From positions 1 through 64,000 of the forward strand of contig JAFTSS010000085.1 in assembly GCA_017467185.1 (NCBI GenBank): a stretch of 64,000 nucleotides of DNA. Direction: 5' to 3'. Source of the stretch: Paludibacteraceae bacterium (lineage in GTDB: Bacteria; Bacteroidota; Bacteroidia; Bacteroidales; Paludibacteraceae). Below are positions 1 to 64,000 of this stretch, piece by piece. Below the pieces are notes generated by a model that saw only the letters and a list, made by a program, of their open reading frames with translations, made no database searches and had not been told where the DNA came from. Each line of letters opens with the position of its first letter. Positions within the stretch are counted from its first letter, which is position 1. The position numbers and the translations under genes are program-made.

Positions 1-62
1 ATTGCTTATTAACTCTACATTTTACGCTCTTTGGGGGCTGCGCGCCCCCAGCCGCTTGGCAA

Positions 63-84
63 ACCCGCGGGTTTTTTCAAAGTT
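63..84 (+). terminator. GC-rich hairpin (CCCGCGGG palindrome) followed by a T6 run; putative intrinsic terminator of an off-window upstream gene
   Basis: Sequence caaacccgcgggttttttc is preceded by a second GC hairpin ggggctgcgcgcccc. It stands out against the AT-rich background. Confidence 0.4.
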
Positions 85-136
85 TGATTGACTGGCGTCA
101 ATATAAATCTAAAAATTTTGCACTTCGATTTTGAAT

Positions 137-676
137 TTACACTTTGTAAACTTTTGATAGTTCTATTTGTGTAAGAGAAATGTTTGCTACTTTGTCATAA
201 ATTGCTTTCATTGTTTTGTATGATTTATCTCCTAAATTTTCCCAGCGGTCTTTAACCAAAACATCTTCAATTGTAAGTGCATCTGAAGATAATATGCTTT
301 CAAGCACAGAATAATCAGGAGATATATCATGATCTAATTCGCTACCATTTGCATCAAGATAAGAAACTGTAAAGTTGCCAAAACGTGGTTCGTATTCAAA
401 GTCATCTCCTTTTAACTCTTTTGATGGAATTTCTGACCATATTTTTGTATTACCTATAGGTAAAATAGCACGGACATCCCATTTGTTATCTTCTTCATCT
501 ACGCAAACGAGCATAATTTTAATTGAATCAGATGCGATTGTGACCATGTTTTTGTGTTTTCCAGACATTTTGATTTCGCTAGATGGAATCATTTTTGTTT
601 CTTCTTGTTTACTTCCACATGAAGCTAACATGAATACAGCCAATAAGGCGATTACTAAAGCATTAATTTTTTTCAT
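137..676 (-). CDS. hypothetical lipoprotein
   Basis: 179-aa ORF with a signal peptide and lipobox (LASCGS). No recognisable domain. Confidence 0.5.
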   Translation of the reverse strand: MKKINALVIALLAVFMLASCGSKQEETKMIPSSEIKMSGKHKNMVTIASDSIKIMLVCVDEEDNKWDVRAILPIGNTKIWSEIPSKELKGDDFEYEPRFGNFTVSYLDANGSELDHDISPDYSVLESILSSDALTIEDVLVKDRWENLGDKSYKTMKAIYDKVANISLTQIELSKVYKV

Positions 677-952
677 AGATTAATTTGTTTTACGTCTGCC
701 CTTAACAGACATTAAGATTAATATAAATAGAGTGATTAGCATTTTTTATCTTGTTTTGACGATGCAAAATTAGTATGTTTAATTTGTTTGTGCAATAGGT
801 TAACTGGTTCATTTTGGTTCATTTGCATTTGGTGATTATTTGGACTTTACAAAGTAGTGGACGCACAACTCGTGCGTCCACTAAAAATGTTTAACTAAAA
901 AAATTTTTTTTGTGCCTACTTTTGTAATTTAGTACAGTTTAGTATAGTATTT

Positions 953-1050
953 TATGGAAAAATGACAAAATCAAGGAGAAAAAATTATAGAAAAATGACA
1001 GAATTAAGGTGGAAAAGTTATGGAAAAATGACAAAAGTTTGCATAATCCA
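953..1050 (+). repeat. three tandem ~33-bp direct repeats (tatggaaaaatgacaaaa...) upstream of the promoter of the AAA ATPase gene
   Basis: Direct inspection shows units starting near 953, 986 and 1019. Confidence 0.6.
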
Positions 1051-1061
1051 AATAAAATCAG

Positions 1062-1069
1062 TAACTTTG
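1062..1069 (+). promoter_or_regulatory. Bacteroides-type -7 box TAACTTTG
   Basis: TAnnTTTG motif about 22 nt upstream of the ATG at 1091. Confidence 0.45.
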
Positions 1070-1090
1070 CAGTGTAAAATATAAAATATT

Positions 1091-2446
1091 ATGATTGAAC
1101 GTAAATTTGAAAAGTATTTACAGCTTTTTTTGGAAGAAAAATCAGATAAAGTTATGCTATTGAATGGCGCACGACAAATAGGTAAATCGTTTATTATTCG
1201 TCATGTGGGTAGTAGGCTTTTTTCTCATTTCGTTGAAATTGATTTACGTGCTGATAAAGAGGGTGAAATGATATTTGCCAATGTGCGTAGCATTGAAGAC
1301 TTTTACTTGCAATTGGGTATTCGATATGGTGATAATTTGGGTGATTGGTCGAATACATTAGTTTTTTTAGATGAAATACAAGTATATCCACATCTCCTTA
1401 CAATGTTGAAGTTTTTGAATCAAGATAGGCGTTATCGTTATATTGCTAGCGGCTCTCAATTAGGGATAGCTCTAGCAAAAACTACGTCTGTGCCATTGGG
1501 GAGTATTGAGATTCAGCAGATGTATCCTATAGATTTTGAAGAGTTTTTAGGTGCGATGGGAGTCGGGAAGGATGCAATACAAGCGATGAGGCAAAGTTTT
1601 TTGGAGCGTCAATCCTTGTCACAAGAGACACATGATTATATTATGAAGTTGTTTCGCTATTATTTGCTTGTAGGGGGATTGCCTGATGCTGTAAATAAGT
1701 TTGTAGAGAGTAGAAATATGGTTGTTGTACGTACGATTCAGCGTGACGTGCACGAGCTTTATGGTATAGATGCGTCGCAATATGATGCTGAAAATAGTTT
1801 GAAAATCCGTAGGATATATGACCTTGTGCCGTCTAATTTAGAGAATAAAAAGAAAAGAGTTAGGGTCAAGGATATTGAAAATAAAAAAGGAAAACAATTT
1901 TCTGATTATGCTGATGAGTTTGAATATTTGATGCATTCAGGCATTAGTTTGGGAGTTTCGGCAATTAGTAATCCTCGTTTTCCATTGATAGAATCTTCAG
2001 TGAAGGATTTGTTGAAATTATATCTTAACGATGTAGGTATATTGACACATATATTATATGGTTTAAATGTGAATGCTATTCTTAATGATGAAAAAAGTAT
2101 CAATTTAGGAACGGTTTATGAGTCCGTTGTTGCGCAGGAATTGCATGCACATGGGTTTAGTAAGTTGTATTATTATGATAATAAACAGCGTGGAGAAGTC
2201 GATTTTTTAATTGACGATTATAATCGATTATCAGTGGTTCCAATAGAGGTTAAATCAGGCAAAGATTATACAATACATAGTGCATTATCTCATTTTATTT
2301 CAAATTCGGAGTATAATATTTGTGAGGGTGTGGTTTTTTCCAATGTGCGAGAGATAAGTCGAAAAGGAAAAATAATTTATCTGCCAATATATTATGTTAT
2401 GTTTATTGATAATCAGCAGAATATAGAAGAATTGATTTTAGAATAA
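1091..2446 (+). CDS. AAA+ superfamily ATPase with C-terminal DUF4143-type domain
   Basis: 451 aa with a Walker A-like NGARQIGKS. Length and architecture are typical of the AAA14/DUF4143 ATPases common in Bacteroidales accessory DNA. Confidence 0.75.
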   Translation: MIERKFEKYLQLFLEEKSDKVMLLNGARQIGKSFIIRHVGSRLFSHFVEIDLRADKEGEMIFANVRSIEDFYLQLGIRYGDNLGDWSNTLVFLDEIQVYPHLLTMLKFLNQDRRYRYIASGSQLGIALAKTTSVPLGSIEIQQMYPIDFEEFLGAMGVGKDAIQAMRQSFLERQSLSQETHDYIMKLFRYYLLVGGLPDAVNKFVESRNMVVVRTIQRDVHELYGIDASQYDAENSLKIRRIYDLVPSNLENKKKRVRVKDIENKKGKQFSDYADEFEYLMHSGISLGVSAISNPRFPLIESSVKDLLKLYLNDVGILTHILYGLNVNAILNDEKSINLGTVYESVVAQELHAHGFSKLYYYDNKQRGEVDFLIDDYNRLSVVPIEVKSGKDYTIHSALSHFISNSEYNICEGVVFSNVREISRKGKIIYLPIYYVMFIDNQQNIEELILE

Positions 2447-3211
2447 GAGTTTTTTGATATATGTGAGTTTTTTTGTTTGTTTGTCAAAAATTCTTGATTT
2501 TACGTTTTGGAGATTTGGAAGAGAAGGTCGGTGTCGAGGCTTTTGCGCTCGAAGATGTTATATACGTTGGGGCGTTCGCAACTGATTTTGCGGGCGAGTC
2601 ATGAGGGGGTGCGTTCTTGGGCTTCAAGTTCTTGCTTGATGAGTTTGTCTATATGTACCATAAAAAAACGTGGAGCTTTTGTTACTTGTCTCCACAGTTA
2701 AAGGCTCTCGCATTGCCCATCTAAGTCAGAGATCAAGCAATACAGAAGCCCACGTAGATATGAATATACTAACAAACGCTTTGTATGAATTGTCACACAA
2801 AGTATTTGACCGAAATATACACACCACGGAGACATCTATCTTGCTCAGTATTTTAACCTAGATTATGAATTTGCGAGATTCTTAACTGTTAAAGACTAAG
2901 GTCGTATAAACGTCCTATGTATGTTTTATAATGTATGTTTTAGTTTGTGTTTGGACTTAGATTTTTGGCATACCCCTCCGCCCTTTGGGCATCTCCCCTT
3001 ACTAAGGGGAGGAATATGAGGCATACTTTTGCGTCCCTACACTATGTAAAGGTACGTATTATTTTTTATTTGGCAAAAAAATATGATAAAAAAATAAGGC
3101 TAACCTTGTGGGGTTAGCCTTATTTGGGATATGCTATTAAATAATTTTTAGATATTAGTAGCGAGTAGCGAGATGTGAGACAACTCGCTTTGCTCGTTTC
3201 CTTATTTTTAA

Positions 3212-4297
3212 TTATTTGTTAGCAGCTTCGAATTCTTGCATGCAAGCTACGAGAGCTTTAACTGATTCAACTGGACATGCGTTGTAGATAGAAGCACGGA
3301 AGCCACCTACTGAACGGTGACCTTTGATACCTACCATACCGCGTTCTTTAGCGAATTCCATGAATGCTTTTTCTTTGTCTTCGTGACCTGGAGCCATTAC
3401 GAAGCAAACGTTCATGATTGAACGGTCTTCTTTAGCAGCAGTACCTACGAACATAGAGTTGCGGTCGATTTCGTTGTAAAGGAGGTCAGCTTTTTCAACG
3501 TTGATTTTGTTCATTGCTTCGAGACCACCGATTTTTTTCACCCATTTCAATGTTTCGTACATAACATAGATAGGGAATACAGGAGGAGTGTTGAACATAG
3601 AGATGTTGCGGTCTTCGTCAGCAGCATGAGTTTTGTAGTTAACCATTGTTTGAAGAGGACGATAGTTCTTTTCAAGAAGGTCGCGACGGATGATAACGAA
3701 AGTAACACCAGCAGGGCCTACGTTCTTTTGAGCACCACCGTAGATCATTGCGTATTTAGTAACGTCAACTGGACGGCTCATGATGTCTGATGACATATCT
3801 GCTACCAAGTCGATTGGGCAGTCCATATCGTAACGGATTTCAGTACCGTAGATAGTGTTGTTAGTTGTGATATGGAAATAGTCAGCATCTGTAGGGATTA
3901 CATAATCTTTAGGGATGTAAGAGTAAGTTTTGTCTTCAGATGAAGCAACAACTTCTACTTCGCCATAGAATTTAGCTTCTTTAGCAGCTTTTTTAGCCCA
4001 AACACCTGTTTGAAGATAAGCAGCTTTTTTGTTCAAAAGGTTAGCAGGTACGTGGAAGAATTGAGTTGAAGCACCACCACCGAGGAACAATACTTCGTAG
4101 TTGTCAGGAATATTCAAAAGATCGCGCCAGAGTTGACGAGTTTCAGCCATAACGCGTTCCCAACCTGGAGTACGGTGAGAAATTTCAAGAATACCGATAC
4201 CTGTGTTGTCAAAGTTACGGATTGCTTCGATAGCAGCTTCTACTGCTTCGCGTGGAAGTACGCAAGGACCTGCGTTGAAATTGTGCATTTGTTTCAT
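3212..4297 (-). CDS. serC: 3-phosphoserine aminotransferase
   Basis: 361 aa. The N-terminus [10 protein letters not shown] and overall similarity match the SerC class-V aminotransferase family. Confidence 0.9.
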
Positions 4298-4478
4298 AGT
4301 AAATTTTTTAATATGTTAAAAAACAGTTAGTTGTTGTTTTTGTGCGTAAAGTATAGTTTACGAGACAAAGGTAAGCATTAAATTGCTTATAAGCAAATTT
4401 TTGAGGAGGAATTTTTCAAAAATGTTTGTTTTTGTGTTTTGGGTAGTTTTTTTAGATATAATAACAGTTTTTTCTTTT

Positions 4479-4725
4479 AGACATAATGACATAAAGACAT
4501 AATTTTTTTTCTGCATACGCCTTGCTACATCTACGATGTATCTTGGCGGAAGAATGACAGACCTATCGGTATTAAAATCTGTCATTCTTTGGTTGAGATG
4601 AAACTTTGGTTTCAGCAAAGCTTATGTTAAGAGTGATAAATTTTGTCATTATGTCATTTTGTCTCAAAATTAATCTGTTTGAAATTAATTTTGAGTGAGT
4701 TTGCTACTATTTATAAGCTCTATTT
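4479..4725 (+). mobile_element. MITE-like element family A, copy 1 (terminal inverted repeats AGACATAATGACA / TGTCATTATGTCAT)
   Basis: Near-identical to copy 2 and similar to copy 3. It has an internal perfect hairpin aagaatgacaga...tctgtcattctt. Confidence 0.7.
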
Positions 4726-4730
4726 CTTTT

Positions 4731-4975
4731 AGACATAATGACATAAAGACATAATTTTTTTTTCTGCATACGCCTTGCTACATCTACGATGTATCTTGGC
4801 GGAAGAATGACAGACCTATCGGTATTAAAATCTGTCATTCTTTGGCTGAGATGAAACTTTGGTTTCAGCAAAGCTTGTGTTAAGAGTGATAAATTTTGTC
4901 ATTATGTCATTTTGTCTTAAAATTAATCTGTTTGAAATTAATTTTGAGTGAGTTTGCTACTATTTAACGTGAGTT
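4731..4975 (+). mobile_element. MITE-like element family A, copy 2 (tandem with copy 1)
   Basis: About 97% identical to 4479-4725. Confidence 0.7.
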
Positions 4976-5368
4976 CGATATAACTTTATAGCACACGGAA
5001 AACACGGATGACACAGAATTTGATTATTTATCTCCCACAGATTTTTTAACAAGATTATTGCTGTGCTCGGCAATTAGAGTAAACTCTATTGCTCTCGCTT
5101 ATCGCAATAATTCACAGATTTCTCAGATATTTTTCTTTCTTTACTATTCGATTTTTATCAAGATTTTGTTTATATTCAGCATAACCCAAATAAATTTGGC
5201 TTCTGCTCTCACTTATCACAAAATTCGCTCTTTTGCTACGCAAAAATAACTTCGTTGAAATTGCTTTCGTTCGGCAACTGAAGTAAACTTCGTTGCTCTC
5301 ACTTATTCGCAATTTTCGCTCTACTGATAACACGGATGCCATACGGCGTTTTATATCGAACGGACGTT
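4966..5368 (+). mobile_element. MITE-like element family B, copy 1 (18-bp TIR AACGTGAGTTCGATATAA / TTATATCGAACGGACGTT), enlarged by an internal duplication
   Basis: Its TIRs are shared with the copies at 14209 and 46690. The flanking hexamer TATTTA is duplicated. The right TIR supplies the last codons and stop of ispG. Confidence 0.65.
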
Positions 5369-6076
5369 ATTTATAAGCTCTAAAAGTTTTTCGATTGCTT
5401 CTTCTTCGGGGATGTTTTTCATTACGCATTCTTTGCCTTTGTAGAGTGAGACTTTACCCATTCCGGCTCCGATGTAGCCAAAGTCGGCATCTGCCATTTC
5501 GCCTGGTCCGTTGACGATACAGCCCATGACGGCGATTTTGAGGCCTACGAAACCTTGTGTGGCTTCTTTGACTTGACGGACTACACGTGGTAGGTCAAAT
5601 TTTGTACGCCCGCAAGATGGACATGAGGTGTATTCGGTTTTGCTGATGCGACAGCGTGATGATTGTAGGATTTCGAATGCTATGTCGTTGACTTGTTCGG
5701 CTGTGATGAATTCAGATTTGTTTGTGAGCCAAATGCCATCGATTAGGCCGTCGATTAGGTATGGTCCGAAGAAAGCTGCTGCGTGTATTTGAAGTGTTTC
5801 TAAATCGTCGAGTTCGAAGTGTTTTTTTAGGATTATTGGTTTGTCTGTTTTGAGTAATTCGTTGAAATTTGATAAATCTTCAACAATTGCAATATTTCCT
5901 TCTAAAGTCATAATCTCATCTGCAGTATAATCAGGTTTTAGTAGGGTGTTAAGTTGTTCGTTTGCTATTACAACTACGGGATTATTACCACCTATTTTGT
6001 CTATTGCAATGCTTTTGCGACGAGAATATTCAGTCTTTAATTTTGTGTTATCAATTTTGCATTTTGCATTTTGCAT
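5351..6076 (-). CDS. ispG: 4-hydroxy-3-methylbut-2-enyl diphosphate synthase, C-terminal segment (insert domain plus 4Fe-4S domain)
   Basis: 241 aa carrying the conserved C-terminal CPSCGRT...KIAVMGCIVNGPGE motif region of IspG/GcpE. It begins with its own ATG inside the heptamer tract. Confidence 0.8.
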   Translation of the reverse strand: MQNAKCKIDNTKLKTEYSRRKSIAIDKIGGNNPVVVIANEQLNTLLKPDYTADEIMTLEGNIAIVEDLSNFNELLKTDKPIILKKHFELDDLETLQIHAAAFFGPYLIDGLIDGIWLTNKSEFITAEQVNDIAFEILQSSRCRISKTEYTSCPSCGRTKFDLPRVVRQVKEATQGFVGLKIAVMGCIVNGPGEMADADFGYIGAGMGKVSLYKGKECVMKNIPEEEAIEKLLELINNVRSI

Positions 6077-6909
6077 TCTACATAGTCAACAAGTTTGCGA
6101 GCTACGGGGATTTCGGCTTCAGGGGCTTCGGATAGGGATACGCGGATTGTGTCGCCAATGCCGTCGTGGAGGAGAGTGCCGATGCCGACTGCTGATTTTA
6201 TGCGTCCTTCGTCGTCGCTGCCAGCTTCGGTTACGCCGAGATGAAGTGGATAGTTTTTGCCTTTGGCGTCCATCATTTGTACTAATAGGCGTACTGCGTA
6301 AATCATTACGCGTGTGTTAGAGGCTTTGACAGAGAGGATTAGGTTGGTAAAGCCTTCTTGCTCGCAGAGTTCGATGAACTCCATACATGAAGTGGCAAGT
6401 CCGAGAGGTGTGTTGCCGTAACGGCTCATGATGCGAGGAGAGAGTGAACCGTGGTTGACGCCGATGCGAATGGCTGTGCCTTTGTCTTTGCAGATAGAGA
6501 GCAGTGTGTGTAGTTTTTCGCGGATACGGCGTAGTTCGTCGTTCCATTCTTCATCGGTGTAGTCGCCATGCTTGCCAGTGACGAAGTTGCCGGGATTGAT
6601 GCGCACTTTTTCAACTAATTGTGCAGCGACCTCAGCTACGTTGGCGTTGAAGTGGATGTCGGCAACGAGGGGTAGGTCGATGCCTTCGGTGCGTAACGCT
6701 TCTTTTATTTTGCCGAGATTTTCGGCTTCTTTTGTGCCTTGTGTGGTGTAGCGGAGTAGTTCTGTGCCAGCTTCGAGACAGTGTTTTGCTTGAGCCACAG
6801 AGGCCTCGATATCGTTAGTGTCGGTGTTGGCCATTGTTTGTATGCGGATAGGGTTGTTGCCACCGATGCGCAAGTTGCCAACTTGAATTTCTTTTGTTTG
6901 TCGTCTCAT
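6037..6909 (-). CDS. ispG: 4-hydroxy-3-methylbut-2-enyl diphosphate synthase, N-terminal TIM-barrel segment (frame-separated from the C-terminal segment)
   Basis: 290 aa with N-terminus MRRQTKEIQVGNLRIGGNNPIRIQTMANTDT, typical of IspG. It ends 40 nt inside the next ORF in a different frame. Confidence 0.8.
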   Translation of the reverse strand: MRRQTKEIQVGNLRIGGNNPIRIQTMANTDTNDIEASVAQAKHCLEAGTELLRYTTQGTKEAENLGKIKEALRTEGIDLPLVADIHFNANVAEVAAQLVEKVRINPGNFVTGKHGDYTDEEWNDELRRIREKLHTLLSICKDKGTAIRIGVNHGSLSPRIMSRYGNTPLGLATSCMEFIELCEQEGFTNLILSVKASNTRVMIYAVRLLVQMMDAKGKNYPLHLGVTEAGSDDEGRIKSAVGIGTLLHDGIGDTIRVSLSEAPEAEIPVARKLVDYVECKMQNAKLITQN

Positions 6910-6959
6910 AATATTTAACTATATGGAAATTTTAACAGAAGTACAAATCTCTTATTTTT

Positions 6960-7190
6960 AGACATAATGACAGAAGAACATATTTTTTTTGTTTATATAT
7001 ACCTCGCTACATCAACGATGTATCTCGGTAAAACAATGACAAACCTACCGGTATCAAAATATGTCATTTTTTTGCCGAGATGAAACTTTAGGTTCAGCAA
7101 GGCATTTGCATATGAGTGATAAATTTTGTCATTATGTCATTCTGTCTGAAAAAATCATTCTGTTTAAAAGAATGAAAATTAAATCTGTAC
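6960..7190 (+). mobile_element. MITE-like element family A, copy 3
   Basis: Same TIRs (agacataatgaca ... tgtcattatgtcattctgtct), about 80% identical to copies 1 and 2. Confidence 0.6.
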
Positions 7191-7213
7191 TTATGTTAAA
7201 AAAGCAATAACTT

Positions 7214-9253
7214 TCAACTAATCTTCAATGGATTGTAGATGTCGTTATCTGTTCCGTCAGATGCAGTTTGTTGTGGGTATATCAATAAGAAGTTGTTGTC
7301 TGCAAAATATTTGTTGAGATAGTAAGGTATTTTTTCGAATAGGTTGTTGTATGATACAGTGGCTTTGCGGGCAGTGATTACGATTAGCGTGTCGCTGTGT
7401 TTTATCTCTTTTGAGATGATAAGGAAATCTTCCCATGACGCTAATTCGCGGAATGATACGTTGAGTGAACTATGTATTTCGCATTGTTTTTTTAGAGCCT
7501 CTGTGGTTGTTTTGTTGGCATAGAATACTATAGGTATGCTGAGTTGCGATGCTATATTTTTGACGCGATCGAACCAAAGGTCGAAACCTATCTCTAATTC
7601 AGCCATTTGTGGTACGGTTACGACTAATCGTTTAACTGAGTTTATAGGTCTTTTAGGACCATAAATTATAAGGTTTTGGTGTGATGTTCCGTTGATTAGG
7701 GCGGTGATTGTTCCTCCTAAGAAAGTATCGACGATGTTGGCTTTGTGGTGAATACCAACGATGAGGTCGGTTATTTTGTTGGCTTGTACGGTGTCGATGA
7801 TACAATTTGATATGTTCAAATCGCATTTCATGATTTGTACTAATTTGTTGTCGGTTGCTGAAGCCAATTTAGCTGCACTTTCTAAGAGTTTTGCGCCAGA
7901 TGTATCTTCTGGGTCGTTGTTGATTTTTAGAGCATAAAGGGTTTTGTTGTTGCGTTGTTTTATGAGGTTGCTTATGTCGAGCAACTGAGGCATGGTTTGA
8001 GGGTTTGATATAGGGATGAGAATGCGCTCGGTGCCAAGGCGTTGACGTTGTTCGTCTTGTTGAGTCTCTTCGATTGCGATTTTGCGGGCAGCGTGTTCGG
8101 TTGCAATTGACGAGATTGTACAGGTTACGAGAATCATTACGATTGTGCCATTGAGCACGTTTTCGTCGAGAAGTCCGATGTTGTAGCCAATCATTACTGC
8201 TGCAAGGGTAGCTGCTGCTTGTCCGTTGCTGAGACCGAAAATTAAGTCGCCTTCTACGCTACTGAGTTTTGATGTTACTTGCGATAATTTTGCTGCCATC
8301 CATTTGGTTACGGTTGCAACGATTGTCATTACCGCAGCGACTTTTACAGATTCAATGCTTGTTATAAAGGCACGTAGGTCGATTTGCATACCAATGCTGA
8401 GAAGGAAGAACGGTATAAATATGGCGTTGCCTACAAATTCGATGCGATTCATGAGTGGCGAAACGCTTGGAATCAATCGGTTGAGTATCAATCCGGCAAA
8501 GAATGCGCCAAGGATACCCTCGAGACCTGCGGCTTGGGCTAATAGCGAAGCGAAGAAGATTATAACCATTACAAAGATGTATTGCGCAACGCTGTCGTTG
8601 AATCGGCGGAGGAAATATTTTGATAGTTTGGGTAGTAGCCAAAATACTATTATGCTGAATATTAAGGTAGATACTCCGAACTTAATCCAATAGGCGCTAT
8701 TCATTTCGCCTTTTGTTGTGGCTACGATAACGGCAAGGATGAGCAAAGAGGCTGTAACTGTGATGATTGTACCTGCAATGGTGATACTTACAGCTCGGTT
8801 TTTTGATATACCCATTTTGCTGACAATAGGGTAGGCTATCAGTGTGTGAGAGGCATACATACTGGCTAACAGAGTGGCGCGTGTGAAGTCCATGTCTAAT
8901 AGCCACATGCCAGTGATGATACCGAAAACCATTGGTAGTATGAATGTATATATGCCGAATAGAATGCTCTTTGTGCTGTTTTGTTTGAAGGTGTTGAGGT
9001 CGATTTCCAAGCCAGCTTGGAACATTATGTATAGAATGCCGACTTTGCCAAATAGTTCGAAGCTGGCATCGTTTGATAGAATGTTAAGTCCGTGAGGGCC
9101 AAAGAGAGTACCTGCTAAAATCAATCCGATTATATGTGGAATTTTGAATCGATTTAGGATAGGTGCGCACAAGATTATCACGATAACCAAAAGAAATATG
9201 GCAATCGGGTCAGTTAAAGGAAACGTTGGTATTAAATCTTCGATATATTTCAT
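7214..9253 (-). CDS. monovalent cation:proton antiporter (CPA/Na+-H+ exchanger family) with C-terminal cytoplasmic domain
   Basis: 679 aa. It has 10-12 predicted TM helices at the N-terminus and a soluble C-terminal half, as in the NhaP/Kef-type exchanger family. Confidence 0.75.
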   Translation of the reverse strand: MKYIEDLIPTFPLTDPIAIFLLVIVIILCAPILNRFKIPHIIGLILAGTLFGPHGLNILSNDASFELFGKVGILYIMFQAGLEIDLNTFKQNSTKSILFGIYTFILPMVFGIITGMWLLDMDFTRATLLASMYASHTLIAYPIVSKMGISKNRAVSITIAGTIITVTASLLILAVIVATTKGEMNSAYWIKFGVSTLIFSIIVFWLLPKLSKYFLRRFNDSVAQYIFVMVIIFFASLLAQAAGLEGILGAFFAGLILNRLIPSVSPLMNRIEFVGNAIFIPFFLLSIGMQIDLRAFITSIESVKVAAVMTIVATVTKWMAAKLSQVTSKLSSVEGDLIFGLSNGQAAATLAAVMIGYNIGLLDENVLNGTIVMILVTCTISSIATEHAARKIAIEETQQDEQRQRLGTERILIPISNPQTMPQLLDISNLIKQRNNKTLYALKINNDPEDTSGAKLLESAAKLASATDNKLVQIMKCDLNISNCIIDTVQANKITDLIVGIHHKANIVDTFLGGTITALINGTSHQNLIIYGPKRPINSVKRLVVTVPQMAELEIGFDLWFDRVKNIASQLSIPIVFYANKTTTEALKKQCEIHSSLNVSFRELASWEDFLIISKEIKHSDTLIVITARKATVSYNNLFEKIPYYLNKYFADNNFLLIYPQQTASDGTDNDIYNPLKIS

Positions 9254-9256
9254 TTG

Positions 9257-9365
9257 GAGTGAGGAATTAGGAATTAGGAATTAGGAATGAGGAATTCGGA
9301 GTTAGGAATTGAATTTCTCAATTCTCAACTTTCAACTTTCAATTTTCAAATTTCAATTTTTTGTA
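9257..9365 (+). repeat. heptamer microsatellites (AGGAATT)n then (TCAACTT/TCAATTT)n immediately 5' of the antiporter start codon
   Basis: Direct inspection. Confidence 0.8.
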
Positions 9366-9726
9366 CGTTTCTGCAAAGTTAGTCATTTTTTTTTAATTGA
9401 GCAATAGTGCAAAACTTATGCCTGTGGCGGATTTTTATTAGTTTTGTTAAAAAATCTTGTGTTGTTTTATTGGATTTGTTAATAAATTACTGTGTTTTTG
9501 TTAAATTACGACTATTATTTGTAAAATATTTAGCATTTAGTGTTAAATTAACGTTAAATTTTAATTTTACGCTTGCTATTTTGTTAAAAAGTTGTACCTT
9601 TGCAGTGTCAAAACGAATTAACTTAGTTTTGGAGGTTTTTTTATAGATTATAGATTATAGATAATGTGGACAGAAGTTTTGCGTGAGCAAGGCTTCTGTT
9701 TTTTTTGTAAGGATATGGCAAAAAAA

Positions 9727-9754
9727 GTAGAGACGCAAAATTTTGCGTCTCCAC
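9727..9754. repeat. palindromic element gtagagacgcaaaattttgcgtctccac (family GAGACGCAA-N-TTGCGTCTC)
   Basis: Near-perfect inverted repeat in an intergenic region. Confidence 0.7.
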
Positions 9755-9854
9755 TAAAATTTTTTTCATAAAATTAGGGGGAGTGGTCGAAGACCGATGG
9801 GGTTAATACTTGTTATCTGTAATCTGTACTCTATTATCTGTTATTTGTATTATA

Positions 9855-11717
9855 TCAAAGTACTATCTTTTCCACCTCATCACCAACAGCAATCACATAC
9901 ACCCCACGTGGCAATGATAATTGAGCATCACGACCAGTATAAATTAATCGACCATTTACATCAAAGAGTTGATAATCTGCCGACAAACCATCCACATATA
10001 GCACACCGCCCACTGAATATATTGCAATATTTGCATTTTCGGTATTTTCGATTGAAGTATCTTCATCACTTTCTACTACATTGATAAATTCGCCCCAATA
10101 TTCATCATTTGCGTATGCCTCACGAGCTCCTTCTGGCACAATCACAGGGATATTTCTGTTCACATCGAAGAATGTTTTTGCAAAAATAGTTGGAGGCTCG
10201 ATAGCATTCACATTGATTTGTTTCATACGACTACAGAGTGCAAAACAGTTGTCGCCAATGCGTTGTGTAGTCGATGGCAAAGCGAGCGAATCGAGATAAG
10301 TACAACCATAGAATGCCGCATCACCCACTTCGGTTACACCCTCTGGAATTACAAGATTTTCCAACGCATGGCAGTTGTAGAATGCCCAGTTACCGATGCG
10401 TTGCAATGCCACATCGCCATCGGCTGCAGCACGTTTCATGCGCGATGCGAACGATTTAGCCTCAGCTTGACCACCAAATGTGATAGATTTGATAGAACGA
10501 CAATTCTCGAATGCTGCATCATTGATTTCTACCACCGAAGCAGGAATATTTATCTCTTTCAACTGATAGCACTCTGCCATAGCCTTAAATCCAATAGTTT
10601 CGAGATTGCCAGGCAACATCAAGTTCTCCAATTTATAGCAGTCGTAGAATGCCAAGTCGTTGATTGCAGTGTTTGTAGTACCAGCGAGGTCGATAGTATG
10701 AAGCGATTTTTTCGAGCGATTAATATAGTTAAAACCATTCTCATCCAACTCTCCATCAGTGATATGCACCTCAGTCAATTTATTAGAAAATTGGGTTTGA
10801 AATTCTTCCTTAATCGAATTAACCAATTTAGCAGGGCCTTGGAAATAACGAAGGTTTTTAGTTGCGTTAAGAGGATGCCATGTTTCGTCACTAGATTCAT
10901 AAAAATCAAGTTCTACATCATCCCCAAATTCACAAATCAAAGTATCAAGAGAAGAAACCATAGGAATCCATTCATCGCTTTCTTCATCATAAATATTATA
11001 ACAATAAAAAATGCTTTCACCAATATATTTAACTCCACTACCAATTTTTGCATACCTTAATTGCGCACAATCCCTAAAGACTCGTCCTCCAATACAAACT
11101 ACACTATTAGGAATTTCTATTGATGTAAGTCCAGAACATCCCCTAAATGCACTTTCTCCAATAAAAGTTACGCGATTGGGAATTGTGATTGATGTGAGAG
11201 CAGAATAATTATAAAATACATAATCCTTAATAGAGTCAACATCTTCTGGTACAACTACATCTGTTACTTTTTTATTATTTAAATATAAATTTTCTGCATA
11301 GTGTAGGGGGTTAGCAGTACTACAATTCTTAAATTCAATATCAAACCATGCGCCTACATCAAATATATATACATCAACAAGTGAATAACAAGCCAAAAAA
11401 GCATCTCCACCAATAGTTGTTACACTATTTGGGATTGTGATTGAAGTGAGAGATGAACATCTAGAAAATGCAAAATCCCCAATCTCAGTCACACTATATT
11501 CTACACCATTATAGGTTACTTTTTCAGGAATAACAATTTCTGATTGAATATATCCCGCACCATTATCATCCCATAAATACCCCCCATCATTCGTAACAGT
11601 AGCCGTCTTATTCTCATGGTCGAAATCGTAATAGATACCATCGATTTCGGCTTCATAGGCGAATGCCATTGTTGCACTACACAACAATGCAATCAATAAA
11701 AAGTAAATTTTCTTCAT
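9855..11717 (-). CDS. BspA-type leucine-rich-repeat surface protein with T9SS C-terminal sorting domain
   Basis: 620 aa with a signal peptide and repeated IPNSVTxIGxxAFxxCxxL modules (LRR_5/BspA type). The C-terminal approximately 80 aa resemble a Por secretion tail. Confidence 0.7.
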   Translation of the reverse strand: MKKIYFLLIALLCSATMAFAYEAEIDGIYYDFDHENKTATVTNDGGYLWDDNGAGYIQSEIVIPEKVTYNGVEYSVTEIGDFAFSRCSSLTSITIPNSVTTIGGDAFLACYSLVDVYIFDVGAWFDIEFKNCSTANPLHYAENLYLNNKKVTDVVVPEDVDSIKDYVFYNYSALTSITIPNRVTFIGESAFRGCSGLTSIEIPNSVVCIGGRVFRDCAQLRYAKIGSGVKYIGESIFYCYNIYDEESDEWIPMVSSLDTLICEFGDDVELDFYESSDETWHPLNATKNLRYFQGPAKLVNSIKEEFQTQFSNKLTEVHITDGELDENGFNYINRSKKSLHTIDLAGTTNTAINDLAFYDCYKLENLMLPGNLETIGFKAMAECYQLKEINIPASVVEINDAAFENCRSIKSITFGGQAEAKSFASRMKRAAADGDVALQRIGNWAFYNCHALENLVIPEGVTEVGDAAFYGCTYLDSLALPSTTQRIGDNCFALCSRMKQINVNAIEPPTIFAKTFFDVNRNIPVIVPEGAREAYANDEYWGEFINVVESDEDTSIENTENANIAIYSVGGVLYVDGLSADYQLFDVNGRLIYTGRDAQLSLPRGVYVIAVGDEVEKIVL

Positions 11718-12090
11718 AATAATTAAAGTTTTAGTGATTAATATAATTCGTTTTATAAAATAGAGACTATAGGTGAAATAGTAACTATAGGAGCAATAGA
11801 GACTATAGAAACTATAGTAGAGGGGAGATTAAACAGGCGTTAATTTAATATTAGGTGTATCAGGTGGTTATTAAAAATGTACAAATAAAGTGGATGACGG
11901 TTTTTTTCGGCAGAGGTTGTTTGCACCTTCGATAAGGGTAGGTTGTGGATTTAGTTGTACATTTTGACACAAAAAAAACGTGGAATTCGACTGTTGTCGT
12001 TCCACGAACTGAGGCTGTCGCATTGCCTTGAAGTCGGAACAGACAACGCGAAGCCCACGCTGAAATGTATGTATATTTATACCCCTACAG

Positions 12091-12112
12091 GAGACGCAAT
12101 ATATTGCGTCTC
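12091..12112. repeat. palindromic element gagacgcaatatattgcgtctc
   Basis: Perfect 10-bp arms. Confidence 0.7.
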
Positions 12113-12312
12113 TACAGGTATGTACAACATTCCCGTAGGACATCTAACGTTGCAATGCTCTTGACTTCATTAGAAACTGCGACATTTCAGTTCGTCAGAA
12201 CAAAGCGTCGATAAACGCCTATTTATTATTTATATCTTGCGATTCCCACCCGATTGCCCAATCAGCGTGAGTTTCACACCGCAAAGGTAGAAATTATTTT
12301 TGAAATATCCAA

Positions 12313-13251
12313 TTATTCCGAAATAATTTTTACGTTTTCGGCTATTATTGTTTTGTATTTTTCTTTTATTTCGTTTGGTAAGAACGATAGGTCTATCATT
12401 TCATACCATGCAGGAATAGTTTTATTGAATTTTTTGAATATATTGGCAATAGTTTTTTCTTCTAAACCTGAATTTTGCATTGCTATTTCGAAGTCTATTT
12501 TTTTTATCTTCCGTTTTTTGCTATTCAGATTCAATGCCAATTCTTCAGTGTCTTCTGGTAAAACTAATTGTGTTGATAAAAGGTTGTAAGCAGGAGATAA
12601 TATATGTCCGTATCCGATTGGTTTATATAGTGAAAAGTTCTTTAAATGCATATCGGAATTTCCAACTAACCACGAGAATAGAACTATTTCCCAAAATTTG
12701 ATGATGTCTAATTTTGGTACAGATGAATATTTGGCAATTAGTTTCGCTATTTGTTCGTATGACCCTTTATATTTATGCTCTGTTAATCTTTCTGATAATT
12801 GACACATATCTTCCATTGCAAGTTTGTATCCATTGTTTAATCTATCAATGCGACGAGTCAAATAGCAAAGGCGACCATCGGCAATTGGTATCAATGTATG
12901 AGGTACAACGTCAATACCAGATATTTCAGCCAAATGCATAGTTAAATCTTCGATTTCTGGTAGATTGGCATAAATGTCGGTTTGAGGTTTTAATATGTAT
13001 CGTCCCCATAAACCAACAATAGTGAATCTTTTTTCTTTGCTCTCTGTAGTGATATCTAACGAAAGTTTAGCTTGAACCCCAGTTAGTGTGGTTTGACTGC
13101 GAATGACTTCTTCTGCCAATTTGTTTAAATCAGCATGATGAAAATTGGCAATTGGGCACGTTGTATCGTTGAATATTTTTTTTGAACATGTGCGATGAAA
13201 CCCAATTTCGCCATTTTTTAATTCTTTGTAACAATAAAAACATTTAGCCAT
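12313..13251 (-). CDS. HipA-like serine/threonine kinase toxin (HipT-like: kinase core without the HipA N-terminal subdomain, with N-terminal CxxC...HxxC zinc ribbon)
   Basis: 312 aa. It carries the catalytic-loop motif VGNSDMHLKNFSL typical of the HipA family and an N-terminus CFYCYKEL...HRTC. Confidence 0.75.
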   Translation of the reverse strand: MAKCFYCYKELKNGEIGFHRTCSKKIFNDTTCPIANFHHADLNKLAEEVIRSQTTLTGVQAKLSLDITTESKEKRFTIVGLWGRYILKPQTDIYANLPEIEDLTMHLAEISGIDVVPHTLIPIADGRLCYLTRRIDRLNNGYKLAMEDMCQLSERLTEHKYKGSYEQIAKLIAKYSSVPKLDIIKFWEIVLFSWLVGNSDMHLKNFSLYKPIGYGHILSPAYNLLSTQLVLPEDTEELALNLNSKKRKIKKIDFEIAMQNSGLEEKTIANIFKKFNKTIPAWYEMIDLSFLPNEIKEKYKTIIAENVKIISE

Positions 13252-13255
13252 ATCT

Positions 13256-13582
13256 CTATTCTTCTTCTTTTATTTCAATGACACTAATAGCTCCTATGCA
13301 ATCACGGCAACAAGCTAATAATAGCGACATGCGGTCGCGATTGTTTATTTTCCAATTGCGCTCTGCTATATCAAGTAGCCAGCCTTCAGGTATTAAACCA
13401 TCAAAAAATGGGAATAACACTTTGTCGTGGTATGTTTCTTCTTGCAGTGGTAGTGTCAAACTAATTGGTTCGGCATCTGGTTGTACTAGATATTCTTTCT
13501 TGTACTGAAAAGAATAACCATTGTCTGTTTCTCGTAAAATGCCAACTTGTCTGTCTCGTAGATATATATATGCTTGTTTCAT
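13256..13582 (-). CDS. HipA N-terminal-domain protein (HipS-like third component)
   Basis: 108 aa. A 5-nt gap separates it from the kinase gene, and its start overlaps the hipB-like stop. Its length and position match HipS of the HipBST systems. Confidence 0.65.
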   Translation of the reverse strand: MKQAYIYLRDRQVGILRETDNGYSFQYKKEYLVQPDAEPISLTLPLQEETYHDKVLFPFFDGLIPEGWLLDIAERNWKINNRDRMSLLLACCRDCIGAISVIEIKEEE

Positions 13583-13785
13583 TATTTATCTCTATCTTGT
13601 TTGATTGGACCAACTTCGTAACCAAATAGATTTAATACTTGGTTCAATTTGTCAAGACGTAAAGTCTCTTTACCTTGTTCTAAATCACGAATAAAACGTA
13701 ATCCAACTCCTGATTTTTCGGATAAGTCAATTTGTGTTAGGTGATATTGCTTGCGCATTGTTTTTATAAATTCTGCAATTGTCAT
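13582..13785 (-). CDS. XRE-family helix-turn-helix antitoxin (HipB-like)
   Basis: 67 aa containing the HTH LTQIDLSEKSGVGLRFIRDLEQGK. Confidence 0.75.
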   Translation of the reverse strand: MTIAEFIKTMRKQYHLTQIDLSEKSGVGLRFIRDLEQGKETLRLDKLNQVLNLFGYEVGPIKQDRDK

Positions 13786-13806
13786 AGTTGTTTTTTTGTC
13801 GATTAT

Positions 13807-13906
13807 TATACCTTATAGGGTATAATTTATTGTTTAATTATTTATTTTATACCCGAAAAGGTATATTTTTGTTCTTATTTGGTGATATTATACCCGTTCG
13901 GGGTTA
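13807..13906. promoter_or_regulatory. three palindromic operator-like sites TATACC-N6-GGTATA upstream of the hipB-like gene
   Basis: tataccttatagggtata (13807-13824), tatacccgaaaaggtata (13848-13865) and the imperfect tatacccgttcggggtta (13889-13906). Confidence 0.5.
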
Positions 13907-14208
13907 TTTTGTGTTGCAAAGGTAGAAATTATTTTTTGAATATCCAATTATTCTAAAATATTTTTTTATTGGTGGTCTGGTAAAAAATAAAGCAATTATT
14001 CAAACTGTTAATAAACAAAGGGGAGATAAGATAATCTTATGAGAGGGGGAGTTTTTAGTTCGACGTTTTCAACGTCGTAGAGTGTGGGGAGTTTTCTTCT
14101 TCTGCAGGTAATTTTTGCGATATCGCTTCGCTTCTCGCAAAAATCACCCGCAGTTACGCATAATTCGACGTTTTCAACGTCGTTGTATCTTGAATTCTCC
14201 TTAATTTT

Positions 14209-14452
14209 AACGTGAGTTCGATATAACTTTATAGCACACGGAGCCAACGGTCTTGAGCCTTGGCGAAAATGCACAGATGACACGGAGATTTTTCATTACA
14301 TACCCCTCTGTTCAGCAGACATATTGAGCGGACGCACGAGCCGTGCGTCCCTACAATGAGGAGGATTTTTGCCGAATTCGCTCTTTTGCTACGCAAAAAA
14401 CGCTCTACGGATTGTACGGATGCCATACGGCATTTTATATCGAACTGACGTT
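14209..14452 (+). mobile_element. MITE-like element family B, copy 2 (244 bp, 18-bp TIRs, flanked by duplicated TTAATTTTA)
   Basis: TIRs aacgtgagttcgatataa / ttatatcgaactgacgtt. It contains an internal palindrome gacgcacgagccgtgcgtc. Confidence 0.7.
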
Positions 14453-14592
14453 AATTTTATTGTGAAATTATAAATATTTTAATTCGCATAGGTTATTTCG
14501 TTTATATGAATTATCATAATATAATTTTTAGCGGACAGTAATAATTTTTTAATGATGGATATTAGAACTTTGTTTTGAATTTATAGAAATCC

Positions 14593-14632
14593 TTTTACAT
14601 AAACAACGGCTGAACCGCATTGCGATTCAGCC
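14593..14632 (-). terminator. long perfect hairpin aaacaacggctgaa-loop-ttcagccgttgttt downstream of the ppiD-like gene
   Basis: 14-bp perfect stem. There is no strong U-tract, which is common in Bacteroidetes. Confidence 0.4.
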
Positions 14633-14658
14633 GTTGTTTATGTAGGATATTATTTTGA

Positions 14659-16761
14659 TTAATAGTATTTATAGCGCATATCTTCGATGTTAGCAGCTTC
14701 TTTGAGTGCTTCGATTGCGAGATATGGGTTCATGTAAGCTTCGCGAGTTTCGAGCATTACCATTTCTTCTTTTTCGTTGTAAGGTTTAGCAGCTTCTTCT
14801 TTGCTTATTACTTTGAAGATATAAGCTCCTGTGTTACCTTTGATAGGAGCCGATTCTTTATCAACTTCAGCACCTGCTACGCGAGCGAAGAGTGATGGTT
14901 CGTTACCGATTGAACCAGCATAAGTACTTGCGAAGTTGATGTTGCGAACTGTATCAACACGGAAACCTTCAGTTGCGAGTTGATCCATTGTTTTCTTATT
15001 CATTTCAGCAACAAGAATGTCTCCTTTTTTCTCTTTGCGGAGTTCTGATAAAAGTTGTGGACGTACGCTTTCGATTGAGCGATAGCCTTCTTCGTTGTGT
15101 TTGTCAACAGCAACTGCGATGATTTTGTCTTCAACTTCAAAGATGTCGCTGATAGCACCTTCTTTGTTTTCGAAAATCCAACGAACAACTTCGCGTGCTT
15201 TTTTCACGTTGTTGATTTCAGTAGCGTTGATGTCGAGGTTTTTAGCTGTCATCACAACGTAGCCATTGTTTGCAGCTTCAGCTTCGAGTTTTTCGATAGT
15301 GTTGTTATCAACGATAAATTGTTTCATTTTGTTGTAAAGTTCTGCGTGAGTGCGAGATGTAGCATCTACAGTGCGAGCAAGAACTGCAACTTTTGCTTTT
15401 GTAGTTTTTTGTCCAAGTTCGTTAACATAGAAGAGGTTGATGTCGTTGCCTTCTTTTACTTGGAACATATTTTTTGCAGGTGTAGAGAATGCAGGAGTAG
15501 CGATTTTCTTTTCTAAGCCCATTTCGCTTACCCAACCGATTTCGCCACCATTAGCTGCGTTTTGGAGAAGTGAGTGAGTTTTTGCTAATTCTGCGAAAGA
15601 TGCACCTTTTTTCACTGCATCCATAATGCTATCAGCTAAAGCTTGAGTAGCTTCGGCTGTTTCGCGGCGGAGATACATGTTGCTCAAATTAACAGAGTCA
15701 ACTGATGCGATGCCGTTTTCAACGATGCGAGCCATTTTGTATGTGTTGTCAACAAAAATAGGACCCATAACATCGCCTGCTTTGCCTGTAAATGCAAATT
15801 CTTGGAAGTCAGCATCAATTTGCTCTTTAACCAAGTTTTCGCCACGATATTGTACGTCAGAATTTGAGTTTACTACAGCTGCGATGTCTTCAGTTGCAGA
15901 GAATTCGTCTTTTAAATTGTTGATCCATTTTTCAACTTCAGCAAAATCTTCAGCCGATGGTTTGATGTCAACAACGATATATTTAACGTCAGCAGATTGT
16001 TTTTGTTTGAATTGTTCTTTTTTCTTATTGTAGAGAGCTTTGATTTCTGCATCAGATACGTTGATTGTTGAGTCAGCAATAGCGAAATAGTTTTTCATTG
16101 CATACACAGCATCAGCCGATACTTTTGCATTGTCGTAAGCATATTTAGCTTCTAATTGGTTTACAACCAAAGCTGCATTCAATAAGTTAGTGTATTTTTC
16201 TTGGAGACGATTAGTTTTGATTGCGTGCTCCCAATAACGCCAATAGTTACGATAGAGACGGAGTTGCTCGTAAGGGATGTTTTGAGTAGCTTCTTCGCTG
16301 TCGAGCATAGCGATGAATTGTTTTACTACATTAACATCGAATTGACCATTTTCGTTGAAGAACATTTGGTTGTTCATCATCATTGGGCTGATGTTGTTGC
16401 CAACGAGCATGTCAGCCAATTCGTTTTTAGTTACAGTCATACCGATATTTTCGCATTCGTCGCCAATAACTTTTTCGGTTACAGTGCTTTCCCATACCAT
16501 TTGACGGATTTGTTCTGTCATTTCGTCATTGATGTTGTTGCCATATTGCAATTTTACTACATCATTGAATTGGTCCATTGTTTCGGCATAGTCGCGAATT
16601 TTAACTTTGTCGCCATTGATAACAGCTACGTTTGCGCTGTTTTCTTGGAAATAAGTTGAACCTGAATTAACCAAGTCTCCTACGATGAAGACCACCAAAG
16701 CCAAACCTACTACAATTAAGAGTAAGAGACCTTTACTTCTAATTTTTTCTAATGTTGCCAT
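14659..16761 (-). CDS. ppiD: PpiD/SurA-like periplasmic chaperone, peptidyl-prolyl isomerase family
   Basis: 700 aa with an N-terminal membrane anchor followed by a large periplasmic region. This architecture is characteristic of Bacteroides PpiD. Confidence 0.7.
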   Translation of the reverse strand: MATLEKIRSKGLLLLIVVGLALVVFIVGDLVNSGSTYFQENSANVAVINGDKVKIRDYAETMDQFNDVVKLQYGNNINDEMTEQIRQMVWESTVTEKVIGDECENIGMTVTKNELADMLVGNNISPMMMNNQMFFNENGQFDVNVVKQFIAMLDSEEATQNIPYEQLRLYRNYWRYWEHAIKTNRLQEKYTNLLNAALVVNQLEAKYAYDNAKVSADAVYAMKNYFAIADSTINVSDAEIKALYNKKKEQFKQKQSADVKYIVVDIKPSAEDFAEVEKWINNLKDEFSATEDIAAVVNSNSDVQYRGENLVKEQIDADFQEFAFTGKAGDVMGPIFVDNTYKMARIVENGIASVDSVNLSNMYLRRETAEATQALADSIMDAVKKGASFAELAKTHSLLQNAANGGEIGWVSEMGLEKKIATPAFSTPAKNMFQVKEGNDINLFYVNELGQKTTKAKVAVLARTVDATSRTHAELYNKMKQFIVDNNTIEKLEAEAANNGYVVMTAKNLDINATEINNVKKAREVVRWIFENKEGAISDIFEVEDKIIAVAVDKHNEEGYRSIESVRPQLLSELRKEKKGDILVAEMNKKTMDQLATEGFRVDTVRNINFASTYAGSIGNEPSLFARVAGAEVDKESAPIKGNTGAYIFKVISKEEAAKPYNEKEEMVMLETREAYMNPYLAIEALKEAANIEDMRYKYY

Positions 16762-16960
16762 TTTTTTATTTATATTATTTGTTTTTTATTTTTGTTTTGT
16801 GTTTGTGTTATTGTGCTGATATATAGCAAAATATGTGCAAAATATGACCCATTTGTGCCCTATTTTACATGATAATTTTTCAAGATGCGAAGTTACGAAA
16901 AAAGTTTATATATACGAAATATTTTGTAATAAAATTTATAAAGTATTTATTGTTAGTGTA

Positions 16961-18226
16961 TTATGCTTTATTGTTAGTTATAAGTTTTACTAAATCAATA
17001 CGATTGTTGTGGGCTTGCATTATTTTGAATGTATAGTTTTCGATTTCGATAGTGTCGTTTAGTTTTGGGAATTTTTGATAGTGATGCAAGATATATCCTG
17101 CTATTGTAACATAGTTGTCTGATTCTGGAATATCGAAGTCGAATTTTGAATTAGCTGTATCTATCTCTAATCGTCCAGATAGGATGTATTCATTGTCTGC
17201 AATTTGGCGAGCTACCCATTCGCGGTTATCGTGTTCGTCTTCTATTTCGCCAAATATCTCTTCGATGATATCTTCGAGAGTAACAATACCAGCTGTACCT
17301 CCAAATTCGTCAACAACAACGGCAATACTTTTCTTTTCTTGCATGAATATGTCCATCAATTTGTTAGCAGCCATAGTTTCTGGAACGATAGGTAATGGAC
17401 GTATCTGTTTTTTCCAATCTTCAGGATTTTTGAATAGGTCGTTAGAGTGGAAATAACCTATGATATTGTCGATGCTTTCGCGATAGATTAGTATTTTTGA
17501 GTATCCTGTATTTGTAAATGTATTGCGAAGGTCTATTAACGTAGTTCCTTCTTCTGGTAGAGCTGTTATTTCGGTGCGAGGTATGGCGCAATCGCGAAGT
17601 TTTACTTCAGAGAAATCAAGTGCGTTTTGGAATATTTTCACATCGTGTTCAATCTCTTCTTGACTGTCAGAACCTTCTATAGACTCGTTGATTAAATAGT
17701 CGAGGTCAACTTTGCTGAGTTCGTGACTTTCTTGTTGAGGATTATAGAGTTTGAATAGGCGAAGTATGTTTTTAGAGAGGAATGTGGTAAATATTGTAAT
17801 AGGGTAGAGTAGTATATATATAATGTACATGATGGGTGAAAATACATTGAGCCATATATTAGGACGGCTTTTAAATATCATTTTAGGAATGAATTCGCCG
17901 GTGAAAAGTACAATGATTGTAGCAATGATTGTTTGTATAATCATTATTACAAAATCGGATGTAACGATATATTGTTTTATGATTCCAGTGAGCAGATTTG
18001 CCATTTGGATACTATAGACAACAAGGGCAATGTTGTTGCCTACGAGCATTGTAGATATATATTGTTCGCTATGGTGATAGAAGAAATCAACTATTTTGGA
18101 TGTTAGCGAATTGGATTTTTTGTCTATTTCAAAGCGTAGTTTATTGGATGAGACAAAAGCTATTTCCATTCCAGAAAATAGCGCAGAAAATATTAATGAT
18201 ATGGCTATAGCCCAATAATTGACCAT
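16961..18226 (-). CDS. CorC/HlyC-family transporter (DUF21-CBS pair-CorC_HlyC), GldE-like
   Basis: 421 aa with N-terminal TM helices (DUF21), CBS domains and a C-terminal transporter-associated domain. Confidence 0.8.
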   Translation of the reverse strand: MVNYWAIAISLIFSALFSGMEIAFVSSNKLRFEIDKKSNSLTSKIVDFFYHHSEQYISTMLVGNNIALVVYSIQMANLLTGIIKQYIVTSDFVIMIIQTIIATIIVLFTGEFIPKMIFKSRPNIWLNVFSPIMYIIYILLYPITIFTTFLSKNILRLFKLYNPQQESHELSKVDLDYLINESIEGSDSQEEIEHDVKIFQNALDFSEVKLRDCAIPRTEITALPEEGTTLIDLRNTFTNTGYSKILIYRESIDNIIGYFHSNDLFKNPEDWKKQIRPLPIVPETMAANKLMDIFMQEKKSIAVVVDEFGGTAGIVTLEDIIEEIFGEIEDEHDNREWVARQIADNEYILSGRLEIDTANSKFDFDIPESDNYVTIAGYILHHYQKFPKLNDTIEIENYTFKIMQAHNNRIDLVKLITNNKA

Positions 18227-18233
18227 TATTATT

Positions 18234-18690
18234 TAGTTTAGAGTTAAAAGTTTAGAGTTAAGAGTTAAGAGTTAAGAGTTTAGAGTTAAGAGTTAAGAGT
18301 TTAGTGTTTAGAGTTAAGAGTTAAGAGTTTAGTGTTTAGGGTTAAGAGTTTAGTGTTTAGAGTTAAGAGTTTAGTGTTTAGAGTTTAGTGTTTAGAGTTA
18401 AGAGTTTAGCGTTTAGAGTTAAGAGTTAAGAATTAAGAATTAAAAATTAAAACATTTAATTCCACATTCCACATTCCTCACTCCTCATTCCTCACTCCTC
18501 ATTCCTCATTCCTCATTCCCCATTCCTCATTCCCCATTCCTCATTCCCCATTCCTCATTCTCCATTCCTCATTCCCCATTCCTCATTCCACATTCCACAT
18601 TCCACATTCCTCATTCCTCATTCCCCATTCCTCATTCCACATTACTCATTCCACATTACTCATTCCACATTCCACATTCCTCATTCCTCA
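18234..18690 (+). repeat. two abutting heptamer microsatellite arrays, about 31 x (GAGTTAA/GAGTTTA/GTGTTTA) then about 33 x (CATTCCT/CATTCCA/CATTCCC)
   Basis: Direct inspection. The arrays fill the whole gap between the lptC-like stop and the gldE-like start. Confidence 0.9.
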
Positions 18691-19265
18691 ATAGGTATTG
18701 TGCCTTTTGGTTGGCGTATGCTGTATCGGCTGAAGGTTTGATTAGATTCGAACCCGATGCCGAGTATTTTTCTGTCTTTTTGGATGATTGTTATTGCAGA
18801 GTCGCTATATACGCGCTCTTCTTTTTGGTCCCAATATAGTTCATTGGTATAAAATTCCTCTTGGTTGAGATTTGTTGCCTCAATGTTGTCATTGAGTTTC
18901 CATAGTTCTAATTTGCTGTAATAAATTGCTTTATCGCATTCTATTTCAGCATCAATGTTGTAGTTTTCGTCGAAGCGTTCAAAACGTAATCCGTTTGGAA
19001 AATCCCAATATGGGGTATCGGCTTTTTCATAGACGTACCAATCTGGAGCTATAATTCTGTAACGGATTATACCAGAGTCGGATACGATGGTTGTTATTGA
19101 ATCGGCATACACCTGAGGTGTATGTTTTATATCAGTTATGGAAGATGTCATGTCGTGCTTTGTTTGGCACGAAAAAAATAATGCACAATGCAAAATGCAC
19201 AATGCACAAAAAAAATTAGATACGAGATGCGAGACACGAGATGCGAGACACGAGATGTGAGGCAT
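18681..19265 (-). CDS. hypothetical protein, possibly LptC-family periplasmic LPS-export protein. The start is uncertain (alternative ATG at 19151).
   Basis: 194 aa. The N-terminal 38 aa are encoded by an (ATGCACA)n heptamer tract. Conserved Bacteroides synteny (coaX - OMP - TPR - lptC - gldE - ppiD) supports the call. Confidence 0.35.
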   Translation of the reverse strand: MPHISCLASRVSHLVSNFFCALCILHCALFFSCQTKHDMTSSITDIKHTPQVYADSITTIVSDSGIIRYRIIAPDWYVYEKADTPYWDFPNGLRFERFDENYNIDAEIECDKAIYYSKLELWKLNDNIEATNLNQEEFYTNELYWDQKEERVYSDSAITIIQKDRKILGIGFESNQTFSRYSIRQPKGTIPIEE

Positions 19266-19288
19266 AAGTTGTTGAATAGTAAAAAATA

Positions 19289-19335
19289 GACACGAGACAC
19301 GAGAGCAAAAATCTTGTTTCTCGTGTCTTGTGTCT
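19289..19335 (-). terminator. hairpin built from inverted (GACACGA) heptamers, followed on the minus strand by a T-run; terminator of the TPR gene
   Basis: agacacgagacacgagagc-loop-ctcgtgtcttgtgtct, with atttttta downstream on the minus strand. Confidence 0.5.
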
Positions 19336-19349
19336 AATATCTAAAAAAG

Positions 19350-20660
19350 TTATTTGCTACGAACAGTAGTTGTTTCATTTACCCAACCGCCTACGTAGTG
19401 CGATTTGCCTTCTTCTACGTCAGGGTGCATGAATACCTCTTCTTTAGAAGGGAAATATGCGCTATATGTACGGATGAGTTTGTTAGCTTGTTCAATCATA
19501 TCTTCTGTTGGTTCTACACTTTTTGCTTTTGCAAATTGGTCAACTGATGCCCAATATACTGCTTTTTGGAGTGTTGGGTCGTCAGATACTTTTGCTTGTG
19601 CATAAACAAGACCAAGCATGATATGAGGTTGTCCTTGTGCAGGATTTTTAGCTAACGATTCTTTGCAATATTTACGTACATTTTGGTATTGCTCTTTTTT
19701 GTAATATACTTGAGCAATGCGGAACAAGTTGTCGGCAATATCTAAATCTTCAGTTGAAAGATTTACAGCTTCTTGATAATATTCAATAGCTTTGTCTAAA
19801 TCGCCTTTTACGTATGACATATTGCCAAGACCAGTAGCAGCTTCGGCAGATGGTGAAATTTTGTGAGCATATTCAGCCGCTTTGTAGTATGCTTCGTGTT
19901 CGATACATTTCAAGCGTTTGAACAATTTCATTACGCCTTCAAGATATTTGAGGTCAGCATTGTTACGTTCAACATTTGGCAAGAAGATTTCGTTCATTTT
20001 TGCGCAATCTGCAACGCCCGAAGCAGCAAAAAGTACATCAACAGCAGCTTTTACACTTGTATAGTCTTCGGCATTTTTGAGGTCAGCATTTTGACCATTT
20101 GCTGTTAAGATAGCATCAGCAAAAGTGTAGTCGCCGATAAATTGTTCAGCCAAAGTGTTGTCTGCTTTATAAAGATTAGCAGATGTAAATACAAAGAGTT
20201 GTAATTCGTTGGCTGCAGCGGCATTGCCCAAACCGTGAATAGCTTCTTTAATCCAAGGATAAATAGTTGCATTATCGTCTGGGAAGTATTTGTTATGCTT
20301 TGATGCTTTGTCTGCTAAAATTGCAGGACGAGGAGTTTTTTTGTCGTTTCCAAAATATTGGATGCGGTCATCATACAATTTCATCAATTGATTGAATGCA
20401 GCATTAAATTCATCTTGAGTTGTAGCTTGTTTGATTTTCCATTCGAGGATTCTAACACCGAGAGCATAGATGTTTTTTGATGCAGATGGACACTCAGTGT
20501 AAACTTTCATCCATGGCTCGTAAGCGTCGGCATAGTTTTTAACTTTTGCATACTCAGTGAAAAGTGAAAGGTTCACTTTGCATTCTTCTGACATTTGTGC
20601 CGCAATATTGCTTACAAACAACATCGCCACAAATAAAGCAGTTAATTTTAATGATTTCAT
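19350..20660 (-). CDS. tetratricopeptide-repeat lipoprotein/periplasmic protein
   Basis: 436 aa with a signal peptide and multiple TPR-like helical repeats (e.g. AIEYYQEAVNL). Confidence 0.55.
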   Translation of the reverse strand: MKSLKLTALFVAMLFVSNIAAQMSEECKVNLSLFTEYAKVKNYADAYEPWMKVYTECPSASKNIYALGVRILEWKIKQATTQDEFNAAFNQLMKLYDDRIQYFGNDKKTPRPAILADKASKHNKYFPDDNATIYPWIKEAIHGLGNAAAANELQLFVFTSANLYKADNTLAEQFIGDYTFADAILTANGQNADLKNAEDYTSVKAAVDVLFAASGVADCAKMNEIFLPNVERNNADLKYLEGVMKLFKRLKCIEHEAYYKAAEYAHKISPSAEAATGLGNMSYVKGDLDKAIEYYQEAVNLSTEDLDIADNLFRIAQVYYKKEQYQNVRKYCKESLAKNPAQGQPHIMLGLVYAQAKVSDDPTLQKAVYWASVDQFAKAKSVEPTEDMIEQANKLIRTYSAYFPSKEEVFMHPDVEEGKSHYVGGWVNETTTVRSK

Positions 20661-20732
20661 AGCTATTAATGATTAGTTATTAATGATTATTTATTAGTTA
20701 AAATGAACAACTCTCCAATTCGCAATTCTTCA

Positions 20733-21974
20733 TTATCTCACTTTCGCTTTGACAAACCAAGTTTCGTTAAGCGAGAAGTTTAAACCAAATTTGAAGTAGT
20801 TTTCTTTTAATATAGCATTCATGCCACCGGCATTGCCATATTCAAAATTGACATTGATTATAGTTCTTGATGTTCTAAGAGGTAAACCAACACCGCACGT
20901 AATGGCGAAATCTCCTGCTTGGCGTCCATTTATTTTTGCGTACGAATTGTTGTAGTTAGCACCAATTCTCCACGACATTCTATCAATGTATCTTCTGCCA
21001 CGTGGGTCGTGTGTATATTCTGCACCTAATGATATTTTCATTCGATTAGCAAGGGTATCGCGTTTGCCGTAGTAGAGGGCTTTGCTGTATTCTTGATAGG
21101 TGAAATCTGCACCAATCATCAATCTGTCATCGTAAGTGTACATCACACCTCCACCATAGAGTGATGGCATCTCGAATAATTCGTTTGAATTTACAACTAA
21201 AGTATCTGTACCTGTCGTAGTTTGCTCAAACTTGCCATTCATTCCTGAGCGGAATTCGTATATAGCACCAATATTCAATTTGTGTTTATCGCCAATAGTT
21301 TCGTGATATTGAAGACCAAATCTTGCGTTAAAACTACGAATGTATAGGTTGGCTTTCATTACAGTATTCGTAGTTGTCAATTCCGATTGACTATAACTTA
21401 CAGCTTTATAGTGGTTTATATTACCAAACATATAGTACCCATTCACACCGAGAGCTAAATGGTCAGCGATATCGAACGAGAGACCTAAATACACTTGACT
21501 GATACCTCCTGTGCCATAATATGTTTTGTCATAGACATTATTCCCTTCTTCCATTGGGATTTTTAGCGAGTCGGTATAGTTGTAGTTGTAGCCAACGTAC
21601 GAATAGGGTATCAAACCTGCTGACAAACCCATCCATTTTGTTATTGGTGATTGTAACGCAATGTAATCAAGATTGCCTGTAAAAGAGGTATTTTGAGTAT
21701 TTCCGCTACGGAAATTAGATAATAATCCCGAAACACCCATTTCGAATATAAAAGACGTCGAATCAATACTACTATACGAAGCCGGGTTGGTTGAGTTGAT
21801 AGCATTTTTTGTGCGCAAACCAATCGATGTACCACCCATTGCTTGTGAGCGAGAGAAACAATCGTCCTCCAACTGACCATAACCATAACGTGTATATGGC
21901 GAGTTAGTATTGTTCTGTGCCATCAACAACACCGAAACAACTAATCCCAATAATATATTTAGTCCTCTTTTCAT
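20733..21974 (-). CDS. outer-membrane beta-barrel protein (FadL/PorV-like family, tentative)
   Basis: 413 aa with a signal peptide, the N-terminal motif SPYTRYGYGQ and an alternating aromatic-rich beta-strand pattern. Confidence 0.45.
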   Translation of the reverse strand: MKRGLNILLGLVVSVLLMAQNNTNSPYTRYGYGQLEDDCFSRSQAMGGTSIGLRTKNAINSTNPASYSSIDSTSFIFEMGVSGLLSNFRSGNTQNTSFTGNLDYIALQSPITKWMGLSAGLIPYSYVGYNYNYTDSLKIPMEEGNNVYDKTYYGTGGISQVYLGLSFDIADHLALGVNGYYMFGNINHYKAVSYSQSELTTTNTVMKANLYIRSFNARFGLQYHETIGDKHKLNIGAIYEFRSGMNGKFEQTTTGTDTLVVNSNELFEMPSLYGGGVMYTYDDRLMIGADFTYQEYSKALYYGKRDTLANRMKISLGAEYTHDPRGRRYIDRMSWRIGANYNNSYAKINGRQAGDFAITCGVGLPLRTSRTIINVNFEYGNAGGMNAILKENYFKFGLNFSLNETWFVKAKVR

Positions 21975-22036
21975 TATAATTTACAATCAATAATCTGTTA
22001 TCCGTAATCTGTTATCTGTAATCTGTACTCTGTTAT

Positions 22037-22807
22037 CTATTTTGATATATTTTTCGCAATAAAGTTTAATCCCTTTGGCACAAGCATCGGTTCAAAAAAT
22101 AGCGAGGAGTGAGAAGTGAGGAGCGAGGAGTTATCTATAATGTTTAAATTAAAAAGTCCTCCAGTCAATATCACTTTTAAGTTATTATACTCCTTTAAAT
22201 ATTTTTCAATGTAGCCATTTATTTCGTTTATCACACCCCAATATGCCCCATTCAAAATTGCCTCACGGGTTGTTAAGCCCAATTGAGCATTGTGCATTTT
22301 TTGCTTTGGTTCAAAACCATTTTCTATTGAGCATTGTGGAAGTGCTGCCGTAAAATGATGCATAGCATCCAATCTCATTTGTATGCCAGGGGCAATATTA
22401 CCACCTACGAAATGACCATCAATCAACAAATCGTACGTATTGCATGTGCCACAATCAATTACCAAATAATTTCCCTTGCCAGCAATTGCGTATGCCCCAG
22501 CCAAAGCCGCAATCCTATCCTTGCCCAAAGTTTCAGGTGTTAAGTAATCAATTTCGAATGGTAGAGGTGATTTGTATGACAATAGATGATATTTTGCGTC
22601 TATTTCGTCTAATAATTGTGCAATTCTTCTCTCTTTTTCAGGATTAACACTCGACACGATAACATATTTGAGTAGGTCAAACCGAGAAAACAAATTAACT
22701 ATGTCTTCTTTATTAAATTGTTCAAATACAATATGTTCAACCAACCGTTCTCCATCGAAAACAGCTGCCTTTGTTTTAGTATTGCCTATGTCGATAGTCA
22801 GTACCAT
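22037..22807 (-). CDS. coaX: type III pantothenate kinase
   Basis: 256 aa with N-terminus MVLTIDIGNTKTKAAVFDG, characteristic of CoaX. Confidence 0.85.
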   Translation of the reverse strand: MVLTIDIGNTKTKAAVFDGERLVEHIVFEQFNKEDIVNLFSRFDLLKYVIVSSVNPEKERRIAQLLDEIDAKYHLLSYKSPLPFEIDYLTPETLGKDRIAALAGAYAIAGKGNYLVIDCGTCNTYDLLIDGHFVGGNIAPGIQMRLDAMHHFTAALPQCSIENGFEPKQKMHNAQLGLTTREAILNGAYWGVINEINGYIEKYLKEYNNLKVILTGGLFNLNIIDNSSLLTSHSSLFFEPMLVPKGLNFIAKNISK

Positions 22808-22965
22808 CCGTTTCTATATATTTAGTTGCAAAGTTACAAAAAAAAATCATAACAAACTAATGATTATTTATTAAAAAACAATAAAAAATTGTGTGATTGT
22901 TATTTGTTTGAAAGGAGTGTGATTTTTTTTTGTTTTATCTACTTTGATATGTTGAATAATTTTAT

Positions 22966-22973
22966 TAACTTTG
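22966..22973 (+). promoter_or_regulatory. Bacteroides-type -7 box TAACTTTG
   Basis: Lies 36 nt upstream of the likely mscS start at 23009. Confidence 0.45.
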
Positions 22974-23008
22974 CTAGTCGAAATAATAGATGTTTAATTT
23001 TTTTTATT

Positions 23009-24199
23009 ATGAATAAAACAATTTTAGGTTGGTTTCAGAGTATTGGCATTGTTGCCGATTCGCAATCGTGGCTTTATTGGGTAATTACACTTTCGTGTAT
23101 TGCTGTTGTTGTTTATGTTGTTTATTTAGTTTGTAGTAGGTTGATTATTCCAGCGTTGCGTCAATTGACACGTAGGACATCGTCTTCGTGGGATGATATT
23201 TTGTTTAATGATACATTATTAAAGGACATTTCGCGCCTTGTACCACCTATTCTTATTGCTGTACTTTTGCCGATAGTTTTTGTTGAAGGGAATGATACAC
23301 TTGATTTTCTTTTGCGTGTGGACTATATATACATGGTTGTTGTTGCAGCAAAATTGATGTGTACTTTTATTTCTGCGTTGTACGATTTATCGATGCACAA
23401 TGAACGGTTGAAAAATCATGCATTGCAGAGTGTTTATCAAATGCTAAAAGTGGTGGTTGTCTGTGTGGCATTGATTATTGTTGTCAGCATTCTTATAAAT
23501 AAAAATCCAGGTTATATACTTACTGCTCTTGGTGCTTCGGCTGCTGTTTTGATGTTGGTATTTAAGGATATGATTGTAGGTCTTGTGGCAGGTGTTCAGT
23601 TGTCGATGAATGATATGCTTCGTCCTGGTGATTGGATTGCTATGCCTAAATATGGTGCTGATGGTGATGTTGTTGAAGTTAGTCTTACTACGGTTAAAGT
23701 GCGAAATTGGGATAATACTATTACTACAATTCCTCCGTATGCTTTGGTGAGTGATTCGTTTCAGAATTGGCGAGGAATGCAAGAGAGTGGAGGTCGTCGA
23801 GTAAAGCGTGCTGTCTATATTGATATGCGTTCAATTCAATTTTGTACAGATGAACAGATGAAAGAGTTTGAAGTGAAAGGTTGGCTTGAGGGTGTGGAAC
23901 GTGTAGATGGTTTCCCTGTTAATTTGCATATTTTCCGTAATTATTTAGAGAAATATTTGCGCAATCATCCCCGTGTTAATAAGGGTATGACTATTATGGT
24001 GCGTCAGTTGCAACCTACGGCACAAGGACTTCCGCTTGAGCTCTATTTCTTTTCTGATGGTACGGCGTGGATTCCATACGAGCAATTACAAGCCGAAGTT
24101 TTTGAGCATGTCTTTGCTATGTTGCCTACTTTTGGTCTTCGTATATTCCAATCTCCGATGGGTATTGATTTTGCGGGTGAATCTTTTTCTATAAATTGA
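23009..24199 (+). CDS. MscS-family mechanosensitive channel
   Basis: TM helices followed by the conserved MscS beta-domain region (LVAGVQLSMNDMLRPGDWIAM...GDVVEVSLTTVKVRNWDNT). The ORF-track start at 22889 looks like a spurious extension. Confidence 0.8.
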   Translation: MNKTILGWFQSIGIVADSQSWLYWVITLSCIAVVVYVVYLVCSRLIIPALRQLTRRTSSSWDDILFNDTLLKDISRLVPPILIAVLLPIVFVEGNDTLDFLLRVDYIYMVVVAAKLMCTFISALYDLSMHNERLKNHALQSVYQMLKVVVVCVALIIVVSILINKNPGYILTALGASAAVLMLVFKDMIVGLVAGVQLSMNDMLRPGDWIAMPKYGADGDVVEVSLTTVKVRNWDNTITTIPPYALVSDSFQNWRGMQESGGRRVKRAVYIDMRSIQFCTDEQMKEFEVKGWLEGVERVDGFPVNLHIFRNYLEKYLRNHPRVNKGMTIMVRQLQPTAQGLPLELYFFSDGTAWIPYEQLQAEVFEHVFAMLPTFGLRIFQSPMGIDFAGESFSIN

Positions 24200-24234
24200 G
24201 TTGAAAAAAATTTGTTAGTTTAATTTTATTTGCA

Positions 24235-24242
24235 TAACTTTG
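24235..24242 (+). promoter_or_regulatory. Bacteroides-type -7 box TAACTTTG
   Basis: Lies 23 nt upstream of the ATG at 24265. Confidence 0.45.
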
Positions 24243-24264
24243 CAAAAATAAAAAAATATTTGTT

Positions 24265-24828
24265 ATGTTTGATAAATTTCTTGCTTTAGATGTTTATATG
24301 CAGGTGTTTTGGACGCTTGCTTTGTTGTCAAGTGTTATTTTTTTAATACAAATGGTTATGACATTTATGGGCCTTGACAGTGATACTGAAATGGGTTCGG
24401 GATTTGATGATGTAGAAATGGAAGGTGTGGGTGGATTTTTCTCGTTTCGTAATTTTGTGAATTTTTTGCTTGGATATGGTTGGGGTGGTGTGCTTTTGCA
24501 TGATGCTATTTCAAATATGGTGTGGTTGCAAGTGGCTGCTTTAGGTATAGGTTTTTTGCTTGTATTGATTTTTGTGTTTATTTTGCGTCAAGTGATGAAA
24601 TTGGCTACTGATAAAACGTTTCGTTTGGAAGAGGCTGTTGGTATAGTGGCAGATACTTATTTGCGTATTCCAGCGGCTAAACAAGGTTCGGGTAAAATAC
24701 TTGTCAGTGTGCGTGGTTCAGTCCATGAGTTAGAGGCTATGACCGAAGGTGAGGAGATACCGACAGGTAGCAAAGTGCGTGTAACTAAAGCAATAGGATC
24801 GGAACTAGTAGAAGTAGAAAGAATTTAG
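24265..24828 (+). CDS. NfeD/YqiJ-like membrane protein (OB-fold C-terminal domain), partner of the flotillin
   Basis: 187 aa with two TM segments plus a soluble C-terminal domain. It sits immediately upstream of an SPFH/flotillin gene, as in yqiJK. Confidence 0.55.
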   Translation: MFDKFLALDVYMQVFWTLALLSSVIFLIQMVMTFMGLDSDTEMGSGFDDVEMEGVGGFFSFRNFVNFLLGYGWGGVLLHDAISNMVWLQVAALGIGFLLVLIFVFILRQVMKLATDKTFRLEEAVGIVADTYLRIPAAKQGSGKILVSVRGSVHELEAMTEGEEIPTGSKVRVTKAIGSELVEVERI

Positions 24829-24868
24829 GGGGTGTTAGTTACTAGTTATTAGTTATTAGTTATTAGTT

Positions 24869-25037
24869 AGTAATTTTCAATTTTTGCGTTAAGCGAGAGC
24901 AATGAAAATTATTTCAATTGCCGAGTGGAGCAAAAATCACGACCGAAGGGAGTAATTCTCAATTTTTGCGATAAGCGAGAGCAATGAAAATTATTTCAAT
25001 TGCCGAGCGGAGCAAAAATCACGACCGAAGGGAGTAA
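24869..25037 (+). repeat. tandem duplication of an approximately 84-bp unit (aattttcaatttttgcgttaagcgagagcaatgaaaattatttcaattgccgag...gaagggagta)
   Basis: Two copies about 93% identical. They are flanked by (TAGTTAT)4 on the left and (AACACTC)n on the right. Confidence 0.8.
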
Positions 25038-25140
25038 CTCTCCAACTCTAAACACTCAACACTCAACATTCAACACTCAACACTCAACACTCAACACTCA
25101 ACTCTAAACACTAAACTCTCAACACTAAACTTTATATATT

Positions 25141-26514
25141 ATGGCTAATGTTGCTTTTATTTTTGTTATTCTTGTAGTTGTAGTTTTTATTACTATAGCT
25201 GCAGTGATACGTCGTTACAGACGTTGTCCTTCTGACAAAATTCTTGTCGTTTATGGTAAAACAGGCGGAGGTTCTGCTCGTTGTATTCATGGTGGTGGTA
25301 AATTTATTTGGCCAATCATTCAAGATTATGCCTATTTGAATCTTACACCGATTTCGATTGATGCTAATTTGACTAACGCACTTTCTCGTCAGAATATTCG
25401 CGTCGATGTTCCTTGTCGTTTTACCGTTGGTATTTCAACAGAGTCGGATTCGATGAATAATGCGGCTGAACGTCTTTTGGGTTTATCGTCAAACGAAATT
25501 CAAGAGTTGGCTCGTGATATTCTTTTTGGTCAATTGCGTTTGGTTATTGCCACTATGTCGATTGAAGAAATCAATAGCGACCGTGATAAATTCCTTGAAA
25601 ATATCTCTAAAAACGTTGAGGTCGAATTGAAAAAAATTGGTCTTCGCTTGATTAACGTCAATGTAACCGATATTAAAGACGAGTCTGGCTATATTGAGGC
25701 TTTAGGTAAAGAAGCTGCTGCTAAAGCTATCAACGAAGCTAAAGTTAGTGTGGCAGAACAAGATAAATTTGGTGAGATTGGTAAGGCTGAGGCAGTTCGT
25801 GATACTCGTATTAAGACCTCAGAGGCAAATGCTATCGCTGTAAAAGGTGAGAATAATGCTCAAATTGAGGTTGCAAATTCTAATGCATTCCGTCGTGAAA
25901 AAGAGGCTGAGGCTAATCGTTTGGCTATTGCAGCTGAAAAAGTTCAACAAGCAAAAGCGTTGCAAGAGGCTTATGCTGCTGAACGTGAGGCAGAGTTGGC
26001 TCGTGCTGAACGTGAACGTTCAACTCAACAAGCTAACGTGATTGTGCCTGAAGAGATTGAAAAACAACGTCGTATTATCGAGGCAGAAGCAGAAGCAGAA
26101 AAACTTCGTGTTAATGCAAAAGGTGAAGCTGATGCAATTTATGCTAAGATGGAGGCTGAGGCTAAAGGTCTTTATGAAATCCTTACAAAACAAGCTGCTG
26201 GTTACGATCGTATGGTGCAAGCGGCTGGTGGCGATGCTAACAAAGCATATATGTTGCTCTTGCTTGAAAAATTACCAGAATTGGTTAAGACTCAAGTTGA
26301 GGCGGTTAAAGGTGTTAATATCGATCATGTTACAGTGTGGGATTCTGGTAATAATGCAGATGGTAAAGGTTCAACCGCCAATTTCGTTTCAGGATTGATG
26401 AAATCAGTGCCACCGTTGAACGATTTGTTTGACCTTGCTGGTATGAATTTGCCAGAATATCTTGGTAAAAAACAAGAAGAACAACAAGAAACGGAAACTA
26501 AGAAAACTAAATAG
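25141..26514 (+). CDS. flotillin / SPFH (band 7) domain protein, YqiK-like
   Basis: 457 aa with an N-terminal TM segment, an SPFH domain and a long A/E/K-rich coiled coil. Confidence 0.85.
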   Translation: MANVAFIFVILVVVVFITIAAVIRRYRRCPSDKILVVYGKTGGGSARCIHGGGKFIWPIIQDYAYLNLTPISIDANLTNALSRQNIRVDVPCRFTVGISTESDSMNNAAERLLGLSSNEIQELARDILFGQLRLVIATMSIEEINSDRDKFLENISKNVEVELKKIGLRLINVNVTDIKDESGYIEALGKEAAAKAINEAKVSVAEQDKFGEIGKAEAVRDTRIKTSEANAIAVKGENNAQIEVANSNAFRREKEAEANRLAIAAEKVQQAKALQEAYAAEREAELARAERERSTQQANVIVPEEIEKQRRIIEAEAEAEKLRVNAKGEADAIYAKMEAEAKGLYEILTKQAAGYDRMVQAAGGDANKAYMLLLLEKLPELVKTQVEAVKGVNIDHVTVWDSGNNADGKGSTANFVSGLMKSVPPLNDLFDLAGMNLPEYLGKKQEEQQETETKKTK

Positions 26515-26562
26515 TTTTTGAAAAAAGAATGTTAAAAATTTGGTAGTTAGCAAAATAATTTG

Positions 26563-26570
26563 TAACTTTG
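26563..26570 (+). promoter_or_regulatory. Bacteroides-type -7 box TAACTTTG for the rimP-nusA-infB operon
   Basis: TAnnTTTG 60 nt upstream of the rimP ATG. Confidence 0.5.
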
Positions 26571-26585
26571 CACCGAATTTAAGAT

Positions 26586-26611
26586 ATTGAGGGGACGAGT
26601 AGTCCCCTCAA
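26586..26611 (+). promoter_or_regulatory. 5'-UTR hairpin ttgagggga-cgagtag-tcccctcaa between the promoter and rimP
   Basis: 9-bp perfect stem. It may be an attenuator or a processing/autoregulatory site of the nusA-infB operon. Confidence 0.35.
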
Positions 26612-26629
26612 TTCGTAGTATTAAGTGTT

Positions 26630-27094
26630 ATGATACAGAAAGATATTATTACTAATTTGGTTATCAGCAAATTAGCTGATACAAGATATTTTTTGGTTGA
26701 TGTTACAGTTTCGGCTGATAATGTGATAAAGGTAGAAATTGATGCCGAGGAGGGTGTTGATATTGACTTTTGTGTTGAACTAAATCGTTTTATTGAAGCT
26801 AACTTTGATCGTGAGGTGGAGGATTATGAGCTTGAAGTAGGTTCGGCAGGTCTTACATCTCCGTTTAAGGTGAAACGTCAATACGAAAAAAATCTAAACA
26901 AAGAGGTTGAAGTGTTAGAGGCGAATGGTATTAAGCATGAGGGCGTGTTGGTAGAGGTAGATGATGAAAAATTCGCTATTGACGAGACTAAAATGATACG
27001 TAAAGAAGGTGATAAGCGCAAAAAGCCTTATACAGAGCGTATAGAATTTAAGTATTCAGAAATAAAATATACAAAATATAAATTTAAAATTTAA
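26630..27094 (+). CDS. rimP: ribosome maturation factor RimP
   Basis: 154 aa in the conserved position before nusA. Confidence 0.8.
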   Translation: MIQKDIITNLVISKLADTRYFLVDVTVSADNVIKVEIDAEEGVDIDFCVELNRFIEANFDREVEDYELEVGSAGLTSPFKVKRQYEKNLNKEVEVLEANGIKHEGVLVEVDDEKFAIDETKMIRKEGDKRKKPYTERIEFKYSEIKYTKYKFKI

Positions 27095-27180
27095 TTTGAA
27101 ATTTTAAATTTGAAATTTTAAATCTTCGTTATGATTTTCAACTTTCAACTTTCAATTTTCAATTTTCAACTTTAAACGTA

Positions 27181-28431
27181 ATGGCTAAAAAAGAGAAAGT
27201 AAATCTTATTGAAACCTTTTCGGAATTCAAAGATTTGAAGGCGATTGATCGCTCTACATTGATTGCTATCTTGGAAGATTCGTTCCGTAGTGTGATTGCT
27301 AAAATGTATGGAACTGATGAAAACTATGATGTGATTATCAACCCTGAGACTGGCGACTGTGAAATTCTTCGTACACGTACTATCGTTGAAGATGATGAGT
27401 TGGAAAACGAAAGCATGGAAATTGCACTCTCAGCAGCTCAAGAAATAGATGAGGACTATGAAGTGGGAGAGGAAGTTGTCGATAAAGTAGAATTTTTGAG
27501 TTTTGGACGTCGTGCAGTTCTTAATCTTCGTCAAACTTTGGCTTCTCGTATCCTTGAACTTCAAAAAGAGGCTCTTTATGAAAAATATGCTGATATTATC
27601 GGTCAAGTAGTATCTGGCGATGTTTATCAAGTTTGGAAAAAAGAGGTGCTTTTGCTTGATGAAGATAAAAACGAAATGCTTCTTCCTAAACAAGAGCAAA
27701 TTCCTAACGATTTTTATCGTAAAGGTGAACCAGTACGTGCAGTAGTGCTTCGTGTTGATAATAAAAACAACAACCCTAAAATCTATCTTTCTCGTACTTC
27801 TCCTTTGTTCTTGGAACGTTTGTTTGAACAAGAAGTTCCTGAAATTCACGATGGTTTGATTACTATCAAAAAAGTAGTTCGTATTCCTGGTGAGCGTGCT
27901 AAAGTGGCTGTTGAATCTTTCGATGATCGTATCGACCCAGTAGGAGCATGCGTAGGTATGAAGGGTGCTCGTATTCATGGTATAGTTCGTGAATTGCGTA
28001 ATGAAAATATCGATGTTATCAACTATACAAATAACATTAGTTTGTATATTGCTCGTGCGCTTAGTCCTGCTAAAGTTCAAACTATCGAACTTGATGAGGA
28101 AAACAAAAAAGCAAATGTATATCTTCGTCCAGAAGAAATTTCACTTGCTATTGGTAAAAATGGTAATAATATTAAATTGGCAACAATGCTTACAGGTTAT
28201 ACAATCGATGTATTCCGTAATGACGTTGAAGTTGATGAAGAAGATATTTACCTTGATGAATTTAGCGATGAAATTGATGGTTGGATTATCGATGTATTGA
28301 AAAGCATTGGTTGTGATACAGCTAAAAATGTATTGGCACTTTCTCGTGAAGAATTGATTCAACGTTCTGACTTAGAAGAAGAAACAATCGACGAAGTATT
28401 GGCTATTTTGAAAGCCGAATTTGAAGACTAA
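27181..28431 (+). CDS. nusA: transcription termination/antitermination factor NusA
   Basis: 416 aa with NusA N-terminal, S1 and KH domains. Confidence 0.95.
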   Translation: MAKKEKVNLIETFSEFKDLKAIDRSTLIAILEDSFRSVIAKMYGTDENYDVIINPETGDCEILRTRTIVEDDELENESMEIALSAAQEIDEDYEVGEEVVDKVEFLSFGRRAVLNLRQTLASRILELQKEALYEKYADIIGQVVSGDVYQVWKKEVLLLDEDKNEMLLPKQEQIPNDFYRKGEPVRAVVLRVDNKNNNPKIYLSRTSPLFLERLFEQEVPEIHDGLITIKKVVRIPGERAKVAVESFDDRIDPVGACVGMKGARIHGIVRELRNENIDVINYTNNISLYIARALSPAKVQTIELDEENKKANVYLRPEEISLAIGKNGNNIKLATMLTGYTIDVFRNDVEVDEEDIYLDEFSDEIDGWIIDVLKSIGCDTAKNVLALSREELIQRSDLEEETIDEVLAILKAEFED

Positions 28432-28509
28432 AATAAATAGTTATGAATTAGTATTTTTTATCTCTAATTCGTTAATAACTAATAATTAGTAACTAATAAC
28501 TAAAAATAT

Positions 28510-31500
28510 ATGGCAAGATTAGGAAAATTAGTAAAAACATTAAAGATTGGTATTGGTACTGCAACAGACTTTTTGAAATCAAAAGGTTTCACTGTCGAGG
28601 AGGATTTTAATGCTAAAATTACAGGCGAGCAAGAAGCTTTACTTTTAAAAGAATTTGCTACACCTGAAATGTTGGCTGAATTTGAGGCTCAAAAGAAAGA
28701 GCCTAAAAAGGCAAAAGTAGAAGAATCTAAAAAAGAGGTTAAGGAATCGACTAAAGACCAGAAAAAAATAGAGGTGAAGGTAGAACCTCAATTTAATGTT
28801 GTAGGTAAAATAGATTTGGATGCTCTTAATAAGCCTAAAGTAGAGAAAAAAGAGGAGCCAAAAATTGAAACTCAAGCAGAATCTAAAACGATAGAGGCTC
28901 AAAAAGTCGTGCCTCAAACTGTTGAAGTGAAGAAAGAGAAACCTAAAAAAGAGGTTGCTCCGATTGCCCCTGAATCAAAACAAGAGGTAAAAAAAGAGGA
29001 ACCAAAGCCTAAAAAAGAGGAGAAAACAAAAGAACCAAAACCAGCTCAAAAAGAAAATCTTGCCAAAGAAAATAAAACAGAAAAAACTGCTGTGAAAGCA
29101 GAATCAAATGTGGGTACGCAACAAGTTACCTCTGTTAAAGCAGAACCTAAAAAAGCAGCAGAACCTAAGAAAGTAGAAGAACCAAAACCAGAAAAGAAAG
29201 AGGAAGAAATTTTCACTTTCCGTAAAGTTGAGTTTAAGAGCGATATTAAAGTTCTTGATAAAATTGACCTTTCTGCCATAAATAGTAATACTCGTCCTGC
29301 TAAAAAATCTAAAGAGGAATTACGTAAAGAGCGTATAGCTAAAGATCGTCAAGCTGCCGAAGCTCGTCGTAAAGCGCAAAAAGAGGCTAATAAAAAAGCT
29401 GCTAAAGAGGGTAAATCTGATGAAGTATTTAGTGTGGATAAGCCTAAATTGCAAGGACCTAATGTCGTTGATAAAATTGATTTGGGTTCACAAGGTAAAG
29501 GTGGTGAAAAAGGCGATAAGAAAAAACGTAAACGTATTGGAGGTGAACGCGTTGATGTAAGTAAAGCTATGCAAGGTGGTGGTCAACCACAAGCTGGCGG
29601 ACAAAAAGAGGGTAAGAAAAAGAATAAACATCAAAAAGCTATTCATACTCCTGTTGTTAGCGAAGAAGATGTTGCACGTCAAGTAAAAGAGACTTTAGCT
29701 CGTCTTACAGAGGGTAATAAAGGTGTTAAAAAAGGTGCAAAATATCGTAAAGAAAAACGTGAAGCCAATGCTCAACGCTTGCAGAATGAGCAAGAAATGG
29801 AACAACTCGAATCAAAAATTCTTAAACTTACCGAGTTTGTTACCGCTAACGAGTTGGCTGCTATGATGAATGTGCCTGTAACTCAAATTATTCAAACTTG
29901 TTTCAATCTTGGTTTGTTCGTTTCTATCAACCAGCGTCTTGATGCTGAAACTATCAATATTGTAGCAGACGAATTTGGTTTCCAAACAGAGTTTGTCTCT
30001 GCCGATGTAGTTAATGCTATTCAAGAAGAGGAAGATAACGAGGAAGACCTCCTCCCTCGTCCACCTATTGTTACCGTAATGGGTCACGTTGACCACGGTA
30101 AAACTTCGTTGCTCGACTATATCCGTAAGTCTAACGTTATTGCAGGTGAAGCTGGTGGTATCACTCAACATATTGGAGCGTACAACGTAACACTCGAAGA
30201 TGGTCGCCATATTACATTCCTCGATACTCCTGGTCACGAAGCATTTACTGCTATGCGTGCTCGTGGTGCTCAAGTTACCGATATTGCTATCATCATTGTG
30301 GCAGCCGATGATAATGTCATGCCTCAAACAGTCGAAGCTATCAATCACGCTTCAGCTGCAGGTGTACCTATTGTATTTGCAATCAATAAAGTAGATAAAC
30401 CAAGTGCTAACCCAGATAAGATTAAAGAATCGCTTGCAGCGATGAATTATCTTGTTGAAGAGTGGGGCGGTAAATATCAATCTCAAGACATCTCTGCTAA
30501 ACATGGTATGGGTGTCAATGAACTGCTTGAAAAAGTATTGCTCGAGGCCGAATTGCTTGATCTTAAGGCAAATCCTAATCGTAAAGCATCAGGTTCGGTT
30601 ATCGAATCTTCGCTTGATAAAGGTCGTGGCTATGTGGCAACTGTGCTTGTAAATAATGGTACGTTGCGAGTTGGTGATATTATGCTTGCTGGTACAGCAT
30701 ACGGACGTGTGAAAGCGATGTTTAACGAACGTAATCAACGTATTAAAGAGGCTGGCCCTGCAGAACCTGTTATTGTACTTGGTCTTAATGGAGCACCTCA
30801 AGCTGGTGATAATTTCAATATCTTCGATCAAGATCACGAAGCTCGCGATATTGCAAATAAACGTGAACAATTAGCTCGTGAACAAGGTCTTCGTACTTCT
30901 AAACATCTTACTCTCGAAGAGATTGGCCGTCGTATTGCTCTCGGCAACTTCCAAGAACTCAATCTTATTGTTAAAGGTGACGTGGATGGTTCTATCGAAG
31001 CACTTTCTGACTCGCTTTTGAAACTTTCTACCGAAGAAATTCAAGTTAATGTAATCCATAAAGCTGTAGGTCAAATCTCTGAAAGCGATGTTATGTTGGC
31101 TACTGCTTCTAACGCAATTATCGTAGGTTTCCAAGTGCGTCCTTCTATGGAGGCTCGCAAATTGGCAGAAAAAGAAGAAGTTGATATTCGTCTTTATTCA
31201 ATTATTTACGATGCAATCGAAGAGCTTAAAGCCGCTATGGAAGGTATGTTGGCTCCTGATATTAAAGAGGAAATCACTGCTACACTCGAAATTCGTGAGA
31301 CATTCAAAATCACTAAAGTTGGTACAATTGCAGGTTGTATGGTTAAAGAAGGTAAAATCAAACGTACCAATAAGATACGTCTCATTCGCGATGGTATCGT
31401 GATTTATACTGGCGAACTTGCATCCCTCAAACGTATGAAAGATGACGTTAAAGAGGTTAACTCTGGTTACGAATGTGGTCTTAATATTGCTAATTACAAT

Positions 31501-31563
31501 GATATTCGTATAGGTGATATTATCGAAGCATACGAAGAAGTAGAAGTTAAGAAAACACTTTAA
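28510..31563 (+). CDS. infB: translation initiation factor IF-2
   Basis: 1017 aa. It has a K/E-rich N-terminal region and a GTPase domain ([29 protein letters not shown]). Confidence 0.95.
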
Positions 31564-31579
31564 TTAGAAATAAAATAAT

Positions 31580-31625
31580 AGACACGAGATGTAAGACATA
31601 TTTGTCTTGTGTCTCGTGTCTTTTA
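31580..31625 (+). terminator. hairpin (agacacgagatgtaagaca / tgtcttgtgtctcgtgtct) plus TTTT after infB
   Basis: Inverted heptamer-family arms followed by a T-run. Confidence 0.55.
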
Positions 31626-31630
31626 GTAAT

Positions 31631-31700
31631 TAGTTTTTTTATAATTTCTATAGCCACTATAGCTACTATAGCCACTATAGTTTCTATAGCCACTATAACT
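31631..31700 (+). repeat. nonamer array (CTATAGCCA/CTATAGCTA)x~6 upstream of cvpA
   Basis: Direct inspection. The same family occurs at 47706-47790, 42141-42170 and 11745-11830. Confidence 0.8.
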
Positions 31701-31725
31701 CTCAACTTTTAATTCTTAACTATCA

Positions 31726-32271
31726 ATGAACTATCTTGATATAATTTTAATTATACCTCTTGCTTATGGGCTTGTTCAGGGGCTTCGTAAGGGCTTGGTA
31801 AAAGAAATTGCAGGTTTGCTTGCTGTTGTTTTAGGTATCTATTTAGCGCGTTATTGGTCATTGCCAGCATCGCAAGCTTTGACAGAAATGACAGGTTGGG
31901 CAACAAATATTTGTACTCCTTTGGCATACGCTTTAGTTTTTATAGTTGTTTCTTTATCAATTTCTGCATTGTCATATATGCTCAGTAAGATAATAGGTGC
32001 AATTATGCTTGGTTGGCTCAATCGTCTGTTAGGCGCAGCTTTTGGCGTTGTAAAAATGACTCTATTGTTGAGTGTTATACTCAATTTTGTAGCAATTATG
32101 AATCAGTTTATGCCAATTAAAGATAAACCTGTGGTACAGCAATCATTGCTATATTCACCCATCGAAAATGTGATGAGTGCAGTTTTGCCTTTATTGAATT
32201 TTGAAGATTTTACAACTGCAGTTCGTGAAGGTGTTGTTGAGCCTGCAACTAAAGTAATCGAAGAACTTTGA
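31726..32271 (+). CDS. cvpA: CvpA-family membrane protein
   Basis: 181 aa with 4 TM helices, in the conserved position after infB. Confidence 0.75.
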   Translation: MNYLDIILIIPLAYGLVQGLRKGLVKEIAGLLAVVLGIYLARYWSLPASQALTEMTGWATNICTPLAYALVFIVVSLSISALSYMLSKIIGAIMLGWLNRLLGAAFGVVKMTLLLSVILNFVAIMNQFMPIKDKPVVQQSLLYSPIENVMSAVLPLLNFEDFTTAVREGVVEPATKVIEEL

Positions 32272-32310
32272 TGTGATTTTTATAAAAATAAATGCTGATT
32301 AGCATTAATG

Positions 32311-33241
32311 CTAATCAGCGTTTTTCATATCTATTGAATATTTTAGTCCAATGCGAAATTCATGATATTGCCAATCTTTAATGCCGTATTGATAGGCGAC
32401 GTATGGTTCTAATCCGTATGGGCAAGGAATGCCAATTTTTGTTTTTAATGTCATAGGTTTATCTCCATTATTTTGCCAGCCTATATAACCTCCCCATTCT
32501 GTGATTAGTCGTAAATATAGAGCTTCAAATTCAGCCCTTAATCCATACATGTAGGCATCGTTTTGTTCTGCTCGTCCTGTTTGCCAGCAATAGAATCCGA
32601 TTGACCCAGAAAGACTAAATGATTTTGCCCATTTATTTTCCCAATTTATTTTTTCGGCGAGTGCTAAATCTAAGAAGTATCCTGGAGCATCAATGAATCT
32701 TTTATTCTCAAAATTTCCTCCCGATGCTGTTTTTATGCCTATTCTAACAACTGCCGAAGGTATATATGGTGATGATTTTTTGAACCATTGGTGGTGCAAG
32801 ACTTGAATATTAGTGCTTACATAAATATCTCCAGCAACATTATGCCAATTATTTCGTGTCTCGTATCTCGTATCTCGTGTCTCGTATCTCGTGTCTCATG
32901 TCTCGTGTCTTTTTTTTTGAATAAAAATCCATTACCGAATACCAAGCCTCCAAATTTACCCAACGTGTAAAAAGAGGTATATTCAATCGTAGATTTGGTG
33001 TAAAAGTATTGCTTTGGTCAAATCCTCTAAAGTAACTTCCTGATATTTCTACTGAAAATTTATCTGAAGTTTCTCCCGACGACATCTCTATCACTGGCAA
33101 CGCATTGGGCCCCCACGGCATCTCTTGTCCCCACCCAAACAACGAAAAAAACAAAGCGCAACCTACGAGGCATAACCTCATACATTGCGCTTTAATATTT
33201 AGTTTGTAAGTCATAAGATTATGAGTTAATTTAACTTTCAA
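32311..33241 (-). pseudogene. outer-membrane protein gene split into two frames at a (TGTCTCG)~7.5 heptamer array plus T9 tract (32857-32918); candidate phase-variable or disrupted gene
   Basis: The upstream ORF (33241-32849, with signal peptide) ends inside the array. The downstream ORF (32799-32311) is open through the array in the other frame. Confidence 0.5.
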
Positions 33242-33269
33242 CTCTCAACTTTCAACTTTCAACTCGTTT

Positions 33270-35057
33270 TTACATTCTTTCAGGCATTTCAATGCCGAGC
33301 AATCCCATACCCGAAGTGATAACTTTAGCCACATTAGCAGAAAGTAATAGACGTAAGTTTTTAATCTCTGCATTCTCTTCCTTCAATATTGGAGATGCTT
33401 GATAGAATTGATTATACTCTTTCACTAAGTCATATACATAGTTGGCAATCAATGCAGGCGAGAAATCTTCACCAGCTTGGCGCACTACGTTAGGGTAGTT
33501 TGTAAGCATTTGAATGAGAGTACGTTCTTTGTCAGTAATTTCCATAGCCTCATTTGCTGCTACTACATTGATACCTTGTTCTGCAGCCTTGCGGAGAACT
33601 GATTTGATACGGGCGTTTGTATATTGAATAAATGGACCTGTATTTCCGTTAAAATCAATAGATTCTTTAGGGTTGAAAGTCATATTTTTGCGTGGATCGA
33701 CTTTCAAAATAAAATATTTTAATGCACCAAGACCGACCATGCGGCAAATGTCATTGATTTCCTCTTCCGAGCAATTATCTAATTTGCCAAGTTCGTCAGA
33801 TGTTTCGCGCGCTTGTGCCACCATTTCGGCAATCAAGTCGTCGGCATCAACCACAGTACCTTCGCGGCTCTTCATCTTACCTTCAGGCAACTCAACCATA
33901 CCGTATGAGAAGTGTACTAACTCTTTACCCCATTCAAAACCGAGTTCGTCGAGCAATAATGAAAGTACTTGGAAGTGATAATTTTGTTCATTACCAACCA
34001 CATACACCATTTTGTTGATAGGGTAGTCTTGATAACGGAGTTTAGCTGTACCAATGTCTTGAGTCATATATACAGAAGTACCGTCTGTACGCAACAACAA
34101 TTTCTCGTCCAAGCCATCGGCTGTCAAGTTAGCCCAAACTGAATTATCAGGGCGGCGGTAGAAAATGCCTTTTTCAAGACCTTCTTCCACTTTCGATTTA
34201 CCTTCGAGGTATGTGTCTGACTCATAGTATATTTTATCGAAATCGACACCCATTTTTTTGTATGTTTCGTCGAAGCCAGCATATACCCATTCGTTCATTT
34301 CGCGCCACAAAGCACGTACTTCAGGGTCGTTTTGTTCCCATTTCAAAAGCATAGCTTGAGCTTCAACCATAAGTGGAGCTTTACGTTTTGCCTCATCTTC
34401 TTCCATGCCTTGAGCCATAAGTTCTTTGACTTCGGCTTTATAATGTTTGTCAAATTCTACATAGTATTTTCCTACAAGGTGGTCGCCTTTCATGCCACTT
34501 GATGCAGGAGTTTCGCCATTGCCATATTTCAACCATGCCAACATCGATTTGCAGATGTGGATACCGCGGTCGTTTACTATGTTAGTTTTTACAATTTTCC
34601 AGCCATTAGCCTCTTGAATACGTGAAATAGAGTAGCCGAGAAGGTTATTTCTAATATGTCCAAGGTGTAAAGGTTTGTTAGTATTAGGTGATGAATATTC
34701 AATCATCATCAATGGCGAATTTTCATTTGCACGAGTATGGCCAAAGTCAGCGTCTGCATTGATATTATTGAGCGTAGCTACCCAATGTTGTTGATTTATC
34801 GAAAGATTCAAAAAACCTTTTACAACATTAAATTTAACTACAAGAGCCTCATTAGCAACCAAATATTCACCAATTTCAGTACTTACTTGTTCAGGTGCTT
34901 TGCGCGCAGCTTTTACAAAAGGGAAGGTTAACAACGTAATATCGCCTTCAAACTCACTGCGAGTTTTTTGTAATTGCACTGCACTCTCTTCAACTTCAAG
35001 GCCATAAAGCGATTTTACGGCAGCAACAACAGCTTTCGATAATTTAGTTTCAATCAT
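33270..35057 (-). CDS. argS: arginine--tRNA ligase
   Basis: 595 aa with the class I HIGH-region motif PNTNKPLHLGHIRNN, the KMSKS-region motif GKMKSREG and C-terminus ...GIEMPERM. Confidence 0.95.
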   Translation of the reverse strand: MIETKLSKAVVAAVKSLYGLEVEESAVQLQKTRSEFEGDITLLTFPFVKAARKAPEQVSTEIGEYLVANEALVVKFNVVKGFLNLSINQQHWVATLNNINADADFGHTRANENSPLMMIEYSSPNTNKPLHLGHIRNNLLGYSISRIQEANGWKIVKTNIVNDRGIHICKSMLAWLKYGNGETPASSGMKGDHLVGKYYVEFDKHYKAEVKELMAQGMEEDEAKRKAPLMVEAQAMLLKWEQNDPEVRALWREMNEWVYAGFDETYKKMGVDFDKIYYESDTYLEGKSKVEEGLEKGIFYRRPDNSVWANLTADGLDEKLLLRTDGTSVYMTQDIGTAKLRYQDYPINKMVYVVGNEQNYHFQVLSLLLDELGFEWGKELVHFSYGMVELPEGKMKSREGTVVDADDLIAEMVAQARETSDELGKLDNCSEEEINDICRMVGLGALKYFILKVDPRKNMTFNPKESIDFNGNTGPFIQYTNARIKSVLRKAAEQGINVVAANEAMEITDKERTLIQMLTNYPNVVRQAGEDFSPALIANYVYDLVKEYNQFYQASPILKEENAEIKNLRLLLSANVAKVITSGMGLLGIEMPERM

Positions 35058-35060
35058 ATT

Positions 35061-35205
35061 ATAGATTTTTAGTAGCGAGTAGCGAGTAGCAAGACCTTTT
35101 GTACTCGGCTTCGCCTCGTTAGTCTTTATAGATTTTTAGTAGCGAGTAGCGAGTAGCAAGACCTTTTGCACTCGGCTTCGCCTTATTCGTATTATAGTAG
35201 CGATT
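35061..35205 (+). repeat. tandem duplication of an approximately 72-bp unit containing (TAGCGAG)3, immediately upstream of argS
   Basis: Units 35061-35133 and 35137-35205 are about 95% identical. Confidence 0.8.
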
Positions 35206-35313
35206 TTTTTTAGATTCACATTTTTGTTATTTACACTTACTTATAAAACGAATATTACAAGTTTATAGGCAAATAATTATGCATTATGCATTGTGAATTG
35301 AGCATTGATGTAT

Positions 35314-35386
35314 GAGCCACATTGGGGACTCGAACCCCAGACCTACTCATTACGAATGAGTTGCTCTACCAACTGAGCTAATGTGG
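35314..35386 (-). tRNA. tRNA-Thr (anticodon CGT)
   Basis: 73 nt. The cloverleaf folds manually (acceptor GCCACAT/ATGTGGC, D-arm GCTC-AGTTGGTA-GAGC, anticodon loop TTCGTAA, T-arm TGGGG-TTCGAGT-CCCCA). No CCA is encoded. Confidence 0.85.
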
Positions 35387-35396
35387 CAAGGTTATT

Positions 35397-36347
35397 TTAA
35401 AAACCTATATATAATATCGTTATTGCCGATACAACCGATATGATAATCCAAAGAATTATACCCAATAAAATAGGTCGGAAGCCCACTTGTTTTAAACTTT
35501 GCCATGATAATCCCGAGCCAATCAAAAACAACGTATAAATCATGCCATATCGTGCAATATCCACTGTTTTTTCATACAACTCAGCTCCTTGTGGTACGTA
35601 TGTTGCAATTACCATTGCAATCACATAAAGGAATATAAACCAAGGAATTGATATTTTGCCTTTACCGCCTTCCTCTTTGTTGTATTTATTGTAAACAACA
35701 GAAATAATCAATGTTAGAGGAATAATCCACAACGCACGAATCAATTTTGTTGTAGTTGCAATTTGTAGAGCTAATTCACTTCTTTCTGCTGCAGCACCAA
35801 CTACCGACGATGTATCATGTATCGCAATTGCACACCAATAGCCAAACTCTGTGTCATTCATTCCCAACCAATTACCGAGTGGCGGAAACACAAACAATGC
35901 AATTGCATTCAATGTGAAAATTGTGCCTAATGCCACAGTCATATCATTGTCCTTAGCTTTAATCACAGGCGCAATCGCAGCAATCGCACTACCTCCACAT
36001 ATTGCTGTACCTCCCGACACTAAAGTACGTGTTCCTGTATTAATCTTCAACAATTTACCAATCCATAAACCCAATCCCATCGTCAATGCAATTGAGAATA
36101 TTGTAAACACAAAACCTGTTTTTCCAGCCTCCATTGCTTCTGTCAAATTCATACCAAAACCTAATCCTACAACCGATGCTTGGAGCAATATTTTTGTAAA
36201 AATTTTATTGTGCTGAATAAACGGGTTTCCTATCGTAAATGCCACAATCAATCCCGACAACAATGCTGTAGCCGGTGTCAAAAACGGCACCAAAAATAGT
36301 AGAATTATAAATACTGTTTCACGTGTCTTTTGTGATAAATTAAGCAT
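35397..36347 (-). CDS. YeiH/UPF0324-family putative sulfate exporter membrane protein
   Basis: 316 aa with about 10 TM helices and family-typical N-terminal motifs. Confidence 0.7.
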   Translation of the reverse strand: MLNLSQKTRETVFIILLFLVPFLTPATALLSGLIVAFTIGNPFIQHNKIFTKILLQASVVGLGFGMNLTEAMEAGKTGFVFTIFSIALTMGLGLWIGKLLKINTGTRTLVSGGTAICGGSAIAAIAPVIKAKDNDMTVALGTIFTLNAIALFVFPPLGNWLGMNDTEFGYWCAIAIHDTSSVVGAAAERSELALQIATTTKLIRALWIIPLTLIISVVYNKYNKEEGGKGKISIPWFIFLYVIAMVIATYVPQGAELYEKTVDIARYGMIYTLFLIGSGLSWQSLKQVGFRPILLGIILWIIISVVSAITILYIGF

Positions 36348-36470
36348 AATTTAATAAGGTTTAAAATAAAATGCAAAGTTACTAAAAATAATTTATAAAA
36401 TTATCATTAGTTAAGATTTTTTTAGAGTAAAAAAATATCTGTTATGTATTGTATATTGTATATTTTTTAG

Positions 36471-36478
36471 TAATTTTG
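36471..36478 (+). promoter_or_regulatory. Bacteroides-type -7 box TAATTTTG
   Basis: Lies 21 nt upstream of the smpB ATG. Confidence 0.45.
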
Positions 36479-36498
36479 CAAAGATAAAAATATTAAAT

Positions 36499-36954
36499 AT
36501 GAAAACACAGCAACAAGTAAATATTAAGAATAAGAGGGCGAGTTTCGATTACGAATTAGTAGAACGTTTTACTGCGGGCATAGTCCTTTATGGAACTGAA
36601 ATTAAGTCAATTCGCGAAGGTAAAGCAAGTCTTGTTGATACCTATTGTCAATTCTCTGCTGGTGAACTTTGGGTGCGTAATATGCAAATCTCTGCCTATC
36701 GTTTGGGCTATTATTATAACCACGATGTTAAGCGCGAACGCAAACTTTTACTCAATAAGCGCGAACTTCGTAAACTCGAAAAAGCGACAAAAGAGACAGG
36801 TTACACTATTGTGCCAACAAAACTTTTCACTAACGAGAAAGGTCTTGCCAAACTCGAAATAGCCCTTGCTCGTGGTAAAAAAGCTTACGACAAGCGCGAA
36901 ACTCTAAAAGAAAAAGAAGACCGTCGCGATATGGACCGTGCAATGAAATTCTAA
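36499..36954 (+). CDS. smpB: SsrA-binding protein
   Basis: 151 aa with conserved SmpB motifs ([22 protein letters not shown]). Confidence 0.9.
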
Positions 36955-36997
36955 AATTAAAAAGCACACTTTCGGTGTGTATTAACCTTTCGAAATT

Positions 36998-37762
36998 ATG
37001 AAAAAAACACTTTTTGGTCTCATTTTTTTTGTGATAAGCATATCACTTTTTGCGCAAGAAAATTATCTTTACGGATCGTTTATTTCTAATGGTCATACAC
37101 TCCCATATCGTTATCTTGAGCCACAAAATATTAAGGTAAACAAAAAATACCCAGTTGTACTTTTTCTTCACGGCGCAGGCGAGCGAGGCATCGACAATGA
37201 ACAGCAACTTCTACATTGTTCAGGTCAATTTCTTAACCCCGACATTCGTGATAAATATCCCGCATACGTATTTTTTCCACAAGCTCCTACAGGTGCTTTT
37301 TGGTCTATTCCTGACCGACTTACAGAATTAAGTCAGGATATGTTTGCTGCCGTAAGTGAGCCAAGTTGGCAATTGCAAACTATCAAAGCAATGGTCGATT
37401 CAATTGCTCAGCTCCCAAATGTTGACCCTAAACGAATATACATAATGGGTATATCTATGGGCGCAATGGCAACATACGAACTTTGCTGGCGTTATCCTTA
37501 TCTGTTTGCTGCTGCAGTTCCTATTTGTGGCGGAGCAGACACCAATCGTTTAGTCAATGCTGCCGAAATACCTTGGCGCATATATCATGGCGATGCCGAT
37601 AAAGTAGTACCTGTAACATTCTCGCGTACAGCATATCGTGCGCTGAAAAATGCAGGAGCCAAAATTGTGTATCGCGAATTTGCAGGTTGTACCCACAACT
37701 CATGGAATCCCGCATTCAACGACCCTGACCTATTCCCATGGCTTTTTAAACAAAAAAAATAG
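36998..37762 (+). CDS. secreted alpha/beta-fold hydrolase (putative esterase)
   Basis: 254 aa with a signal peptide and a nucleophile elbow GISMG. It has the length and pattern of the phospholipase/carboxylesterase family. Confidence 0.65.
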   Translation: MKKTLFGLIFFVISISLFAQENYLYGSFISNGHTLPYRYLEPQNIKVNKKYPVVLFLHGAGERGIDNEQQLLHCSGQFLNPDIRDKYPAYVFFPQAPTGAFWSIPDRLTELSQDMFAAVSEPSWQLQTIKAMVDSIAQLPNVDPKRIYIMGISMGAMATYELCWRYPYLFAAAVPICGGADTNRLVNAAEIPWRIYHGDADKVVPVTFSRTAYRALKNAGAKIVYREFAGCTHNSWNPAFNDPDLFPWLFKQKK

Positions 37763-37766
37763 AAAA

Positions 37767-38987
37767 ATGAAATATTTCTTATACATATTGCTATTCTTTT
37801 GCTCATTCCCCATCGTAGCGCAAAATGCAGTAGGGACTGTCATTGACGAAGATGGAGAACCAATTCCATACGCATCAGTTTATGTAAAAAACGATCCGAT
37901 TGGAGGTACTATGACCGATATGGATGGGCGTTATAATTTGAAAATAGATTCTTTAATTGCATCCGACGATGAAGTTATATTCTCTTTCATCGGTTATCGT
38001 ACAGAGGAGTTTTCTGTAGCTTCAATAATTTCAGATTCCAATTTTACAGTTACTCTTGTCGAACAGCCAATTATGCTCGAAGGAGCAGTCGTAAAAGCCA
38101 AAATATCTCGTAAAGAGAGCACAAAACTAAAAAAAGAAGCCCTTAAAAAATTCGTAGAGCAGATGGCTAACGATTTTCCTAAACGGACAGCCGAATATCC
38201 TGTTTTTTCAATGTATAATGGTTCGCAAGACGAACGTCAGCTCATTCATCATGAGATTGTTGGCACAATAAAAGAATATCCTTTTGATAATAAACGAGGT
38301 GGTGATTCTGTAGCACTTGTTGTGAAATCAGTAAAAGAATTTACGACAGATGAGGCAAAAACAGCTTACGATATGTTTAATGAAATAGCAGACGAACGTA
38401 TCAATAATCCTAAAAAGAAGAAAAAGAAAAATAAACTCACCTACACTAAACGCGATTTAGATTATCAAGCACTTCGTATGCATCGTTTCCTTTGGGGTGG
38501 GCCTACAGGTTCGTTGATTGATATGTTGAACATCAAGAAACCTGCAAAATGGGATTATACTATGATTGGCGATGATGCTGTATTGACTTATACAGAAAAA
38601 GAAAACTATATGGGTATAGTAAAAGGTGAATTGCAACTACATTTTTATATCGACCCTGTTACTTTTCAGATAAATAAAATAGCCCAAAGTCTTTCTGGCG
38701 AATTGCATATACCATTTGGTTATAAACTTAAGGACGAAGAACTTGAATTTATCAATGCTCTTCAGTTTGGTCACGATACACTCGACCGTTACCGTGTTCG
38801 TCATGCCTATGTCGATGTACTTCGCAATGTTTTTTTTCGTCGCACACAAGAGGGTGATGTAGTTATTCGTGAAAAAAACCTTGAAGTTCGTGGCGATATA
38901 ATTGACACTAAAAAGAAAAAACTAAGTTATAGTGCCGAAGCAAAAGCAATAGTTTCTGGTACTCCAAAAATAACAAAAAATGATTAG
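37767..38987 (+). CDS. hypothetical secreted protein with N-terminal carboxypeptidase-regulatory-like (CarbopepD_reg) domain
   Basis: Signal peptide followed by VIDEDGEPIPYASVYV...DGRYNL. The ORF-track start at 37650 overlaps the preceding gene. Confidence 0.45.
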   Translation: MKYFLYILLFFCSFPIVAQNAVGTVIDEDGEPIPYASVYVKNDPIGGTMTDMDGRYNLKIDSLIASDDEVIFSFIGYRTEEFSVASIISDSNFTVTLVEQPIMLEGAVVKAKISRKESTKLKKEALKKFVEQMANDFPKRTAEYPVFSMYNGSQDERQLIHHEIVGTIKEYPFDNKRGGDSVALVVKSVKEFTTDEAKTAYDMFNEIADERINNPKKKKKKNKLTYTKRDLDYQALRMHRFLWGGPTGSLIDMLNIKKPAKWDYTMIGDDAVLTYTEKENYMGIVKGELQLHFYIDPVTFQINKIAQSLSGELHIPFGYKLKDEELEFINALQFGHDTLDRYRVRHAYVDVLRNVFFRRTQEGDVVIREKNLEVRGDIIDTKKKKLSYSAEAKAIVSGTPKITKND

Positions 38988-39055
38988 ATATTTTTTTTCG
39001 GTTTTTAGAAATTTTGTGTATCTTTGCACTATTAAAACCGCAAAAAATATCTTTT

Positions 39056-39538
39056 ATGAAAAAATTGTATTTATTATTGAATTTTGTCTTGGCATTCACT
39101 ATTATGGCGAAAGCCGAGACTTCTTTATTTATTGATTATCTTTCTGATGACGATGCCGAAATAGCATTAAATGTAATTGGTCGCATCGAAATTAAAGATG
39201 AAGTTTTCCGTCTTATTAGTGTTGAGGGAACCGAATTAGCCTCTTGTAATCTTTATGAAGTGAAAAAAATTTCATTTGTCAAAAACTCTACTGAGACTAA
39301 CCTTGTTGATAATAACTCTAATTCTATAGTTATTTTTCCTAATCCAACACAAGAAGTTTTATTTATCAATGGTTTAGAATCTAACGATAAGGTTCGTTTG
39401 TTCGACCTTCAAGGTAAATTGATTTTAACATCTGTTGCCGATACTGATGGTAATTTGCAAGTGTCAGTGTCGCAACTGCCTGACGGAGTTTATCTTCTTC
39501 AAGTAGGAGTAGAAATAATGAAATTTGTTAAACAGTAA
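39056..39538 (+). CDS. small secreted protein with T9SS C-terminal sorting domain
   Basis: Signal peptide, with a Por_Secre_tail-like C-terminus (VIFPNPTQEVLFI...GVYLLQV). Confidence 0.5.
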   Translation: MKKLYLLLNFVLAFTIMAKAETSLFIDYLSDDDAEIALNVIGRIEIKDEVFRLISVEGTELASCNLYEVKKISFVKNSTETNLVDNNSNSIVIFPNPTQEVLFINGLESNDKVRLFDLQGKLILTSVADTDGNLQVSVSQLPDGVYLLQVGVEIMKFVKQ

Positions 39539-39546
39539 AACTAATC

Positions 39547-40626
39547 TTGATTATGAAACGAATAACTACAATTATATCTTTTTTATTGCTTGCTTTTTTT
39601 AGCTACTCGCAAATGTATGTTTGGCAAAATGGCGCATTAGTTGGCGATTATGCTGAAGGAGTTATTGATAGTGTTAAATTTGTAAAACCAGAACCACAAG
39701 TGGAGACTCTTCGTAATGAGCCTACCGAAGGTGGATTGTTAAAAGCATTTTCTATAGCCGATGGTGCCACTGTTTTTTTCTCACAAGGCAATCTTCGTTA
39801 TAAACCATCAACTAAAGAGTGGGCTTTTGCTTCTGAGCAAACAAGTCGAGTAGGTGCGGGAAATGCATCTATCGCCGAAGAACATACAGGTTGGATCGAC
39901 CTTTTTGGTTGGGGTACAAGTGGTTATAACAACGTAGCGCCATACCTCTCAGTTCAAGACTATACTAAATACGCTAATGTGCAAAACATTGCAGGCACAA
40001 ATTACGATTGGGGCGTTTATAATAAGATTTCTAATGGTGGCAATGAAGCTGGTTTGTGGCGTACGCTTACTGCTGACGAGTGGTTATATCTTTTCTACTC
40101 TCGCGAAAATGCCGACTCTCTTTTTGCTTTTGGTGTTGTAAATAGTGTCAAGGGACTTATTCTTTTGCCTGATAATTGGCAACAACCAGAGGGTGTTGAT
40201 TTTTACCCAAGTACCACTAAAGGTTTGATGCCTGAAGGTAAATATTTTTGGAATATGGCTTCTGATAATTACGAGCATAATACATATACCAAAGCTCAAT
40301 GGACAAAAATGGAAGAGGCAGGAGCTGTTTTCCTTCCTGCAGCAGGTTATCGCAGAGGCACTGAGGTAGAAGAGCTTAACGAATATGGAGCTTATTGGAC
40401 TGCATCTGGTCGAACTGACAATTTTGCTTATCGTACTATTTTTTATTCTTCTATTCTTAGCCCTGGTGGTAGCAATATTACCTATTATTACGGCTATTCA
40501 GTTCGCCTTGTGCAAGACGCCGTGAAAGTTATTCAACCACAAGGCGAAATGATTGTTTATAAAACAAATTCCGAAATAGATAAATACTTTGTTAATCAAG
40601 TAGATAGTATTACATATAAAAAATAA
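39547..40626 (+). CDS. hypothetical secreted protein, FISUMP-like (Fibrobacter major paralogous) domain candidate
   Basis: Signal peptide plus the motifs GAYWTASG and GYSVRLVQD, resembling the TIGR02145 domain. Confidence 0.4.
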   Translation: MIMKRITTIISFLLLAFFSYSQMYVWQNGALVGDYAEGVIDSVKFVKPEPQVETLRNEPTEGGLLKAFSIADGATVFFSQGNLRYKPSTKEWAFASEQTSRVGAGNASIAEEHTGWIDLFGWGTSGYNNVAPYLSVQDYTKYANVQNIAGTNYDWGVYNKISNGGNEAGLWRTLTADEWLYLFYSRENADSLFAFGVVNSVKGLILLPDNWQQPEGVDFYPSTTKGLMPEGKYFWNMASDNYEHNTYTKAQWTKMEEAGAVFLPAAGYRRGTEVEELNEYGAYWTASGRTDNFAYRTIFYSSILSPGGSNITYYYGYSVRLVQDAVKVIQPQGEMIVYKTNSEIDKYFVNQVDSITYKK

Positions 40627-40687
40627 TTACTCATTCCTTAGGTTTTGGAGAGCAATGTAGCTTACTTTAGTTGCTGGTGAAAAATAA

Positions 40688-42142
40688 TTCCTCATTCATC
40701 ATTCCTCATTCCTCATTTTTAATATTTTTACCTTCATATTTTCAATCATTCTTCTCGTATTAGGCTATGTAGTATATGGTCGCATAGTCGCTCGAGTTTT
40801 TGGTGCAGACTCCAATCGTGTAACACCAGCCATAGCCAATCCCGATGGTGTTGACTATGTATCAATGCCATGGTGGAAAATTTTCCTTATTCAATTTCTT
40901 AATATTGCAGGGCTTGGACCTATTTTTGGCGCAATTATGGGAATCATGTTTGGTCCATCTGCATTTCTTTGGATTGTATTTGGCTCTATATTTGGTGGTG
41001 CTGTACATGATTATCTTTCGGGTATGTTGTCTATGCGACGCAATGGTGCATCATTGCCTGAATTAGTGGGTGAACAACTCGGTATGGGGGTTAAGCAATT
41101 TATGCGCGTTTTTTCGCTTTTGTTGATGGTGCTTGTTGGTGCTGTTTTTGTAAGCGGTCCTGCAGGTTTGCTTGCTGGTATGGTGAAATCTATTAGCGTT
41201 ACTTGGTGGATTGTAATTATTTTCGGCTATTATATGCTTGCAACTTTGCTCCCTATCGATAAACTCATTGGTAAAATCTATCCATTGTTCGGATTTGCTC
41301 TACTTTTTATGGCTGTAGGTATTTTGGTTTCTTTGTTTATTAACAACGCACCAATACCTGAAATTACATCTGGACTTGCAAGCCAACATCCACAAGGTTA
41401 TTCAATTTTTCCAATGATGTTTGTCTCTATTGCATGTGGGGCAGTCTCTGGTTTTCATGCTACTCAGTCGCCTATGATGGCACGCTGTATGACGAATGAA
41501 AAATATGGTCGTCCATGTTTTTATGGAGCTATGATTGCCGAAGGCATTGTTGCTCTTATTTGGGCAGCAGCAGCCTCTTCGTTCTTCGGTTCAGTTGGTG
41601 GATTGCAAGAGTATGTTGCCTCTTTACCTGCTACTGCAAACAAGGCTGCTGAGGTTGTTAATCTTATATCTAACACTTGGTTAGGTAAATTTGGTGGTAT
41701 TTTGGCCGTGTTGGGTGTTGTGGCTGCTCCTATTACTTCGGGCGATACAGCTCTCCGTTCAGCTCGCCTTATTGCTGCCGATTTTTTACATATTGATCAA
41801 AAACCAATTCTTAAGCGTCTTATGGTGGCAGTACCTCTTTTCGTGGGTACATTCATATTATTACAAATCAATTTTGATGTAATTTGGCGTTATTTTGCTT
41901 GGAGCAATCAAACACTTTCTGTCTTTACTTTTTGGGCATTGACAGTATATCTTTATAAGGAAAAACGTTGTTATTGGATAACTTTAATTCCTGCTCTATT
42001 TATGACTGCTGTATGTTCTGCCTATATTATGGTTGCCCCAGAAGGTTTCGGTCTCCCACTATATATAGGCTATATCGTCGCCGCAGTTGTTTGTATAGTT
42101 TTTACTCTTTTATTTATTCGTTTCACAAAAAATAAACTATAG
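40688..42142 (+). CDS. cstA: carbon starvation protein CstA; no canonical start, and the 5' end overlaps the (TTCCTCA)n array
   Basis: CstA homology (LGYVVYGRIVARVFGADSNRVTPAIANPDGVDYV...) starts upstream of the first ATG (40865) and runs back to the stop at 40685 inside the heptamer array. Confidence 0.7.
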   Translation, partial: FLIHHSSFLIFNIFTFIFSIILLVLGYVVYGRIVARVFGADSNRVTPAIANPDGVDYVSMPWWKIFLIQFLNIAGLGPIFGAIMGIMFGPSAFLWIVFGSIFGGAVHDYLSGMLSMRRNGASLPELVGEQLGMGVKQFMRVFSLLLMVLVGAVFVSGPAGLLAGMVKSISVTWWIVIIFGYYMLATLLPIDKLIGKIYPLFGFALLFMAVGILVSLFINNAPIPEITSGLASQHPQGYSIFPMMFVSIACGAVSGFHATQSPMMARCMTNEKYGRPCFYGAMIAEGIVALIWAAAASSFFGSVGGLQEYVASLPATANKAAEVVNLISNTWLGKFGGILAVLGVVAAPITSGDTALRSARLIAADFLHIDQKPILKRLMVAVPLFVGTFILLQINFDVIWRYFAWSNQTLSVFTFWALTVYLYKEKRCYWITLIPALFMTAVCSAYIMVAPEGFGLPLYIGYIVAAVVCIVFTLLFIRFTKNKL

Positions 42143-42214
42143 CTACTATAGTTCCTATAGGTTCTATAATTCCTCATTCCTCATTTCTCATTTCTCATTT
42201 CTCATTCCTCATTC
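42141..42214 (+). repeat. nonamer (CTATAGNNC) then heptamer (CATTCCT/CATTTCT)x7 array immediately 5' of the helicase start
   Basis: Direct inspection. Confidence 0.8.
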
Positions 42215-44728
42215 TTGATAATGTCTATTTACGAAATTGCCGAAGAATTTATTCAGTTGACTAATTGCTCTGTTTTCCTGACAGGTAAAGCTGGTACGGG
42301 TAAGACTACTATGCTTCGGCAGATTCGTGATGTGGCATTCAAGCAAACAGCCGTTGTTGCTCCTACTGGTGTGGCGGCTATCAATGCTGGTGGTACGACA
42401 ATTCATTCCTTTTTTCAACTCCCTTTTTCTCCATTTATACCTACTATTGAGGCAAAAAAATCGTTTATTGCAAAGCAACAGGTCAATAATGTTCGCCGTA
42501 AAATATATCGCGAGCTCGAATTGCTTATCATCGACGAGGTTTCTATGGTGCGTGCCGACGTACTTGATGCAATTGACACAGTATTACGTCATTATCGTTT
42601 CCGCCCAAATGAGCCATTTGGGGGAGTCCAAGTAGTTTTCATTGGCGACATGTACCAATTGCCTCCTGTCTGCGTGGGTGAAGAGTGGGATCTATTGCGT
42701 CGTTATTACGAAACACCATATTTCTTTCATTCTCAAGTCATTCGTCAAGATCCCCCGATATATATCGAACTTGATAAAATTTTTCGTCAAAGCAATCAGC
42801 AGTTTATCAATTTGCTTAACGAAGTTCGCAATAATCAGCTTACTCCCGACACTTTCCGCTTGCTGAATCATTGTTATCAGCCTAATTTTCGTAATGTTGA
42901 TGAATATATCACTCTCACAACGCATAATGCCTCTGCCGATGCAATCAACAATGACGAATTAGCAAAAATCGATGCACCATATTATAAATTTATGGCTCAT
43001 ATCGACCGCGATTTTCCTGAACGAATTTTCCCAACCGAGATAGAACTTATCCTTAAATTAGGCGCAAAAGTCATGTTCATTGCCAATGACATGGCTCAAC
43101 CTCGTCGTTATTATAATGGAAAAATTGGTGAAATCACCGAGATAAATAATAATGAAATTTGGGTTACATGTGAAGGTGAAACAGAGGCGATTAAAGTCTC
43201 GCTCGAAGTGTGGGAAAACAAGTCCTATACTATCGACCCTAAAACCAATCAGATAGAAGAAAAACTTTTGGGTACTTTTACTCAATATCCTCTGCGTTTG
43301 GCTTGGGCTATTACTATTCACAAAAGTCAAGGTCTTACATTTGATAGGGTAGTGATTGATGCTGCCGCAGCCTTTGCTTCTGGGCAGGTTTATGTCGCAT
43401 TATCGCGTTGTCGCTCATTAGATGGAATTGTTTTAACCTCTCAAATCAACCCTAATTCCCTTGCTGTTGACCCTCAAATTGTGCGGTATAGCGAGCAGCG
43501 TCTGCCTATTGTTGAGCTTGAGCGTCAAGTTGAATTATTTAAATCTCGTTATAGTATTCAACTTCTTGCTAAGTTGTTTAGCCTCGAAGATTTAATGTCG
43601 CATACATTCAGTTTTGTAAATTATATCAAAACTGTTTTAGATGATTTCAACGAAGATACTGCGCCTTATCTCGATGAAATATTAAAACGTGTGAATGATT
43701 TATATGCTGTAGCACAACGTTTTGTGGCACAACTTTTATCTTTCAATCCTAAATTAGACATAGTTCGTATTGCTGAACGTGTAAAAGCTGCTTCTGGCTA
43801 TTTTGTTCCTCAACTTGATGATTTATTGGTTCTTATAGAATCATCTCCTGCTATAACCGAAAGCAAAGTAGAGGCTCAAGATTATATTGATCGTTTACAA
43901 GCTGTGTTTGAAATTGCGTCACAACTTCGTCATATCATTGCGGGCATTGCCGATGATATCTCCGTAATTAACTATTTCGATGTAAAACAGTCATATAAAG
44001 TTCCGCCGTTTAAGGTGAAAGCCTACGTTGTAGAACGTGAAGTGAAGATGTTAAAGACCGAGCATCCAAAACTTTATAAAATGCTTGCTACTTGGCGTAA
44101 TGAGTATTGCAAAGAGAATAACATTCCTGCATTTCAAATGTTTAGCAATGCTACTTTGGTCGAAGTATCAAATCGTCTTCCTATCGAATTAGAGTCGCTA
44201 ATTAAAATTAAAGGTTTTGGAAAAATAAAAATCCAACGATTTGGTAAAGAGTGTGTTGATATTGTGCGAATTTATTGTCGTGAAAATGGTATCGATGCCT
44301 CATCTCAGTCTGATATTGCTTTTGAATCAGAGTCTGATTATGGTAATGCCGCAGAAGAAGGTAGAGACGCAATAAATTGCGTCTCAAAAAACAAGAAAAG
44401 TAGGCGCAAGGAAAAAGAAAAAATAGAAAAAATACCAACCAAAGAAATAACGTTATCTCTTATTAATCAGGGAAAAACGTTACAAGAAATTGCCGACGAA
44501 CGAAGTCTTGTTTTAAGTACGATCTACACTCATTTGGCAAAACTCATACATGCAAAAAAAATCGACATCGCTCAATATGTCGATATCGATTTATTGGATA
44601 GGGTTATGTTGGTTCTCAATGAAACCCCTGAAATTTCTAATTCTGAACTATTCGAACGCCTCGAAGGTTCTGTAACATACGATGAATTAAAACTTATTCG
44701 AGCTCATCAACTTTCAAGTAATAATTAG
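42215..44728 (+). CDS. Pif1/RecD-like SF1B DNA helicase with C-terminal HRDC-like and HTH domains
   Basis: Walker A LTGKAGTGKTT, with helicase motifs throughout the first 450 aa. An HRDC-like region lies at aa 640-700 and a C-terminal HTH follows. Confidence 0.7.
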   Translation: MIMSIYEIAEEFIQLTNCSVFLTGKAGTGKTTMLRQIRDVAFKQTAVVAPTGVAAINAGGTTIHSFFQLPFSPFIPTIEAKKSFIAKQQVNNVRRKIYRELELLIIDEVSMVRADVLDAIDTVLRHYRFRPNEPFGGVQVVFIGDMYQLPPVCVGEEWDLLRRYYETPYFFHSQVIRQDPPIYIELDKIFRQSNQQFINLLNEVRNNQLTPDTFRLLNHCYQPNFRNVDEYITLTTHNASADAINNDELAKIDAPYYKFMAHIDRDFPERIFPTEIELILKLGAKVMFIANDMAQPRRYYNGKIGEITEINNNEIWVTCEGETEAIKVSLEVWENKSYTIDPKTNQIEEKLLGTFTQYPLRLAWAITIHKSQGLTFDRVVIDAAAAFASGQVYVALSRCRSLDGIVLTSQINPNSLAVDPQIVRYSEQRLPIVELERQVELFKSRYSIQLLAKLFSLEDLMSHTFSFVNYIKTVLDDFNEDTAPYLDEILKRVNDLYAVAQRFVAQLLSFNPKLDIVRIAERVKAASGYFVPQLDDLLVLIESSPAITESKVEAQDYIDRLQAVFEIASQLRHIIAGIADDISVINYFDVKQSYKVPPFKVKAYVVEREVKMLKTEHPKLYKMLATWRNEYCKENNIPAFQMFSNATLVEVSNRLPIELESLIKIKGFGKIKIQRFGKECVDIVRIYCRENGIDASSQSDIAFESESDYGNAAEEGRDAINCVSKNKKSRRKEKEKIEKIPTKEITLSLINQGKTLQEIADERSLVLSTIYTHLAKLIHAKKIDIAQYVDIDLLDRVMLVLNETPEISNSELFERLEGSVTYDELKLIRAHQLSSNN
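44361..44385. repeat. palindromic element gtagagacgcaataaattgcgtctc embedded in-frame in the helicase gene (encodes GRDAINCVS)
   Basis: Perfect 10-bp arms located in an inter-domain linker. Confidence 0.7.
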
Positions 44729-44899
44729 TCTTTTGTCCTATCATATTCTCCCCCTGTTTTAGGGGGAACTGACGCAGGAGAGAGAGCAGGACCAAGCCCG
44801 CTTGAGTTATGCCGAGCGACAAGGAAGTCGCCGAAGGCAATACCCGAAGGGGGAGGGGGTTCGACTATTGACTATTGACTATTGACCATTGACTATAGA

Positions 44900-45502
44900 C
44901 TATAAACTATCGTCTGTCGCTCGTTTTTTCATCTCTTCATTGTAGCAATGGCGGCAAATAGGCTCATATTTGTCAGTTTCACCCAATAATACTTGAGATT
45001 CGCCGGCAACTAAACGATGTGAAACGTATGCTGGAGCGCCACAACGTACGCATACAGCATGTACCTTTTGTATGTCATCAGCAATAGCCATCAATGCAGG
45101 CATTGGTCCGAATGGAGTGCAACGGAAGTCCATATCCAATCCCGCAATAATCACGCGATAACCGCTTTCTGACAATTTGCGGCATACGTCAACAATTCCA
45201 TTATCAAAAAATTGGGCCTCATCAATGCCTATAACATCAACATCACCAGCCATCAATAAAATATTTTGCGACGATTCTACTGGTGTCGATTGTATTGCAT
45301 TATGGTCATGGCTAACAACTTCAGTCTCTGAATAGCGGGTATCTATACAAGGCTTAAATATTTCAACTCTTTGTTTTGCAAATTTTGCACGTTTCAATCT
45401 GCGGAGCAACTCTTCTGTTTTTCCTGAAAACATAGACCCACAAATTACTTCTATACTTCCACGATGAGGACAACTGCAGTTAGCTGATTCAAAAAAATAC
45501 AT
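44900..45502 (-). CDS. tdk: thymidine kinase
   Basis: 200 aa with the P-loop [11 protein letters not shown] and zinc-ribbon cysteines CVRCG...CRHC. Confidence 0.85.
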
Positions 45503-45651
45503 ATATTATTGTTTTTTATTCGTAAAAAATTCGTACCTTTGTATTTGTAAAAATGAAGTAAGCTCAATATTTAAATTATGTAGAGGAGACCCATTTTTGC
45601 CATGCAAAGTTACAAAATAAATTTTAATAAAAATCATATTTTTCTTACAAA

Positions 45652-46617
45652 ATGAACAAAGAAGTTTTAGTTGCACTTATAGCAAAGGATGTCAATGAAT
45701 TACAAACTCTCACTGAAGGTCTTGATCAAATGGAGACTATTCCAGCACCTTATCTTCGTCTTGCTTTGGATAAGTCAAAAGCATTGACTACGAATCTTGA
45801 TAATCTTATCAATTATTTGAATAATAAAGAATTAGAGGACGCTGCAGAAGCTCAACGTCAGGCTGAATTAGAGGCTGCAAGAGCCGAAGAAGAAGCACGT
45901 AAAGCCGAAGAAGAAGCACGTAGAGTCGAAGAAGAAGCACGTAGAGCAGAGGAAGAAGCACGCCAAGCCGAATTAGCACGTATTGCCGAAGAGCAAGAAG
46001 CTTTGCTTCGAGCTCAAGAACTCGAACGTGAGCGTCAAGCTGAGGAACGCCGTAAAGCTGAAGCTGAAATTGCTCGACAAGTTGCCGCACTTGAAGCTGC
46101 CCGTCAATTAGAACTTGAAGAAAAAAGTCGTGTCTGCAACGAGCAAAACGAAGCAGAAAATAAAATAACGATGGAAACTTCAGAGGAAAAATCTATAGCC
46201 TCTACAGAAAATATAGATTCTATAGCTCCTACAGCTCCTGTAGAAACTACTGCTCCCACAACCTCAATCGTTGGTGCCATAGCCGAAAATCAACCTCAAA
46301 CATTAGCAGAATCCATCGAAACATCAGAATCCTTAGCCGATAAACTTGCAAAAACTGCTGATGATACTCTTGCTGAAGTTATTAACAATAAAAAAATAAT
46401 AGATTTAAAATCATCTATAACTCTTGGCGACCGTTTCCGTTTCCAACGCGAATTATTTGGTGGTAATGGCGAAAAAATGAATAAAGCAATATCTGACTTT
46501 AATTCATTTGAAACTATGACCGAAGCTCAATCTTATATAGCTAAAAACTTCGATTGGCCATTAGACAACGATGCTGTATCTGATTTCATTCAACTCCTTC
46601 AACGCCGCTATTTGTAA
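45652..46617 (+). CDS. hypothetical coiled-coil protein with in-frame 24-bp (8-aa EEARRAEE) tandem repeats
   Basis: 321 aa. Four or five repeats of gaagaagaagcacgtaga-like units fall at 45890-45985. Confidence 0.4.
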   Translation: MNKEVLVALIAKDVNELQTLTEGLDQMETIPAPYLRLALDKSKALTTNLDNLINYLNNKELEDAAEAQRQAELEAARAEEEARKAEEEARRVEEEARRAEEEARQAELARIAEEQEALLRAQELERERQAEERRKAEAEIARQVAALEAARQLELEEKSRVCNEQNEAENKITMETSEEKSIASTENIDSIAPTAPVETTAPTTSIVGAIAENQPQTLAESIETSESLADKLAKTADDTLAEVINNKKIIDLKSSITLGDRFRFQRELFGGNGEKMNKAISDFNSFETMTEAQSYIAKNFDWPLDNDAVSDFIQLLQRRYL

Positions 46618-46689
46618 TAAATATTTCAGAACTAAAGTAGGGACACGGCATGCCGTGTCCGTTGTTAAATGGAATAAAAACACTTAATT

Positions 46690-46942
46690 ACGTCAGTTCG
46701 ATATAAAAATCCGTATGGTATCCGTGTAATCTGTAGAACTATTTTTGCGTAGTAAAAGAGCGAATTCAGCCAAAATCCTTCTCAACGTAGGGACGCACGG
46801 CTCGTGCGTCCGCTTAATATGTCTGTAGAACGGAGGGGTATGTGATAAAAAAATCGTGTTATCCGTGCATTTTTCGCCAAGGCTCAAGACCGTTGGTTCC
46901 GTGTGAGATAAAAGTTATATCGAACTCTCGTTAATTATGAAT
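46690..46942 (-). mobile_element. MITE-like element family B, copy 3 (inverted orientation, flanked by duplicated TTAATTA)
   Basis: About 85% identical to copy 2 over the whole length, with the same 18-bp TIRs. Confidence 0.7.
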
Positions 46943-46950
46943 TTTGAATT

Positions 46951-47715
46951 ATGAATTGTGCATTATATTTAGTTCCTACCCCTGTAGGCAATCTCGAAGA
47001 CATAACATATCGTGCCTTACGAATTCTAAAGGAGGTGAATCTTGTGCTTGCCGAAGATACTCGCACTACGGGTATCCTTTTCAAACATTTTGATATTCAC
47101 ACTCCTATGGCATCGCATCACAAATTCAACGAACATAAAACCATAGCACATTTTGCCGATCGCATTCTCGCTGGCGAATCCATAGCATTAGTTAGCGATG
47201 CTGGCACTCCTGCAATTTCTGACCCTGGTTTTATGCTTGTGCGTGAGTGCGTTGCTCGTGGCATTAGAGTAGAGTGCCTCCCTGGAGCTACAGCTTTTGT
47301 ACCCGCATTAGTCGATTCAGGCTTGCCAACCGATCGTTTCTGTTTCGAAGGATTCTTGCCACAGAAAAAAGGCAGACAAACCAAATTACAATTGCTTATT
47401 TCTGAAGATCGTACAATGATTTTCTACGAATCCCCATACCGACTTGTAAAAACACTCCAACAATTTGCTGAAGTCTTTGGCTCAGAACGTCAAGCATCAG
47501 TTTCACGCGAAATATCTAAAATGTTCGAAGATACACAACGTGGTACGCTACAACAGCTTATCGAACATTTTACAGCCATACCACCCAAAGGCGAAATCGT
47601 AATTGTAGTAGCTGGAGCTAGTAGAGACGCAATACATTGCGTCTCAACAGGCGAAGATAAAGATGAAGAACAAGACCTCGCAAAAATCCGAAAATCCAAA
47701 AAACATAGATTATAG
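46951..47715 (+). CDS. rsmI: 16S rRNA (cytidine1402-2'-O)-methyltransferase
   Basis: 254 aa with N-terminus LYLVPTPVGNLEDITYRALRIL. It carries a C-terminal in-frame palindromic-element insertion. Confidence 0.85.
   Translation: MNCALYLVPTPVGNLEDITYRALRILKEVNLVLAEDTRTTGILFKHFDIHTPMASHHKFNEHKTIAHFADRILAGESIALVSDAGTPAISDPGFMLVRECVARGIRVECLPGATAFVPALVDSGLPTDRFCFEGFLPQKKGRQTKLQLLISEDRTMIFYESPYRLVKTLQQFAEVFGSERQASVSREISKMFEDTQRGTLQQLIEHFTAIPPKGEIVIVVAGASRDAIHCVSTGEDKDEEQDLAKIRKSKKHRL
47621..47645. repeat. palindromic element gtagagacgcaatacattgcgtctc embedded in-frame near the 3' end of rsmI (encodes SRDAIHCVS)
   Basis: Perfect 10-bp arms. Confidence 0.7.
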
Positions 47716-47812
47716 CGGCTATAGCAACTATAGCAACTATAGCGGCTATAGCAACTATAGTAACTATAGCAACTATAGTTGCTAATTCCTAACTCCTCAT
47801 TCCTCATTCTCA
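47706..47812 (+). repeat. nonamer array (CTATAGCAA/CTATAGCGG)x~9 followed by (CATTCCT) heptamers, abutting the HAD-hydrolase start codon
   Basis: Direct inspection. Confidence 0.85.
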
Positions 47813-48508
47813 ATGTATTCTCACATCCTAATCGACCTTGACGACACCCTTTGGGATTTTAAAAAGAATTCCAAAATTGCCATGCAAGAAATATTTAACG
47901 ACTACGAATTAATCAAATATTACGATTCATTCGAGTCGTTTTACGATATATATATGGCAAAAAACCATCAACTTTGGGAGCAATATTCCAAAGGTGAAAT
48001 AACAAAAGACTTCCTTTCGTTAGAGCGTTTTCTCTATCCTTTACGTATAGCTGGTTGCGAAAACATCGAATTAGCAAAAACATTAGGCACCGATTTTCTA
48101 TATCGTACAACCCAACAAACCAACTTAGTCGAAGGAGCAATAGAATTATTAGAATATTTAAAAGAAAAAAAATACAATTTATCTATCATATCAAATGGTT
48201 TCATTGAAGTGCAATATACCAAATTGCGCCGTTCTGGACTATTACCATATTTTTCCAATATATTTTTATCTGAAGAGGTCGGTTATCAAAAACCGGACAT
48301 ACGATTTTTTCAAGCAGTTTTAGCAAAATTAAGTACAAAATCCACAGAATGCATTATTATTGGCGATAATATTCAAACTGATATTCAAGGAGCAAATAAT
48401 GCTAATATAGATGCTATTTTTTATAATAGAGAGGGTTGTGGATTGTTAAATGTTTCATTAGATGCTTGTATAGTTGACAAATTATTGCAAATAAATACCA
48501 TTTTGTGA
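47813..48508 (+). CDS. HAD-IA family hydrolase, YjjG-like pyrimidine 5'-nucleotidase
   Basis: 231 aa with the HAD motifs DLDDTLWDF, ISNG and GDNIQTD. Confidence 0.7.
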   Translation: MYSHILIDLDDTLWDFKKNSKIAMQEIFNDYELIKYYDSFESFYDIYMAKNHQLWEQYSKGEITKDFLSLERFLYPLRIAGCENIELAKTLGTDFLYRTTQQTNLVEGAIELLEYLKEKKYNLSIISNGFIEVQYTKLRRSGLLPYFSNIFLSEEVGYQKPDIRFFQAVLAKLSTKSTECIIIGDNIQTDIQGANNANIDAIFYNREGCGLLNVSLDACIVDKLLQINTIL

Positions 48509-48929
48509 TATTTTGTAATTGTATTTTTATTGGTTTATAAAATGGGAATAAGTTACTTTTTTCTTATATTTTTAGTACTTTTGACTGTAAAAAACATGTT
48601 TTACAACATAAAATGATTTTTTACCGTTTTTGTTGAAAAATATATCTTTTTTGTTGTTTTTGTTGTTTTTTTACCTTTAATTGATTGATATACAATAGCG
48701 TTTTTGCGTTTTTTTATTGCTTTTAATTTGAAAGCAAGAGATTGAATTTTTTGTAAAAAAAAAGAATAAAAAAGTTTTAATAAAAAAAGGTTAGATTTTT
48801 ATTTGCATGTTTGCAGATTATTGTGTAATTTTGCTGACTGAATTTGTGTGCCGTAATGCACACTTGTTTTCGTGGCAAAATTTATCGAAAACTAATTATT
48901 AACATTATTTATAACTAAAAAAAACATTT

Positions 48930-51900
48930 ATGAGAAAGTTAATTCTTTTGTTCTCGGCATTAGTACTTTGTATTGGTGTCGTATTTGGACAGGGAAAAAC
49001 TGTTTCGGGTCGCGTTATCGACGAAAATAACGAACCTGCAATCGGTGCCTCTATCCAGGTGAAAGGAGCGGAAACAGTAGGTACAATTTCCGATTTTGAT
49101 GGTAATTTTACTATTACTCTTCCTTCTGGTACAACTCATCTTATCGTTTCTTATGTGGGTTATACTACAGTTGAACAAGAAGCTGAAGATGGTATGGTTG
49201 TTCGTCTTACTACTGATGCTGAAGTTCTCGACGAAGTTATGGTTGTGGCTTATGGTACATCAACCAAAAAAGCTTTCGCAGGTTCTGCTACTGTGGTTAA
49301 ATCGGAGACTCTCGAAAAGAAAAACCCTACAGACGTATCTAAAGCTCTTGCTGGTGAGGTTGCTGGTGTGCAAGTGGTTTCATCTTCTGGTCAACCAGGT
49401 ACTTCTGCTACTATTCAAATTCGTGGTTTGGGTTCTATTAATGCAAGTTCTGCACCTCTTTATGTTGTCGATGGTGTGCCTTTCGATGGTGACGTTTCTG
49501 CTATTGACCCTTCGGATATAGCTTCTACAACAGTGTTGAAAGATGCTACAGCTACATCTCTTTATGGTTCTCGTGGTGCTAATGGTGTTATCTTGATTAC
49601 CACTAAAAAAGGTACTGCTGGTGATGCTGGTAAAATTGAAGTAGATGTTAAATATGGTGGTAACATGCGCTTAATTCCTTTGCATAATTCAATTACATCT
49701 CCTGAAAAATATATGGAACTTGCATGGGAGTCTATTTATAACCAATATTGGATTGATGGTAAAGCAAATCAAGAGATTGTTGGTAATGTAGGAGGTAAAG
49801 ATTTGACTCAATGGGTTGTTGATGGTATTCCAGCAGCACAGCTTGCTTCTCAAAAATTGTTTGGTAGCAAGGGAATTCCATTTGCTTATAATCGTTGGCA
49901 AAAACCAACTGATCCGCAAGCTGGGTCTCTTATTTATGATCAAAAATTTAAATATGATGACAATACTGGTATGTTGTTGGGTTATAACCCTGATTTTGGT
50001 AAATTCAATTATGCTTATAAACAATATCCAGGCTATGCAACAGATCCAGGTTGGGAAGATGCTCTTTTCCGTACAGGTCAAAAACTTGAGGCTAAAGTTA
50101 ATATTTCTGGTGGCTCTGAAAAGACTACATATTATACATCTTTTGGTTATTTGAGAGATCAAGGTTACTATATCGGTTCTGACTATAGTCGTGTTACAGG
50201 TCGTGTTAATGTTTCTCATGAAGCTAAAAAATGGTTGAAGGGTAGTATGAATATGAACTATTCTTATTCAACATTTGATAATCCAGGTCAAGATGGAGAT
50301 GGAGCTATGAATAATGGTTTCTTCTATGTGAACTCATGTCCTGCTATCTATCCAGTATTCTATTATGATGCAGAAGGTAATCGTATGGCAGACCCTCGTA
50401 TCGAAGGTGAAGATATGTATGACTATGGTGATGCTACTGGACGTACTTTTGGTTATGGTATCAACCCTGCTGGTGCTCTTAAATATGATAAACAACGCAC
50501 AGTTAGTCATCAAGTACTTGGTAATGCAACTTTGGAGGCTACTCTTTATAAGGGGCTTAAATTGAGTGCTAATGTTGGTTTCTTGTATCTTGGTAGTACT
50601 TATTCTAAATTGACAAATAACTATTATGGTGATGCTGCAAGTGTAGGTCGTATTTTGAAACAATCAAGTCATGGCTTTACTCTTAATGCTCTTCAACAAT
50701 TGTCTTATAATAACGATTTTGGTGGTGATCACGACTTTAGCGCTTTTGTTGCTCACGAAACTCGTTATACAAATTCGACAAACGTTTATGGTTACAAATC
50801 GTATATTACAAGACCTGATGGTCTTGAACTTGATAATGCCGTTGTGATGGATGATACTGGTTCTTCTACTTCTGAGCAAACTTTGGAATCTTATTTTGGA
50901 GAGGTTCGTTATCGTTATAAAGAACGTTATGGTATCCATGCTACTCTCCGTGCCGATGGTTCTTCTAAATTTGCTAAAGGTCACCGTTGGGGTACGTTTG
51001 GTGGTGTAGGTGTTACTTGGACTATCTCTAGTGAGGAGTTTATGCAAGGAGTTAACCTTCTTCGCGACCTCAAACTTAAAGCATCTTGGGGTATGCTTGG
51101 TAATCAAGGTATTAGTAGCTATCTTTACACAAATCGTTATTCTATCGTTAATGTTGGTGATATGCCAGGTATTTATCAATCGTTTGCAGGTACACCTGAT
51201 TTAACTTGGGAAAATTCTTCTATGGCTAACGTTGGTGTTGAATTTAATCTTGGTAAATATTTGACTGCAGAAATTGAGTATTATTATAAATATACTTCGG
51301 CTTTGTTGTTCCCTATTGCATTGGCTCCATCTACAGGTTTTTCAACTCGTTATGTAAATGACGCAATGATGGTTAACCAAGGTGTTGATTTCATGTTCAA
51401 TATTCATGCAGTTAATACTAACGCAGTTAAACTTGATATTCGTTTGACAGGTGGTCACGTTACTAATAAGATGACTAAAATGCCTAAAGATGCTCTTGGT
51501 ATAGAGATGGATATGAATGGTTCTATGGCTCTTGGTCACTCTATGCTTGACCTTTATATGCCACACTATTTAGGTGTTAGCAAAAATGGTGAAGCAACAT
51601 ACCAGATGTGGTATGATCCAATCTCTATTGAGGATGGTAGCAAAGTAACTAAAGAAATGGCGGATGCAGACCCTAATAGATATTCTATTTCTTCTGTGCA
51701 TCAATATATCTTGAACTATCATAAAAAGCACCCTAATTTCGATAAGTATATGAAGACGAGTGATCCTTCTTTAATACTTGAATCAACTTCAACAACAGAT
51801 GCTTCTAAAGCTTCAAGTTACTATATTGGAAAATCTCAACTTCCTAAGTTACAAGGTGGTTTCGGTTTTGATTTGTCTGTTTATGGCGTTGAACTTTCTG

Positions 51901-52361
51901 CTTCTTTCCAATATCAACTCGGTGGATATGGTTATGATAACATTTATGCAGGTTTGATGCATAGTGATCTTGTTGGTAAACAAAACTGGCACGAAGATAT
52001 GTACACAAATCGTTGGACAGAAGCTATCGGTGCTGAAATGAAAGAGGGAGAATTGCGTACAGATATTGCTCCTCGTTTGTCTAATGGTTCTGACTTTTAT
52101 GCAAATTCAGCATCTGATCGTTTTGTGATAACTACAAATTATTTATCTTTAGCTAATGTAAGTATTGGTTATTCTTTCCCTAAAAAATGGATGGAAAAAG
52201 CTAAATTAAACTCTTTGCGTTTGTCAGTTGCTGCTGATAACCTCTTCTGTTTGTCTGCTCGTCGTGGATTTATTCCAATGGCTTCTATGTATGGAACTTC
52301 TGATGTTTCGCAATATAGTCCGCTTTCTTCTATAATCGGTACTCTTAAAATTTCGTTCTAA
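48930..52361 (+). CDS. SusC/RagA-family TonB-dependent outer-membrane transporter
   Basis: 1143 aa with a signal peptide, a carboxypeptidase-regulatory-like N-domain, a TonB plug and a C-terminal beta-barrel ending in F. Confidence 0.9.
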   Translation: MRKLILLFSALVLCIGVVFGQGKTVSGRVIDENNEPAIGASIQVKGAETVGTISDFDGNFTITLPSGTTHLIVSYVGYTTVEQEAEDGMVVRLTTDAEVLDEVMVVAYGTSTKKAFAGSATVVKSETLEKKNPTDVSKALAGEVAGVQVVSSSGQPGTSATIQIRGLGSINASSAPLYVVDGVPFDGDVSAIDPSDIASTTVLKDATATSLYGSRGANGVILITTKKGTAGDAGKIEVDVKYGGNMRLIPLHNSITSPEKYMELAWESIYNQYWIDGKANQEIVGNVGGKDLTQWVVDGIPAAQLASQKLFGSKGIPFAYNRWQKPTDPQAGSLIYDQKFKYDDNTGMLLGYNPDFGKFNYAYKQYPGYATDPGWEDALFRTGQKLEAKVNISGGSEKTTYYTSFGYLRDQGYYIGSDYSRVTGRVNVSHEAKKWLKGSMNMNYSYSTFDNPGQDGDGAMNNGFFYVNSCPAIYPVFYYDAEGNRMADPRIEGEDMYDYGDATGRTFGYGINPAGALKYDKQRTVSHQVLGNATLEATLYKGLKLSANVGFLYLGSTYSKLTNNYYGDAASVGRILKQSSHGFTLNALQQLSYNNDFGGDHDFSAFVAHETRYTNSTNVYGYKSYITRPDGLELDNAVVMDDTGSSTSEQTLESYFGEVRYRYKERYGIHATLRADGSSKFAKGHRWGTFGGVGVTWTISSEEFMQGVNLLRDLKLKASWGMLGNQGISSYLYTNRYSIVNVGDMPGIYQSFAGTPDLTWENSSMANVGVEFNLGKYLTAEIEYYYKYTSALLFPIALAPSTGFSTRYVNDAMMVNQGVDFMFNIHAVNTNAVKLDIRLTGGHVTNKMTKMPKDALGIEMDMNGSMALGHSMLDLYMPHYLGVSKNGEATYQMWYDPISIEDGSKVTKEMADADPNRYSISSVHQYILNYHKKHPNFDKYMKTSDPSLILESTSTTDASKASSYYIGKSQLPKLQGGFGFDLSVYGVELSASFQYQLGGYGYDNIYAGLMHSDLVGKQNWHEDMYTNRWTEAIGAEMKEGELRTDIAPRLSNGSDFYANSASDRFVITTNYLSLANVSIGYSFPKKWMEKAKLNSLRLSVAADNLFCLSARRGFIPMASMYGTSDVSQYSPLSSIIGTLKISF

Positions 52362-52387
52362 TTTTAATAATTTAAATATTTGCTAAA

Positions 52388-54016
52388 ATGAAAACTATTA
52401 AAATATTCTTTTTAGGTTTGGCTTTAGTGCTTGGCCTCTCGGCTTGTTCTGACAAGTTTTTGGATACCGAGTTGACAGGTAGCAGTATTACACAAGAGGA
52501 ATTAGATGGTCTTGGTAATACTATGATTGAGCGTGTTCGTGGTTTGTATGCGCTTATGTTCCAATATGGTGGAGACCACCAATCTTTTGGTCAAAAATCT
52601 ATTGATATATCTACTGATATTTTGTCAGGAGATGTAGCTTTAACTAATCCAGGTTATGGCTATTGGTCTTCTTATGCTGCTCGTCTTGCTTATACAAGTG
52701 GAGGATATATTTGGAGTCATCATTATTTAATTGTAGCTAATGCTAATAATATTGTGCGATATTACAATGAATTAGATAGAGCTGATTGGACTTTAACTGA
52801 CTCTTTGTGTTATGCAGAAACACTTACTTTGCGTGCGTATAGTTATTTTAATTTGGGTCACTTCTTCTCTCCATCTCCATCAAATACTGATCCTCAAGTT
52901 TATTCTTCATTGATTACATGTGAAGATGCTACCCGTCGAGAAAATCCTAATGCGATTGTTAATAGACATGACTATTATGTAACTTGTCCTATTTACAAAG
53001 GTGACTCTACAGAGTATAATCCTGAAAATGGATTATTGTATCCTAAAGTGTTATCTGGTATTACTGATGTTTATTCTTTTGTTTTAGAAGACGTTGATGC
53101 TGCAATTGAGTATTTTGAATATTTAGAAACAAAAGCTATTAAACGTGAATCAAAATTGCATGTTAATAAAGAAGTTGCTAGTATTATTGGTGGATACACA
53201 GCCCTTCAATTGGGTCGTTACCATGATAATGCTGATTATTATGAACTTGCTTATAATTATGTTGCTCCTATTCTTGGAGGGGAGTTTGAATTGTTAGAAT
53301 ATGCTAAAGTTTTAGAGACTGGTTTTCATGATGTGACTGATAAGTCATGGATTTGGGGACTTGATGTTACTCGCGAAAATTCTACATCTTTGGCTTCATT
53401 CTGGGGACACATGGATATTCATACTTATTCATACGCAGCAGCTGGTGGTATTTTGGGTATTGATAAAAAACTTTATGAAGAAATTCCTGAAACTGATATT
53501 CGCAGACAATGGTTTAATGCAACAGGTGATTATAATTATTGTCCACAGAATAAATTCTATTTTGGAGATAGAGATACTCGTCATGACCCAATAGCAACTG
53601 GTACATTGAATGGAGTTGACCGTAACTGGTTAAGTGATATCGTTTATATGCGTATTGAAGAGGCTTATTTGCTTGCTGCAGAAGCTGCTTATCGCATGGG
53701 TAATAATGCTGAAGCTAAAAATGTTCTTTCTCAGCTTCTTGTAGAACGTGACCCTACTATTGCTTCTACTTTGACAGATGATAATCTTTTGAAACAACTT
53801 TATTTCAACTGGCGTGTAGAACTTTGGGGCGAAGGTCGTGGTTTATTAACATTTAAACGTTTTGGTTCTGATCTTCCTGATAAATTGCGTGGAGGTAATC
53901 ACTATTATTATCCAGAAAAAGAGATGTCTTATGCCGATCCAGAAGTTACATTTACACTTCCTTCTTCTGAATTTGCTTACAATAATGCTTTGCAACCAGA
54001 TTCTATTGCTAACTAA
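52388..54016 (+). CDS. SusD/RagB-family nutrient-binding lipoprotein
   Basis: 542 aa with a lipobox LSACSD, immediately downstream of the SusC-like gene. Confidence 0.85.
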   Translation: MKTIKIFFLGLALVLGLSACSDKFLDTELTGSSITQEELDGLGNTMIERVRGLYALMFQYGGDHQSFGQKSIDISTDILSGDVALTNPGYGYWSSYAARLAYTSGGYIWSHHYLIVANANNIVRYYNELDRADWTLTDSLCYAETLTLRAYSYFNLGHFFSPSPSNTDPQVYSSLITCEDATRRENPNAIVNRHDYYVTCPIYKGDSTEYNPENGLLYPKVLSGITDVYSFVLEDVDAAIEYFEYLETKAIKRESKLHVNKEVASIIGGYTALQLGRYHDNADYYELAYNYVAPILGGEFELLEYAKVLETGFHDVTDKSWIWGLDVTRENSTSLASFWGHMDIHTYSYAAAGGILGIDKKLYEEIPETDIRRQWFNATGDYNYCPQNKFYFGDRDTRHDPIATGTLNGVDRNWLSDIVYMRIEEAYLLAAEAAYRMGNNAEAKNVLSQLLVERDPTIASTLTDDNLLKQLYFNWRVELWGEGRGLLTFKRFGSDLPDKLRGGNHYYYPEKEMSYADPEVTFTLPSSEFAYNNALQPDSIAN

Positions 54017-54054
54017 TATAATTAATCTTTTATTAACTTAAAATTATTTGAATT

Positions 54055-55356
54055 ATGAAAAAGTTTTTGTTTTTCTTAATGTCTCTTGCTGTTTTTGCTT
54101 TTACAGCATGTGAGGAGCCAGGTTCTGGTAATGCAGGTGGTAATGGTAATGATACTACTAGTGTTTCTAAACCAGCAGAAATTGATCCTAATACAGTTTT
54201 GACTCTTTCTCCAGCAGAGTTTAGTATCACTCCTGGTGAGCAAAAACGTATTACTCCAAATTTGAACCCACAGCCAACAGGTTCTTTCAATATGATTTGG
54301 ACTTCAAGTGATAACAATGTTGCTACTGTAGCTGGTGCTGTTGTTACAGGTGTTGCTTCAGGTAAAGCTACTATTACAGCTCAAATTGAAGGTACAGATA
54401 TTAAAGCTTCTGTATCAGTTAAAGTTGGTACTCCTATAGAAAATGTTGAGTTCTCAAAAGTTCAAATTCTTGGTTATAAAGCAGATATGCTTCCTTTGTC
54501 TGTGAAAGGATTTGATTATGATGAAGAAGGAAATGTTATTAAAGATGAAAATGGTGACACTATTTGGAATGAAATAACTGATATTAATGATGATGGTACA
54601 GATGATTACTTTATTAAAGGTGTCGCTTATATTATGCCTTCTGGTATGACTTATGGTAGTGATGGATTATCTGGAACTTCTGATTATTTAGTTTTTGTTC
54701 AAACTTCTATTATCTTTGATGGTACTTATATTTATCCAGTATGGAATTATAAATTCTCAAGTAATCCGGAAGAATATTTGACTGAAGAAGTTAATGAAGA
54801 AGGTAAACAATGTATGAAATGGAGATATGCAACATATACTAATTTTAGTGAAGAACTTTATGGTAAATATTGGTATAGAGTTATTGCATCTAAAGGTGAC
54901 TGGCCATCTTCTCAAGAGGAATATGATGCATATATGGCAGAAAATTATTATATGGGTGATTTAGATTCTTATGTAGCTTATTTTGTTACACCAGATGATA
55001 AAGAAGCTTATGCAACAATTGGTGGTTTAGTTTCTGGCGGTAGTGGTTTTGGTACTGATCTTGTTGATGGAGAGCTTGTTTTGAGTTATTTGGATATTCA
55101 ATTGGATTTCTTTGATAATTTCGACTTTTATGGTTTAGCTATTGAAGGAGAAGGTGATCAAGCTTCATTTGTTCCAGTAGGAGAAGGTGAAAATGCATAT
55201 TTCAAAATGGCAGATATGATTACTCGTACATTCTCATTCGATAATAGAAGTGCAGCTTCAGCACCTAGAAAAGCTCTTGCTAAAGGTATGACAATGAAAC
55301 GTATGGAAGCTAATATTCTTACAAACCTTCCTATGGTACAAATGCTCCCTCGTTAA
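54055..55356 (+). CDS. surface lipoprotein with Big_2 (bacterial Ig-like) domain; SusE/F-position accessory protein
   Basis: 433 aa with a lipobox FTACEE. It has a Big_2-like segment (SSDNNVATVAGAVVTGVASGKATITAQ). Confidence 0.5.
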   Translation: MKKFLFFLMSLAVFAFTACEEPGSGNAGGNGNDTTSVSKPAEIDPNTVLTLSPAEFSITPGEQKRITPNLNPQPTGSFNMIWTSSDNNVATVAGAVVTGVASGKATITAQIEGTDIKASVSVKVGTPIENVEFSKVQILGYKADMLPLSVKGFDYDEEGNVIKDENGDTIWNEITDINDDGTDDYFIKGVAYIMPSGMTYGSDGLSGTSDYLVFVQTSIIFDGTYIYPVWNYKFSSNPEEYLTEEVNEEGKQCMKWRYATYTNFSEELYGKYWYRVIASKGDWPSSQEEYDAYMAENYYMGDLDSYVAYFVTPDDKEAYATIGGLVSGGSGFGTDLVDGELVLSYLDIQLDFFDNFDFYGLAIEGEGDQASFVPVGEGENAYFKMADMITRTFSFDNRSAASAPRKALAKGMTMKRMEANILTNLPMVQMLPR

Positions 55357-55524
55357 TAAAATAAGTTGTATTTTATTATAATTTAGTCCATCTACATTTG
55401 TAGATGGACTTTTTTTATAAAAAAACATTTTTATTGCTTGTGTAATATATTTTTTTTAATTATCTTTGCAAAATATTAGTATCTGTGTATAATATAAATT
55501 AAATCAATCTTATATCTATCAATT

Positions 55525-58455
55525 ATGAAAAAGTTATTTTCAAGTTTATTCTTGTTATTGTGCCTTTCTGTAATGGTTAAGGCTGTGCCAGCTTATCCTG
55601 GTTTATTAACAAAAACACAACCTGATGGTTCTGTTATTAATTATTATCTTCGAGGTGATGAGATTTTTAATTTCGCAATGTCAGAAGATGGTTATTTGAT
55701 GGTTGCTAATGAAAATGGAATTTTTGAATATGCTGAGTTAAATGACCAAATGGAGGTAGTTTCGGTTGGTATTAAAGTGTCGAATATTGATGATAGAACT
55801 TTAAGAGAGAAACGCTATTTGAAAAATGCCTCTAAAGTTGAGGAACTTGGAATAGAGCTTAATCAAGTAGCTTCAGTTGCACGTGCAAAAAAACAACAAC
55901 GTGCTAATGCTGAATCTAAAGCTCCGGTTAAACGTTATCCTTTGAAAGGTTCGCCTACAAGTTTGGTGATACTTGTTAATTTTACTGATGTTGCATTTAC
56001 TTCTCCAACAGCAAAAGAGGATTTTACTGCGTTGTTGAATCAAGAAAATTATTCTAAAAATGGTGCAACAGGGTCAGCTAAAGATTTCTTTAAAGCTTCT
56101 TCTAATGGTGTATTCCACCCTGATTTTATAGTTGTTGGACCTTATACTTTGCCTAAAGATATGGCTTATTATGGAACGGACTATGGTTCAGGTTCAGATC
56201 GTAATGAAAGTTATGCAGGACAAATGATTATTGATGCTTGTAAGGCTGCTGATGCTGATGTTGATTTTTTAGAGTATGATACTGATGGCAATGGTTATAT
56301 TGATAATGTTTTTGTCTATTATGCTGGATATAATCAAGCAGAAGGAGGTTCTAAAGATGCAGTTTGGCCTCATCGTTCTCAAATTATGGCAAAGCAAAAT
56401 TTTGATGGTGTTTTGCTTAGAGACTATGCTTGTACTTCAGAGTTGAAAGGAAATAGTGGTACAACTATGTGTGGAATTGGTACGTTCTGTCATGAATTTG
56501 GTCACGTGTTAAGTTTACCTGACTTCTATGTAACTGACTATGGTCATAGTGAGCCTACACTTGGAGCTTGGGATGCAATGGATCAAGGTCCTTATAATAA
56601 TGAGGGAAGAACTCCTCCATCATATTCTTCATACGAACGTTTTTTCTTAGGTTGGTTAGAACCTCAAATACTTGAACTCGGAGGTATGTATGAATTGCAA
56701 CCATTAGTGTCATCTAATACAGCCTATATATTGGCAAAAGAGAAACCTAACTTAAATGGTGCACGTCCAACCCCAAATGAGTTTTTTATGATTGAAAATC
56801 GTCAAAAAATAGGTTGGGATTCTGTTGGCCTACCTGGTACTGGCATGTTGGTTACTCATATTGACTGGGATGATAGTAAATGGCGTAGTAATATAGTTAA
56901 TAACACTCCTGATAATATGGGTGTTCAAATAGTTTGTGCTGCAGAAACAACAAGACGACCAGCATATAATACTTTTCCTGGTGATGGAGATGTTTCAACA
57001 TGTTATCTTTCAATGAAAGATGGTTATAAATTTGAAGAACCAATAACAGCAATACAGGAAAAAGAGGATGGAACTATTTCTTTTGTTTATGGGGAGGCTT
57101 TGGATGCTCCTTATATTTCAAAAGAAGGGGATGATATAAGTTATTTTGTGACAGACTATGAAACTGCAATTGTGAAACTTGTTAATTTTAAAGGTCATAA
57201 GTTAGCTCAAAATGTTAAATTTGAGTTAATGATTGGAACTAATTTTAAAATTAGAAAATATGGTGATGAGGATTTTAGGAAATCTGTAAATATTGAGCTT
57301 GCTTCAGATTCTGTGATGGACTTAGTTTTAGAAATTCAATTTAATCCTAAAAAAATTACAAGTGGAGATGATTTGTTAATTGATAGATTGTCTGTTACAA
57401 CTGATAATTATAGCATATTTTATGATATTAAAGGCAAGTCTAATAAGCCTATTAATGTAAAAAAACCAGTAGCATACGAGGCTAAGGATATTACAGAGTC
57501 ATCGTTTATTGCTCATTGGCAAGGACAGCCAAAGGCAACTTGTTATTATCTATCTGTTTATTCTTTGAATAATACTCCTACTTCAGAAACAGAAGAATTT
57601 GCAGTATTCTCAGAAAAAGAAAAACCAGAAGGTTGGGAGGCTAATTTTATTTCAACAAGCTCGTTATATAAATCATCTACTCCGATATCTGTATATTTTA
57701 AAACTGATGCAGATACATTGTGGTCTAAAGAATATTTCTCTAAGGTAGATAAAGTTACTTTGTGGTTACACTCTAATAATACAATTGGTACTTTCTATGT
57801 TGATGGTTTTGTTAATGGAAAATGGATTAATGTATATACAAAAGAGATAACAACATCAGTGAAACGTCAAACAGAATCGTTTGAATTGGGTGCTAATGCT
57901 TGTACTAAGTTTAGAATGTATTATAAGTCAACATCTAATTCTACTGGTGGTGTATGTTTAGATGATTTTGTTGCTGAAACTTATACTTCTCCAGAATTTG
58001 TTTACAATGGTGAGTATTTAGAGTTATATGATACTTTGTTAAATGTAAAAGGTTTGACTAATGATAGATTGTATTACTATAAATTGAGAGCATCAGATAA
58101 AGATTTGCAAGCTGTTTCGGATCCAGATGAACTTATTAGTTCTTATTCTAACGAAATAAAAGTTGATTTGGTTGGTGGTGTCGGTGTTGATAATATTTTT
58201 GGTGACATTTCAGAATTGGTTATTGAATATGCCACTGATGGTTCTGGTGATGTATTTGTTGATTTAGGTGAAACTCCAACTGATATGTCTCGATTGTATA
58301 TATATTCTATTGATGGTCGTTTGGTTAAGACTATTATTCCTGCTGAGCAAAGATTGAAAATCGAAGATCTTGTAGTTAATAATTTGTATATCGTTAAGTA
58401 TTCAAATCAAGGCTCATCGGATAAAACTACTAAAATAGGAAAAGTTGTATATTGA
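55525..58455 (+). CDS. T9SS-secreted zinc metalloprotease, M6 (immune inhibitor A)-like catalytic domain
   Basis: 976 aa with a signal peptide. The zinc-binding motif is HEFGHVLSLPDFY. It has a C-terminal Por secretion tail. Confidence 0.6.
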   Translation: MKKLFSSLFLLLCLSVMVKAVPAYPGLLTKTQPDGSVINYYLRGDEIFNFAMSEDGYLMVANENGIFEYAELNDQMEVVSVGIKVSNIDDRTLREKRYLKNASKVEELGIELNQVASVARAKKQQRANAESKAPVKRYPLKGSPTSLVILVNFTDVAFTSPTAKEDFTALLNQENYSKNGATGSAKDFFKASSNGVFHPDFIVVGPYTLPKDMAYYGTDYGSGSDRNESYAGQMIIDACKAADADVDFLEYDTDGNGYIDNVFVYYAGYNQAEGGSKDAVWPHRSQIMAKQNFDGVLLRDYACTSELKGNSGTTMCGIGTFCHEFGHVLSLPDFYVTDYGHSEPTLGAWDAMDQGPYNNEGRTPPSYSSYERFFLGWLEPQILELGGMYELQPLVSSNTAYILAKEKPNLNGARPTPNEFFMIENRQKIGWDSVGLPGTGMLVTHIDWDDSKWRSNIVNNTPDNMGVQIVCAAETTRRPAYNTFPGDGDVSTCYLSMKDGYKFEEPITAIQEKEDGTISFVYGEALDAPYISKEGDDISYFVTDYETAIVKLVNFKGHKLAQNVKFELMIGTNFKIRKYGDEDFRKSVNIELASDSVMDLVLEIQFNPKKITSGDDLLIDRLSVTTDNYSIFYDIKGKSNKPINVKKPVAYEAKDITESSFIAHWQGQPKATCYYLSVYSLNNTPTSETEEFAVFSEKEKPEGWEANFISTSSLYKSSTPISVYFKTDADTLWSKEYFSKVDKVTLWLHSNNTIGTFYVDGFVNGKWINVYTKEITTSVKRQTESFELGANACTKFRMYYKSTSNSTGGVCLDDFVAETYTSPEFVYNGEYLELYDTLLNVKGLTNDRLYYYKLRASDKDLQAVSDPDELISSYSNEIKVDLVGGVGVDNIFGDISELVIEYATDGSGDVFVDLGETPTDMSRLYIYSIDGRLVKTIIPAEQRLKIEDLVVNNLYIVKYSNQGSSDKTTKIGKVVY

Positions 58456-58525
58456 TTTTTTAGTATTTAAATAAATATGAAGGGGAACTTTTGTTTAAGG
58501 TTCCCCTTTATAAAATAATTGCTTT

Positions 58526-60955
58526 ATGAAAAAAATAGTGTCATTATTGCTAATTGTATTTTTGTCTTGTAATTTGTCTTATGCAGTAAAGGCTTATCCT
58601 GGATTGATTACTCATCAACAACCAGATGGTTCTCTTATAAAGTATTATCTTAAGGGTGATGAAAATTATAGTTATATGGTTTCAGAGGATGGCTATTTAT
58701 TAACATATAATGAAGATGGTTTCTTAGTTTATGGAGAGTTGTGTATTAAAAAAGGAATCGTAAAACCAGCAAAAAAAAGGGTTAAGGCTTTATCTGTTTC
58801 TCGTCAATTAGATAGTCTATTTAATTTGAATGTAGGAAAAGTATATTCTGCACAGAAAAGGGCATTTACTAATGTTGGTTATCCTCGTACAGGTTCTCCT
58901 AAAAGTTTGGTGATTTTGGTTAATTTTTCTGATGTGAAGTTTAAATCACCTACAGCAAATCAGGATTTTGTTGATTTGTTAAATAAGTATAATTATTCTC
59001 AAAATGGGGCTACTGGCTCGGCTCGTGATTATTTTCGTAATGCTTCGAATGGAGTGTTTGAACCAGAGTTTGTAGTTGTAGGACCATACGATCTACCTAA
59101 TGAAATGAAATTTTATGGAGAAGATACGGATGATCGTCACGATAAGTATGCTGGAAATATGATTGTTGATGCTTGTAAAGCTGCTGATGTAGATATTGAC
59201 TTTAATGATTTTGATGAAAATAAAGATGGCGCTATTGATAATGTCTTTGTTTATTATGCGGGTCATAATCAAGCAGAGGGCGCAGGTGTTAATACCGTTT
59301 GGCCACATCGTTCGTATATTTTGCCTAAAAATGATATTCGCTTTGATGGTGTATTGTTAGGTGATTATGCGTGTACTTCTGAACTTAAAGGTTCAAGTGG
59401 TAATTATATGTGTGGTATTGGTACTTTTGTGCATGAATTTGGTCATGTGTTGTCTTTGCCAGATTTGTATGATACTCAATATTCAGGGCATAAAACATTA
59501 GGCTCTTGGGATGTTATGGATAATGGTTCATATAATAATGGCGGTCGAACTCCGCCAACATATTCAGCATACGAACGATTTTATCTTGATTGGATGACTC
59601 CAAAGCAATTAACGAATGATATGAAAATTGAATTACAACCTATTTCAATAAGTAATACAGCTTATTTGGTTGCAGAATCAGAACATAACTTGGACGGAGC
59701 AAATCCTAATCCAACAGAATTTTTTATGTTGGAAAATCGTTGTCAAGTTAATAATGATGGAGTTTTGGCTAATGGCCTTTTGATAACACGAATTAGGTAT
59801 GGTAATGGAAAGAAATGGAGTAATAATGTTGTTAATAATAATCCTAATGATATGGGTGTTGTGATTTGTTGTGCTGCTGGAGATACAGATGAACCGCCAT
59901 TAAATATTTTCCCTGGGGGAAGACGTGTTACTGATTTTACTTTTAAAATGTGGGATGGTACTATTTTAGATAAAAAGTTATCGCAGATTTCGAAGGAAAG
60001 AGATAATTCTGTTTCTTTTGTTTATGGAGTCCCTCAAACTATACCTACAATTGAAATTCAAACAGATGGTGATTTAGATAATTTTGTCGCTATGTTGGGA
60101 GAAGAACAAATTCAGAGGGTTTCAATTTTGGGTAATGCTGTTGATGGTAATTTGGATGTAAATTTAGATGCAAATTGTTTTTCTGTGCGTTTGGCTGATA
60201 CTGATGATGATTTTGTTAAAAGTATCTCTTTAAAATCTAATGTTGATAGTATTGTTGATGCTACCATTGAGATAAAATATACACCTCAAGATTATACGTA
60301 TAGTAATTATTCTTTTGGAGTATTATCTTTAAATACCAATTGTTTTGAAAAAAATATTATTTTAAAGGCTCGTACACCTCGTCCTATTTATGTAGTACCA
60401 CCTGTGGCTTGTGATGCGGAAGAGGTTAGCCCTTATACTTTTACTGCGGTGTGGGATACTGTATTTGATGCTACGGAATATTTGTTGTCGGTTTATAATC
60501 TTGTGGGTAATGATACTTCGTTTGTTCTTAAAAATCATGTCGTGAAGGCTGATAAATTGAATAAAATGAGGTGTGAGGTTGCTAATTTGTTAGGTGGAAC
60601 GGATTATAAATATCGAGTTAAGGCTTCAGATAAAGACCCGTATGGTCGTTATGAGAATATAACTGATTATTCTAATGAGATATCGGTTACTACTTTGCCT
60701 GGTTATGGTGTTGAAAGTCGTAAATTGGATGTATTGAAAGATGGTGATAAATATATGATTTATTTGCCTGTTGTGGATGAAAATCATAGTATATTTGTTT
60801 ATTCACTTGAGGGACATTTGATTACTTCTGTGCCTGTTTTGTATAATATTGTTGAGTTGCCTGTGCTTGCATCAAATAGGGTATATATTTTGAAGTATGC
60901 ATCGAATGATGGTTTAAAACGTAAATCGAAGGTTATTAAGTTATATTACGAATAA
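58526..60955 (+). CDS. T9SS-secreted zinc metalloprotease, paralog of the preceding gene
   Basis: 809 aa. Its N-terminal region (AYPGLxTxxQPDGS) and HEFGHVLSLPDLY catalytic region match the preceding gene. It has a C-terminal sorting domain. Confidence 0.6.
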   Translation: MKKIVSLLLIVFLSCNLSYAVKAYPGLITHQQPDGSLIKYYLKGDENYSYMVSEDGYLLTYNEDGFLVYGELCIKKGIVKPAKKRVKALSVSRQLDSLFNLNVGKVYSAQKRAFTNVGYPRTGSPKSLVILVNFSDVKFKSPTANQDFVDLLNKYNYSQNGATGSARDYFRNASNGVFEPEFVVVGPYDLPNEMKFYGEDTDDRHDKYAGNMIVDACKAADVDIDFNDFDENKDGAIDNVFVYYAGHNQAEGAGVNTVWPHRSYILPKNDIRFDGVLLGDYACTSELKGSSGNYMCGIGTFVHEFGHVLSLPDLYDTQYSGHKTLGSWDVMDNGSYNNGGRTPPTYSAYERFYLDWMTPKQLTNDMKIELQPISISNTAYLVAESEHNLDGANPNPTEFFMLENRCQVNNDGVLANGLLITRIRYGNGKKWSNNVVNNNPNDMGVVICCAAGDTDEPPLNIFPGGRRVTDFTFKMWDGTILDKKLSQISKERDNSVSFVYGVPQTIPTIEIQTDGDLDNFVAMLGEEQIQRVSILGNAVDGNLDVNLDANCFSVRLADTDDDFVKSISLKSNVDSIVDATIEIKYTPQDYTYSNYSFGVLSLNTNCFEKNIILKARTPRPIYVVPPVACDAEEVSPYTFTAVWDTVFDATEYLLSVYNLVGNDTSFVLKNHVVKADKLNKMRCEVANLLGGTDYKYRVKASDKDPYGRYENITDYSNEISVTTLPGYGVESRKLDVLKDGDKYMIYLPVVDENHSIFVYSLEGHLITSVPVLYNIVELPVLASNRVYILKYASNDGLKRKSKVIKLYYE

Positions 60956-60988
60956 TAATAGATTTATATACTAAAAACGCTCACTTGA

Positions 60989-61594
60989 TTAAGTGAGCGT
61001 TTTTAGTATAAAGCCTTGTGCTTTTAGCCAAATTATTATGGTTTCTAATATTTGTAGGGTACGAGGAGCTGCTTTTATAGAGTCGTGCATTACTATGATT
61101 GAACCTTGGCGGGTGTAGTTTTTGACTACATCAAATACCTTGTCTGGCGAATGGTTGCTGTCCCAATCATAGGTAATTACATCCCATTGGATTATTTTGT
61201 AACCCTTATTGCGTAACATGCTGTTTTGTCGGGGTGTTATCAATCCATGTGGTGGGCGAAATAGGTTATTACCAACAAGGGCTGCACATTCGTCTATTTC
61301 GTTGATATAATCGTTTGTATTTGTGTAAAACCCTTTGGAGTGGTGCATCGTGTGGTTGCCTACTTGATGTCCTTCTGCTTTGATTTGTGCAAATAATTCG
61401 GGGTGTTTTAGTATATTGTCGCCAACGCAGAAAAATGTTGCTTTTACGTTGTGTTTGCGCAGTATATCTAAAATTATAGGTGTTGTTTCGGCACAAGGTC
61501 CATCATCAAATGTAAGATATACATTATGTCCAGCAGTAGGTATGTTATATACTGCTGGACATAATAGTTTTAATATTTTATTCGGTTGATACAA
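60989..61594 (-). CDS. polysaccharide deacetylase (NodB-homology, CE4 family)
   Basis: 201 aa with the motifs TFDDGP and HTMHH. Confidence 0.75.
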   Translation of the reverse strand: MYQPNKILKLLCPAVYNIPTAGHNVYLTFDDGPCAETTPIILDILRKHNVKATFFCVGDNILKHPELFAQIKAEGHQVGNHTMHHSKGFYTNTNDYINEIDECAALVGNNLFRPPHGLITPRQNSMLRNKGYKIIQWDVITYDWDSNHSPDKVFDVVKNYTRQGSIIVMHDSIKAAPRTLQILETIIIWLKAQGFILKTLT

Positions 61595-61605
61595 TTTTTA
61601 TTATT

Positions 61606-61842
61606 TTAAAGTTTCATGATGTCGGAAATGCTATAAAATACTTCTGGACGTTCAATAAAAGTGAAGAATTGGTCGTCTAATATGGTCCAACTATTTCGTT
61701 GTTTTGTATTTAATCGTTTAATGTCGGGGTAATTCCTTAGAGGAACAGATAAAACTCTACCATCTTCGAGGTAGAGAGTAAAGAACCCTCTACGTTCAAA
61801 GGATAGTTTTTTTATAGCTGTATTGATATTTGCTTTACACAT
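61606..61842 (-). CDS. DUF2442-family small protein
   Basis: 78 aa, paired with a DUF4160 gene at a 2-nt spacing. Confidence 0.5.
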   Translation of the reverse strand: MCKANINTAIKKLSFERRGFFTLYLEDGRVLSVPLRNYPDIKRLNTKQRNSWTILDDQFFTFIERPEVFYSISDIMKL

Positions 61843-61844
61843 AA

Positions 61845-62168
61845 TTATTTTAATTTTTTGATAATTTTGACTTTAGAACCATTGAAAACATTATCGGATT
61901 GTTTGATAATTTCAGAATAATTTTCATCTATAAATTCGCATATTTGTTTAATTTCTTTATTAGACAAACCATCATTATAGGCTATCTCAAAATTTTTATT
62001 ACCATTTTTTTCAATCCAAATTTTTGCAGAACAATTAGATTTATTTTTTGTTCGAGTTTTATACACATGTATATGTCTTCGTTCTCCTTTATCCGTAGGA
62101 ATAACTGACAAGAAAAAAGCAATTAGTTGAGCGATGATTCCAATTATTTTGTTTTTTTGTATGTGCAA
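61845..62168 (-). CDS. DUF4160-family small protein
   Basis: 107 aa. The core HIHVYK...AKIWIE resembles the DUF4160 signature. The N-terminus is possibly over-extended. Confidence 0.5.
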   Translation of the reverse strand: MHIQKNKIIGIIAQLIAFFLSVIPTDKGERRHIHVYKTRTKNKSNCSAKIWIEKNGNKNFEIAYNDGLSNKEIKQICEFIDENYSEIIKQSDNVFNGSKVKIIKKLK

Positions 62169-62226
62169 ATTGTGTGCAAAAAGGCATTAAAAGGACCTCT
62201 ATAATTTGATTTATAGGTGCTCGACT

Positions 62227-64000
62227 TTATTGATTTGCTAATGGATAATATTTTTGCAAGTTTTCTTCGAGTTCGGTTGTTAGACCAGAGTTATAGTTTC
62301 TTGCAGTCATCCAAAGATTTTGTATCAAGCCAACATTCTGACGTATTGATAATTCTTGTGATACACGTTTGCGTTTTTTTGTATCCAACGAATTTACCCA
62401 TTCTATTTTTTGAATGCAATCGTCGAGTAATGGGCGTGTTAAGTTGTCGGCTTTTTCAGTTTGACCGAGTTCGTAATAATATCCAGCCAACATAGCAGTA
62501 CTATAATCGGCAGGTACAGAGGTAGTAGGTATTACTTCCATACATTTGTCAAGTACAGCAAGAGCTTTTTCTGTTTGACCTTCATTGATTAAAGCTTCGG
62601 CTAATTGGCCAAACATCATACGCATTGTGCGTGACATACGGATATGTTGTTCGTCGAGATATACGTTAGGATCTGCGATGTTGCCCCATACGAATTTGTT
62701 CATCATATTGTCGTACATAGCTTCAGTATTTACACGTTCTGGGCGGCCTTTTACAGGTACAATACGATAGGCAAGACCTTCTAATTGCATATATTCTTGA
62801 AGAGCAGGGTAGTATTCGCTACCTACTGTTGCTGCCACATATATTGGGCGTTCCCAATTGTTAGAGTTGAGCATTTCAAGAACCATAAGTTGTGCTTTGC
62901 CTACAGAACGACCAAGTTTAATTTGCATTTGGTCAACAATGAGGTTGGTGTCTTTATCTGCAACTGCTCCAGATTTGATAACTTGTTGTTTGTCAACAGG
63001 AAGAATCATATTAGAACTAAAGAATGTACCAATACCATTATCGTCAATAGTTTTTGGATTTCGTACAAGGTCGAGGGCTTGACCGAGTTCCATACCATTT
63101 TTGAATTGTGGGTGGTCAGATACGCGACAAACATCAAGGTGTCCTGATACATAGTCTTTTTTCTCCCACGAGATTGGTAGTGGAGCAGAAGTATATGCTT
63201 CACGTTTCATTTGATCGATATACCAATCTGTGTTGAGATAAGAGAGGTTACATACGCGCATGTCGGTACGATTTTCTTCTACTTCTTGATTGTACCAAAG
63301 AGGGAATGTGTCGTTGTCTCCATTTGAGAAGATTATTGAATTAGGTGCGCAACTATTGAGGTAGTTAAGACCAAAATCGCGAGCGACACGGCGATTAGAG
63401 CGATCGTGGTCGTCCCAGTTTTGTTGAGCCATAAGGGCTGGAACACCGAGGCAGCAGATTGTTACTATAATTGCAGCCAAAGGTTTTGGCATGAATTTTT
63501 TAATGAGAGAGTAGAAGAACATCACACCAAGACCAATCCATATTGAGAATGCATAGAACGAAGCTGCGTATGCATAGTCGCGTTCGCGAGGTTGATATGG
63601 CGTTTGGTTGAGGTACATTACAATGGCAAGACCAGTCATAAAGAATAGAACAAAGACGAGCCAGAATTGCAAATTACCTTGTTTTTTGTTGCATAATTGC
63701 CATGCTATACCGAGTAAACCAAGTAACAATGGAAGCATGAAGTAACGGTTGCGACCTTTGTTGTTTTTGAGTGAATCAGGCAAAGAGTCTTGATCGCCGA
63801 GGCGTGCATTATCGAGGAATGATATACCTGAAATCCAGTTTCCTTTGTCTAATTCGCCATGACCTTGAATGTCGTTTTGGCGACCTGCAAAGTTCCACAT
63901 GAAGTAGCGCCAGTACATGAAGTTGACTTGATATGAGAAGAAGAAACGGAGGTTTTCGCCGAATGTAGGCATTACAAGAGTTTCTTGACGTCCGCAGCGG
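62227..64000 (-). CDS. DUF2723-family membrane protein (GT-C-like, putative protein O-mannosyltransferase-like); 5' end beyond the window
   Basis: The ORF stays open to the window edge. It has multiple TM helices followed by a large soluble C-terminal TPR-like region. Confidence 0.6.
   Translation of the reverse strand, partial: RCGRQETLVMPTFGENLRFFFSYQVNFMYWRYFMWNFAGRQNDIQGHGELDKGNWISGISFLDNARLGDQDSLPDSLKNNKGRNRYFMLPLLLGLLGIAWQLCNKKQGNLQFWLVFVLFFMTGLAIVMYLNQTPYQPRERDYAYAASFYAFSIWIGLGVMFFYSLIKKFMPKPLAAIIVTICCLGVPALMAQQNWDDHDRSNRRVARDFGLNYLNSCAPNSIIFSNGDNDTFPLWYNQEVEENRTDMRVCNLSYLNTDWYIDQMKREAYTSAPLPISWEKKDYVSGHLDVCRVSDHPQFKNGMELGQALDLVRNPKTIDDNGIGTFFSSNMILPVDKQQVIKSGAVADKDTNLIVDQMQIKLGRSVGKAQLMVLEMLNSNNWERPIYVAATVGSEYYPALQEYMQLEGLAYRIVPVKGRPERVNTEAMYDNMMNKFVWGNIADPNVYLDEQHIRMSRTMRMMFGQLAEALINEGQTEKALAVLDKCMEVIPTTSVPADYSTAMLAGYYYELGQTEKADNLTRPLLDDCIQKIEWVNSLDTKKRKRVSQELSIRQNVGLIQNLWMTARNYNSGLTTELEENLQKYYPLANQ

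Follow-up and report, generated by a model that had tools for sequence, protein, structure and literature searches.

Several described systems resemble the RNA analyzed here. Among the leaders and riboswitches that attenuate transcription through terminator/antiterminator platforms, T-box leaders and the c-di-GMP-I (GEMM) riboswitch are promoter-proximal structured RNAs conserved across paralogous loci and families, in which a hairpin and a U-run lie just before the regulated gene and mutually exclusive helices, both covarying, contest the 5΄ half of the terminator; the GEMM riboswitch precedes functionally diverse genes. The present RNA shares these properties, but it is ~260 nt long, above most aptamers, its predicted switch involves four exchangeable strands with a four-way-junction-like connectivity instead of one shared strand, and its downstream genes belong to no common pathway. 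FopS and GibS are multicopy small RNAs of Bacteroides thetaiotaomicron (PMC11697453), and the FopS RNAs, of 65–70 nt, carry a single-stranded seed at the 5΄ end, ahead of a terminator, and were, according to the same paper, deposited in Rfam. The present RNA is likewise a multicopy Bacteroidales family with canonical sigma-ABfr promoters and Rho-independent terminators; however, it measures ~260–390 nt, is nearly all paired and is co-oriented with a close gene.

ROOL, GOLLD, OLE and raiA are large 'ornate' bacterial RNAs of unknown function (Rfam, PMC12286853). Like the present RNA, they are large and multi-helical, covary strongly, were discovered through genome comparisons, most often in uncultured bacteria of the gut or rumen, and have no assigned biochemical function (PMC12286853). 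In contrast, the present RNA is smaller, matches none of their Rfam models in sequence or structure, occurs almost only in Bacteroidales among the genome matches listed, with several dispersed copies per genome, and has a promoter–terminator–gene layout that suggests cis regulation. 6S RNA is also rod-like and largely double-stranded with internal loops, and has paralogous copies in some bacteria, but the present RNA has several dispersed copies per genome, tight coupling with downstream genes and conserved alternative folds; the Rfam 6S models gave no matches, and no open-promoter-like central bubble was found in the present RNA. Finally, tRNA and tmRNA genes serve prophages and genomic islands as integration sites, and such elements bear the 3΄ end of the gene that they target. 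In a similar way, two integrase-bearing viral contigs (L001 and L003) contain just the 3΄-terminal 110 nt of the present RNA gene, from CGUGGGCUUC onward. This hints that the 3΄ end may serve as an attachment site in these contigs, although it was seen in just 2 of the 123 listed genome and viral loci, the RNA is neither a tRNA nor a tmRNA, and no attL/attR pair was observed for such loci.

The window, that is, the whole stretch of DNA analyzed, comprises 64,000 nt of Paludibacteraceae bacterium GCA_017467185.1 (contig JAFTSS010000085.1, positions 1–64,000, forward strand). The original prediction described two structured elements of ~110 nt at accessory-gene boundaries, which we refer to by the RNA copies to which they belong, A (11968–12085) and B (2656–2775). 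Gene annotation confirmed these boundaries:

1091–2446, plus strand: AAA_14/DUF4143 gene, context of segment 2656–2775
9855–11717, minus strand: BspA-type LRR gene of 620 aa (LRR_5, E 7.5e-72), the first gene after copy A and on the same strand
12313–13785, minus strand: hipBST-like genes, context of segment 11968–12085

The three ordered blocks said to be common to both segments were found where they had been placed: AAAAAAACGTGGA at ~2663–2675 and 11973–11985, TCGCATTGCC at 2708–2717 and 12018–12027, and GAAGCCCACG at 2745–2754 and 12050–12059. On alignment, the two segments showed ~76% column identity. It could be argued that this similarity is due to chance, or merely to two similar intrinsic terminators, because none of the conserved 10-mers is enriched in the window (3 matches for a single block versus 2.97 expected, allowing one mismatch) and a hairpin with a U-run accounts for part of the similarity. 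However, an HMM trained on 56 members of the family from other genomes, leaving out the window sequences, matched the 64 kb at exactly two sites, 12228–11973 (E 2.7e-35) and 2918–2663 (E 7.2e-24), spanning 256 nt each, and at least 243 homologous loci were found. A covariance model of the family was matched at full length by copy A (157 bits) and copy B (136.8 bits), whereas Rfam 15 contained no family matching the RNA. Chance similarity, to which we assign a negligible probability, was rejected on the leave-out HMM and covariance-model matches.

The similarity is thus real, but the predicted extent was too short and the strand read was the wrong one. Homology extends ~150 nt beyond the segments on the plus strand, up to ~2926 and ~12231, with the promoter farther out, so each 110-nt segment represents no more than the 3΄ third of a larger unit. 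Read on the minus strand, the A-run and subsequent hairpin of the plus strand become a hairpin with a U-run behind it, and we therefore took the minus strand as the functional one. The conserved RNA body of ~260 nt then runs from 12231 to 11972 (copy A) and from 2926 to 2662 (copy B), and the unit from promoter to U-run measures ~300–390 nt, which does not support the suggested small RNA of about 110 nt; similarity between loci covers ~300 nt upstream of the 110-nt core and is lost beyond that. The features of copy A, all on the minus strand, are as follows:

12282–12289, minus strand: promoter −7 box TACCTTTG (Bacteroidetes consensus TAnnTTTG), directly 3΄ of the hipA-like stop codon
11972–12231, minus strand: conserved body, P1 hairpin to U-run (157 bits and E value as above); segment 11968–12085 is its 3΄ part
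12203–12220, minus strand: P1 hairpin AGGCGUUUAUCGACGCUU; 3/4 P1 pairs compensatory
12195–12202, minus strand: strand (b) UGUUCUGA, partner either of strand (e), giving P6, or of the terminator 5΄ half, giving P2ext
12187–12194, minus strand: P2 5΄ strand CGAACUGA, pairing with UCAGUUCG at 12005–12012; 7/8 P2 pairs compensatory
12178–12184, minus strand: P3 5΄ strand UGUCGCA, pairing with UGCGACA inside 12013–12027
12163–12169, minus strand: P5 5΄ strand UGAAGUC, pairing with GACUUCA at 12029–12035; 10/10 P5 pairs compensatory
12154–12162, minus strand: strand (e) AAGAGCAUU, partner either of (b) in P6 or of the AT 5΄ strand in P5ext
12044–12153, minus strand: P4 long hairpin, with 5΄ strand 12127–12153, variable tip hairpin 12084–12118 and 3΄ strand 12044–12068, which includes the conserved CGUGGGCUUC
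12036–12047, minus strand: AT 5΄ strand GUUGUCUGUUCC, pairing with (U)GGAACGACAAC at 11993–12004 (p 1e-17)
12013–12027, minus strand: conserved block GGCAAUGCGACAGCC, holding the P3 3΄ strand
11971–12004, minus strand: terminator module, with 5΄ half UGGAAC 11999–12004, 3΄ half UUCCACG 11979–11985 and U8 11971–11978

The corresponding features of copy B are as follows:

3047–3077, minus strand: promoter-like element, TTTG 3074–3077, 19-nt spacer and TACCTTTA 3047–3054 (one mismatch to TAnnTTTG)
2973–3012, minus strand: variable 5΄ region, which contains G+C-rich hairpins and exceeds that of most family members in length
2662–2926, minus strand: conserved body (136.8 bits and E value as above); segment 2656–2775 is its 3΄ part
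2900–2915, minus strand: P1
2888–2895, minus strand: strand (b)
2882–2888 with 2695–2702, minus strand: P2
2872–2878 with UGCGAGA in 2703–2717, minus strand: P3
2854–2863 with 2719–2728, minus strand: P5
2824–2846 with 2736–2757, minus strand: P4
2729–2740 with 2681–2694, minus strand: AT
2669–2676, minus strand: terminator 3΄ half
2662–2668, minus strand: U7
2500–2661, minus strand: small Xre-like HTH reading frame after copy B, its ATG adjoining the U-run

Among the matches listed, the family comprises more than 120 genome and more than 120 metagenome loci. The genome loci belong mainly to Muribaculaceae, Paludibacteraceae, Prevotellaceae, Bacteroidaceae and Barnesiella, almost all being annotated as Bacteroidales, and the human gut is among the sources of the metagenome loci. 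Copies are dispersed, several per genome, with one copy per locus and no arrays. Since the retrieval patterns fixed CGTGGGCTT, GGCAATGCGA and AGCC, the constancy of these blocks in the sample cannot be read as conservation. The sense strand contained an exact TAnnTTTG in 163 of 170 loci, with a peak 100–120 nt upstream of the UCUCGCA block, and the antisense strand had background counts only. Neither the phage and plasmid collections nor the literature search yielded a match to the family.

The predicted 'compensatory stems' proved to be real and correspond to the AT helix (7/10 pairs compensatory), which is one among several covarying helices; most of the others join the 110-nt part to the upstream part. 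In the long rod fold, 38 of 58 pairs showed compensatory changes with both sides altered, and 91% of the cells were paired, compared with 80% in shuffles and 33–47% with slid partners. RNAalifold independently gave the same rod (27/42 pairs compensatory). Cognate duplexes were more stable than non-cognate ones for P2 (−10.5 versus −2.8 kcal/mol) and P5 (−11.0 versus −4.0 kcal/mol). P3 is UCUCGCA/UGCGAGA in 84 sequences and UGUCGCA/UGCGACA in 6, compensated in 6/6; copy A carries this rare G/C-swapped variant, compensated on both sides. In P4, 81–95% of the cells were paired, with numerous G·U pairs, and in the terminator all 5 pairs were compensatory (cognate versus non-cognate, p 1.5e-12). 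Because G·U outnumbered A·C in the rod helices (273:78), AT (56:7) and the long-range closing helix (68:3), the structure was assigned to this RNA strand. These results support the original reading as a family of structured RNAs that combines conserved blocks with compensatory stems.

Four strands are mutually complementary: (b), which immediately precedes P2; (e), which immediately follows the P5 5΄ strand; and the two AT strands, of which the 3΄ one overlaps the terminator 5΄ half. They form two mutually exclusive helix sets, each covarying and each competing for the terminator 5΄ half, which points to an attenuator logic. The b:e pairing covaried strongly (p ~1e-13 to 4e-15), as did the P2ext pairs, and the P2ext choice of (b) was present in the MFE fold of copy A. 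P6 and AT were missing from the equilibrium fold, yet showed strong covariation (p 1e-13 and 1e-17, respectively). The exchange pairings b:AT3΄ and e:AT5΄ also covaried (p 8e-4 each), whereas cross controls did not. In staged folding, P6 formed ~8 bp in the nascent RNA and the rod took over later; (b) then held the terminator 5΄ half by 5.6–5.9 bp and the terminator kept 1–2 bp.

In the model that we favor, the unit comprises, in order, a promoter of the sigma-ABfr type, a short and variable 5΄ region, ~260 nt of structured RNA and an intrinsic-terminator-like hairpin with a U-run, and the next gene comes after it on the same strand. Early in transcription, (b) and (e) would form P6, leaving the terminator 5΄ half free for its own 3΄ half, so that transcription would stop at the U-run. 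The long rod P2ext–P2–P3–P5–P5ext–P4 is the thermodynamically favored state; in it, (b) would occupy the terminator 5΄ half, and polymerase would continue past the U-run into the gene downstream. The AT helix would be a second way of occupying the terminator 5΄ half. We infer that this switch decides termination, with the P6 state off and the rod state on. When extended by the long-range closing pairing CGUGGG/CCCACG, however, the AT helix likewise has its end at the U-run and might act as a terminator in its own right, which makes the on/off assignment uncertain. In addition, P6, P2, AT and P5 have four-way-junction connectivity and might coexist in one compact fold instead of alternating.

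The neighboring genes favor cis action. The next downstream ORF was found only on the same strand in 117 loci and only on the opposite strand in 5, whereas the upstream orientation was split 48 versus 44. Downstream starts lie mostly 30–80 nt past the U-run, too short a distance for a separate promoter. This co-orientation and close spacing suggest a cis-acting leader rather than a free-standing small RNA. The downstream ORFs are very diverse, BspA-type LRR_5 being the commonest family (12/99), and have no common function or pathway that would suggest a signal; in many loci, the interval between the U-run and the start codon contains another conserved hairpin, whose loop is of the GGGA(A/G)UC type. 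Within the window, cis control is less clear than family-wide, because the Xre-like HTH frame after copy B is broken by TGA at 2599–2601 (Trp in relatives L085 and L097) and the BspA-type LRR start lies 253 nt past the copy A U-run. The spacer between this U-run and the BspA gene contains no exact TAnnTTTG; CTATAG repeats were also observed there.

We also considered that the RNA might be a free-standing non-coding RNA ending at the U-run, trans-acting or protein-binding (rod-like, 6S-like or sponge-type), for which the next gene would be a mere neighbor or be reached by leaky read-through only. Its own promoter and terminator-like 3΄ end, the dispersed copies, the conservation of loops and internal loops beyond the needs of pairing, and the lack of a tightly coupled intact gene after either window copy are consistent with this, as are the two viral contigs, which recall elements carrying tRNA or tmRNA 3΄ ends. 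Moreover, many loci show complementarity between the terminator 3΄ half AGAUUCCC and the downstream hairpin loop GGGAAUCU, possibly as a small RNA–target pair. We nevertheless regard a free-standing RNA as a rather unlikely, if serious, alternative: the orientation bias and spacing speak against it, and a plain small RNA terminator needs no covarying helices that compete with it.

A DNA-level element, with inverted repeats for recombination or transposition, is far less probable still. Such an invertible segment, MITE- or REP-like repeat or integron-attC-like site would fit a multi-copy, intergenic and largely palindromic unit with ~35 nt arms (P2–P3–P5) around a 150-nt hairpin-forming segment, and its location recalls the invertible promoters of Bacteroides, which sit before surface-protein genes. 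However, the excess of G·U over A·C in the helices (3.5-fold to >20-fold) is expected of RNA on this strand and not of DNA repeats, the sense-specific promoter is located outside the repeats, and a flipped segment had no metagenome-contig matches compared with at least 120 for the normal arrangement. Copies are single at each locus, the upstream genes are housekeeping genes with integrases in just 3/92, and phage and plasmid collections gave no matches. DNA repeats and invertible elements were accordingly rejected on the G·U excess, the absence of flipped variants from the metagenome contigs and the sense-specific promoter; 'repeat family or recombination site' finds no support as a description of what the element primarily is.

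Taken together, the alternative folds around the terminator suggest that termination in the unit is conditional, as in an attenuator or riboswitch-like leader, and we consider it somewhat more probable than the opposite that the two segments are 3΄ ends of self-contained minus-strand transcription units whose leaders gate accessory genes in this way. Such a leader would control accessory genes, often those for surface proteins, and the choice of fold would be biased by a signal such as a ligand, a protein, temperature or the kinetics of transcription. In the best reading of these data, the RNA represents a new class of cis-acting leader that is widespread in gut Bacteroidales.

The two segments at positions 2656-2775 and 11968-12085, which the original prediction had described as structured elements of ~110 nt, belong to two copies of an RNA that is widespread in gut and rumen Bacteroidales and covaries strongly. 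The three ordered blocks that had been claimed for them were found in both segments in identical order, an alignment of the segments gave ~76% column identity, and their gene context had been described correctly. Because individual conserved 10-mers displayed no enrichment within the window, significance must rest on the whole element. An HMM seeded with 56 related sequences of other genomes, from which the window sequences were left out, matched the 64-kb window at two sites only; each match lies on the minus strand and spans almost the entire model. Since a model derived from other genomes matched exactly these two sites, chance similarity of the segments is excluded. A covariance-model search, the check that had been suggested, scored 157 bits for copy A (the segment at 11968-12085) and 137 bits for copy B (the segment at 2656-2775), with the window copies included in the model's seed. 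In all, at least 243 homologous loci were found.

The homology was therefore confirmed, but the length was not. When the flanks of all loci were compared all-against-all, more than 90% of the loci were alike in the stretch that precedes the 110-nt part by 60-200 nt; the proportion dropped below 10% beyond ~320 nt upstream, and downstream the likeness was short and partial. The upstream similarity indicates that the segments cover only the 3΄-terminal third of a longer unit, with an RNA body of ~260 nt and a length of ~300-390 nt from promoter to U-run. On the plus strand an A-run precedes a hairpin, and on the minus strand the hairpin is followed by U7-8, which is the form of an intrinsic terminator. 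The features of the two window copies are as follows.

Copy A, HMM match: 12228-11973, minus strand, E 2.7e-35
Copy A, promoter box TACCTTTG: 12289-12282, minus strand
Copy A, terminator GUGGAA...UUCCACG followed by U8: minus strand
Copy B, HMM match: 2918-2663, minus strand, E 7.2e-24
Copy B, promoter-like TTTG-N19-TACCTTTA: 3077-3047, minus strand
Copy B, terminator GUGGAG...CUCCACG followed by U7: minus strand

TAnnTTTG is the –7 box of Bacteroidetes. Of 170 loci, 163 carried an exact TAnnTTTG in the sense orientation, whereas antisense counts were at background, and the positions of the box peaked sharply 100-120 nt before the UCUCGCA block. We infer that the unit is transcribed. The promoter is followed by a variable 5΄ stretch and the P1 hairpin. 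The left half of the RNA then contains, in order, strand (b), the 5΄ strand of P2, the invariant UCUCGCA (the 5΄ strand of P3), the 5΄ strand of P5 and strand (e). P4 is a long hairpin with a variable tip and carries CGUGGGCUUC within its 3΄ strand; the tip differs completely in sequence and length among family members, and that of copy A (12084-12118, minus strand) is a perfect long hairpin (CCUGUAGAGACGCAAUAUAUUGCGUCUCCUGUAGG). The right half consists of the 5΄ strand of AT, the 3΄ strand of P5, GGCAAUGCGAGAGCC (which holds the 3΄ strand of P3) and the 3΄ strand of P2, and the unit ends in a terminator hairpin and U-run, the 5΄ half of the terminator overlapping the 3΄ strand of AT. In both copies a G+C-containing hairpin stands directly before the U-run on the transcribed strand, as in intrinsic terminators; its loop is long (15-19 nt), and a simple consensus terminator scan called neither hairpin.

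We evaluated the helices with an alignment-free test, in which predicted duplex energies of cognate and non-cognate strand pairs were compared among 96-97 representatives less than 88% identical.

Predicted duplex energies of cognate and non-cognate strand pairs (kcal/mol); P-values, here and for all covariation below, are descriptive and were computed without phylogeny
P2: cognate –10.5, non-cognate –2.8, P = 8e-48
P5: cognate –11.0, non-cognate –4.0, P = 8e-47
AT: cognate –18.3, non-cognate –13.8, P = 1e-24
P6: cognate –11.0, non-cognate –7.7, P = 4e-15
Terminator: cognate –9.4, non-cognate –7.0, P = 1.5e-12

Cross-controls with unrelated strands were not significant in this test. In P3, the variant UGUCGCA was matched by UGCGACA in all six sequences that carry it, copy A among them. 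In a MAFFT alignment of 56 sequences (A2), 91% of the cells of the rod fold were paired, compared with 80% after column shuffles and 33-47% with slid partners, and 38 of 58 pairs displayed changes on both sides, over 381 cells. Compensatory pairs were found in P2 (7/8), P5 (10/10), the terminator (5/5), P1 (3/4) and the AT helix (7/10). The rod was also predicted by RNAalifold, which had been supplied with no structure; 27 of the 42 predicted pairs were compensatory. The controls with slid partners and crossed strands speak against an artefact. Moreover, G·U pairs outnumbered A·C mismatches in the rod helices (273 versus 78), in AT (56 versus 7) and in the long-range closing helix (68 versus 3), an asymmetry that is expected only under selection on an RNA transcribed from the minus strand. 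For a local hairpin GAAAU[UCUCGCAA]AUUUC and a kissing-loop reading of P3, a few compensatory variants were present and the signal was weak.

Equilibrium folding of 87 members yielded a long rod, P2-P3-P5-P4, of about –100 kcal/mol, in which (b) pairs with the 5΄ half of the terminator and extends P2, and (e) pairs with the 5΄ strand of AT and extends P5. The terminator hairpin was present in only ~11% of sequences in this state, and P6 and AT were absent. P6 and AT nevertheless covary among the strongest of the helices (P = 1e-13 and 1e-17), and the exchange pairings of (b) with the 3΄ strand of AT and of (e) with its 5΄ strand covary as well (P = 8e-4 each), both appearing with compensatory changes in the RNAalifold prediction. 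In staged folding, P6 formed ~8 bp when only the 5΄ half had been made and was lost at equilibrium once the 3΄ half appeared. The links between strands, from (b) to P2, P2 to the 3΄ strand of AT, the 5΄ strand of AT to P5 and P5 to (e), have the connectivity of a four-way junction. Conserved pairings that sequester half of the terminator, as expected of an attenuator, are present, because the AT helix and the extension of P2 both use its 5΄ half and both covary. We propose that P6 together with the terminator, or P6 together with AT, would alternate with the rod as a switch, in which the 5΄ half of the terminator would be the strand competed for, as in classical attenuators. Such a switch would imply a termination decision, a polarity of that decision and a trigger. 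P6, P2, AT and P5 may also all coexist in one compact fold.

We then considered the genes around the RNA. For 184 loci with enough downstream sequence, we recorded long open frames covering +150 to +550; a downstream frame was restricted to the same strand in 117 loci and to the opposite strand in 5. Upstream frames were split between the strands, 48 loci having them on the same and 44 on the opposite one, and the upstream genes were ordinary housekeeping genes (for example pgk, recA and chorismate synthase), integrases accounting for only 3 of 92. Downstream start codons were mostly 30-80 nt past the U-run. The RNA accordingly occupies a same-strand 5΄ leader position without an intervening promoter, less strongly so for the window copies. 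The downstream proteins were very diverse and mostly without Pfam domains; BspA-type LRR proteins formed the largest class (12/99), followed by LytTR (2), and a C5 methylase, DUF4007, PAPS reductase, C10 peptidase, fimbrillin-like protein, SPFH protein, ion channel, GT2 and CHASE2 were each found once. In many loci a second conserved hairpin precedes the start codon, 15-60 nt past the U-run (at 9010-9032 in locus L003, at about 4575-4597 in L006, and also in L105 and L106), with a loop such as GGGA(A/G)UC or ACGAGGGGAUGAC; it is absent from both window copies. The loop is often complementary to the 3΄ half of the terminator (AGAUUCCC): terminators with AUUCC occur together with GGAAU (15) or GGAGU (6), and those with ACUCC together with GGAGU (5) or GGAAU (1), a contingency count that is suggestive, support for the pairing being weak overall (P = 0.014). 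The co-orientation, short spacers, diverse genes and second hairpin together favor co-transcription and control in cis.

In the window, copy A is followed on the same strand by a BspA-type gene (11717-9855), 253 nt beyond its U-run (11971), and this spacer contains no exact TAnnTTTG box. The palindrome CTATAG occurs there four times (11772-11817), in the context nCTATAGTnnC and at spacings of 9, 18 and 18 nt, and could be a binding array for a regulator. On its other side, a three-gene hipBST-like cassette (12313-13785, minus strand; HTH_3, Couple_hipA and HipA_C) stops 23 nt short of the –7 box, so that the copy A unit begins right after the toxin stop codon. The U-run of copy B directly adjoins a small Xre-like HTH frame (2500-2661, minus strand), which has a TGA at 2599-2601, where L085 (Candidatus Aphodosoma) and L097 (Paraprevotella) have Trp, and is shorter at its end than the L085 homologue; it is probably a pseudogene. 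The same type of HTH gene follows the RNA in L085 and L097 as well. Elsewhere in the window, the GcpE/IspG gene (5351-6909, minus strand) is split into overlapping ORFs (6037-6909 and 5351-6076), each covering a part of the Pfam model, which indicates a frameshift, by sequencing error or gene decay.

Taken together, the pairings and the gene order lead us to put the chance that the unit is a leader or attenuator RNA at somewhat better than even, and most probably it would act as a conditional terminator before accessory surface-protein genes. The serious rival is that it is a free-standing RNA ending at the U-run, a role that can go together with that of a leader. In favor of this rival are the promoter and terminator belonging to the unit itself, the strong conservation of its loops, and two viral contigs with an integrase in which the 3΄ 110 nt occur alone, as in elements that target RNA genes; but a free-standing RNA leaves the co-orientation, the short spacers and the conserved anti-terminator pairings unexplained. 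In those two contigs (IMG/VR; L001 913-3260 and L003 6665-9030), a tyrosine integrase lies ~1 kb from the RNA part, which extends from CGUGGGCUUC through the terminator and is preceded by unrelated sequence. Such an arrangement would be expected from an integrative element with the 3΄ end of the RNA gene as its attachment site; a full-length 5΄ domain was not found with a Muribaculaceae-type pattern in the viral contigs next to them.

Several readings as a DNA element or a gene were rejected. An inverton is contradicted by the metagenome contigs, which contained the flipped arrangement in 0 and the normal one in at least 120 matches, and by the promoter, which lies upstream of both repeat arms, whereas that of an inverton lies inside the segment. 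A DNA repeat of the MITE, REP or integron attC type does not agree with the G·U excess in the rod helices, with the single copy per locus in the 243 loci among the matches listed, or with the housekeeping genes upstream. The template and variable repeats of a DGR, a retron msr/msd and an omega or bridge RNA of transposon nucleases were rejected because indels and paired substitutions distinguish the two copies, and neither a reverse transcriptase gene nor a nuclease gene adjoins them. Nor is there a conserved frame for a small protein-coding gene: of 58 sequences, no more than 2 were free of stops in any given frame, and the lengths fell in all three residue classes modulo 3.

We also compared the element with known RNAs. 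In a scan of the whole window with Rfam 15 (4227 covariance models at gathering thresholds), nothing matched the element, the sole family found being a tRNA (35315-35387, minus strand, 70.8 bits). Scans of both copies at permissive E-values returned only sub-threshold microRNA noise, and the sole match in 18 diverse family loci (144 kb) was one tRNA elsewhere. The Bacteroides RNAs FopS and GibS are 65-70 nt long, and FopS, for which an Rfam model exists, has a single-stranded 5΄ seed (R1΄) directly before its terminator hairpin (PMC11697453); identity with them is ruled out by size and architecture, since our element is ~260 nt long, paired throughout and without an Rfam match. The same paper names a six-member sRNA family of B. 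thetaiotaomicron (BTnc020 and others), located beside transposases or invertases. The conserved strings retrieved only unrelated primers from full-text literature, keyword searches with incomplete coverage of the literature returned no description of the element, and the motif was absent from the first 200 of 408 supplementary files of a catalogue of structured RNAs in the human microbiome (PMC8040213). In logic the element resembles terminator/antiterminator leaders, and in size and ornateness it resembles large orphan RNAs. We place it among the structured cis-regulatory leader RNAs as a new class that belongs to no named family.

A pattern scan for two conserved blocks matched at least 120 loci in a set of one genome per species, at least 120 in metagenome contigs, including those of the human gut, and 3 viral contigs; a blastn search of phage and plasmid collections with copy A gave no match. 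Among the matches listed, the genome records were labelled almost wholly as Bacteroidales (Muribaculaceae, Paludibacteraceae, Prevotellaceae, Bacteroidaceae, Barnesiella and Salinivirgaceae), the few bins with other labels probably reflecting mis-binning, and the closest relative of the window was the Candidatus Aphodosoma MAG (L085). The carriers include cultured bacteria (Duncaniella muris DSM 103720, Phocaeicola sartorii DSM 21941, Muribaculum caecicola NM86_A22, Lepagella muris and Prevotella sp. P5-50), so that the reading is directly testable.

A broader proposal, which we offer tentatively and rate a little below an even chance, is that the element represents an undescribed class of large regulatory RNA, confined to Bacteroidales as judged by genome matches, and functions as an orphan riboswitch-like leader. 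A Holliday-junction-like exchange of four strands, P6 and AT against the extensions of P2 and P5, would place many unrelated accessory and surface-protein genes, BspA-type LRR genes foremost, under one signal in gut and rumen bacteria. If this is the case, the RNA would be a large, strongly covarying class new to Rfam, and would lend itself well to studies of structure and mechanism, since its two alternative folds can each be seen in the pattern of covariation. Many gut Bacteroidales would then hold several copies of one elaborate RNA switch before accessory genes, many of which encode surface proteins, such as BspA-like LRR proteins, fimbrillin-like proteins and C10 proteases, that shape interactions with host and phage. 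The switch would thereby constitute a hidden regulon that answers one cue, in bacteria that are abundant in the gut microbiota of humans and animals.

What the first reader, a model, noticed from the sequence alone, without database searches (positions are those of the whole stretch)
4479..7190. MITE-like family A: three ~230-245-bp copies flanking ispG
Copies at 4479-4725 and 4731-4975 (tandem) and 6960-7190 share terminal inverted repeats AGACATAATGACA / TGTCATTATGTCAT and an internal perfect 12-bp hairpin. No transposase is present, so the element is non-autonomous. The copies sit on both sides of the frame-split ispG.
Basis: seen in the sequence. Interest (0 to 1): 0.5.

Follow-up and report, generated by a model that had tools for sequence, protein, structure and literature searches.

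The report
Small palindromic mobile repeats flanking ispG
The three repeats are real copies of a new but ordinary family of short, non-coding, hairpin-forming mobile DNA found in an uncultured gut Bacteroidales genus. They are present in some close relatives and cleanly absent from others, so they are insertions rather than a conserved regulatory RNA.

Summary
Three copies of a ~195-bp imperfect palindrome lie at 4475-4668, 4727-4921 and 6953-7156. Each has 31-nt inverted arms built from three 8-nt units (AGACATAA) and a three-hairpin core.

- **Tandem pair.** Copies 1 and 2 are one 253-bp segmental duplication, not two insertions. An independent assembly carries the same duplication.
- **Distribution.** Full-length copies occur only in Candidatus Aphodosoma-like Bacteroidales, at three or more loci.
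- **Evidence for insertion.** Relatives have empty sites. One copy interrupts a 16-27-nt gene junction and is flanked by a perfect 12-bp direct repeat. Two near-identical genomes (flanks 95-100% identical) differ by a ~290-nt block holding the element.
- **Cross-species identity.** The block is 96-97.5% identical between species whose ispG four-fold sites are only 46-62% identical. This fits recent horizontal spread by short recombination tracts.
- **What was not found.** No transposase, no Rfam match, and no target duplication at the window copies.
- **Shared module.** The right arm plus tail matches the unit of 44-45-nt minisatellite arrays that are common in other gut Bacteroidota.
- **ispG frame split.** This is unrelated to the repeats. 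It is the loss of one heptamer repeat unit.

Verdict: a new member of a known kind (MITE-like palindromic repeat). Modest interest.

The parts
4471..4723 (+). Tandem unit 1 (253 bp). It contains the family-A palindrome (4475-4668), a tail hairpin and a duplicated piece of the ispG 3' end.
   Evidence: Tandem Repeats Finder gives period 253, 2.0 copies, 98% matches. Family D2 is 99% identical.
4475..4668 (+). Copy 1 palindrome. Left arm 4475-4505, three-hairpin core 4506-4637, right arm 4638-4668.
   Evidence: Inverted repeat I3, 31 nt, 87% complementary. MFE -78.6 kcal/mol, z = -9.3. On the alignment, 94% of cells pair and 5 pairs show double-sided changes.
4663..4695 (+). AT-rich tail hairpin after copy 1. 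In relatives with a single copy, the ispG stop codon lies inside this hairpin.
   Evidence: Fold. Sequences of L003 and L137.
4724..4966 (+). Tandem unit 2. Palindrome 4727-4921, hairpin 4916-4948. Its tail is cut at 4966 by the family-B insertion.
   Evidence: L148 carries the same arrangement.
4967..5367 (+). Nested, unrelated MITE (family B). Its inverted ends are ACGTGAGTTCGATATAA / TTATATCGAACGGACGT, flanked by the target duplication TATTTA (4961-4966 and 5368-5373). It supplies the last codons and the stop codon of ispG in this strain. It is context, not part of family A.
   Evidence: I8, D16. Other copies lie at 14206-14456 and 46686-46937, with AT-rich 6-9-bp duplications.
6953..7156 (+). 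Copy 3 palindrome. Left arm ~6953-6986, core, right arm 7121-7154.
   Evidence: It is 97% identical to the orthologous copy in L003. The site is empty or holds other content in L150, L151, L149, L136 and L019.
7155..7177 (+). Tail hairpin of copy 3. The right arm plus this tail equals one unit of the 44-45-nt minisatellite found in other Bacteroidota.
   Evidence: AAAAAATCATTCTGT matches the array spacer at 14 of 15 positions, and 0 of 2000 shuffles score as high.
6930..6949 (+). Left half of an outer inverted repeat (TTTTAACAGAAGTACAAATC) that encloses copy 3.
   Evidence: Read. The same outer repeat encloses a different core in L136.
7181..7203 (+). Right half of the outer inverted repeat (AAATCTGTACTTATGTTAAAAAA).
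   Evidence: Read.
4366..4397 (-). Bacteroidetes-type promoter of the serC-like gene (TTTG, 20 nt, TACCTTTG). It lies between copy 1 and the gene, so copy 1 is upstream of this promoter and not in the 5' UTR of a transcript started here.
   Evidence: Motif scan. The promoter block is conserved in filled and empty relatives.
6054..6077 (-). Heptamer repeat (ATTTTGC x 3.4 on the + strand) at the ispG frame split.
   Evidence: L148 has four units and an intact 521-aa ispG, and this is the only indel in 6.4 kb.

Best explanation
**What it is.** The three copies belong to a previously undescribed, low-copy family of ~195-bp AT-rich imperfect palindromes in Candidatus Aphodosoma-like Bacteroidales. 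It is a MITE-like, non-autonomous repeat. Each element has two 31-nt inverted arms, each made of three 8-nt units (AGACATAA). The arms enclose a core of three hairpins, so a single strand folds into a long stem capped by a three-way junction.

**Shown.**
- The elements are insertions relative to close relatives.
- One insertion is flanked by a 12-bp target-type duplication.
- The element-bearing block has moved between species-level lineages on a recombination tract of roughly 0.3-0.4 kb.
- Copies 1 and 2 in this window arose by a 253-bp segmental duplication. A second, unrelated MITE then inserted into copy 2's tail.

**Inferred.**
- Original insertion depends on a transposase supplied in trans that recognises the repeated arm units.
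- Once in place, the element spreads mainly by homologous recombination between strains.
- Each known copy begins about 8-60 nt after the stop codon of a co-directional upstream gene. It is therefore probably transcribed as a 3'-UTR or intercistronic hairpin, with at most incidental effects on mRNA processing or stability.
For: **Repeat and fold**
- The repeat and palindrome are real.

**Restricted distribution**
- Full-length copies were found only in Aphodosoma MAGs and related metagenome contigs.

**Empty sites**
- The glycosyltransferase (GT2) and formiminotransferase-cyclodeaminase (FTCD) genes are 16-27 nt apart in L142-L145. In L001/L002 they are 306 nt apart.
- Within that spacer, a 228-nt insert is flanked by a perfect 12-bp direct repeat, AATTATTTATTT. 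One copy of the repeat contains the native stop codon of the GT2 gene.
- The ispG|serC spacer is 134-140 nt and holds only the serC promoter in L150 and L151. It is 387 nt in L137 and 1053 nt in the window.
- The nhaP|ispG spacer ranges from overlapping genes (L150) to 304 nt.

**Recent horizontal spread**
- L136 (filled) and L150 (empty) have flanks that are 95-100% identical. Informative sites switch to the L137 type about 45 nt before the ispG stop and switch back at the serC promoter.
- The element is 96-97.5% identical across lineages whose ispG four-fold sites are 46-62% identical. The high-identity block coincides with the insert.

**Decay and variation**
- Rearranged fragments lie at a fourth locus (L150:7694-7911).

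**Negative evidence against alternatives**
- No coding capacity is conserved.
- No Rfam family matches.

**Origin of the tandem pair**
- The duplication junction lies outside the arms. The same arrangement appears in an independent assembly.
Against: - No transposase or IS with matching ends was found in the window, in about 1.5 Mb of fetched loci, or in the plasmid, phage and viral collections.
- The three window copies have no target duplication.
- Only three full loci are known, fewer than is typical for a MITE.
- The one between-lineage transfer that could be mapped is by recombination, not transposition.
- Substitutions among orthologues are three times rarer in paired than in unpaired columns. 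Four of the six changes in paired columns keep pairing, and five pairs show compensatory changes between paralogues. This could reflect selection on a folded RNA. It could also come from hairpin-templated repair.
- All three full copies have the same orientation relative to their flanking genes (3 of 3; chance probability 0.25).
Confidence: 0.6

Rival explanations
1. The elements are exapted structured RNAs under purifying selection. They would act either as cis-acting intercistronic or 3'-UTR stem-loops (RNase III site, 3'-end protection, insulation between ispG and serC) or as a small family of ~200-nt trans-acting RNAs. Their mobile-element features would then be historical.
For: - The elements are the most conserved segments of the locus: 93-100% per 60-nt window, against 52-97% in the flanking coding and spacer windows.
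- They are 96-97.5% identical across lineages, against 46-62% at ispG four-fold sites.
- The three-way-junction fold is shared by three paralogues that are about 80% identical. 94% of cells pair and 5 pairs show double-sided changes, a number reached by 0 of 500 shuffles.
- Variable sites among orthologues favour unpaired columns (7 of 53 against 6 of 144). The four pair-preserving changes are all G-U on the + strand.
- Each copy starts about 8-60 nt after an upstream gene's stop codon, always in the same orientation.
Against: - The position is not conserved. Close relatives, including one of the same species (L150 against L136), lack the element entirely and keep intact, adjacent or even overlapping genes.
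- The L136 mosaic shows recent import of the block, which explains the high identity without selection.
- No Bacteroidetes-type promoter (TAnnTTTG) is conserved upstream of the element on either strand, and there is no terminator-like U-tract.
- The G-U against A-C strand test is inconclusive across paralogues.
- No Rfam match.
- Only three independent paralogues support the covariation, and hairpin-templated repair can produce the same pattern.
Confidence: 0.22
2. The arms are a DNA-level protein-binding module: iteron- or centromere-like 8-bp repeats, or the recombination sites of an invertible DNA switch. The palindrome would matter as double-stranded DNA, not as a folded strand.
For: - The arms are arrays of an 8-bp unit.
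- The same 22-40-nt module forms tandem arrays with 44-45-nt spacing at many chromosomal sites in other Bacteroidota. 70 of 120 loci have two or more exact copies. This resembles iterated binding sites.
- L116 and L104 carry the same arms around unrelated cores.
Against: - Compensatory changes occur in the core hairpins, which double-stranded binding does not require.
- No recombinase or partition gene lies nearby.
- The core has the same orientation in all 14 orthologous or duplicated copies seen across nine assemblies, so there is no sign of inversion.
- No conserved neighbouring gene family accompanies the arrays.
Confidence: 0.08

Closest known systems
BrickBuilt and MITEPgRS elements of Porphyromonas gingivalis (Klein et al. 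2015, PMC4596501)
   Same: These are also Bacteroidales intergenic, non-coding, MITE-like repeats. They combine short inverted ends with a trapped minisatellite (23- or 41-nt units). They are always intergenic, number ~10-20 per genome, and break assemblies. The arm-plus-tail module of family A is likewise the unit of 44-45-nt minisatellite arrays with conserved leader and tail sequences in other Bacteroidota.
   Different: There is no sequence relationship. The BrickBuilt unit is AGAYCATARTATCCTCTCRTRTG and its inverted ends are GAGACCTTTGCA, which match ISPg1/ISPg9. In family A the repeat units form the inverted arms themselves rather than an internal direct array. No matching IS is known.
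Correia elements (NEMIS/CREE) of Neisseria
   Same: From established knowledge: these are 100-155-bp elements with ~26-bp inverted ends and no coding capacity. They lie close to genes, are co-transcribed, and fold into long hairpins that RNase III cleaves. Presence or absence differs between strains.
   Different: Correia elements number in the hundreds per genome and duplicate a TA target. Family A is low-copy. Its window copies have no duplication, and the one insertion with a clean empty site has a 12-bp duplication. Whether the arm stem is cleaved by RNase III is untested.
ERIC (IRU) sequences of Enterobacteriaceae
   Same: From established knowledge: these are ~127-bp imperfect palindromes in transcribed intergenic regions. 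Their distribution is patchy, some copies are orthologous between species, and they show compensatory changes that keep the hairpin.
   Different: A different phylum, and no sequence similarity was seen. Family A is longer, has periodic arms and a three-hairpin core, and its cross-species identity is here traced to a recent recombination tract.
REP / BIME / REPIN elements with RAYT transposases
   Same: Extragenic palindromes with a mosaic, modular architecture and no target duplication at most copies. Family A also shows modular layers: an outer inverted repeat around copy 3, and the same arms around other cores.
   Different: REPs are 20-40-nt units with a conserved GTAG-type head, are present in hundreds of copies, and are tied to a RAYT gene. 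None of these features was seen here.

Membership tests
MITE (miniature inverted-repeat transposable element) | Small (50-800 bp), AT-rich, with no coding capacity | tested here: met
   The palindrome is ~195 bp (253 bp with its tail). ORFs inside it are short and not conserved between copies.
MITE (miniature inverted-repeat transposable element) | Terminal inverted repeats | tested here: met
   31-nt arms, 87% complementary, in every copy. The arms are invariant over 15-18 nt across paralogues.
MITE (miniature inverted-repeat transposable element) | Target-site duplication flanking the element | tested here: inconclusive
   None of 7 bp or more abutting the arm ends at the window copies, their orthologues or L116; the only 7-nt repeat, at the L003 orthologue of copy 1, lies 6 nt and 60 nt from the arm ends. 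The L001 insertion has a perfect 12-bp direct repeat that abuts the left arm and recurs 33 nt after the right arm.
MITE (miniature inverted-repeat transposable element) | Filled and empty sites among related genomes | tested here: met
   GT2|FTCD is empty in L142-L145. ispG|serC is empty in L150 and L151. nhaP|ispG is empty in L150. L136 and L150 have 95-100% identical flanks.
MITE (miniature inverted-repeat transposable element) | Many dispersed copies per genome | tested here: inconclusive
   Three full loci in one MAG (L002, L003 x 2), plus fragments in L150. No further copy was found in the other 61 kb of the window or in ~75 kb of relatives. A whole-genome census was not possible.
MITE (miniature inverted-repeat transposable element) | An autonomous IS with the same ends in the same or a related genome | tested here: inconclusive
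   None was found in the window or in the fetched loci. The plasmid and phage BLAST searches and the viral scans, which used only the whole element or MITE-spaced arm pairs, found no copies. Complete genomes could not be scanned a second time.
Any Rfam RNA family (6S, Y RNA, riboswitches, ribozymes and others) | Match to a curated covariance model | tested here: not met
   The only hit above the gathering score in the window is a tRNA. In 4300-7300, all hits at E<=10 are chance-level snoRNA or miRNA models.
BrickBuilt MITE of P. gingivalis | 23-nt unit AGAYCATARTATCCTCTCRTRTG and GAGACCTTTGCA-type inverted ends | tested here: not met
   Neither the published unit nor the published ends resemble the family-A arms or core.
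Invertible promoter (inverton) | Segment found in both orientations, a recombinase, and a promoter inside | tested here: not met
   All orthologous copies have one orientation. No recombinase lies nearby. No conserved TAnnTTTG promoter lies inside.
Type III toxin-antitoxin or CRISPR-like arrays (considered for the 44-45-nt arrays) | Unique spacers, or an adjacent toxin or cas gene | tested here: not met
   The units are constant and have no unique spacers. Neighbouring genes are unrelated housekeeping genes such as susC, feoB and HU.

The most novel reading that the evidence does not exclude
The 22-40-nt arm-plus-tail module (TTGTCATTATGTCATTCTGTCT plus an A-rich spacer) may be a recognition unit for a still unknown protein or RNA-level machinery shared across Bacteroidales. 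It builds two kinds of element: modular palindromes with exchangeable cores (family A, L116, L104) and long minisatellite arrays. Under this reading, the near-identity of the element across Aphodosoma species reflects a selected, gene-specific sweep of a functional structured RNA, not selfish spread.
Probability: 0.15. Interest if true: 0.55.

Novelty: new member of a known kind. Interest (0 to 1): 0.3.

Why it matters
The practical value is mostly for annotation. These repeats, the unrelated family-B MITE and the many heptamer microsatellites fill the intergenic spacers of this genus. They break short-read assemblies at these loci. They also change gene ends: the last codons and stop of ispG are supplied by repeat DNA.

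The locus gives a clean natural example of a small non-coding insert being passed between species on a recombination tract of roughly 0.3-0.4 kb. It also shows that high cross-species identity of an intergenic element can mislead one into calling it a conserved regulatory RNA.

The shared module between these palindromes and widespread Bacteroidota minisatellites is a lead for whoever looks for the mobilising enzyme.

Tried and rejected
- **Rfam.** Searches at gathering and permissive thresholds found nothing.
- **BLAST of the element.** No match against plasmids or phages.
- **Viral-contig scans.** A scan with the arm 17-mer gave chance matches or generic TGTCAT iteron-like arrays. Three further scans, with the core loop and with gapped arms, gave zero hits.
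- **Literature.** Searches for the arm sequence and for Bacteroidales MITEs returned only the P. gingivalis work.
- **CRISPR array or type III antitoxin array.** Considered for the 44-45-nt spaced hits and rejected. The units are constant and there is no conserved neighbour.
- **Apparent composite transposon.** A left-arm-like motif ~5.7 kb from the arrays in about 10 loci looked like one. It is a chance match inside a coding region.
- **Hammerhead-like CUGAnGA/GAAA core.** Checked by eye. The motif is not there, and GAGAU simply pairs within helix 5.
- **Retron, Y RNA or 6S RNA.** No reverse transcriptase or Rsr gene nearby, and no Rfam hit.
- **Strand assignment.** G-U against A-C counts and fold energies are inconclusive. 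Paralogue A favours the + strand, while B and C do not.
- **Promoter and terminator scans.** No conserved promoter or terminator belongs to the element. Only the serC promoter was found.
- **Spurious-ORF search.** Searching the protein database with an ORF from the element found only the same locus in other assemblies.
- **My own intermediate reading.** I first read the element as a conserved structured RNA under strong purifying selection, based. The empty sites and the L136/L150 mosaic undermined this.
Full report
**The observation**

Reading 4200-7500 and running repeat finders confirms three copies. Two form a head-to-tail duplication of period 253 at 4471-4966, with 98-99% identity. The third lies at about 6953-7156 and is about 80% identical to them.

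Each copy is an imperfect palindrome. A 31-nt left arm (4475-4505) pairs with a right arm (4638-4668) at 87% complementarity. The arms are three tandem copies of an 8-nt unit (GACATAAT), so two pairing registers 8 nt apart are possible.

The 132-nt core holds three hairpins.

Folding gives a long closing stem capped by a three-way junction, far more stable than shuffled sequence (z = -9.3 and -6.6 on the + strand). The complementary strand folds similarly.

The arm motif occurs 13 times in the window against about 1 expected.

**Surroundings**

All flanking genes are on the minus strand:

| Gene | Coordinates |
|---|---|
| Class-V aminotransferase (serC-like) | 3212-4297 |
| ispG, as two overlapping ORFs | 5351-6076 and 6037-6909 |
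| Na+/H+ exchanger (nhaP) | 7214-9253 |

No transposase or recombinase domain appears in these ORFs or in six further ORFs between 137 and 18226. No Rfam family matches.

A canonical Bacteroidetes promoter for the serC-like gene (TTTG, 20 nt, TACCTTTG) lies between copy 1 and that gene. Copy 1 therefore sits between the ispG stop and this promoter.

**The tandem pair is a segmental duplication**

Related contigs carry a single copy between ispG and serC (L003; L137-L141). In these, the ispG stop codon lies inside the small AT-rich hairpin that follows the right arm.

In the window, the duplicated unit includes 4 nt to the left of the arm and about 55 nt to the right. That right-hand stretch contains ispG's last codons. 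The junction is therefore not at the element's ends.

A second, unrelated element (family B, 4967-5367) is inserted in the tail of unit 2. Its inverted ends are ACGTGAGTTCGATATAA / TTATATCGAACGGACGT, and it is flanked by the duplication TATTTA. Other family-B copies, at 14206-14456 and 46686-46937, have their own AT-rich 6-9-bp duplications.

An independent ENA assembly (L148) matches the window at 99.89% over 6.4 kb and includes both the duplication and the family-B insert. The arrangement is therefore real.

**Relatives elsewhere**

An exact-arm scan of one genome per species found the element only in Candidatus Aphodosoma MAGs. It recovered the syntenic locus (L003) and a third locus (L001/L002). 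That third locus lies between a family-2 glycosyltransferase gene (GT2) and a formiminotransferase-cyclodeaminase gene (FTCD).

Two of them carry the arms as a full-length palindrome: L019, which is syntenic and is a family-A copy, and L116, which has the same arms around an unrelated hairpin core. L104 has a minimal 12-bp arm hairpin.

The remaining loci are tandem arrays of a 44-45-nt unit:
- 70 of 120 loci have two or more exact 22-mers, with spacings of 44 or 45 nt and multiples of these.
- They lie in intergenic regions of SusC- and FeoB-encoding Bacteroidota contigs.

Homology extends beyond the search bait. The tail of copy 3 matches the array spacer at 14 of 15 positions, and 0 of 2000 shuffles score as high. 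The element's arms are therefore inverted units of a minisatellite that is widespread in the order.

This parallels the BrickBuilt and MITEPgRS elements of P. gingivalis, but there is no sequence homology with them (PMC4596501).

**A misleading signal**

Between the window and L003, L019 or L136, the element is 96-97.5% identical. Four-fold degenerate sites of the adjacent ispG are only 46-62% identical. In a sliding-window comparison, the two elements are the most conserved parts of the locus.

The fold is kept in three paralogues:
- 94% of cells pair.
- Five pairs show double-sided changes, a number reached by 0 of 500 shuffles.
- Variable sites among orthologues favour unpaired columns.

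Taken alone, this looks like a conserved structured RNA.

**The decisive comparisons**

I fetched orthologous loci from more relatives through homologues of the flanking proteins.

*GT2|FTCD junction.*
- In L142-L145 the two genes are 16-27 nt apart.
- In L001 the spacer is 306 nt.
- Within it, a 228-nt insert (element plus 33-nt tail) is flanked by a perfect 12-bp direct repeat, AATTATTTATTT. One copy of the repeat holds the native GT2 stop codon.

*ispG|serC spacer.*

| Locus | Spacer |
|---|---|
| L150, L151 | 134-140 nt; serC promoter only |
| L149 | A different palindrome |
| L137 | 387 nt |
| Window | 1053 nt |

*nhaP|ispG spacer.*

| Locus | Spacer |
|---|---|
| L150 | Genes overlap (ATGA) |
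| L151 | 91 nt, no element |
| L149, L019, L136 | Other repeat modules |
| Window, L148, L003 | Copy 3 |

*L136 against L150.*
- These two are the same species. Their flanks are 95-100% identical, and ispG third codon positions are 86% identical, the same as window against L137.
- L136 carries the element and L150 does not.
- Informative sites show L136 switching from the L150 type to the L137 type about 45 nt before the ispG stop. It switches back exactly at the serC promoter.

The element-bearing block has therefore been exchanged between lineages on a tract of roughly 0.3-0.4 kb. That explains its near-identity across species without invoking strong selection. L150 also carries rearranged fragments of the family in another spacer.

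**Interpretation**

The family behaves as mobile, non-autonomous, palindromic repeat DNA. It is MITE-like in anatomy, with one insertion that has a clean target-type duplication, and with horizontal spread by homologous recombination.

What mobilises it is unknown, because no IS with matching ends was found.

Each full copy starts about 8-60 nt after the stop codon of a co-directional upstream gene. It is therefore probably transcribed as a 3'-UTR or intercistronic hairpin. That step, and any effect on mRNA fate, is inference.

The structured-RNA reading is not excluded. It is supported by compensatory changes and by the consistent orientation in 3 of 3 copies. It is weakened by several points:
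- The empty sites in relatives.
- The absence of a conserved promoter or terminator.
- The inconclusive strand tests.
- Hairpin-templated repair can produce the same compensatory pattern.

**The frame-split ispG**

Relatives with the same elements have an intact ispG of 520-548 aa. The split coincides with a heptamer repeat at 6054-6077.

L148 has four units where the window has three, and this is the only indel in 6.4 kb. Other lineages carry a different heptamer (CTCAACT) in frame at the same inter-domain linker. The elements did not cause the split.

**Verdict**

Four corrections apply: the tandem pair is a segmental duplication, copy number is low, the window copies have no target duplication, and spread is by recombination. 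This is a new family of a known kind and is of modest interest.

Noticed in passing
window 4967-5367; 14206-14456; 46686-46937 (minus strand); partial at 24879-25020: A second, unrelated MITE family (B). Its inverted ends are ACGTGAGTTCGATATAA / TTATATCGAAC(T/G)GACGT, with AT-rich 6-9-bp target duplications (TATTTA, TTAATTTTA, TAATTA). The copy at 4967 is nested in the tail of family-A copy 2 and supplies the last codons and stop of ispG (NNVRSI* instead of NNSKLTQN*).
   Followed up: partly
window 6054-6077 (ispG linker): The ispG frame split is a one-unit difference in a heptamer repeat: ATTTTGC x 3.4 here, against four units in the otherwise 99.89%-identical L148, which encodes an intact 521-aa protein. 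Other lineages carry a different heptamer (CTCAACT x ~5) in frame at the same inter-domain linker. ispG length varies from 520 to 548 aa among relatives.
   Followed up: yes
window 18235-18690; 9262-9360; 25043-25130; 32854-32910; 42169-42214 and many others: The intergenic spacers of this genome are packed with 7-nt (also 9-nt) microsatellites. Examples are AGTTAAG x 30 followed directly by ATTCCTC x 33, and AGGAATT x 7 next to AATTTTC x 7, which could pair with G-U wobbles. The same habit is seen in relatives (CTCAACT runs in L019). No explanation is offered.
   Followed up: no
L016-L135 (for example L027:5690-6010, L060:8340-9060): Tandem arrays of a 44-45-nt unit (CATTTGTCATTATGTCATTCTGTCTTCAAAAAAATCATCTGTCTC), with conserved leader and tail sequences. 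They occur at many intergenic sites in SusC-encoding gut Bacteroidota. One 1.64-Mb contig (BNJV01002552.1) has at least five. The unit is homologous to the right arm plus tail of family A.
   Followed up: partly
L116:9615-9800 and L104:5710-5780: The same arm sequence encloses an unrelated 21-bp hairpin core between convergent genes (L116). In L104 it forms a minimal 12-bp hairpin just after an ABC ATPase gene. The arms and cores of these palindromes appear to be exchangeable modules.
   Followed up: partly
window 6930-6949 and 7181-7203; L136:1-300: Copy 3 is enclosed by an outer inverted repeat (TTTTAACAGAAGTAC / GTACTTATGTTAAAA). In L136 the same outer repeat, partly duplicated, encloses a different ~230-nt core. 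This suggests another palindromic family, with family A nested in it or replacing its core.
   Followed up: partly
window 952-1036: A 33-nt unit repeated 2.6 times (TTATGGAAAAATGACAAAATCAAGGAGAAAAAA) lies just upstream of an AAA_14/DUF4143 ATPase gene (1091-2446). It carries an AATGACA motif like the family-A arms.
   Followed up: no
window 9855-13251 compared with L149, L150 and L151: The BspA-type leucine-rich-repeat gene and the HipA-like kinase gene (HipBA-like module in L148) lie between the SurA-like gene and nhaP in this strain and in L148. They are absent from that position in L149-L151, where the SurA-like gene is followed directly by nhaP. L151 carries a HipBA-like module elsewhere.
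   Followed up: no
L149:11570-11830: In this relative the ispG|serC spacer holds yet another palindrome (AACATAAATTGCCGTAAATT ... AATTTACGAC ... AAATTTATGTT), followed by one degenerate arm-type unit. This spacer seems to be a recurrent landing site for different palindromic elements.
   Followed up: no

Follow-up and report, generated by a model that had tools for sequence, protein, structure and literature searches.

Probable IS982-type miniature transposable elements in a Paludibacteraceae genome, with filled and empty alleles at ispG

Paired termini, shared arms and variable centres

The window, by which we mean the whole 64-kb stretch of Paludibacteraceae DNA analysed here, carries three non-coding elements of one family, referred to below as family B (Table 1). 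Copy 1 overlaps the 3′ end of ispG, copy 2 has the 3′ end of ppiD on one side and the hipBA operon on the other and sits inside a 4.95-kb block (9706–14657) that is missing from the relative L132, and copy 3 lies upstream of rsmI, its end 19 nt from the start codon. The DNA is AT-rich (36.5% GC). Within the elements, only spurious ORFs of 63–76 aa could be detected, and none of the Rfam families matches them.

Each element is bounded by a 17-nt terminal inverted repeat, ACGTGAGTTCGATATAA, with ends that start with ACG. Allowing up to three mismatches, this 17-mer has six matches in the window, against 0.21 expected, and the six form three head-to-head pairs; the termini are therefore non-random and paired. 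The two ends are complementary at 15 of 17 positions in copies 1 and 3 and at 16 of 17 in copy 2, and the elements are flanked by direct duplications of 6 bp (TATTTA, copy 1), 8 bp (TAATTTTA, copy 2) and 5 bp (TAATT, copy 3). The original prediction had recognised all three copies by their termini and had seen AT-rich duplications around each of them, which our analysis bears out. Its boundaries had to be mended to those of Table 1 (the end that it gave for copy 3, 46942, lies 11 nt too far), and it had put the duplications at 6, 9 and 7 bp and the terminal repeat at 18 bp; according to the empty sites described below, the outer A...T of that longer repeat is part of the TA..TA target duplication.

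Table 1 Coordinates of family-B elements and associated features in the window.
Feature	Position	Strand	Remarks
Paralogous empty site, GCTAC-TATTTA-TAAGCTCTA	4703–4722		One uninterrupted TATTTA
Copy 1 target duplication, left, TATTTA	4961–4966		Single TATTTA in L131, L132 and at window 4708–4713
Copy 1	4967–5367	+	Subfamily B1, 401 nt; terminal inverted repeats 4967–4983 and 5351–5367
Nested block 1	5043–5112	+	About 68–70 nt; absent from L121, L141, L139 and L137
Nested block 2	5247–5315	+	Repeat class of block 1; also in L139
Copy 1 target duplication, right, TATTTA	5368–5373		Filled/empty site comparison
ispG (GcpE)	5351–6909	-	Stop codon (5351–5353) and last five codons inside copy 1 right terminal repeat
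Copy 2	14210–14451	+	Subfamily B2, 242 nt; duplication TAATTTTA at 14202–14209 and 14452–14459
B2 hairpin, GTAG type, copy 2	14330–14350		Central
Copy 3	46690–46931	-	Subfamily B2, 242 nt, inverted; TAATT at 46685–46689 and 46932–46936
B2 hairpin, GTAG type, copy 3	46791–46811		

A search for additional copies, which the original prediction had proposed, recovered them beyond the window, both at different loci and in lineages related to this one (L141/L142, L139/L140, two in L137, L143, L121 and L124/L125), and 11 clusters of spurious ORFs in public assemblies match family B. The copy in L141/L142, flanked by TAATTA, shares its two source samples with the contigs of the window, and this genome probably holds a fourth copy on another contig. 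A clean duplication is not present at every copy, as the flanks of the L139 element are inverted rather than direct (TATTTTA / TAAAATA). Overall, family B is low-copy: the 64-kb window has three elements, and the search across lineages recovered about ten loci.

Family-B elements range from 190 to 400 nt, and all members have in common a left arm of about 48 nt and a right arm of about 90 nt, while the centre differs by subfamily. Subfamily B1 has a 264-nt core that may be expanded by ~68-nt blocks, and B2, at 242 nt, has a GTAG-prefixed hairpin. Full-length identity between copies 2 and 3 (242 nt) is 88%, and the cores of the B1 copies (copy 1, L141, L139, L121 and L137) are 85–96% identical, copy 1 matching L141 at 92% and L139 at 93%. 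The palindrome GGACGCACGAGCCGTGCGTCC, previously attributed to every copy, is confined among the three to copies 2 and 3, and no B1 element, copy 1 included, has the hairpin. This palindrome represents a class of GTAG-prefixed hairpins that is distinct from family B and dispersed through the window; complete members are found outside the elements at 857, 9727, 12106, 44361, 46637 and 47621, with a GTAG-type prefix and no evident hairpin at 3031. Copy 1 consists of the 264-nt core and two nested blocks of about 68 nt, both of which are missing from L121 and L141 (264 nt). What had been described as an internal duplication of copy 1 is real as a pair of blocks and was misread in nature, since the blocks are nested pieces of another small repeat, relatives of which form a tandem array at 24869–25032; block 1 is 78–82% complementary to 24879–25020. 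Units of GGCTCAAGACCGTTGG were also seen in family-B relatives.

Filled and empty alleles at ispG and rsmI

At two orthologous loci, L131 and L132 (flanks 95.5% and 93% identical at the nucleotide level), alignment to the window breaks off after 4966 and resumes at 5368, and in both the alignment segments overlap by exactly the 6-nt TATTTA, the element being absent. A paralogous empty site lies in the window itself, within the first unit of a 253-bp tandem duplication (4471–4966). Looking for empty sites in relatives had been suggested as a check, and all three sites hold a single TATTTA; the transposition of copy 1, as a 401-nt insertion with a 6-bp duplication, is demonstrated directly. The duplication of copy 1 is the only one verified by an exact empty site, none having been recovered for copies 2 and 3. 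An assembly artefact, in which filled sites were collapsed, is an unlikely source of the empty loci in L131 and L132: the two assemblies are independent and concordant, and the encoded IspG tails are seen again in dozens of contigs. The insertion is recent, and copy 1 was found only in lineages with IspG identity of at least 99%, being absent at 98%.

As had been read from the right end of copy 1, ispG takes its C-terminal codons and its stop from the element; there are five such codons (N V R S I), followed by TAA. The pre-insertion tail of IspG predicted from the window flanks (...LLELINSSKLTQN, then a stop) is the real tail, ...LINSSKLTQN, of IspG in the relatives with the empty loci L131 and L132, and is seen in P0003 (98% identical), P0004, P0006, P0022 and others; the element-encoded tail, ...LINNVRSI followed by a stop, is found only in P0001 and P0002, of the window's lineage; the effect of copy 1 on IspG is a change of tail from SSKLTQN to NVRSI. 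Since the IspG tail is hypervariable among relatives, this swap was probably neutral. The ispG gene of the window is also frameshifted, one unit having been lost from a heptamer array at 6054–6074.

At rsmI, copy 3 pushed the DNA formerly more than 19 nt upstream of the gene about 250 nt farther off. There is no element upstream of rsmI in three related lineages (L133/134/136, L144–146 and L147–149), and in a fourth (L137, 92% RsmI identity) the site of copy 3 is occupied by two tandem B1 elements in the same orientation, so that this site is polymorphic among relatives. The near-identical strains L001–L003 and L126–L128 all carry all three copies, with no sign of ongoing movement within this sampled population.

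Termini in common with IS982 elements

An exact scan for the 17-mer, which took one genome per species, returned at least 120 stretches, about 100 of 120 among the matches listed being from Bacteroidota. Among the matches listed there are 69 pairs overall: seven, 998–1079 bp apart, each enclose a single ORF of 248–302 aa, about 55 further pairs are MITE-sized, and perfect flanking duplications of 6–7 bp, such as TAAATA, TATTTA and TAATTA, were observed in 32 of the 69. Two of the seven ORFs were scanned against NCBIfam and scored 242 and 265 bits on NF033520, 'IS982 family transposase', the equivalog cutoff of which is 130 bits; one of the two also matches Pfam PF13612. Full-length IS982 elements with the ACGTGAGTTCGATATAA-type end are about 1 kb long, with one transposase of about 300 aa and 6–7-bp TA..TA duplications, and both they and numerous derivatives of MITE size are widespread in Bacteroidota. 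The proposed search for an insertion sequence with matching terminal repeats therefore succeeded, in that IS982-family elements of about 1.0 kb share the identical 17-nt end. Full-length Bacteroidota elements of this kind (L108, L115, L078/L113 and L033) have the 17-nt repeat and the 6–7-bp TA..TA duplications in common with family B; they are 1.0–1.08 kb long, with a gene for a DDE transposase (NF033520) of about 300 aa, whereas family B codes for nothing and, of the element itself, shares the terminus only. IS982-family elements generate a short target duplication of variable length, 3–9 bp in ISfinder, and their ends begin with 5′-AC; the 5-, 6- and 8-bp duplications and the ACG ends of family B fit this description.

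Family B is, in all likelihood, a family of non-autonomous MITEs of the IS982 family, with a terminus of the ISPg3/IS195 type. The elements have the properties expected of bacterial MITEs, namely a length of 242–401 nt without a transposase, terminal inverted repeats, a duplication, and dispersed copies with a common interior. The MITE reading of the original prediction passes every test that had been proposed for it (empty sites, an insertion sequence with matching ends and extra copies), only secondary details having been wrong. Insertion events with their duplications, and identity of the ends with those of transposase-bearing IS982 elements, are direct observations. We infer that family B is mobilised in trans in this host by an IS982-family transposase. 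Such a DDE transposase, coming from elsewhere in the genome or from a transient element, would bind both terminal repeats and cut out or copy the element, which would go into an AT-rich TA..TA target via a staggered cut, the repair of which would give rise to the 5–8-bp duplication. The subterminal arms of family B are found in no sampled insertion sequence, and only L121 matched beyond the terminal repeat; family B may not be a simple deletion derivative of an insertion sequence.

If each copy were instead a decayed full-length IS982, its transposase gene deleted in place and the small units never having moved, the termini would likewise be identical to those of full-length elements, and the low copy number (three per 64 kb, plus a probable fourth on a different contig) would be accommodated; eroded IS982 intermediates have been seen in Cardinium (PMC9769881). 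We consider this very improbable, however, because unrelated loci carry a common interior that is not that of an insertion sequence, with 88% identity between copies 2 and 3 and 85–96% in the B1 core, and deletions that arose independently would not have produced the same junctions. Moreover, no trace of transposase coding sequence remains in the window, in which tblastn of IS982 transposases yielded nothing below E = 0.18.

No IS982 transposase partner was found in the 64-kb window, which would be consistent with mobilisation by a transposase of another family, such as IS5 or IS4, or with site-specific targeting, the IS982-like terminus being merely shared. IS982 transposases weakly match IS5 and IS4 models, Klein et al. 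list ISPg3 under IS5 (PMC4596501), and the occupation of the TAATT site upstream of rsmI by different subfamilies in two lineages hints at a strong target preference. There is nevertheless little chance that this explanation holds, as each of the seven full-length elements among the matches listed encloses one IS982-sized ORF, both scanned ORFs lie far above the NF033520 cutoff, and the 6–7-bp TA..TA duplications are alike in full-length and MITE-sized elements.

It is hardly credible that the elements are REP/BIME-like units handled by a RAYT (IS200/IS605-type), or structural or terminator hairpins, with duplications that arose by chance: copies 2 and 3 do hold a hairpin of the window-dispersed class, a GTAG tetranucleotide beside a hairpin is reminiscent of REP elements and the DNA is AT-rich, but the B1 elements, copy 1 among them, have no hairpin, the exact empty sites define a 401-nt insertion with a 6-bp duplication, and perfect 6–7-bp duplications at 32 of 69 pairs across many genomes, among the matches listed, are far above chance. 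REP/RAYT elements, in which a GTAG-type motif with a palindrome makes up the entire unit, are not known to have terminal inverted repeats or target duplications, and family B, which has both and includes a subfamily without the hairpin, was rejected as a member of the REP/BIME class.

Known relatives and modular interiors

Family B, as a set of IS982-type MITEs, is an ordinary element type, already described in related bacteria. In Porphyromonas gingivalis, MITE239 (also MITE700), paired with ISPg3/IS195, has a left terminal repeat, ACGTGAGTTCGATATAAAGGAA, that is identical to the family-B terminus over 17 nt; the ends of ISPg3/IS195 are ACGTCAGTTCGA / TCGAACTGACGT (PMC4596501, Table 2), and IS195 is classed in the IS982 family (PMC13305171). 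Like family B, MITE239 is non-coding, about 240 nt long and resident in a Bacteroidales host. Compared over the published 22-nt terminus only, the two diverge right after the 17-mer (AGGAA... versus CTTTAT...), and family B differs from MITE239 in its division into two subfamilies, the centres of which are swapped, and in its nested blocks of about 68 nt.

MITECca01 and MITECca02 of Cardinium, another Bacteroidota host, derive from ISCca4 of the IS982 family and are also transposase-free with IS982-type inverted repeats. MITECca01, of about 240 bp, has been inferred to require intact copies of its IS982 parent (PMC9769881); it has 169 copies, a clear parent in the same genome and conserved subterminal sequence, whereas family B is low-copy and no parent with its arms was found among the sampled insertion sequences. 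The P. gingivalis BrickBuilt/MITEPgRS elements, MITEs with a trapped minisatellite and internal repeats of variable copy number (PMC4596501), resemble family B as a MITE scaffold with modular internal repeats (compare the ~68-nt blocks and GGCTCAAGACCGTTGG units), and differ from it in their IS5-type termini (GAGACCTTTGCA), internal repeats of 23 or 41 nt and ill-defined duplications.

Short derivatives with the ISPg3/IS195-type IS982 terminus are present in dozens of Bacteroidota genomes and are relevant to annotation, as such elements break assemblies and gene callers put spurious ORFs in them. The current understanding of transposition is unchanged by family B. In an uncultured Paludibacteraceae lineage of gut type, copy 1 is a clean case of a MITE insertion that can be dated and that has both a filled and an empty allele, recoding the C-terminal codons and stop of the essential gene ispG while leaving the conserved domain unharmed.

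A more tentative idea is that family-B elements might be modular carriers, the interiors of which are exchanged in place. It draws on the presence of B2 (copy 3) and two B1 elements (L137) at one site in the same orientation, on the difference among B1 copies by ~68-nt blocks that also exist as free tandem repeats, and on the B2 centre, a GTAG hairpin of an independently dispersed class. Were this the case, the 48- and 90-nt arms could be recombination handles through which copies trade cassettes, and small repeats that had been captured, such as hairpins and minisatellites, would be carried around the genome by the IS982-type termini; with a 17-nt end conserved throughout the phylum, any resident IS982 could move them across lineages. 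The modular interiors make family B a small natural system in which to follow the capture and exchange of other repeats by MITEs.

Three short elements with a common terminus

We found six matches to the terminus ACGTGAGTTCGATATAA (at most two mismatches) in the window, against 0.21 expected from shuffles, all of them arranged as three head-to-head pairs. Each of the resulting family-B copies is flanked by a duplication (table), in line with the three copies with paired inverted ends originally predicted. The family-B terminus is ACGNNNGTTCGATATAA and the terminal inverted repeat (TIR) is 17 nt long; the predicted 18 nt had counted one duplication base per side, and a predicted end of copy 3 at 46942 overshoots the true end by 11 nt. 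The palindrome GGACGCACGAGCCGTGCGTCC, ascribed to every copy, is present in copies 2 and 3 only.

The window, with a GC content of 36.5%, encodes SusC/SusD-type and Por-tail proteins and is matched by metagenome contigs at >99.9% identity; the nearest named relatives of its IspG and RsmI come from 'Paludibacteraceae bacterium' MAGs. An Rfam scan of the entire window at gathering thresholds returned one tRNA only, and nothing in the elements. Compared with mononucleotide shuffles, single-strand folding is better for copy 1 (z = -2.4) and copy 2 (z = -3.9) but not for copy 3 (z = -1.2); the excess is mainly TIR pairing plus the hairpin, and is no argument for an RNA gene.

Elements and repeats in the window
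Feature	Position	Orientation	Length (nt)	TIR match	Flanking duplication
Copy 1	4967-5367	forward	401	15/17	TATTTA (6 bp)
Copy 2	14210-14451	forward	242	16/17	TAATTTTA (8 bp)
Copy 3	46690-46931	inverted	242	15/17	TAATT (5 bp)
~68-nt block, copy 1	5043-5112				
~68-nt block, copy 1	5247-5315				
82-nt tandem repeat	24869-25032				
Small repeat, free tandem pair	24869-25042				
253-bp tandem duplication	4471-4966				
253-bp repeat, third copy	6948-7169				
Heptamer array in ispG	6054-6074	minus			
Array at rsmI start	46933-46966				
Strain-variable block	9706-14657				
Period-7 array	9262-9360				
Period-7 array	18235-18690				
Period-7 array	19180-19261				
Period-7 array	21991-22038				
Period-7 array	24835-24869				
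Period-7 array	25043-25130				
Period-7 array	27080-27177				
Period-7 array	32854-32910				
Period-7 array	33233-33264				
Period-7 array	40687-40717				
Period-7 array	42169-42214				
Period-7 array	44863-44903				
GTAG hairpin, complete	857-881				
GTAG hairpin, complete	9727-9754				
GTAG hairpin, complete	12106-12115	minus			
GTAG hairpin, complete	44361-44385				
GTAG hairpin, complete	46637-46660				
GTAG hairpin, complete	47621-47648				
GTAG prefix only evident	3031-3040	minus			

Insertion of copy 1 at the 3' end of ispG

Directly left of copy 1 lies a 253-bp tandem duplication, whose first unit contains the uninterrupted sequence GCTAC-TATTTA-TAAGCTCTA (4703-4722), while the second reads GCTAC-TATTTA-(copy 1)-TATTTA-TAAGCTCTA. 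DNA of orthologous loci in two relatives, L131 and L132, with flanks 95.5% and 93% identical to the window, aligns as far as 4966 and resumes at 5368, the two alignments overlapping by exactly 6 nt. Both loci are clean empty sites, of the kind that the original prediction proposed to look for in relatives, and their presence in lineages at these identities indicates that the insertion is recent and the 6-bp duplication real.

The right end of copy 1 does provide the C-terminal codons and stop of ispG, as had been claimed. The IspG tail ...LLELINNVRSI, encoded by the right TIR, occurs only in the two closest clusters of homologues (P0001, 100%; P0002, 99%). IspG of P0003 (98%), P0004, P0006, P0022 and P0078 ends ...LLELINSSKLTQN, exactly what the window flanks encode once copy 1 and one TATTTA are removed. 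Through copy 1, the protein end SSKLTQN has given way to NVRSI, with the stop codon also contributed by the element. Since the IspG Pfam domain stops short of the altered tail, which is hypervariable across relatives, the change is probably neutral. Scans for promoters and terminators turned up no terminator-like site and no convincing signal of either kind; the core of subfamily B1 has a single Bacteroidota-type TTTG...TAnnTTTG match (5165-5198, antisense to ispG), which is not counted as functional evidence.

Many other IspG homologues, P0009, P0011 and P0028 among them, end either in ...LELINNNIHI or in longer extensions, of which ...SSKLTKINFKQINFETK and ...SSKNNKSANKSLFSKKSLPKICL are examples; from these proteins, sequence at the 3' end of ispG seems to have turned over repeatedly. 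The 253-bp duplication, directly downstream of the gene, has units 98% identical, which assembly L128 has collapsed into one. This repeat occurs a third time ('family A', ~81% identical) just upstream, so that ispG is bracketed by it.

Within ispG, an array of the heptamer ATTTTGC (GCAAAAT on the coding strand) has three units in the window, which frameshifts the gene into ORFs 6037-6909 and 5351-6076. The near-identical strains L126, L127 and L128 have an intact 521-aa IspG; the L126 array has four units, and over 19.2 kb L126 and the window are otherwise identical. Either an assembly error or slipped-strand variation in an essential gene of the MEP pathway accounts for this; the IspG segment spanning the array is hypervariable among close relatives. 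Period-7 tandem arrays are unusually dense, with ~18 in 64 kb (examples in the table), reaching up to 33 units, mostly intergenic and some at gene starts.

Relationship to IS982 and the wider family

Scanning one genome per species for ACGTNAGTTCGATATAA, we obtained at least 120 stretches, ~100 of those listed being from Bacteroidota; among the matches listed, many sit at contig ends. With mismatches allowed, the matches listed contain 69 head-to-head pairs, and perfect 6-7-bp TA..TA-type duplications accompany 32 of them. Seven listed pairs (998-1079 bp; an eighth, of 1025 bp in locus L072, is excluded from this count) enclose one ORF of 248-302 aa, and ~55 further listed pairs are spaced 40-450 bp. 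When two of the seven ORFs were scanned, the NCBIfam model NF033520 'IS982 family transposase' (cutoff 130 bits) matched them at 242 and 265 bits, and Pfam PF13612 matched one of them as well; the suggested search for an insertion sequence with matching TIRs was therefore successful. Flanking the full-length elements, among them one from Mediterranea massiliensis (locus L115), are TAGGTA, TAAATA, TAGTTA, TATTTA and TATTTTA.

Published ends agree with this assignment. The left TIR of P. gingivalis MITE239 is ACGTGAGTTCGATATAAAGGAA, and Klein et al. 2015 (PMC4596501, Table 2) pair this element with ISPg3 (IS195), whose TIRs are ACGTCAGTTCGA and TCGAACTGACGT; IS195 is classified in the IS982 family (PMC13305171). 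Also in agreement is Cardinium MITECca01, ~240 bp long and derived from the IS982-family ISCca4 (PMC9769881). Family B is an IS982-family MITE with an ISPg3/IS195-type terminus, a known kind of element, and the MITE reading as a whole holds.

Our data show insertions, duplications and ends identical to those of transposase-carrying elements. Mobilisation in trans explains them best: an IS982-family DDE transposase would recognise the 17-nt ends and cleave AT-rich TA..TA targets in a staggered manner. Its presence and action in the host are putative; none is encoded in the window, where tblastn with IS982 transposases gave no match. When the family-B arms were compared by BLAST with the 120 terminus loci listed, no parental element emerged; the one locus among them with similarity past the 17-mer was L121, which is a MITE too.

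True homology to the window copies past the terminus is found at few loci. These include L121, found in a Candidatus Aphodosoma MAG, L137, and the pair L124/L125 from a single JGI sample; a metagenome scan with the family-specific signature AATTCGCTCTTTTNCTNCGCAAAAA yielded just two decayed relatives, both of one JGI sample, too few for a copy census. A spurious 76-aa ORF called inside copy 1, used as a protein query, returned 11 clusters, out of which L139/L140 (a separate 333-bp insertion), L141/L142 and L143 (a one-ended copy) were fetched, extending the further copies recovered outside the window. L141/L142 carry a 264-bp copy with TAATTA flanks; since the two samples they derive from are those that yielded the window's own contigs, this is probably a fourth copy in the same genome.

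Modular interiors and the sites of copies 2 and 3

Alignment of the copies reveals two subfamilies, ~65% identical overall, which have ~48 nt on the left and ~90 nt on the right in common. B1 copies (85-96% identical) have a 264-nt core, as in L121 and L141, with optional ~68-nt blocks, two in copy 1 and one in L139; L137b is a B1 deletion variant. B2 consists of copies 2 and 3, 88% identical, with a hairpin in the centre. Decay of full-length insertion sequences was rejected as the origin: interiors are shared at unrelated loci, showing that the units spread as small elements.

The internal duplication predicted for copy 1 is present as its two blocks, but these are related to the separate 82-nt tandem repeat. 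This ~68-82-nt small repeat, with the core TTGC..GCTCGGCAA..AGTAAACT..TTGCTCTCGCTTATCGCAA, forms optional blocks within family-B MITEs and a tandem pair standing free of them, occurs also in L124, L125, L137, L139 and L143, and behaves like a minisatellite or nested mobile module. The B2 hairpin belongs to a GTAG-prefixed class that also stands alone in the window (12 motif occurrences against 4.7 expected). These GC-rich hairpins, such as GTAGAGACGCAA....TTGCGTCTC and GTAGGGACACGGCATGCCGTGTCC, often lie just 3' of genes, one variant forming the centre of copies 2 and 3, and could be REP-like units or terminators.

All six near-identical assemblies carry all copies, giving no presence/absence polymorphism among these strains. 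Copy 2 lies in a 4.95-kb block that is entirely missing from L132, and no exact empty site was recovered for it. The block, a strain-variable island with a toxin-antitoxin system, holds genes for an LRR-repeat protein, HTH-HipB and HipA N- and C-terminal parts besides copy 2; in its place L132 has ~490 nt between ppiD and a Na+/H+ exchanger gene.

Copy 3 terminates 19 nt upstream of rsmI, which starts within an AATTATG/AATTGTG array; relatives have CTCAACT-type arrays within the RsmI N-terminus. Three related lineages (L133/134/136, L144-146 and L147-149) have no element upstream of rsmI, but their left flank is diverged or missing, and no exact empty site was found among relatives. At exactly this position and in the same orientation, L137 (2450-2981) carries two B1 elements in direct tandem, the first lacking 4 nt of its outer terminus. 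The TAATT separating them sets the length of the copy 3 duplication at 5 bp. Least ordinary in family B are its modular interiors and the finding that, in two lineages, different subfamilies occupy one exact site; a strong hot spot for insertion, or an exchange of cassettes among copies, could account for this.

Follow-up and report, generated by a model that had tools for sequence, protein, structure and literature searches.

A heptanucleotide tract of three units instead of four splits ispG in one assembly of a Candidatus Aphodosoma strain

IspG is an essential housekeeping enzyme of the MEP pathway. Its three-domain form, present in Bacteroidota, Chlorobi, Chlamydiae, Verrucomicrobia and plants, is made of GcpE and GcpE_C and arranged as A-A*-B, and the A* form has been reported for Bacteroidota (PMC10663253). 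Heptanucleotide repeats inside a coding region are known from simple-sequence contingency loci, such as the (AATTTTG)14 tract inside hmw1A of H. influenzae PittAA (PMC2651432). Between genes, start-proximal TAACTGA repeats of unknown function were described in Beggiatoaceae, cyanobacteria and a few Bacteroidetes including Paludibacter (MacGregor 2015, PMC4679880); that article also summarises the work of Mrazek et al. 2007 on 'long simple sequence repeats' rich in heptanucleotides.

The ispG gene in the window (the whole 64,000-nt stretch of Paludibacteraceae DNA analysed here) shares the composition and domain order of the three-domain enzymes, but a frameshift in the linker between A and A* interrupts its chain and, unlike in three-domain IspG elsewhere, this linker is coded in Candidatus Aphodosoma by a heptanucleotide array. 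A* is also shorter than in the Paludibacter-type IspG, the intact protein having 521 aa in total. As in hmw1A, a heptanucleotide tandem lies inside the ORF, a change of one unit shifts the frame, and slipped-strand mispairing is the presumed cause. Unlike contingency loci, the intact ispG tract has four units, belongs to an essential metabolic enzyme and not to a surface or restriction-modification gene, and keeps its in-frame copy number throughout the genus, and we found no evidence of reversible high-frequency switching. Like the genomes with TAACTGA repeats, the window is dense in tandem heptamers, almost all of them intergenic and many start-proximal; however, its units are not TAACTGA and fall into many families rather than one, and the ispG tract lies deep in a coding region, which such repeats otherwise avoid. 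A downstream ORF in the -1 frame overlapping the upstream ORF is also seen in frameshifting of the dnaX type, from which the ispG site differs in having no in-frame slippery heptamer, stimulatory structure or conservation. The lesion itself is ordinary, a simple-sequence-repeat (SSR) frameshift in one assembly. The unusual part is a genus-wide non-triplet repeat inside an essential gene, and we met with no account, in the literature searched, of an in-frame non-triplet array with unit turnover in the linker of an essential enzyme across a genus.

The gene lies on the minus strand and consists of ORFs 6909..6037 and 6076..5351, which share 40 nt (6037-6076) at a tract of three heptamers, as the sequence-only reading had described. 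The features of the split are as follows.

6037..6909, minus strand: 5′ ORF of ispG (ORF1, 290 aa), matching positions 1-257 of the Pfam profile GcpE (PF04551) with E=1.5e-89
5351..6076, minus strand: 3′ ORF of ispG (ORF2, 241 aa), matching GcpE positions 208-342 with E=1.6e-32
6056..6076, minus strand: the (ATGCAAA)x3 tract, which has 4 units in all other assemblies found of the strain
6041..6081, minus strand: coding DNA, 41 nt here against 48 nt in the intact allele, of the 16-aa A-A* linker (residues 277-292), which is hypervariable

The frame of ORF2 is -1 relative to that of ORF1. ORF1 comprises residues 1-285 of the intact protein followed by the out-of-frame tail LITQN and a premature stop TAA at 6039-6037, and ORF2 is exactly residues 281-521 of the intact protein; all residues of the enzyme are retained across the two ORFs, and the chain is merely cut. 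The coding-strand sequence of the junction is GTA GAA TGC AAA ATG CAA AAT GCA AAA TTG ATA ACA CAA AAT TAA. The ATG of ORF2 (6076) belongs to the first unit of the tract. The ORF1 stop follows 37 nt downstream of it, and its surroundings are rich in A, with no significant predicted structure.

The tract, ga(ATGCAAA)x3 ATTG, is a perfect repeat (TRF call at 6054-6077, 3.4 copies, 100% match) within a full periodic run of ~31 nt, and it is 703 and 832 nt away from the two gene ends. The window contains its two-unit pattern, with one mismatch allowed, 4 times, where 0.23 would be expected. When 0-7 units were simulated, a continuous ORF was obtained only with 1, 4 and 7 units, giving proteins of 514, 521 and 528 aa, respectively; the prediction that one or four units would restore a continuous IspG is thus borne out, and seven units work too.

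One candidate signal was located around the gene.

7040..7047, minus strand: TAGGTTTG, which fits the Bacteroidetes -7 promoter motif TAnnTTTG; a putative promoter, called from the motif match

This motif is ~130 nt upstream of the ispG start. No TAnnTTTG was found inside ORF1 on the minus strand, and an internal promoter for ORF2 was therefore rejected at the motif level; an A*-B chain, if made at all, would have to be translated from the one mRNA, through a restart or through internal initiation at the AUG within the tract. Rfam gave no known RNAs at or near the locus.

Regarding the protein, residue numbers below refer to the intact chain, and the domains are placed on the window as follows.

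6100..6906, minus strand: A domain (TIM barrel), residues 2-270, aligned to residues 13-255 of PDB 3NOY
5684..6040, minus strand: A* insert domain, residues ~293-411, unmatched by 3NOY/2Y0F, with a confident predicted fold, and recognised with the help of the literature
5363..5683, minus strand: B domain (4Fe-4S), residues 412-518, aligned to 3NOY 254-359

The A domain matched 3NOY, 2Y0F and 4MWA by phmmer (E=3e-63 to 1e-47, query residues 2-270), while ~140 residues (~271-411) had no counterpart in the two-domain IspG structures. The GcpE_C domain (PF26540) was taken from the precomputed annotation of the homologues. Residues C432, C435, C466 and E473 were invariant across 48 sequences, and we take them to be the cluster ligands, as in established IspG structures. 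An AlphaFold (AF2) model computed from a diverse 48-sequence alignment reached a mean pLDDT of 82.5 and a pTM of 0.85, with A* residues 311-410 confidently folded (pLDDT 83-94). In this model the last helix of the A domain (263-283) comes directly before the sole long low-confidence stretch (pLDDT below 50 at 284-298), which is followed by a second, short one at 303-307. The tract codes for residues 279-287 plus one base of codon 278, and in the model it runs from the end of this helix into the beginning of what is probably a flexible linker. With A, A* and B all present, the ispG of the window is of the three-domain IspG/GcpE type; its polypeptide is interrupted by the frameshift in the window allele and continuous on the other contigs of the same strain.

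Matches in the genome collection assign the organism to Candidatus Aphodosoma (Paludibacteraceae), the nearest species representatives showing 89-90% protein identity; none of the GTDB representatives scanned is of its own species. Sample labels and the titles of neighbouring MAGs indicate animal gut metagenomes. Using the conceptual four-unit IspG fusion as the query for the protein-collection search, we identified a 521-aa protein (P0001) with 100% identity over 100% coverage, present on 7 contigs. A four-unit allele with ispG as one ORF therefore exists, as expected if the copy number sets the continuity of the gene. The best 120 homologues were all single chains of 520-548 aa with GcpE and GcpE_C, two of them labelled Paludibacteraceae. 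Two of the four-unit loci, drawn from the ENA assemblies ERZ28018778 and ERZ28654584, were aligned with the window; the alignments are 16,916 nt and 11,654 nt long, respectively, and each has 0 mismatches and a single gap, the missing heptamer.

An exact look-up of the adjacent Na+/H+ exchanger returned 9 contigs. Seven long ones match the P0001-bearing contigs by size class, and the one inspected has the 521-aa IspG adjoining; the 2 short Logan contigs stop before ispG. Exact-product look-ups with both window ORFs found no record of either. A homologue search with ORF1, which apparently returned proteins only up to ~1.75x the query size, gave no near-identical truncated product, the best match having 95% identity. 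A pattern scan of JGI metagenomes for the strain's tract with 1-5 units gave 0 matches. The copy-number tally is hence four units in 7 assemblies and three in 1, the window alone.

Two side observations came from these searches. The JGI scan for related loci added only two further Aphodosoma loci. The ORF1 search also returned an IspG of another genus (P0128) cut in the same linker; on inspection, this was a single scaffold showing a deletion or replacement, with no clean downstream start.

The linker was compared across the genus. The IspG proteins of the genus are ~85-99% identical overall, but vary strongly in the segment from ...ARKLVDY to LKTEY.... The length of this segment is nearly constant at exactly 16 residues; one subgroup has 26, with a GC-rich hairpin-like insert in place of the array. 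The same strain and a 98% relative have (ATGCAAA)4 at the linker, and a 91% relative has ATGCAAA ATGCACA ATGCAAA ATGCACA. Elsewhere in the genus we identified (ATGCACA)4 at one locus (L003), (CTCAACG)4 followed by CTCAACT at a second, (TTCCTCA)4 at two more (L007 and L009), and degenerate forms of ATGCAMA/TTCCTCA/CTCAACN-type arrays at the other congener loci. Most of the congeners' arrays have no start codon. The conserved flanks are 50 nt apart at all loci read except L003, which is 6 nt longer, and the offsets of the arrays differ. Among genera at 64% identity or less, no heptamer array was present at the linker site.

The sequence-only reading was to be refuted if the gene proved whole and free of a repeat here in every relative, and this turned out to be half the case. 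The genes are indeed uninterrupted, the array being in frame in all relatives read, but the repeat is not absent from them: congeners carry four-unit arrays, made of different units. Since these arrays are all in frame and the linker is fixed at 16 aa, the frame is under selection. Selection thus acts on both the frame and the length of the linker, while its sequence is free and moulded by the dynamics of heptamer arrays.

Such arrays are a feature of the whole window, where tandem repeats of period 7 are in very large and specific excess: perfect runs number 26, whereas Markov shuffles gave 0, and repeats of other periods are no more frequent than by chance. Although ~82% of the window is coding, 23 of the 25 period-7 arrays called by TRF are intergenic or merely touch gene ends, and the ispG tract is the only one deep within a gene. 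Many of the intergenic arrays stop 3-13 nt ahead of a start codon. The unit families of the window include ATGCAAA, ATTCCTC, CAACACT and AGTTAAG, and all three families of ispG-linker units (ATGCAMA, TTCCTCA and CTCAACN) also occur between genes; among 24 arrays, 5 share their unit with an ispG linker (0.15 expected), and 11 differ from a linker unit by at most one mismatch (about 3 expected). Array density declines with phylogenetic distance from the clade. A second ATGCAAA/ATGCACA site, which had been noticed from the sequence, is located as follows.

19181..19208, plus strand: intergenic twin array ATGCACA ATGCAAA ATGCACA ATGCACA, upstream of lptC

This twin has four units in 9 strains of 96-100% identity. 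At the other extreme, the long arrays at 18235-18692 differ between strains by hundreds of bases, as judged from gene spacings.

The assemblies of the strain were then compared along the window. Against one same-strain assembly (L083), all the differences in window positions 9350-30515 fall inside heptamer arrays: L083 has one unit more in a five-unit (TTAGTTA) array, the array at 27105-27129 shows three periodic substitutions and one adjacent flanking base, with its units homogenised, and a (CAACACT) array shows one unit substitution and an N gap. At 35-42 nt, the (TTAGTTA) array would probably be spanned by ordinary short reads. Against three further assemblies, window positions 32212-54728 show a few SNPs, two of which (40698 and 40726) are private to the window and suggest an independent sample. 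Outside repeats, the comparison of the window with the other assemblies gave no indels; hence a general proneness to error does not characterise the assembly of the window. Another assembly of the strain (L177) has lost one unit of a three-unit octamer repeat inside a gene, and a 1-nt deletion in a T4 run splits its essential argS gene. Such lesions thus do enter these assemblies, as errors or as minority variants.

We lean, with moderate confidence, towards a real but non-adaptive slippage contraction of one unit, from four to three, which is private to the sample. The normal state is one ispG gene coding for a three-domain IspG, with the start of the A-A* linker coded by (ATGCAAA)4. Slipped-strand mispairing during replication within the sampled population would most likely have dropped one unit; the loss of 7 nt moves the frame after residue 285, ORF1 terminates at the TAA 16 nt further on, and the A*-B part now follows, in the -1 frame, an AUG supplied by the first unit of the tract. 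Full-length IspG would be abolished or strongly reduced. Perhaps some function persists, for example by a restart at the in-tract AUG giving an A chain and an A*-B chain. We infer that the three-unit molecules were real rather than a product of assembly and that slippage caused the loss of the unit; the three-unit allele is, in any case, not the normal state of the lineage. Whole-unit differences between assemblies at other short arrays and the private SNPs of the window speak for real molecules. Several observations tell against a real allele: three-unit products are absent from the public assemblies searched (one in the tally of eight), and short four-unit arrays look stable, as with the twin array in its 9 strains. 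Moreover, a null allele would not be expected to predominate in a population when the gene is essential.

A serious competitor, to which we give clearly less weight, is an artefact of assembly or consensus. The organism would then have four units, and the three-unit path would come from assembly, bubble resolution, polishing, or rare or erroneous low-coverage reads. All 7 of the other contigs of the strain that cover the site have four units, in agreement with this. The window and the MEGAHIT contig k141_1254426 also share their exact first base and are otherwise identical over 16.9 kb, which means that they may derive from closely related data or from the same data. In addition, the frameshifts of L177 in argS and in a second gene, and the N gap within an array of one scaffold, indicate that the assemblies of this genome do have flaws around repeats. 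Against an artefact, however, the ~31-nt periodic run is shorter than ordinary reads and than the final k-mer (k141), and by our own reasoning a de Bruijn assembler should need three-unit reads to emit such a path. Furthermore, the deletion is exactly one unit, and no other indel separates the window from the other assemblies in unique sequence.

It is unlikely, in our estimate, that the three-unit allele is real and viable with three-domain IspG acting as a fused pseudo-dimer that tolerates a cut between A and A*, the A*-B chain starting from the in-array AUG; the array is of the repeat families found directly ahead of start codons all over the genome. Out-of-frame intermediates would then be viable, and this would explain how units could be replaced and homogenised (ATGCAAA, ATGCACA, TTCCTCA, CTCAACN) with the linker still at 16 residues.

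Quite unlikely as well is a tolerated two-chain IspG, in which a real and viable three-unit allele would give an A chain (1-285) and an A*-B chain (281-521) that associate non-covalently. Translation of the latter would begin at the AUG within the tract, either directly or as a restart following termination of ORF1. The cut does fall in the low-confidence linker and both products together hold every residue; the ORF2 AUG is 37 nt upstream of the stop, in A-rich surroundings with no significant structure; and if the contig is the majority allele of the sample, the allele must be viable. For two-domain IspG, Liu et al. are said to have shown in 2012 that each A domain functions together with the B domain of the partner chain; A* was reportedly proposed there to mimic the A domain of the partner. 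On the other hand, the best 120 homologues and all other assemblies of the strain have single chains, the arrays of most congeners lack the start codon, and no promoter-type motif lies within ORF1. We know of no natural split IspG. A two-polypeptide IspG typical of the lineage was also considered and is not supported, the split not being conserved in the lineage.

An adaptive slipped-strand ON/OFF switch acting on ispG, as in a contingency locus, is very doubtful. The architecture is the classical one, a non-triplet SSR in a coding region that goes out of frame, and intragenic heptanucleotide SSR frameshifts are known from hmw1A of H. influenzae (PMC2651432). However, the tract has just four units and gives no sign of being hypermutable: 7 contigs have four units and 1 has three, in other words 7 ON and 1 OFF with no alleles of 2, 5 or 6 units, the 98% and 91% relatives have four, and the twin array is invariant in copy number in 9 strains. 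The linker length is fixed across the genus, and the product is IspG, the target of the switch being an essential housekeeping enzyme and not a dispensable, environment-facing protein. Among the three readings that had been offered from the sequence, the slip, whether in assembly or in vivo, is the one that survives, whereas the switch and the genuinely split two-polypeptide enzyme do not.

Programmed recoding, by -1 ribosomal frameshifting (e.g. A_AAA_U at GCA AAA UUG) or by transcriptional slippage that restores IspG, is hardly credible, since, although a -1 slip of tRNA-Lys on A AAA (6056-6053) would reach the ORF2 frame before the stop, the 0 frame has no X XXY YYZ motif, the longest homopolymer is 4 A, no downstream structure was predicted (the MFE of -18.8 kcal/mol is close to the mean of -19.1 for shuffled sequences, z=0.08), and the frameshifted arrangement is present in no relative, all of them being in frame.

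Returning to the favoured contraction of a four-unit tract, the ispG of the window should enter the annotation as the frameshifted copy of a gene that is intact elsewhere, either as a pseudogene call or with an assembly flag, and it is no evidence for a split enzyme or for a missing MEP step in metabolic reconstruction. What the genus keeps is a 7-nt microsatellite in an essential gene, with an in-frame copy number, a fixed linker length and differing units, the latter drawn from the same families as the start-codon-proximal arrays across the genome. This makes the locus a natural system for the study of how such arrays originate and turn over, be it by slippage, by conversion or by something more directed, and of how free in sequence an interdomain linker can be. 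If it is true that the split form works, the allele would offer a direct test of the pseudo-dimer model of three-domain IspG.

Tandem heptamer arrays were found spread over the whole window, nearly all of them intergenic, with 26 perfect runs of period 7 identified against 0 expected. The arrays are mostly G-poor when read in the sense orientation, and in several cases a start codon lies 3-13 nt beyond the end of the array. They are similar to the TAACTGA-type repeats (MacGregor 2015), although those of the window comprise many unit families. Examples, together with the arrays discussed below, are as follows (ATGCAMA covers ATGCAAA and ATGCACA):

9262-9360, heptamer array
18235-18692, two long abutting arrays, (AGTTAAG)~30 and (ATTCCTC)~33, between corC/CNNM and lptC
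18459-18690, the ATTCCTC array within that stretch, intergenic
19181-19208, ATGCAMA array, intergenic
22104-22131, (GAGGAGT)4 array in minus-strand coaX (22037-22807)
25043-25130, CAACACT array, intergenic
27080-27177, heptamer array
40687-40717, ATTCCTC array, intergenic
42169-42214, ATTCCTC array, intergenic
47785-47809, heptamer array

The unit families seen in the ispG linkers of various Aphodosoma species reappear as intergenic arrays within this window alone, where 5 of the 24 arrays carry a unit identical to a linker family (0.15 expected). The spacing between corC/CNNM and lptC, which holds the two long abutting arrays, ranges from 91 to 693 nt across strains. The (GAGGAGT)4 array codes for the C-terminal tail of the type III pantothenate kinase (coaX), whose product is 256, 262 or 268 aa long, depending on the strain.

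Another assembly of the same strain (L177; ERZ28654512 scaffold_953) carries lesions of its own. There, a T4 run in the essential argS has lost one nucleotide (equivalent to window position 33982), which splits the gene into parts of 209 and 379 aa in place of 595 aa, and one unit of a (CTATTCTT)3 repeat was lost (equivalent to 40444), which truncated the product of the gene at 39553-40626 from 357 to 299 aa.

A MITE-like element of ~250 bp, with terminal inverted repeats of 31 nt (TTTTAGACATAATGACATAAAGACATAATTT ...), was also observed on both sides of ispG, and the upstream copy contains a candidate -7 promoter motif for ispG:

4466-4966, two tandem copies
6948-7154, copy upstream of ispG
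near 46686-46934, related copy elsewhere in the window

Strains with a TPR protein identical to that of the window (19350-20660) have a 533-aa IspG, in whose linker a GC-rich, hairpin-like 30-nt insert (TCTCCCCCTGTCTTAGGGGGAGTGCCCAAAGGGCGAGGGGG) takes the place of a clean heptamer array (L087 13474-13620 and L088 11834-11980, two of the compared loci). In one scaffold from another Paludibacteraceae genus (L092, 3660-3790), it is again the A-A* linker at which ispG is broken, here through a deletion or a replacement; the A domain is left as an ORF of 280 aa, and the A*-B remainder has no obvious start. The last 5-8 residues of IspG (window 5351-5400) differ sharply between otherwise near-identical proteins in the IspG alignment, with NNVRSI, SSKLTQN, NNIHI, NNKTNQ and SSKK as variants, which suggests that the 3′ end of ispG likewise undergoes sequence turnover.
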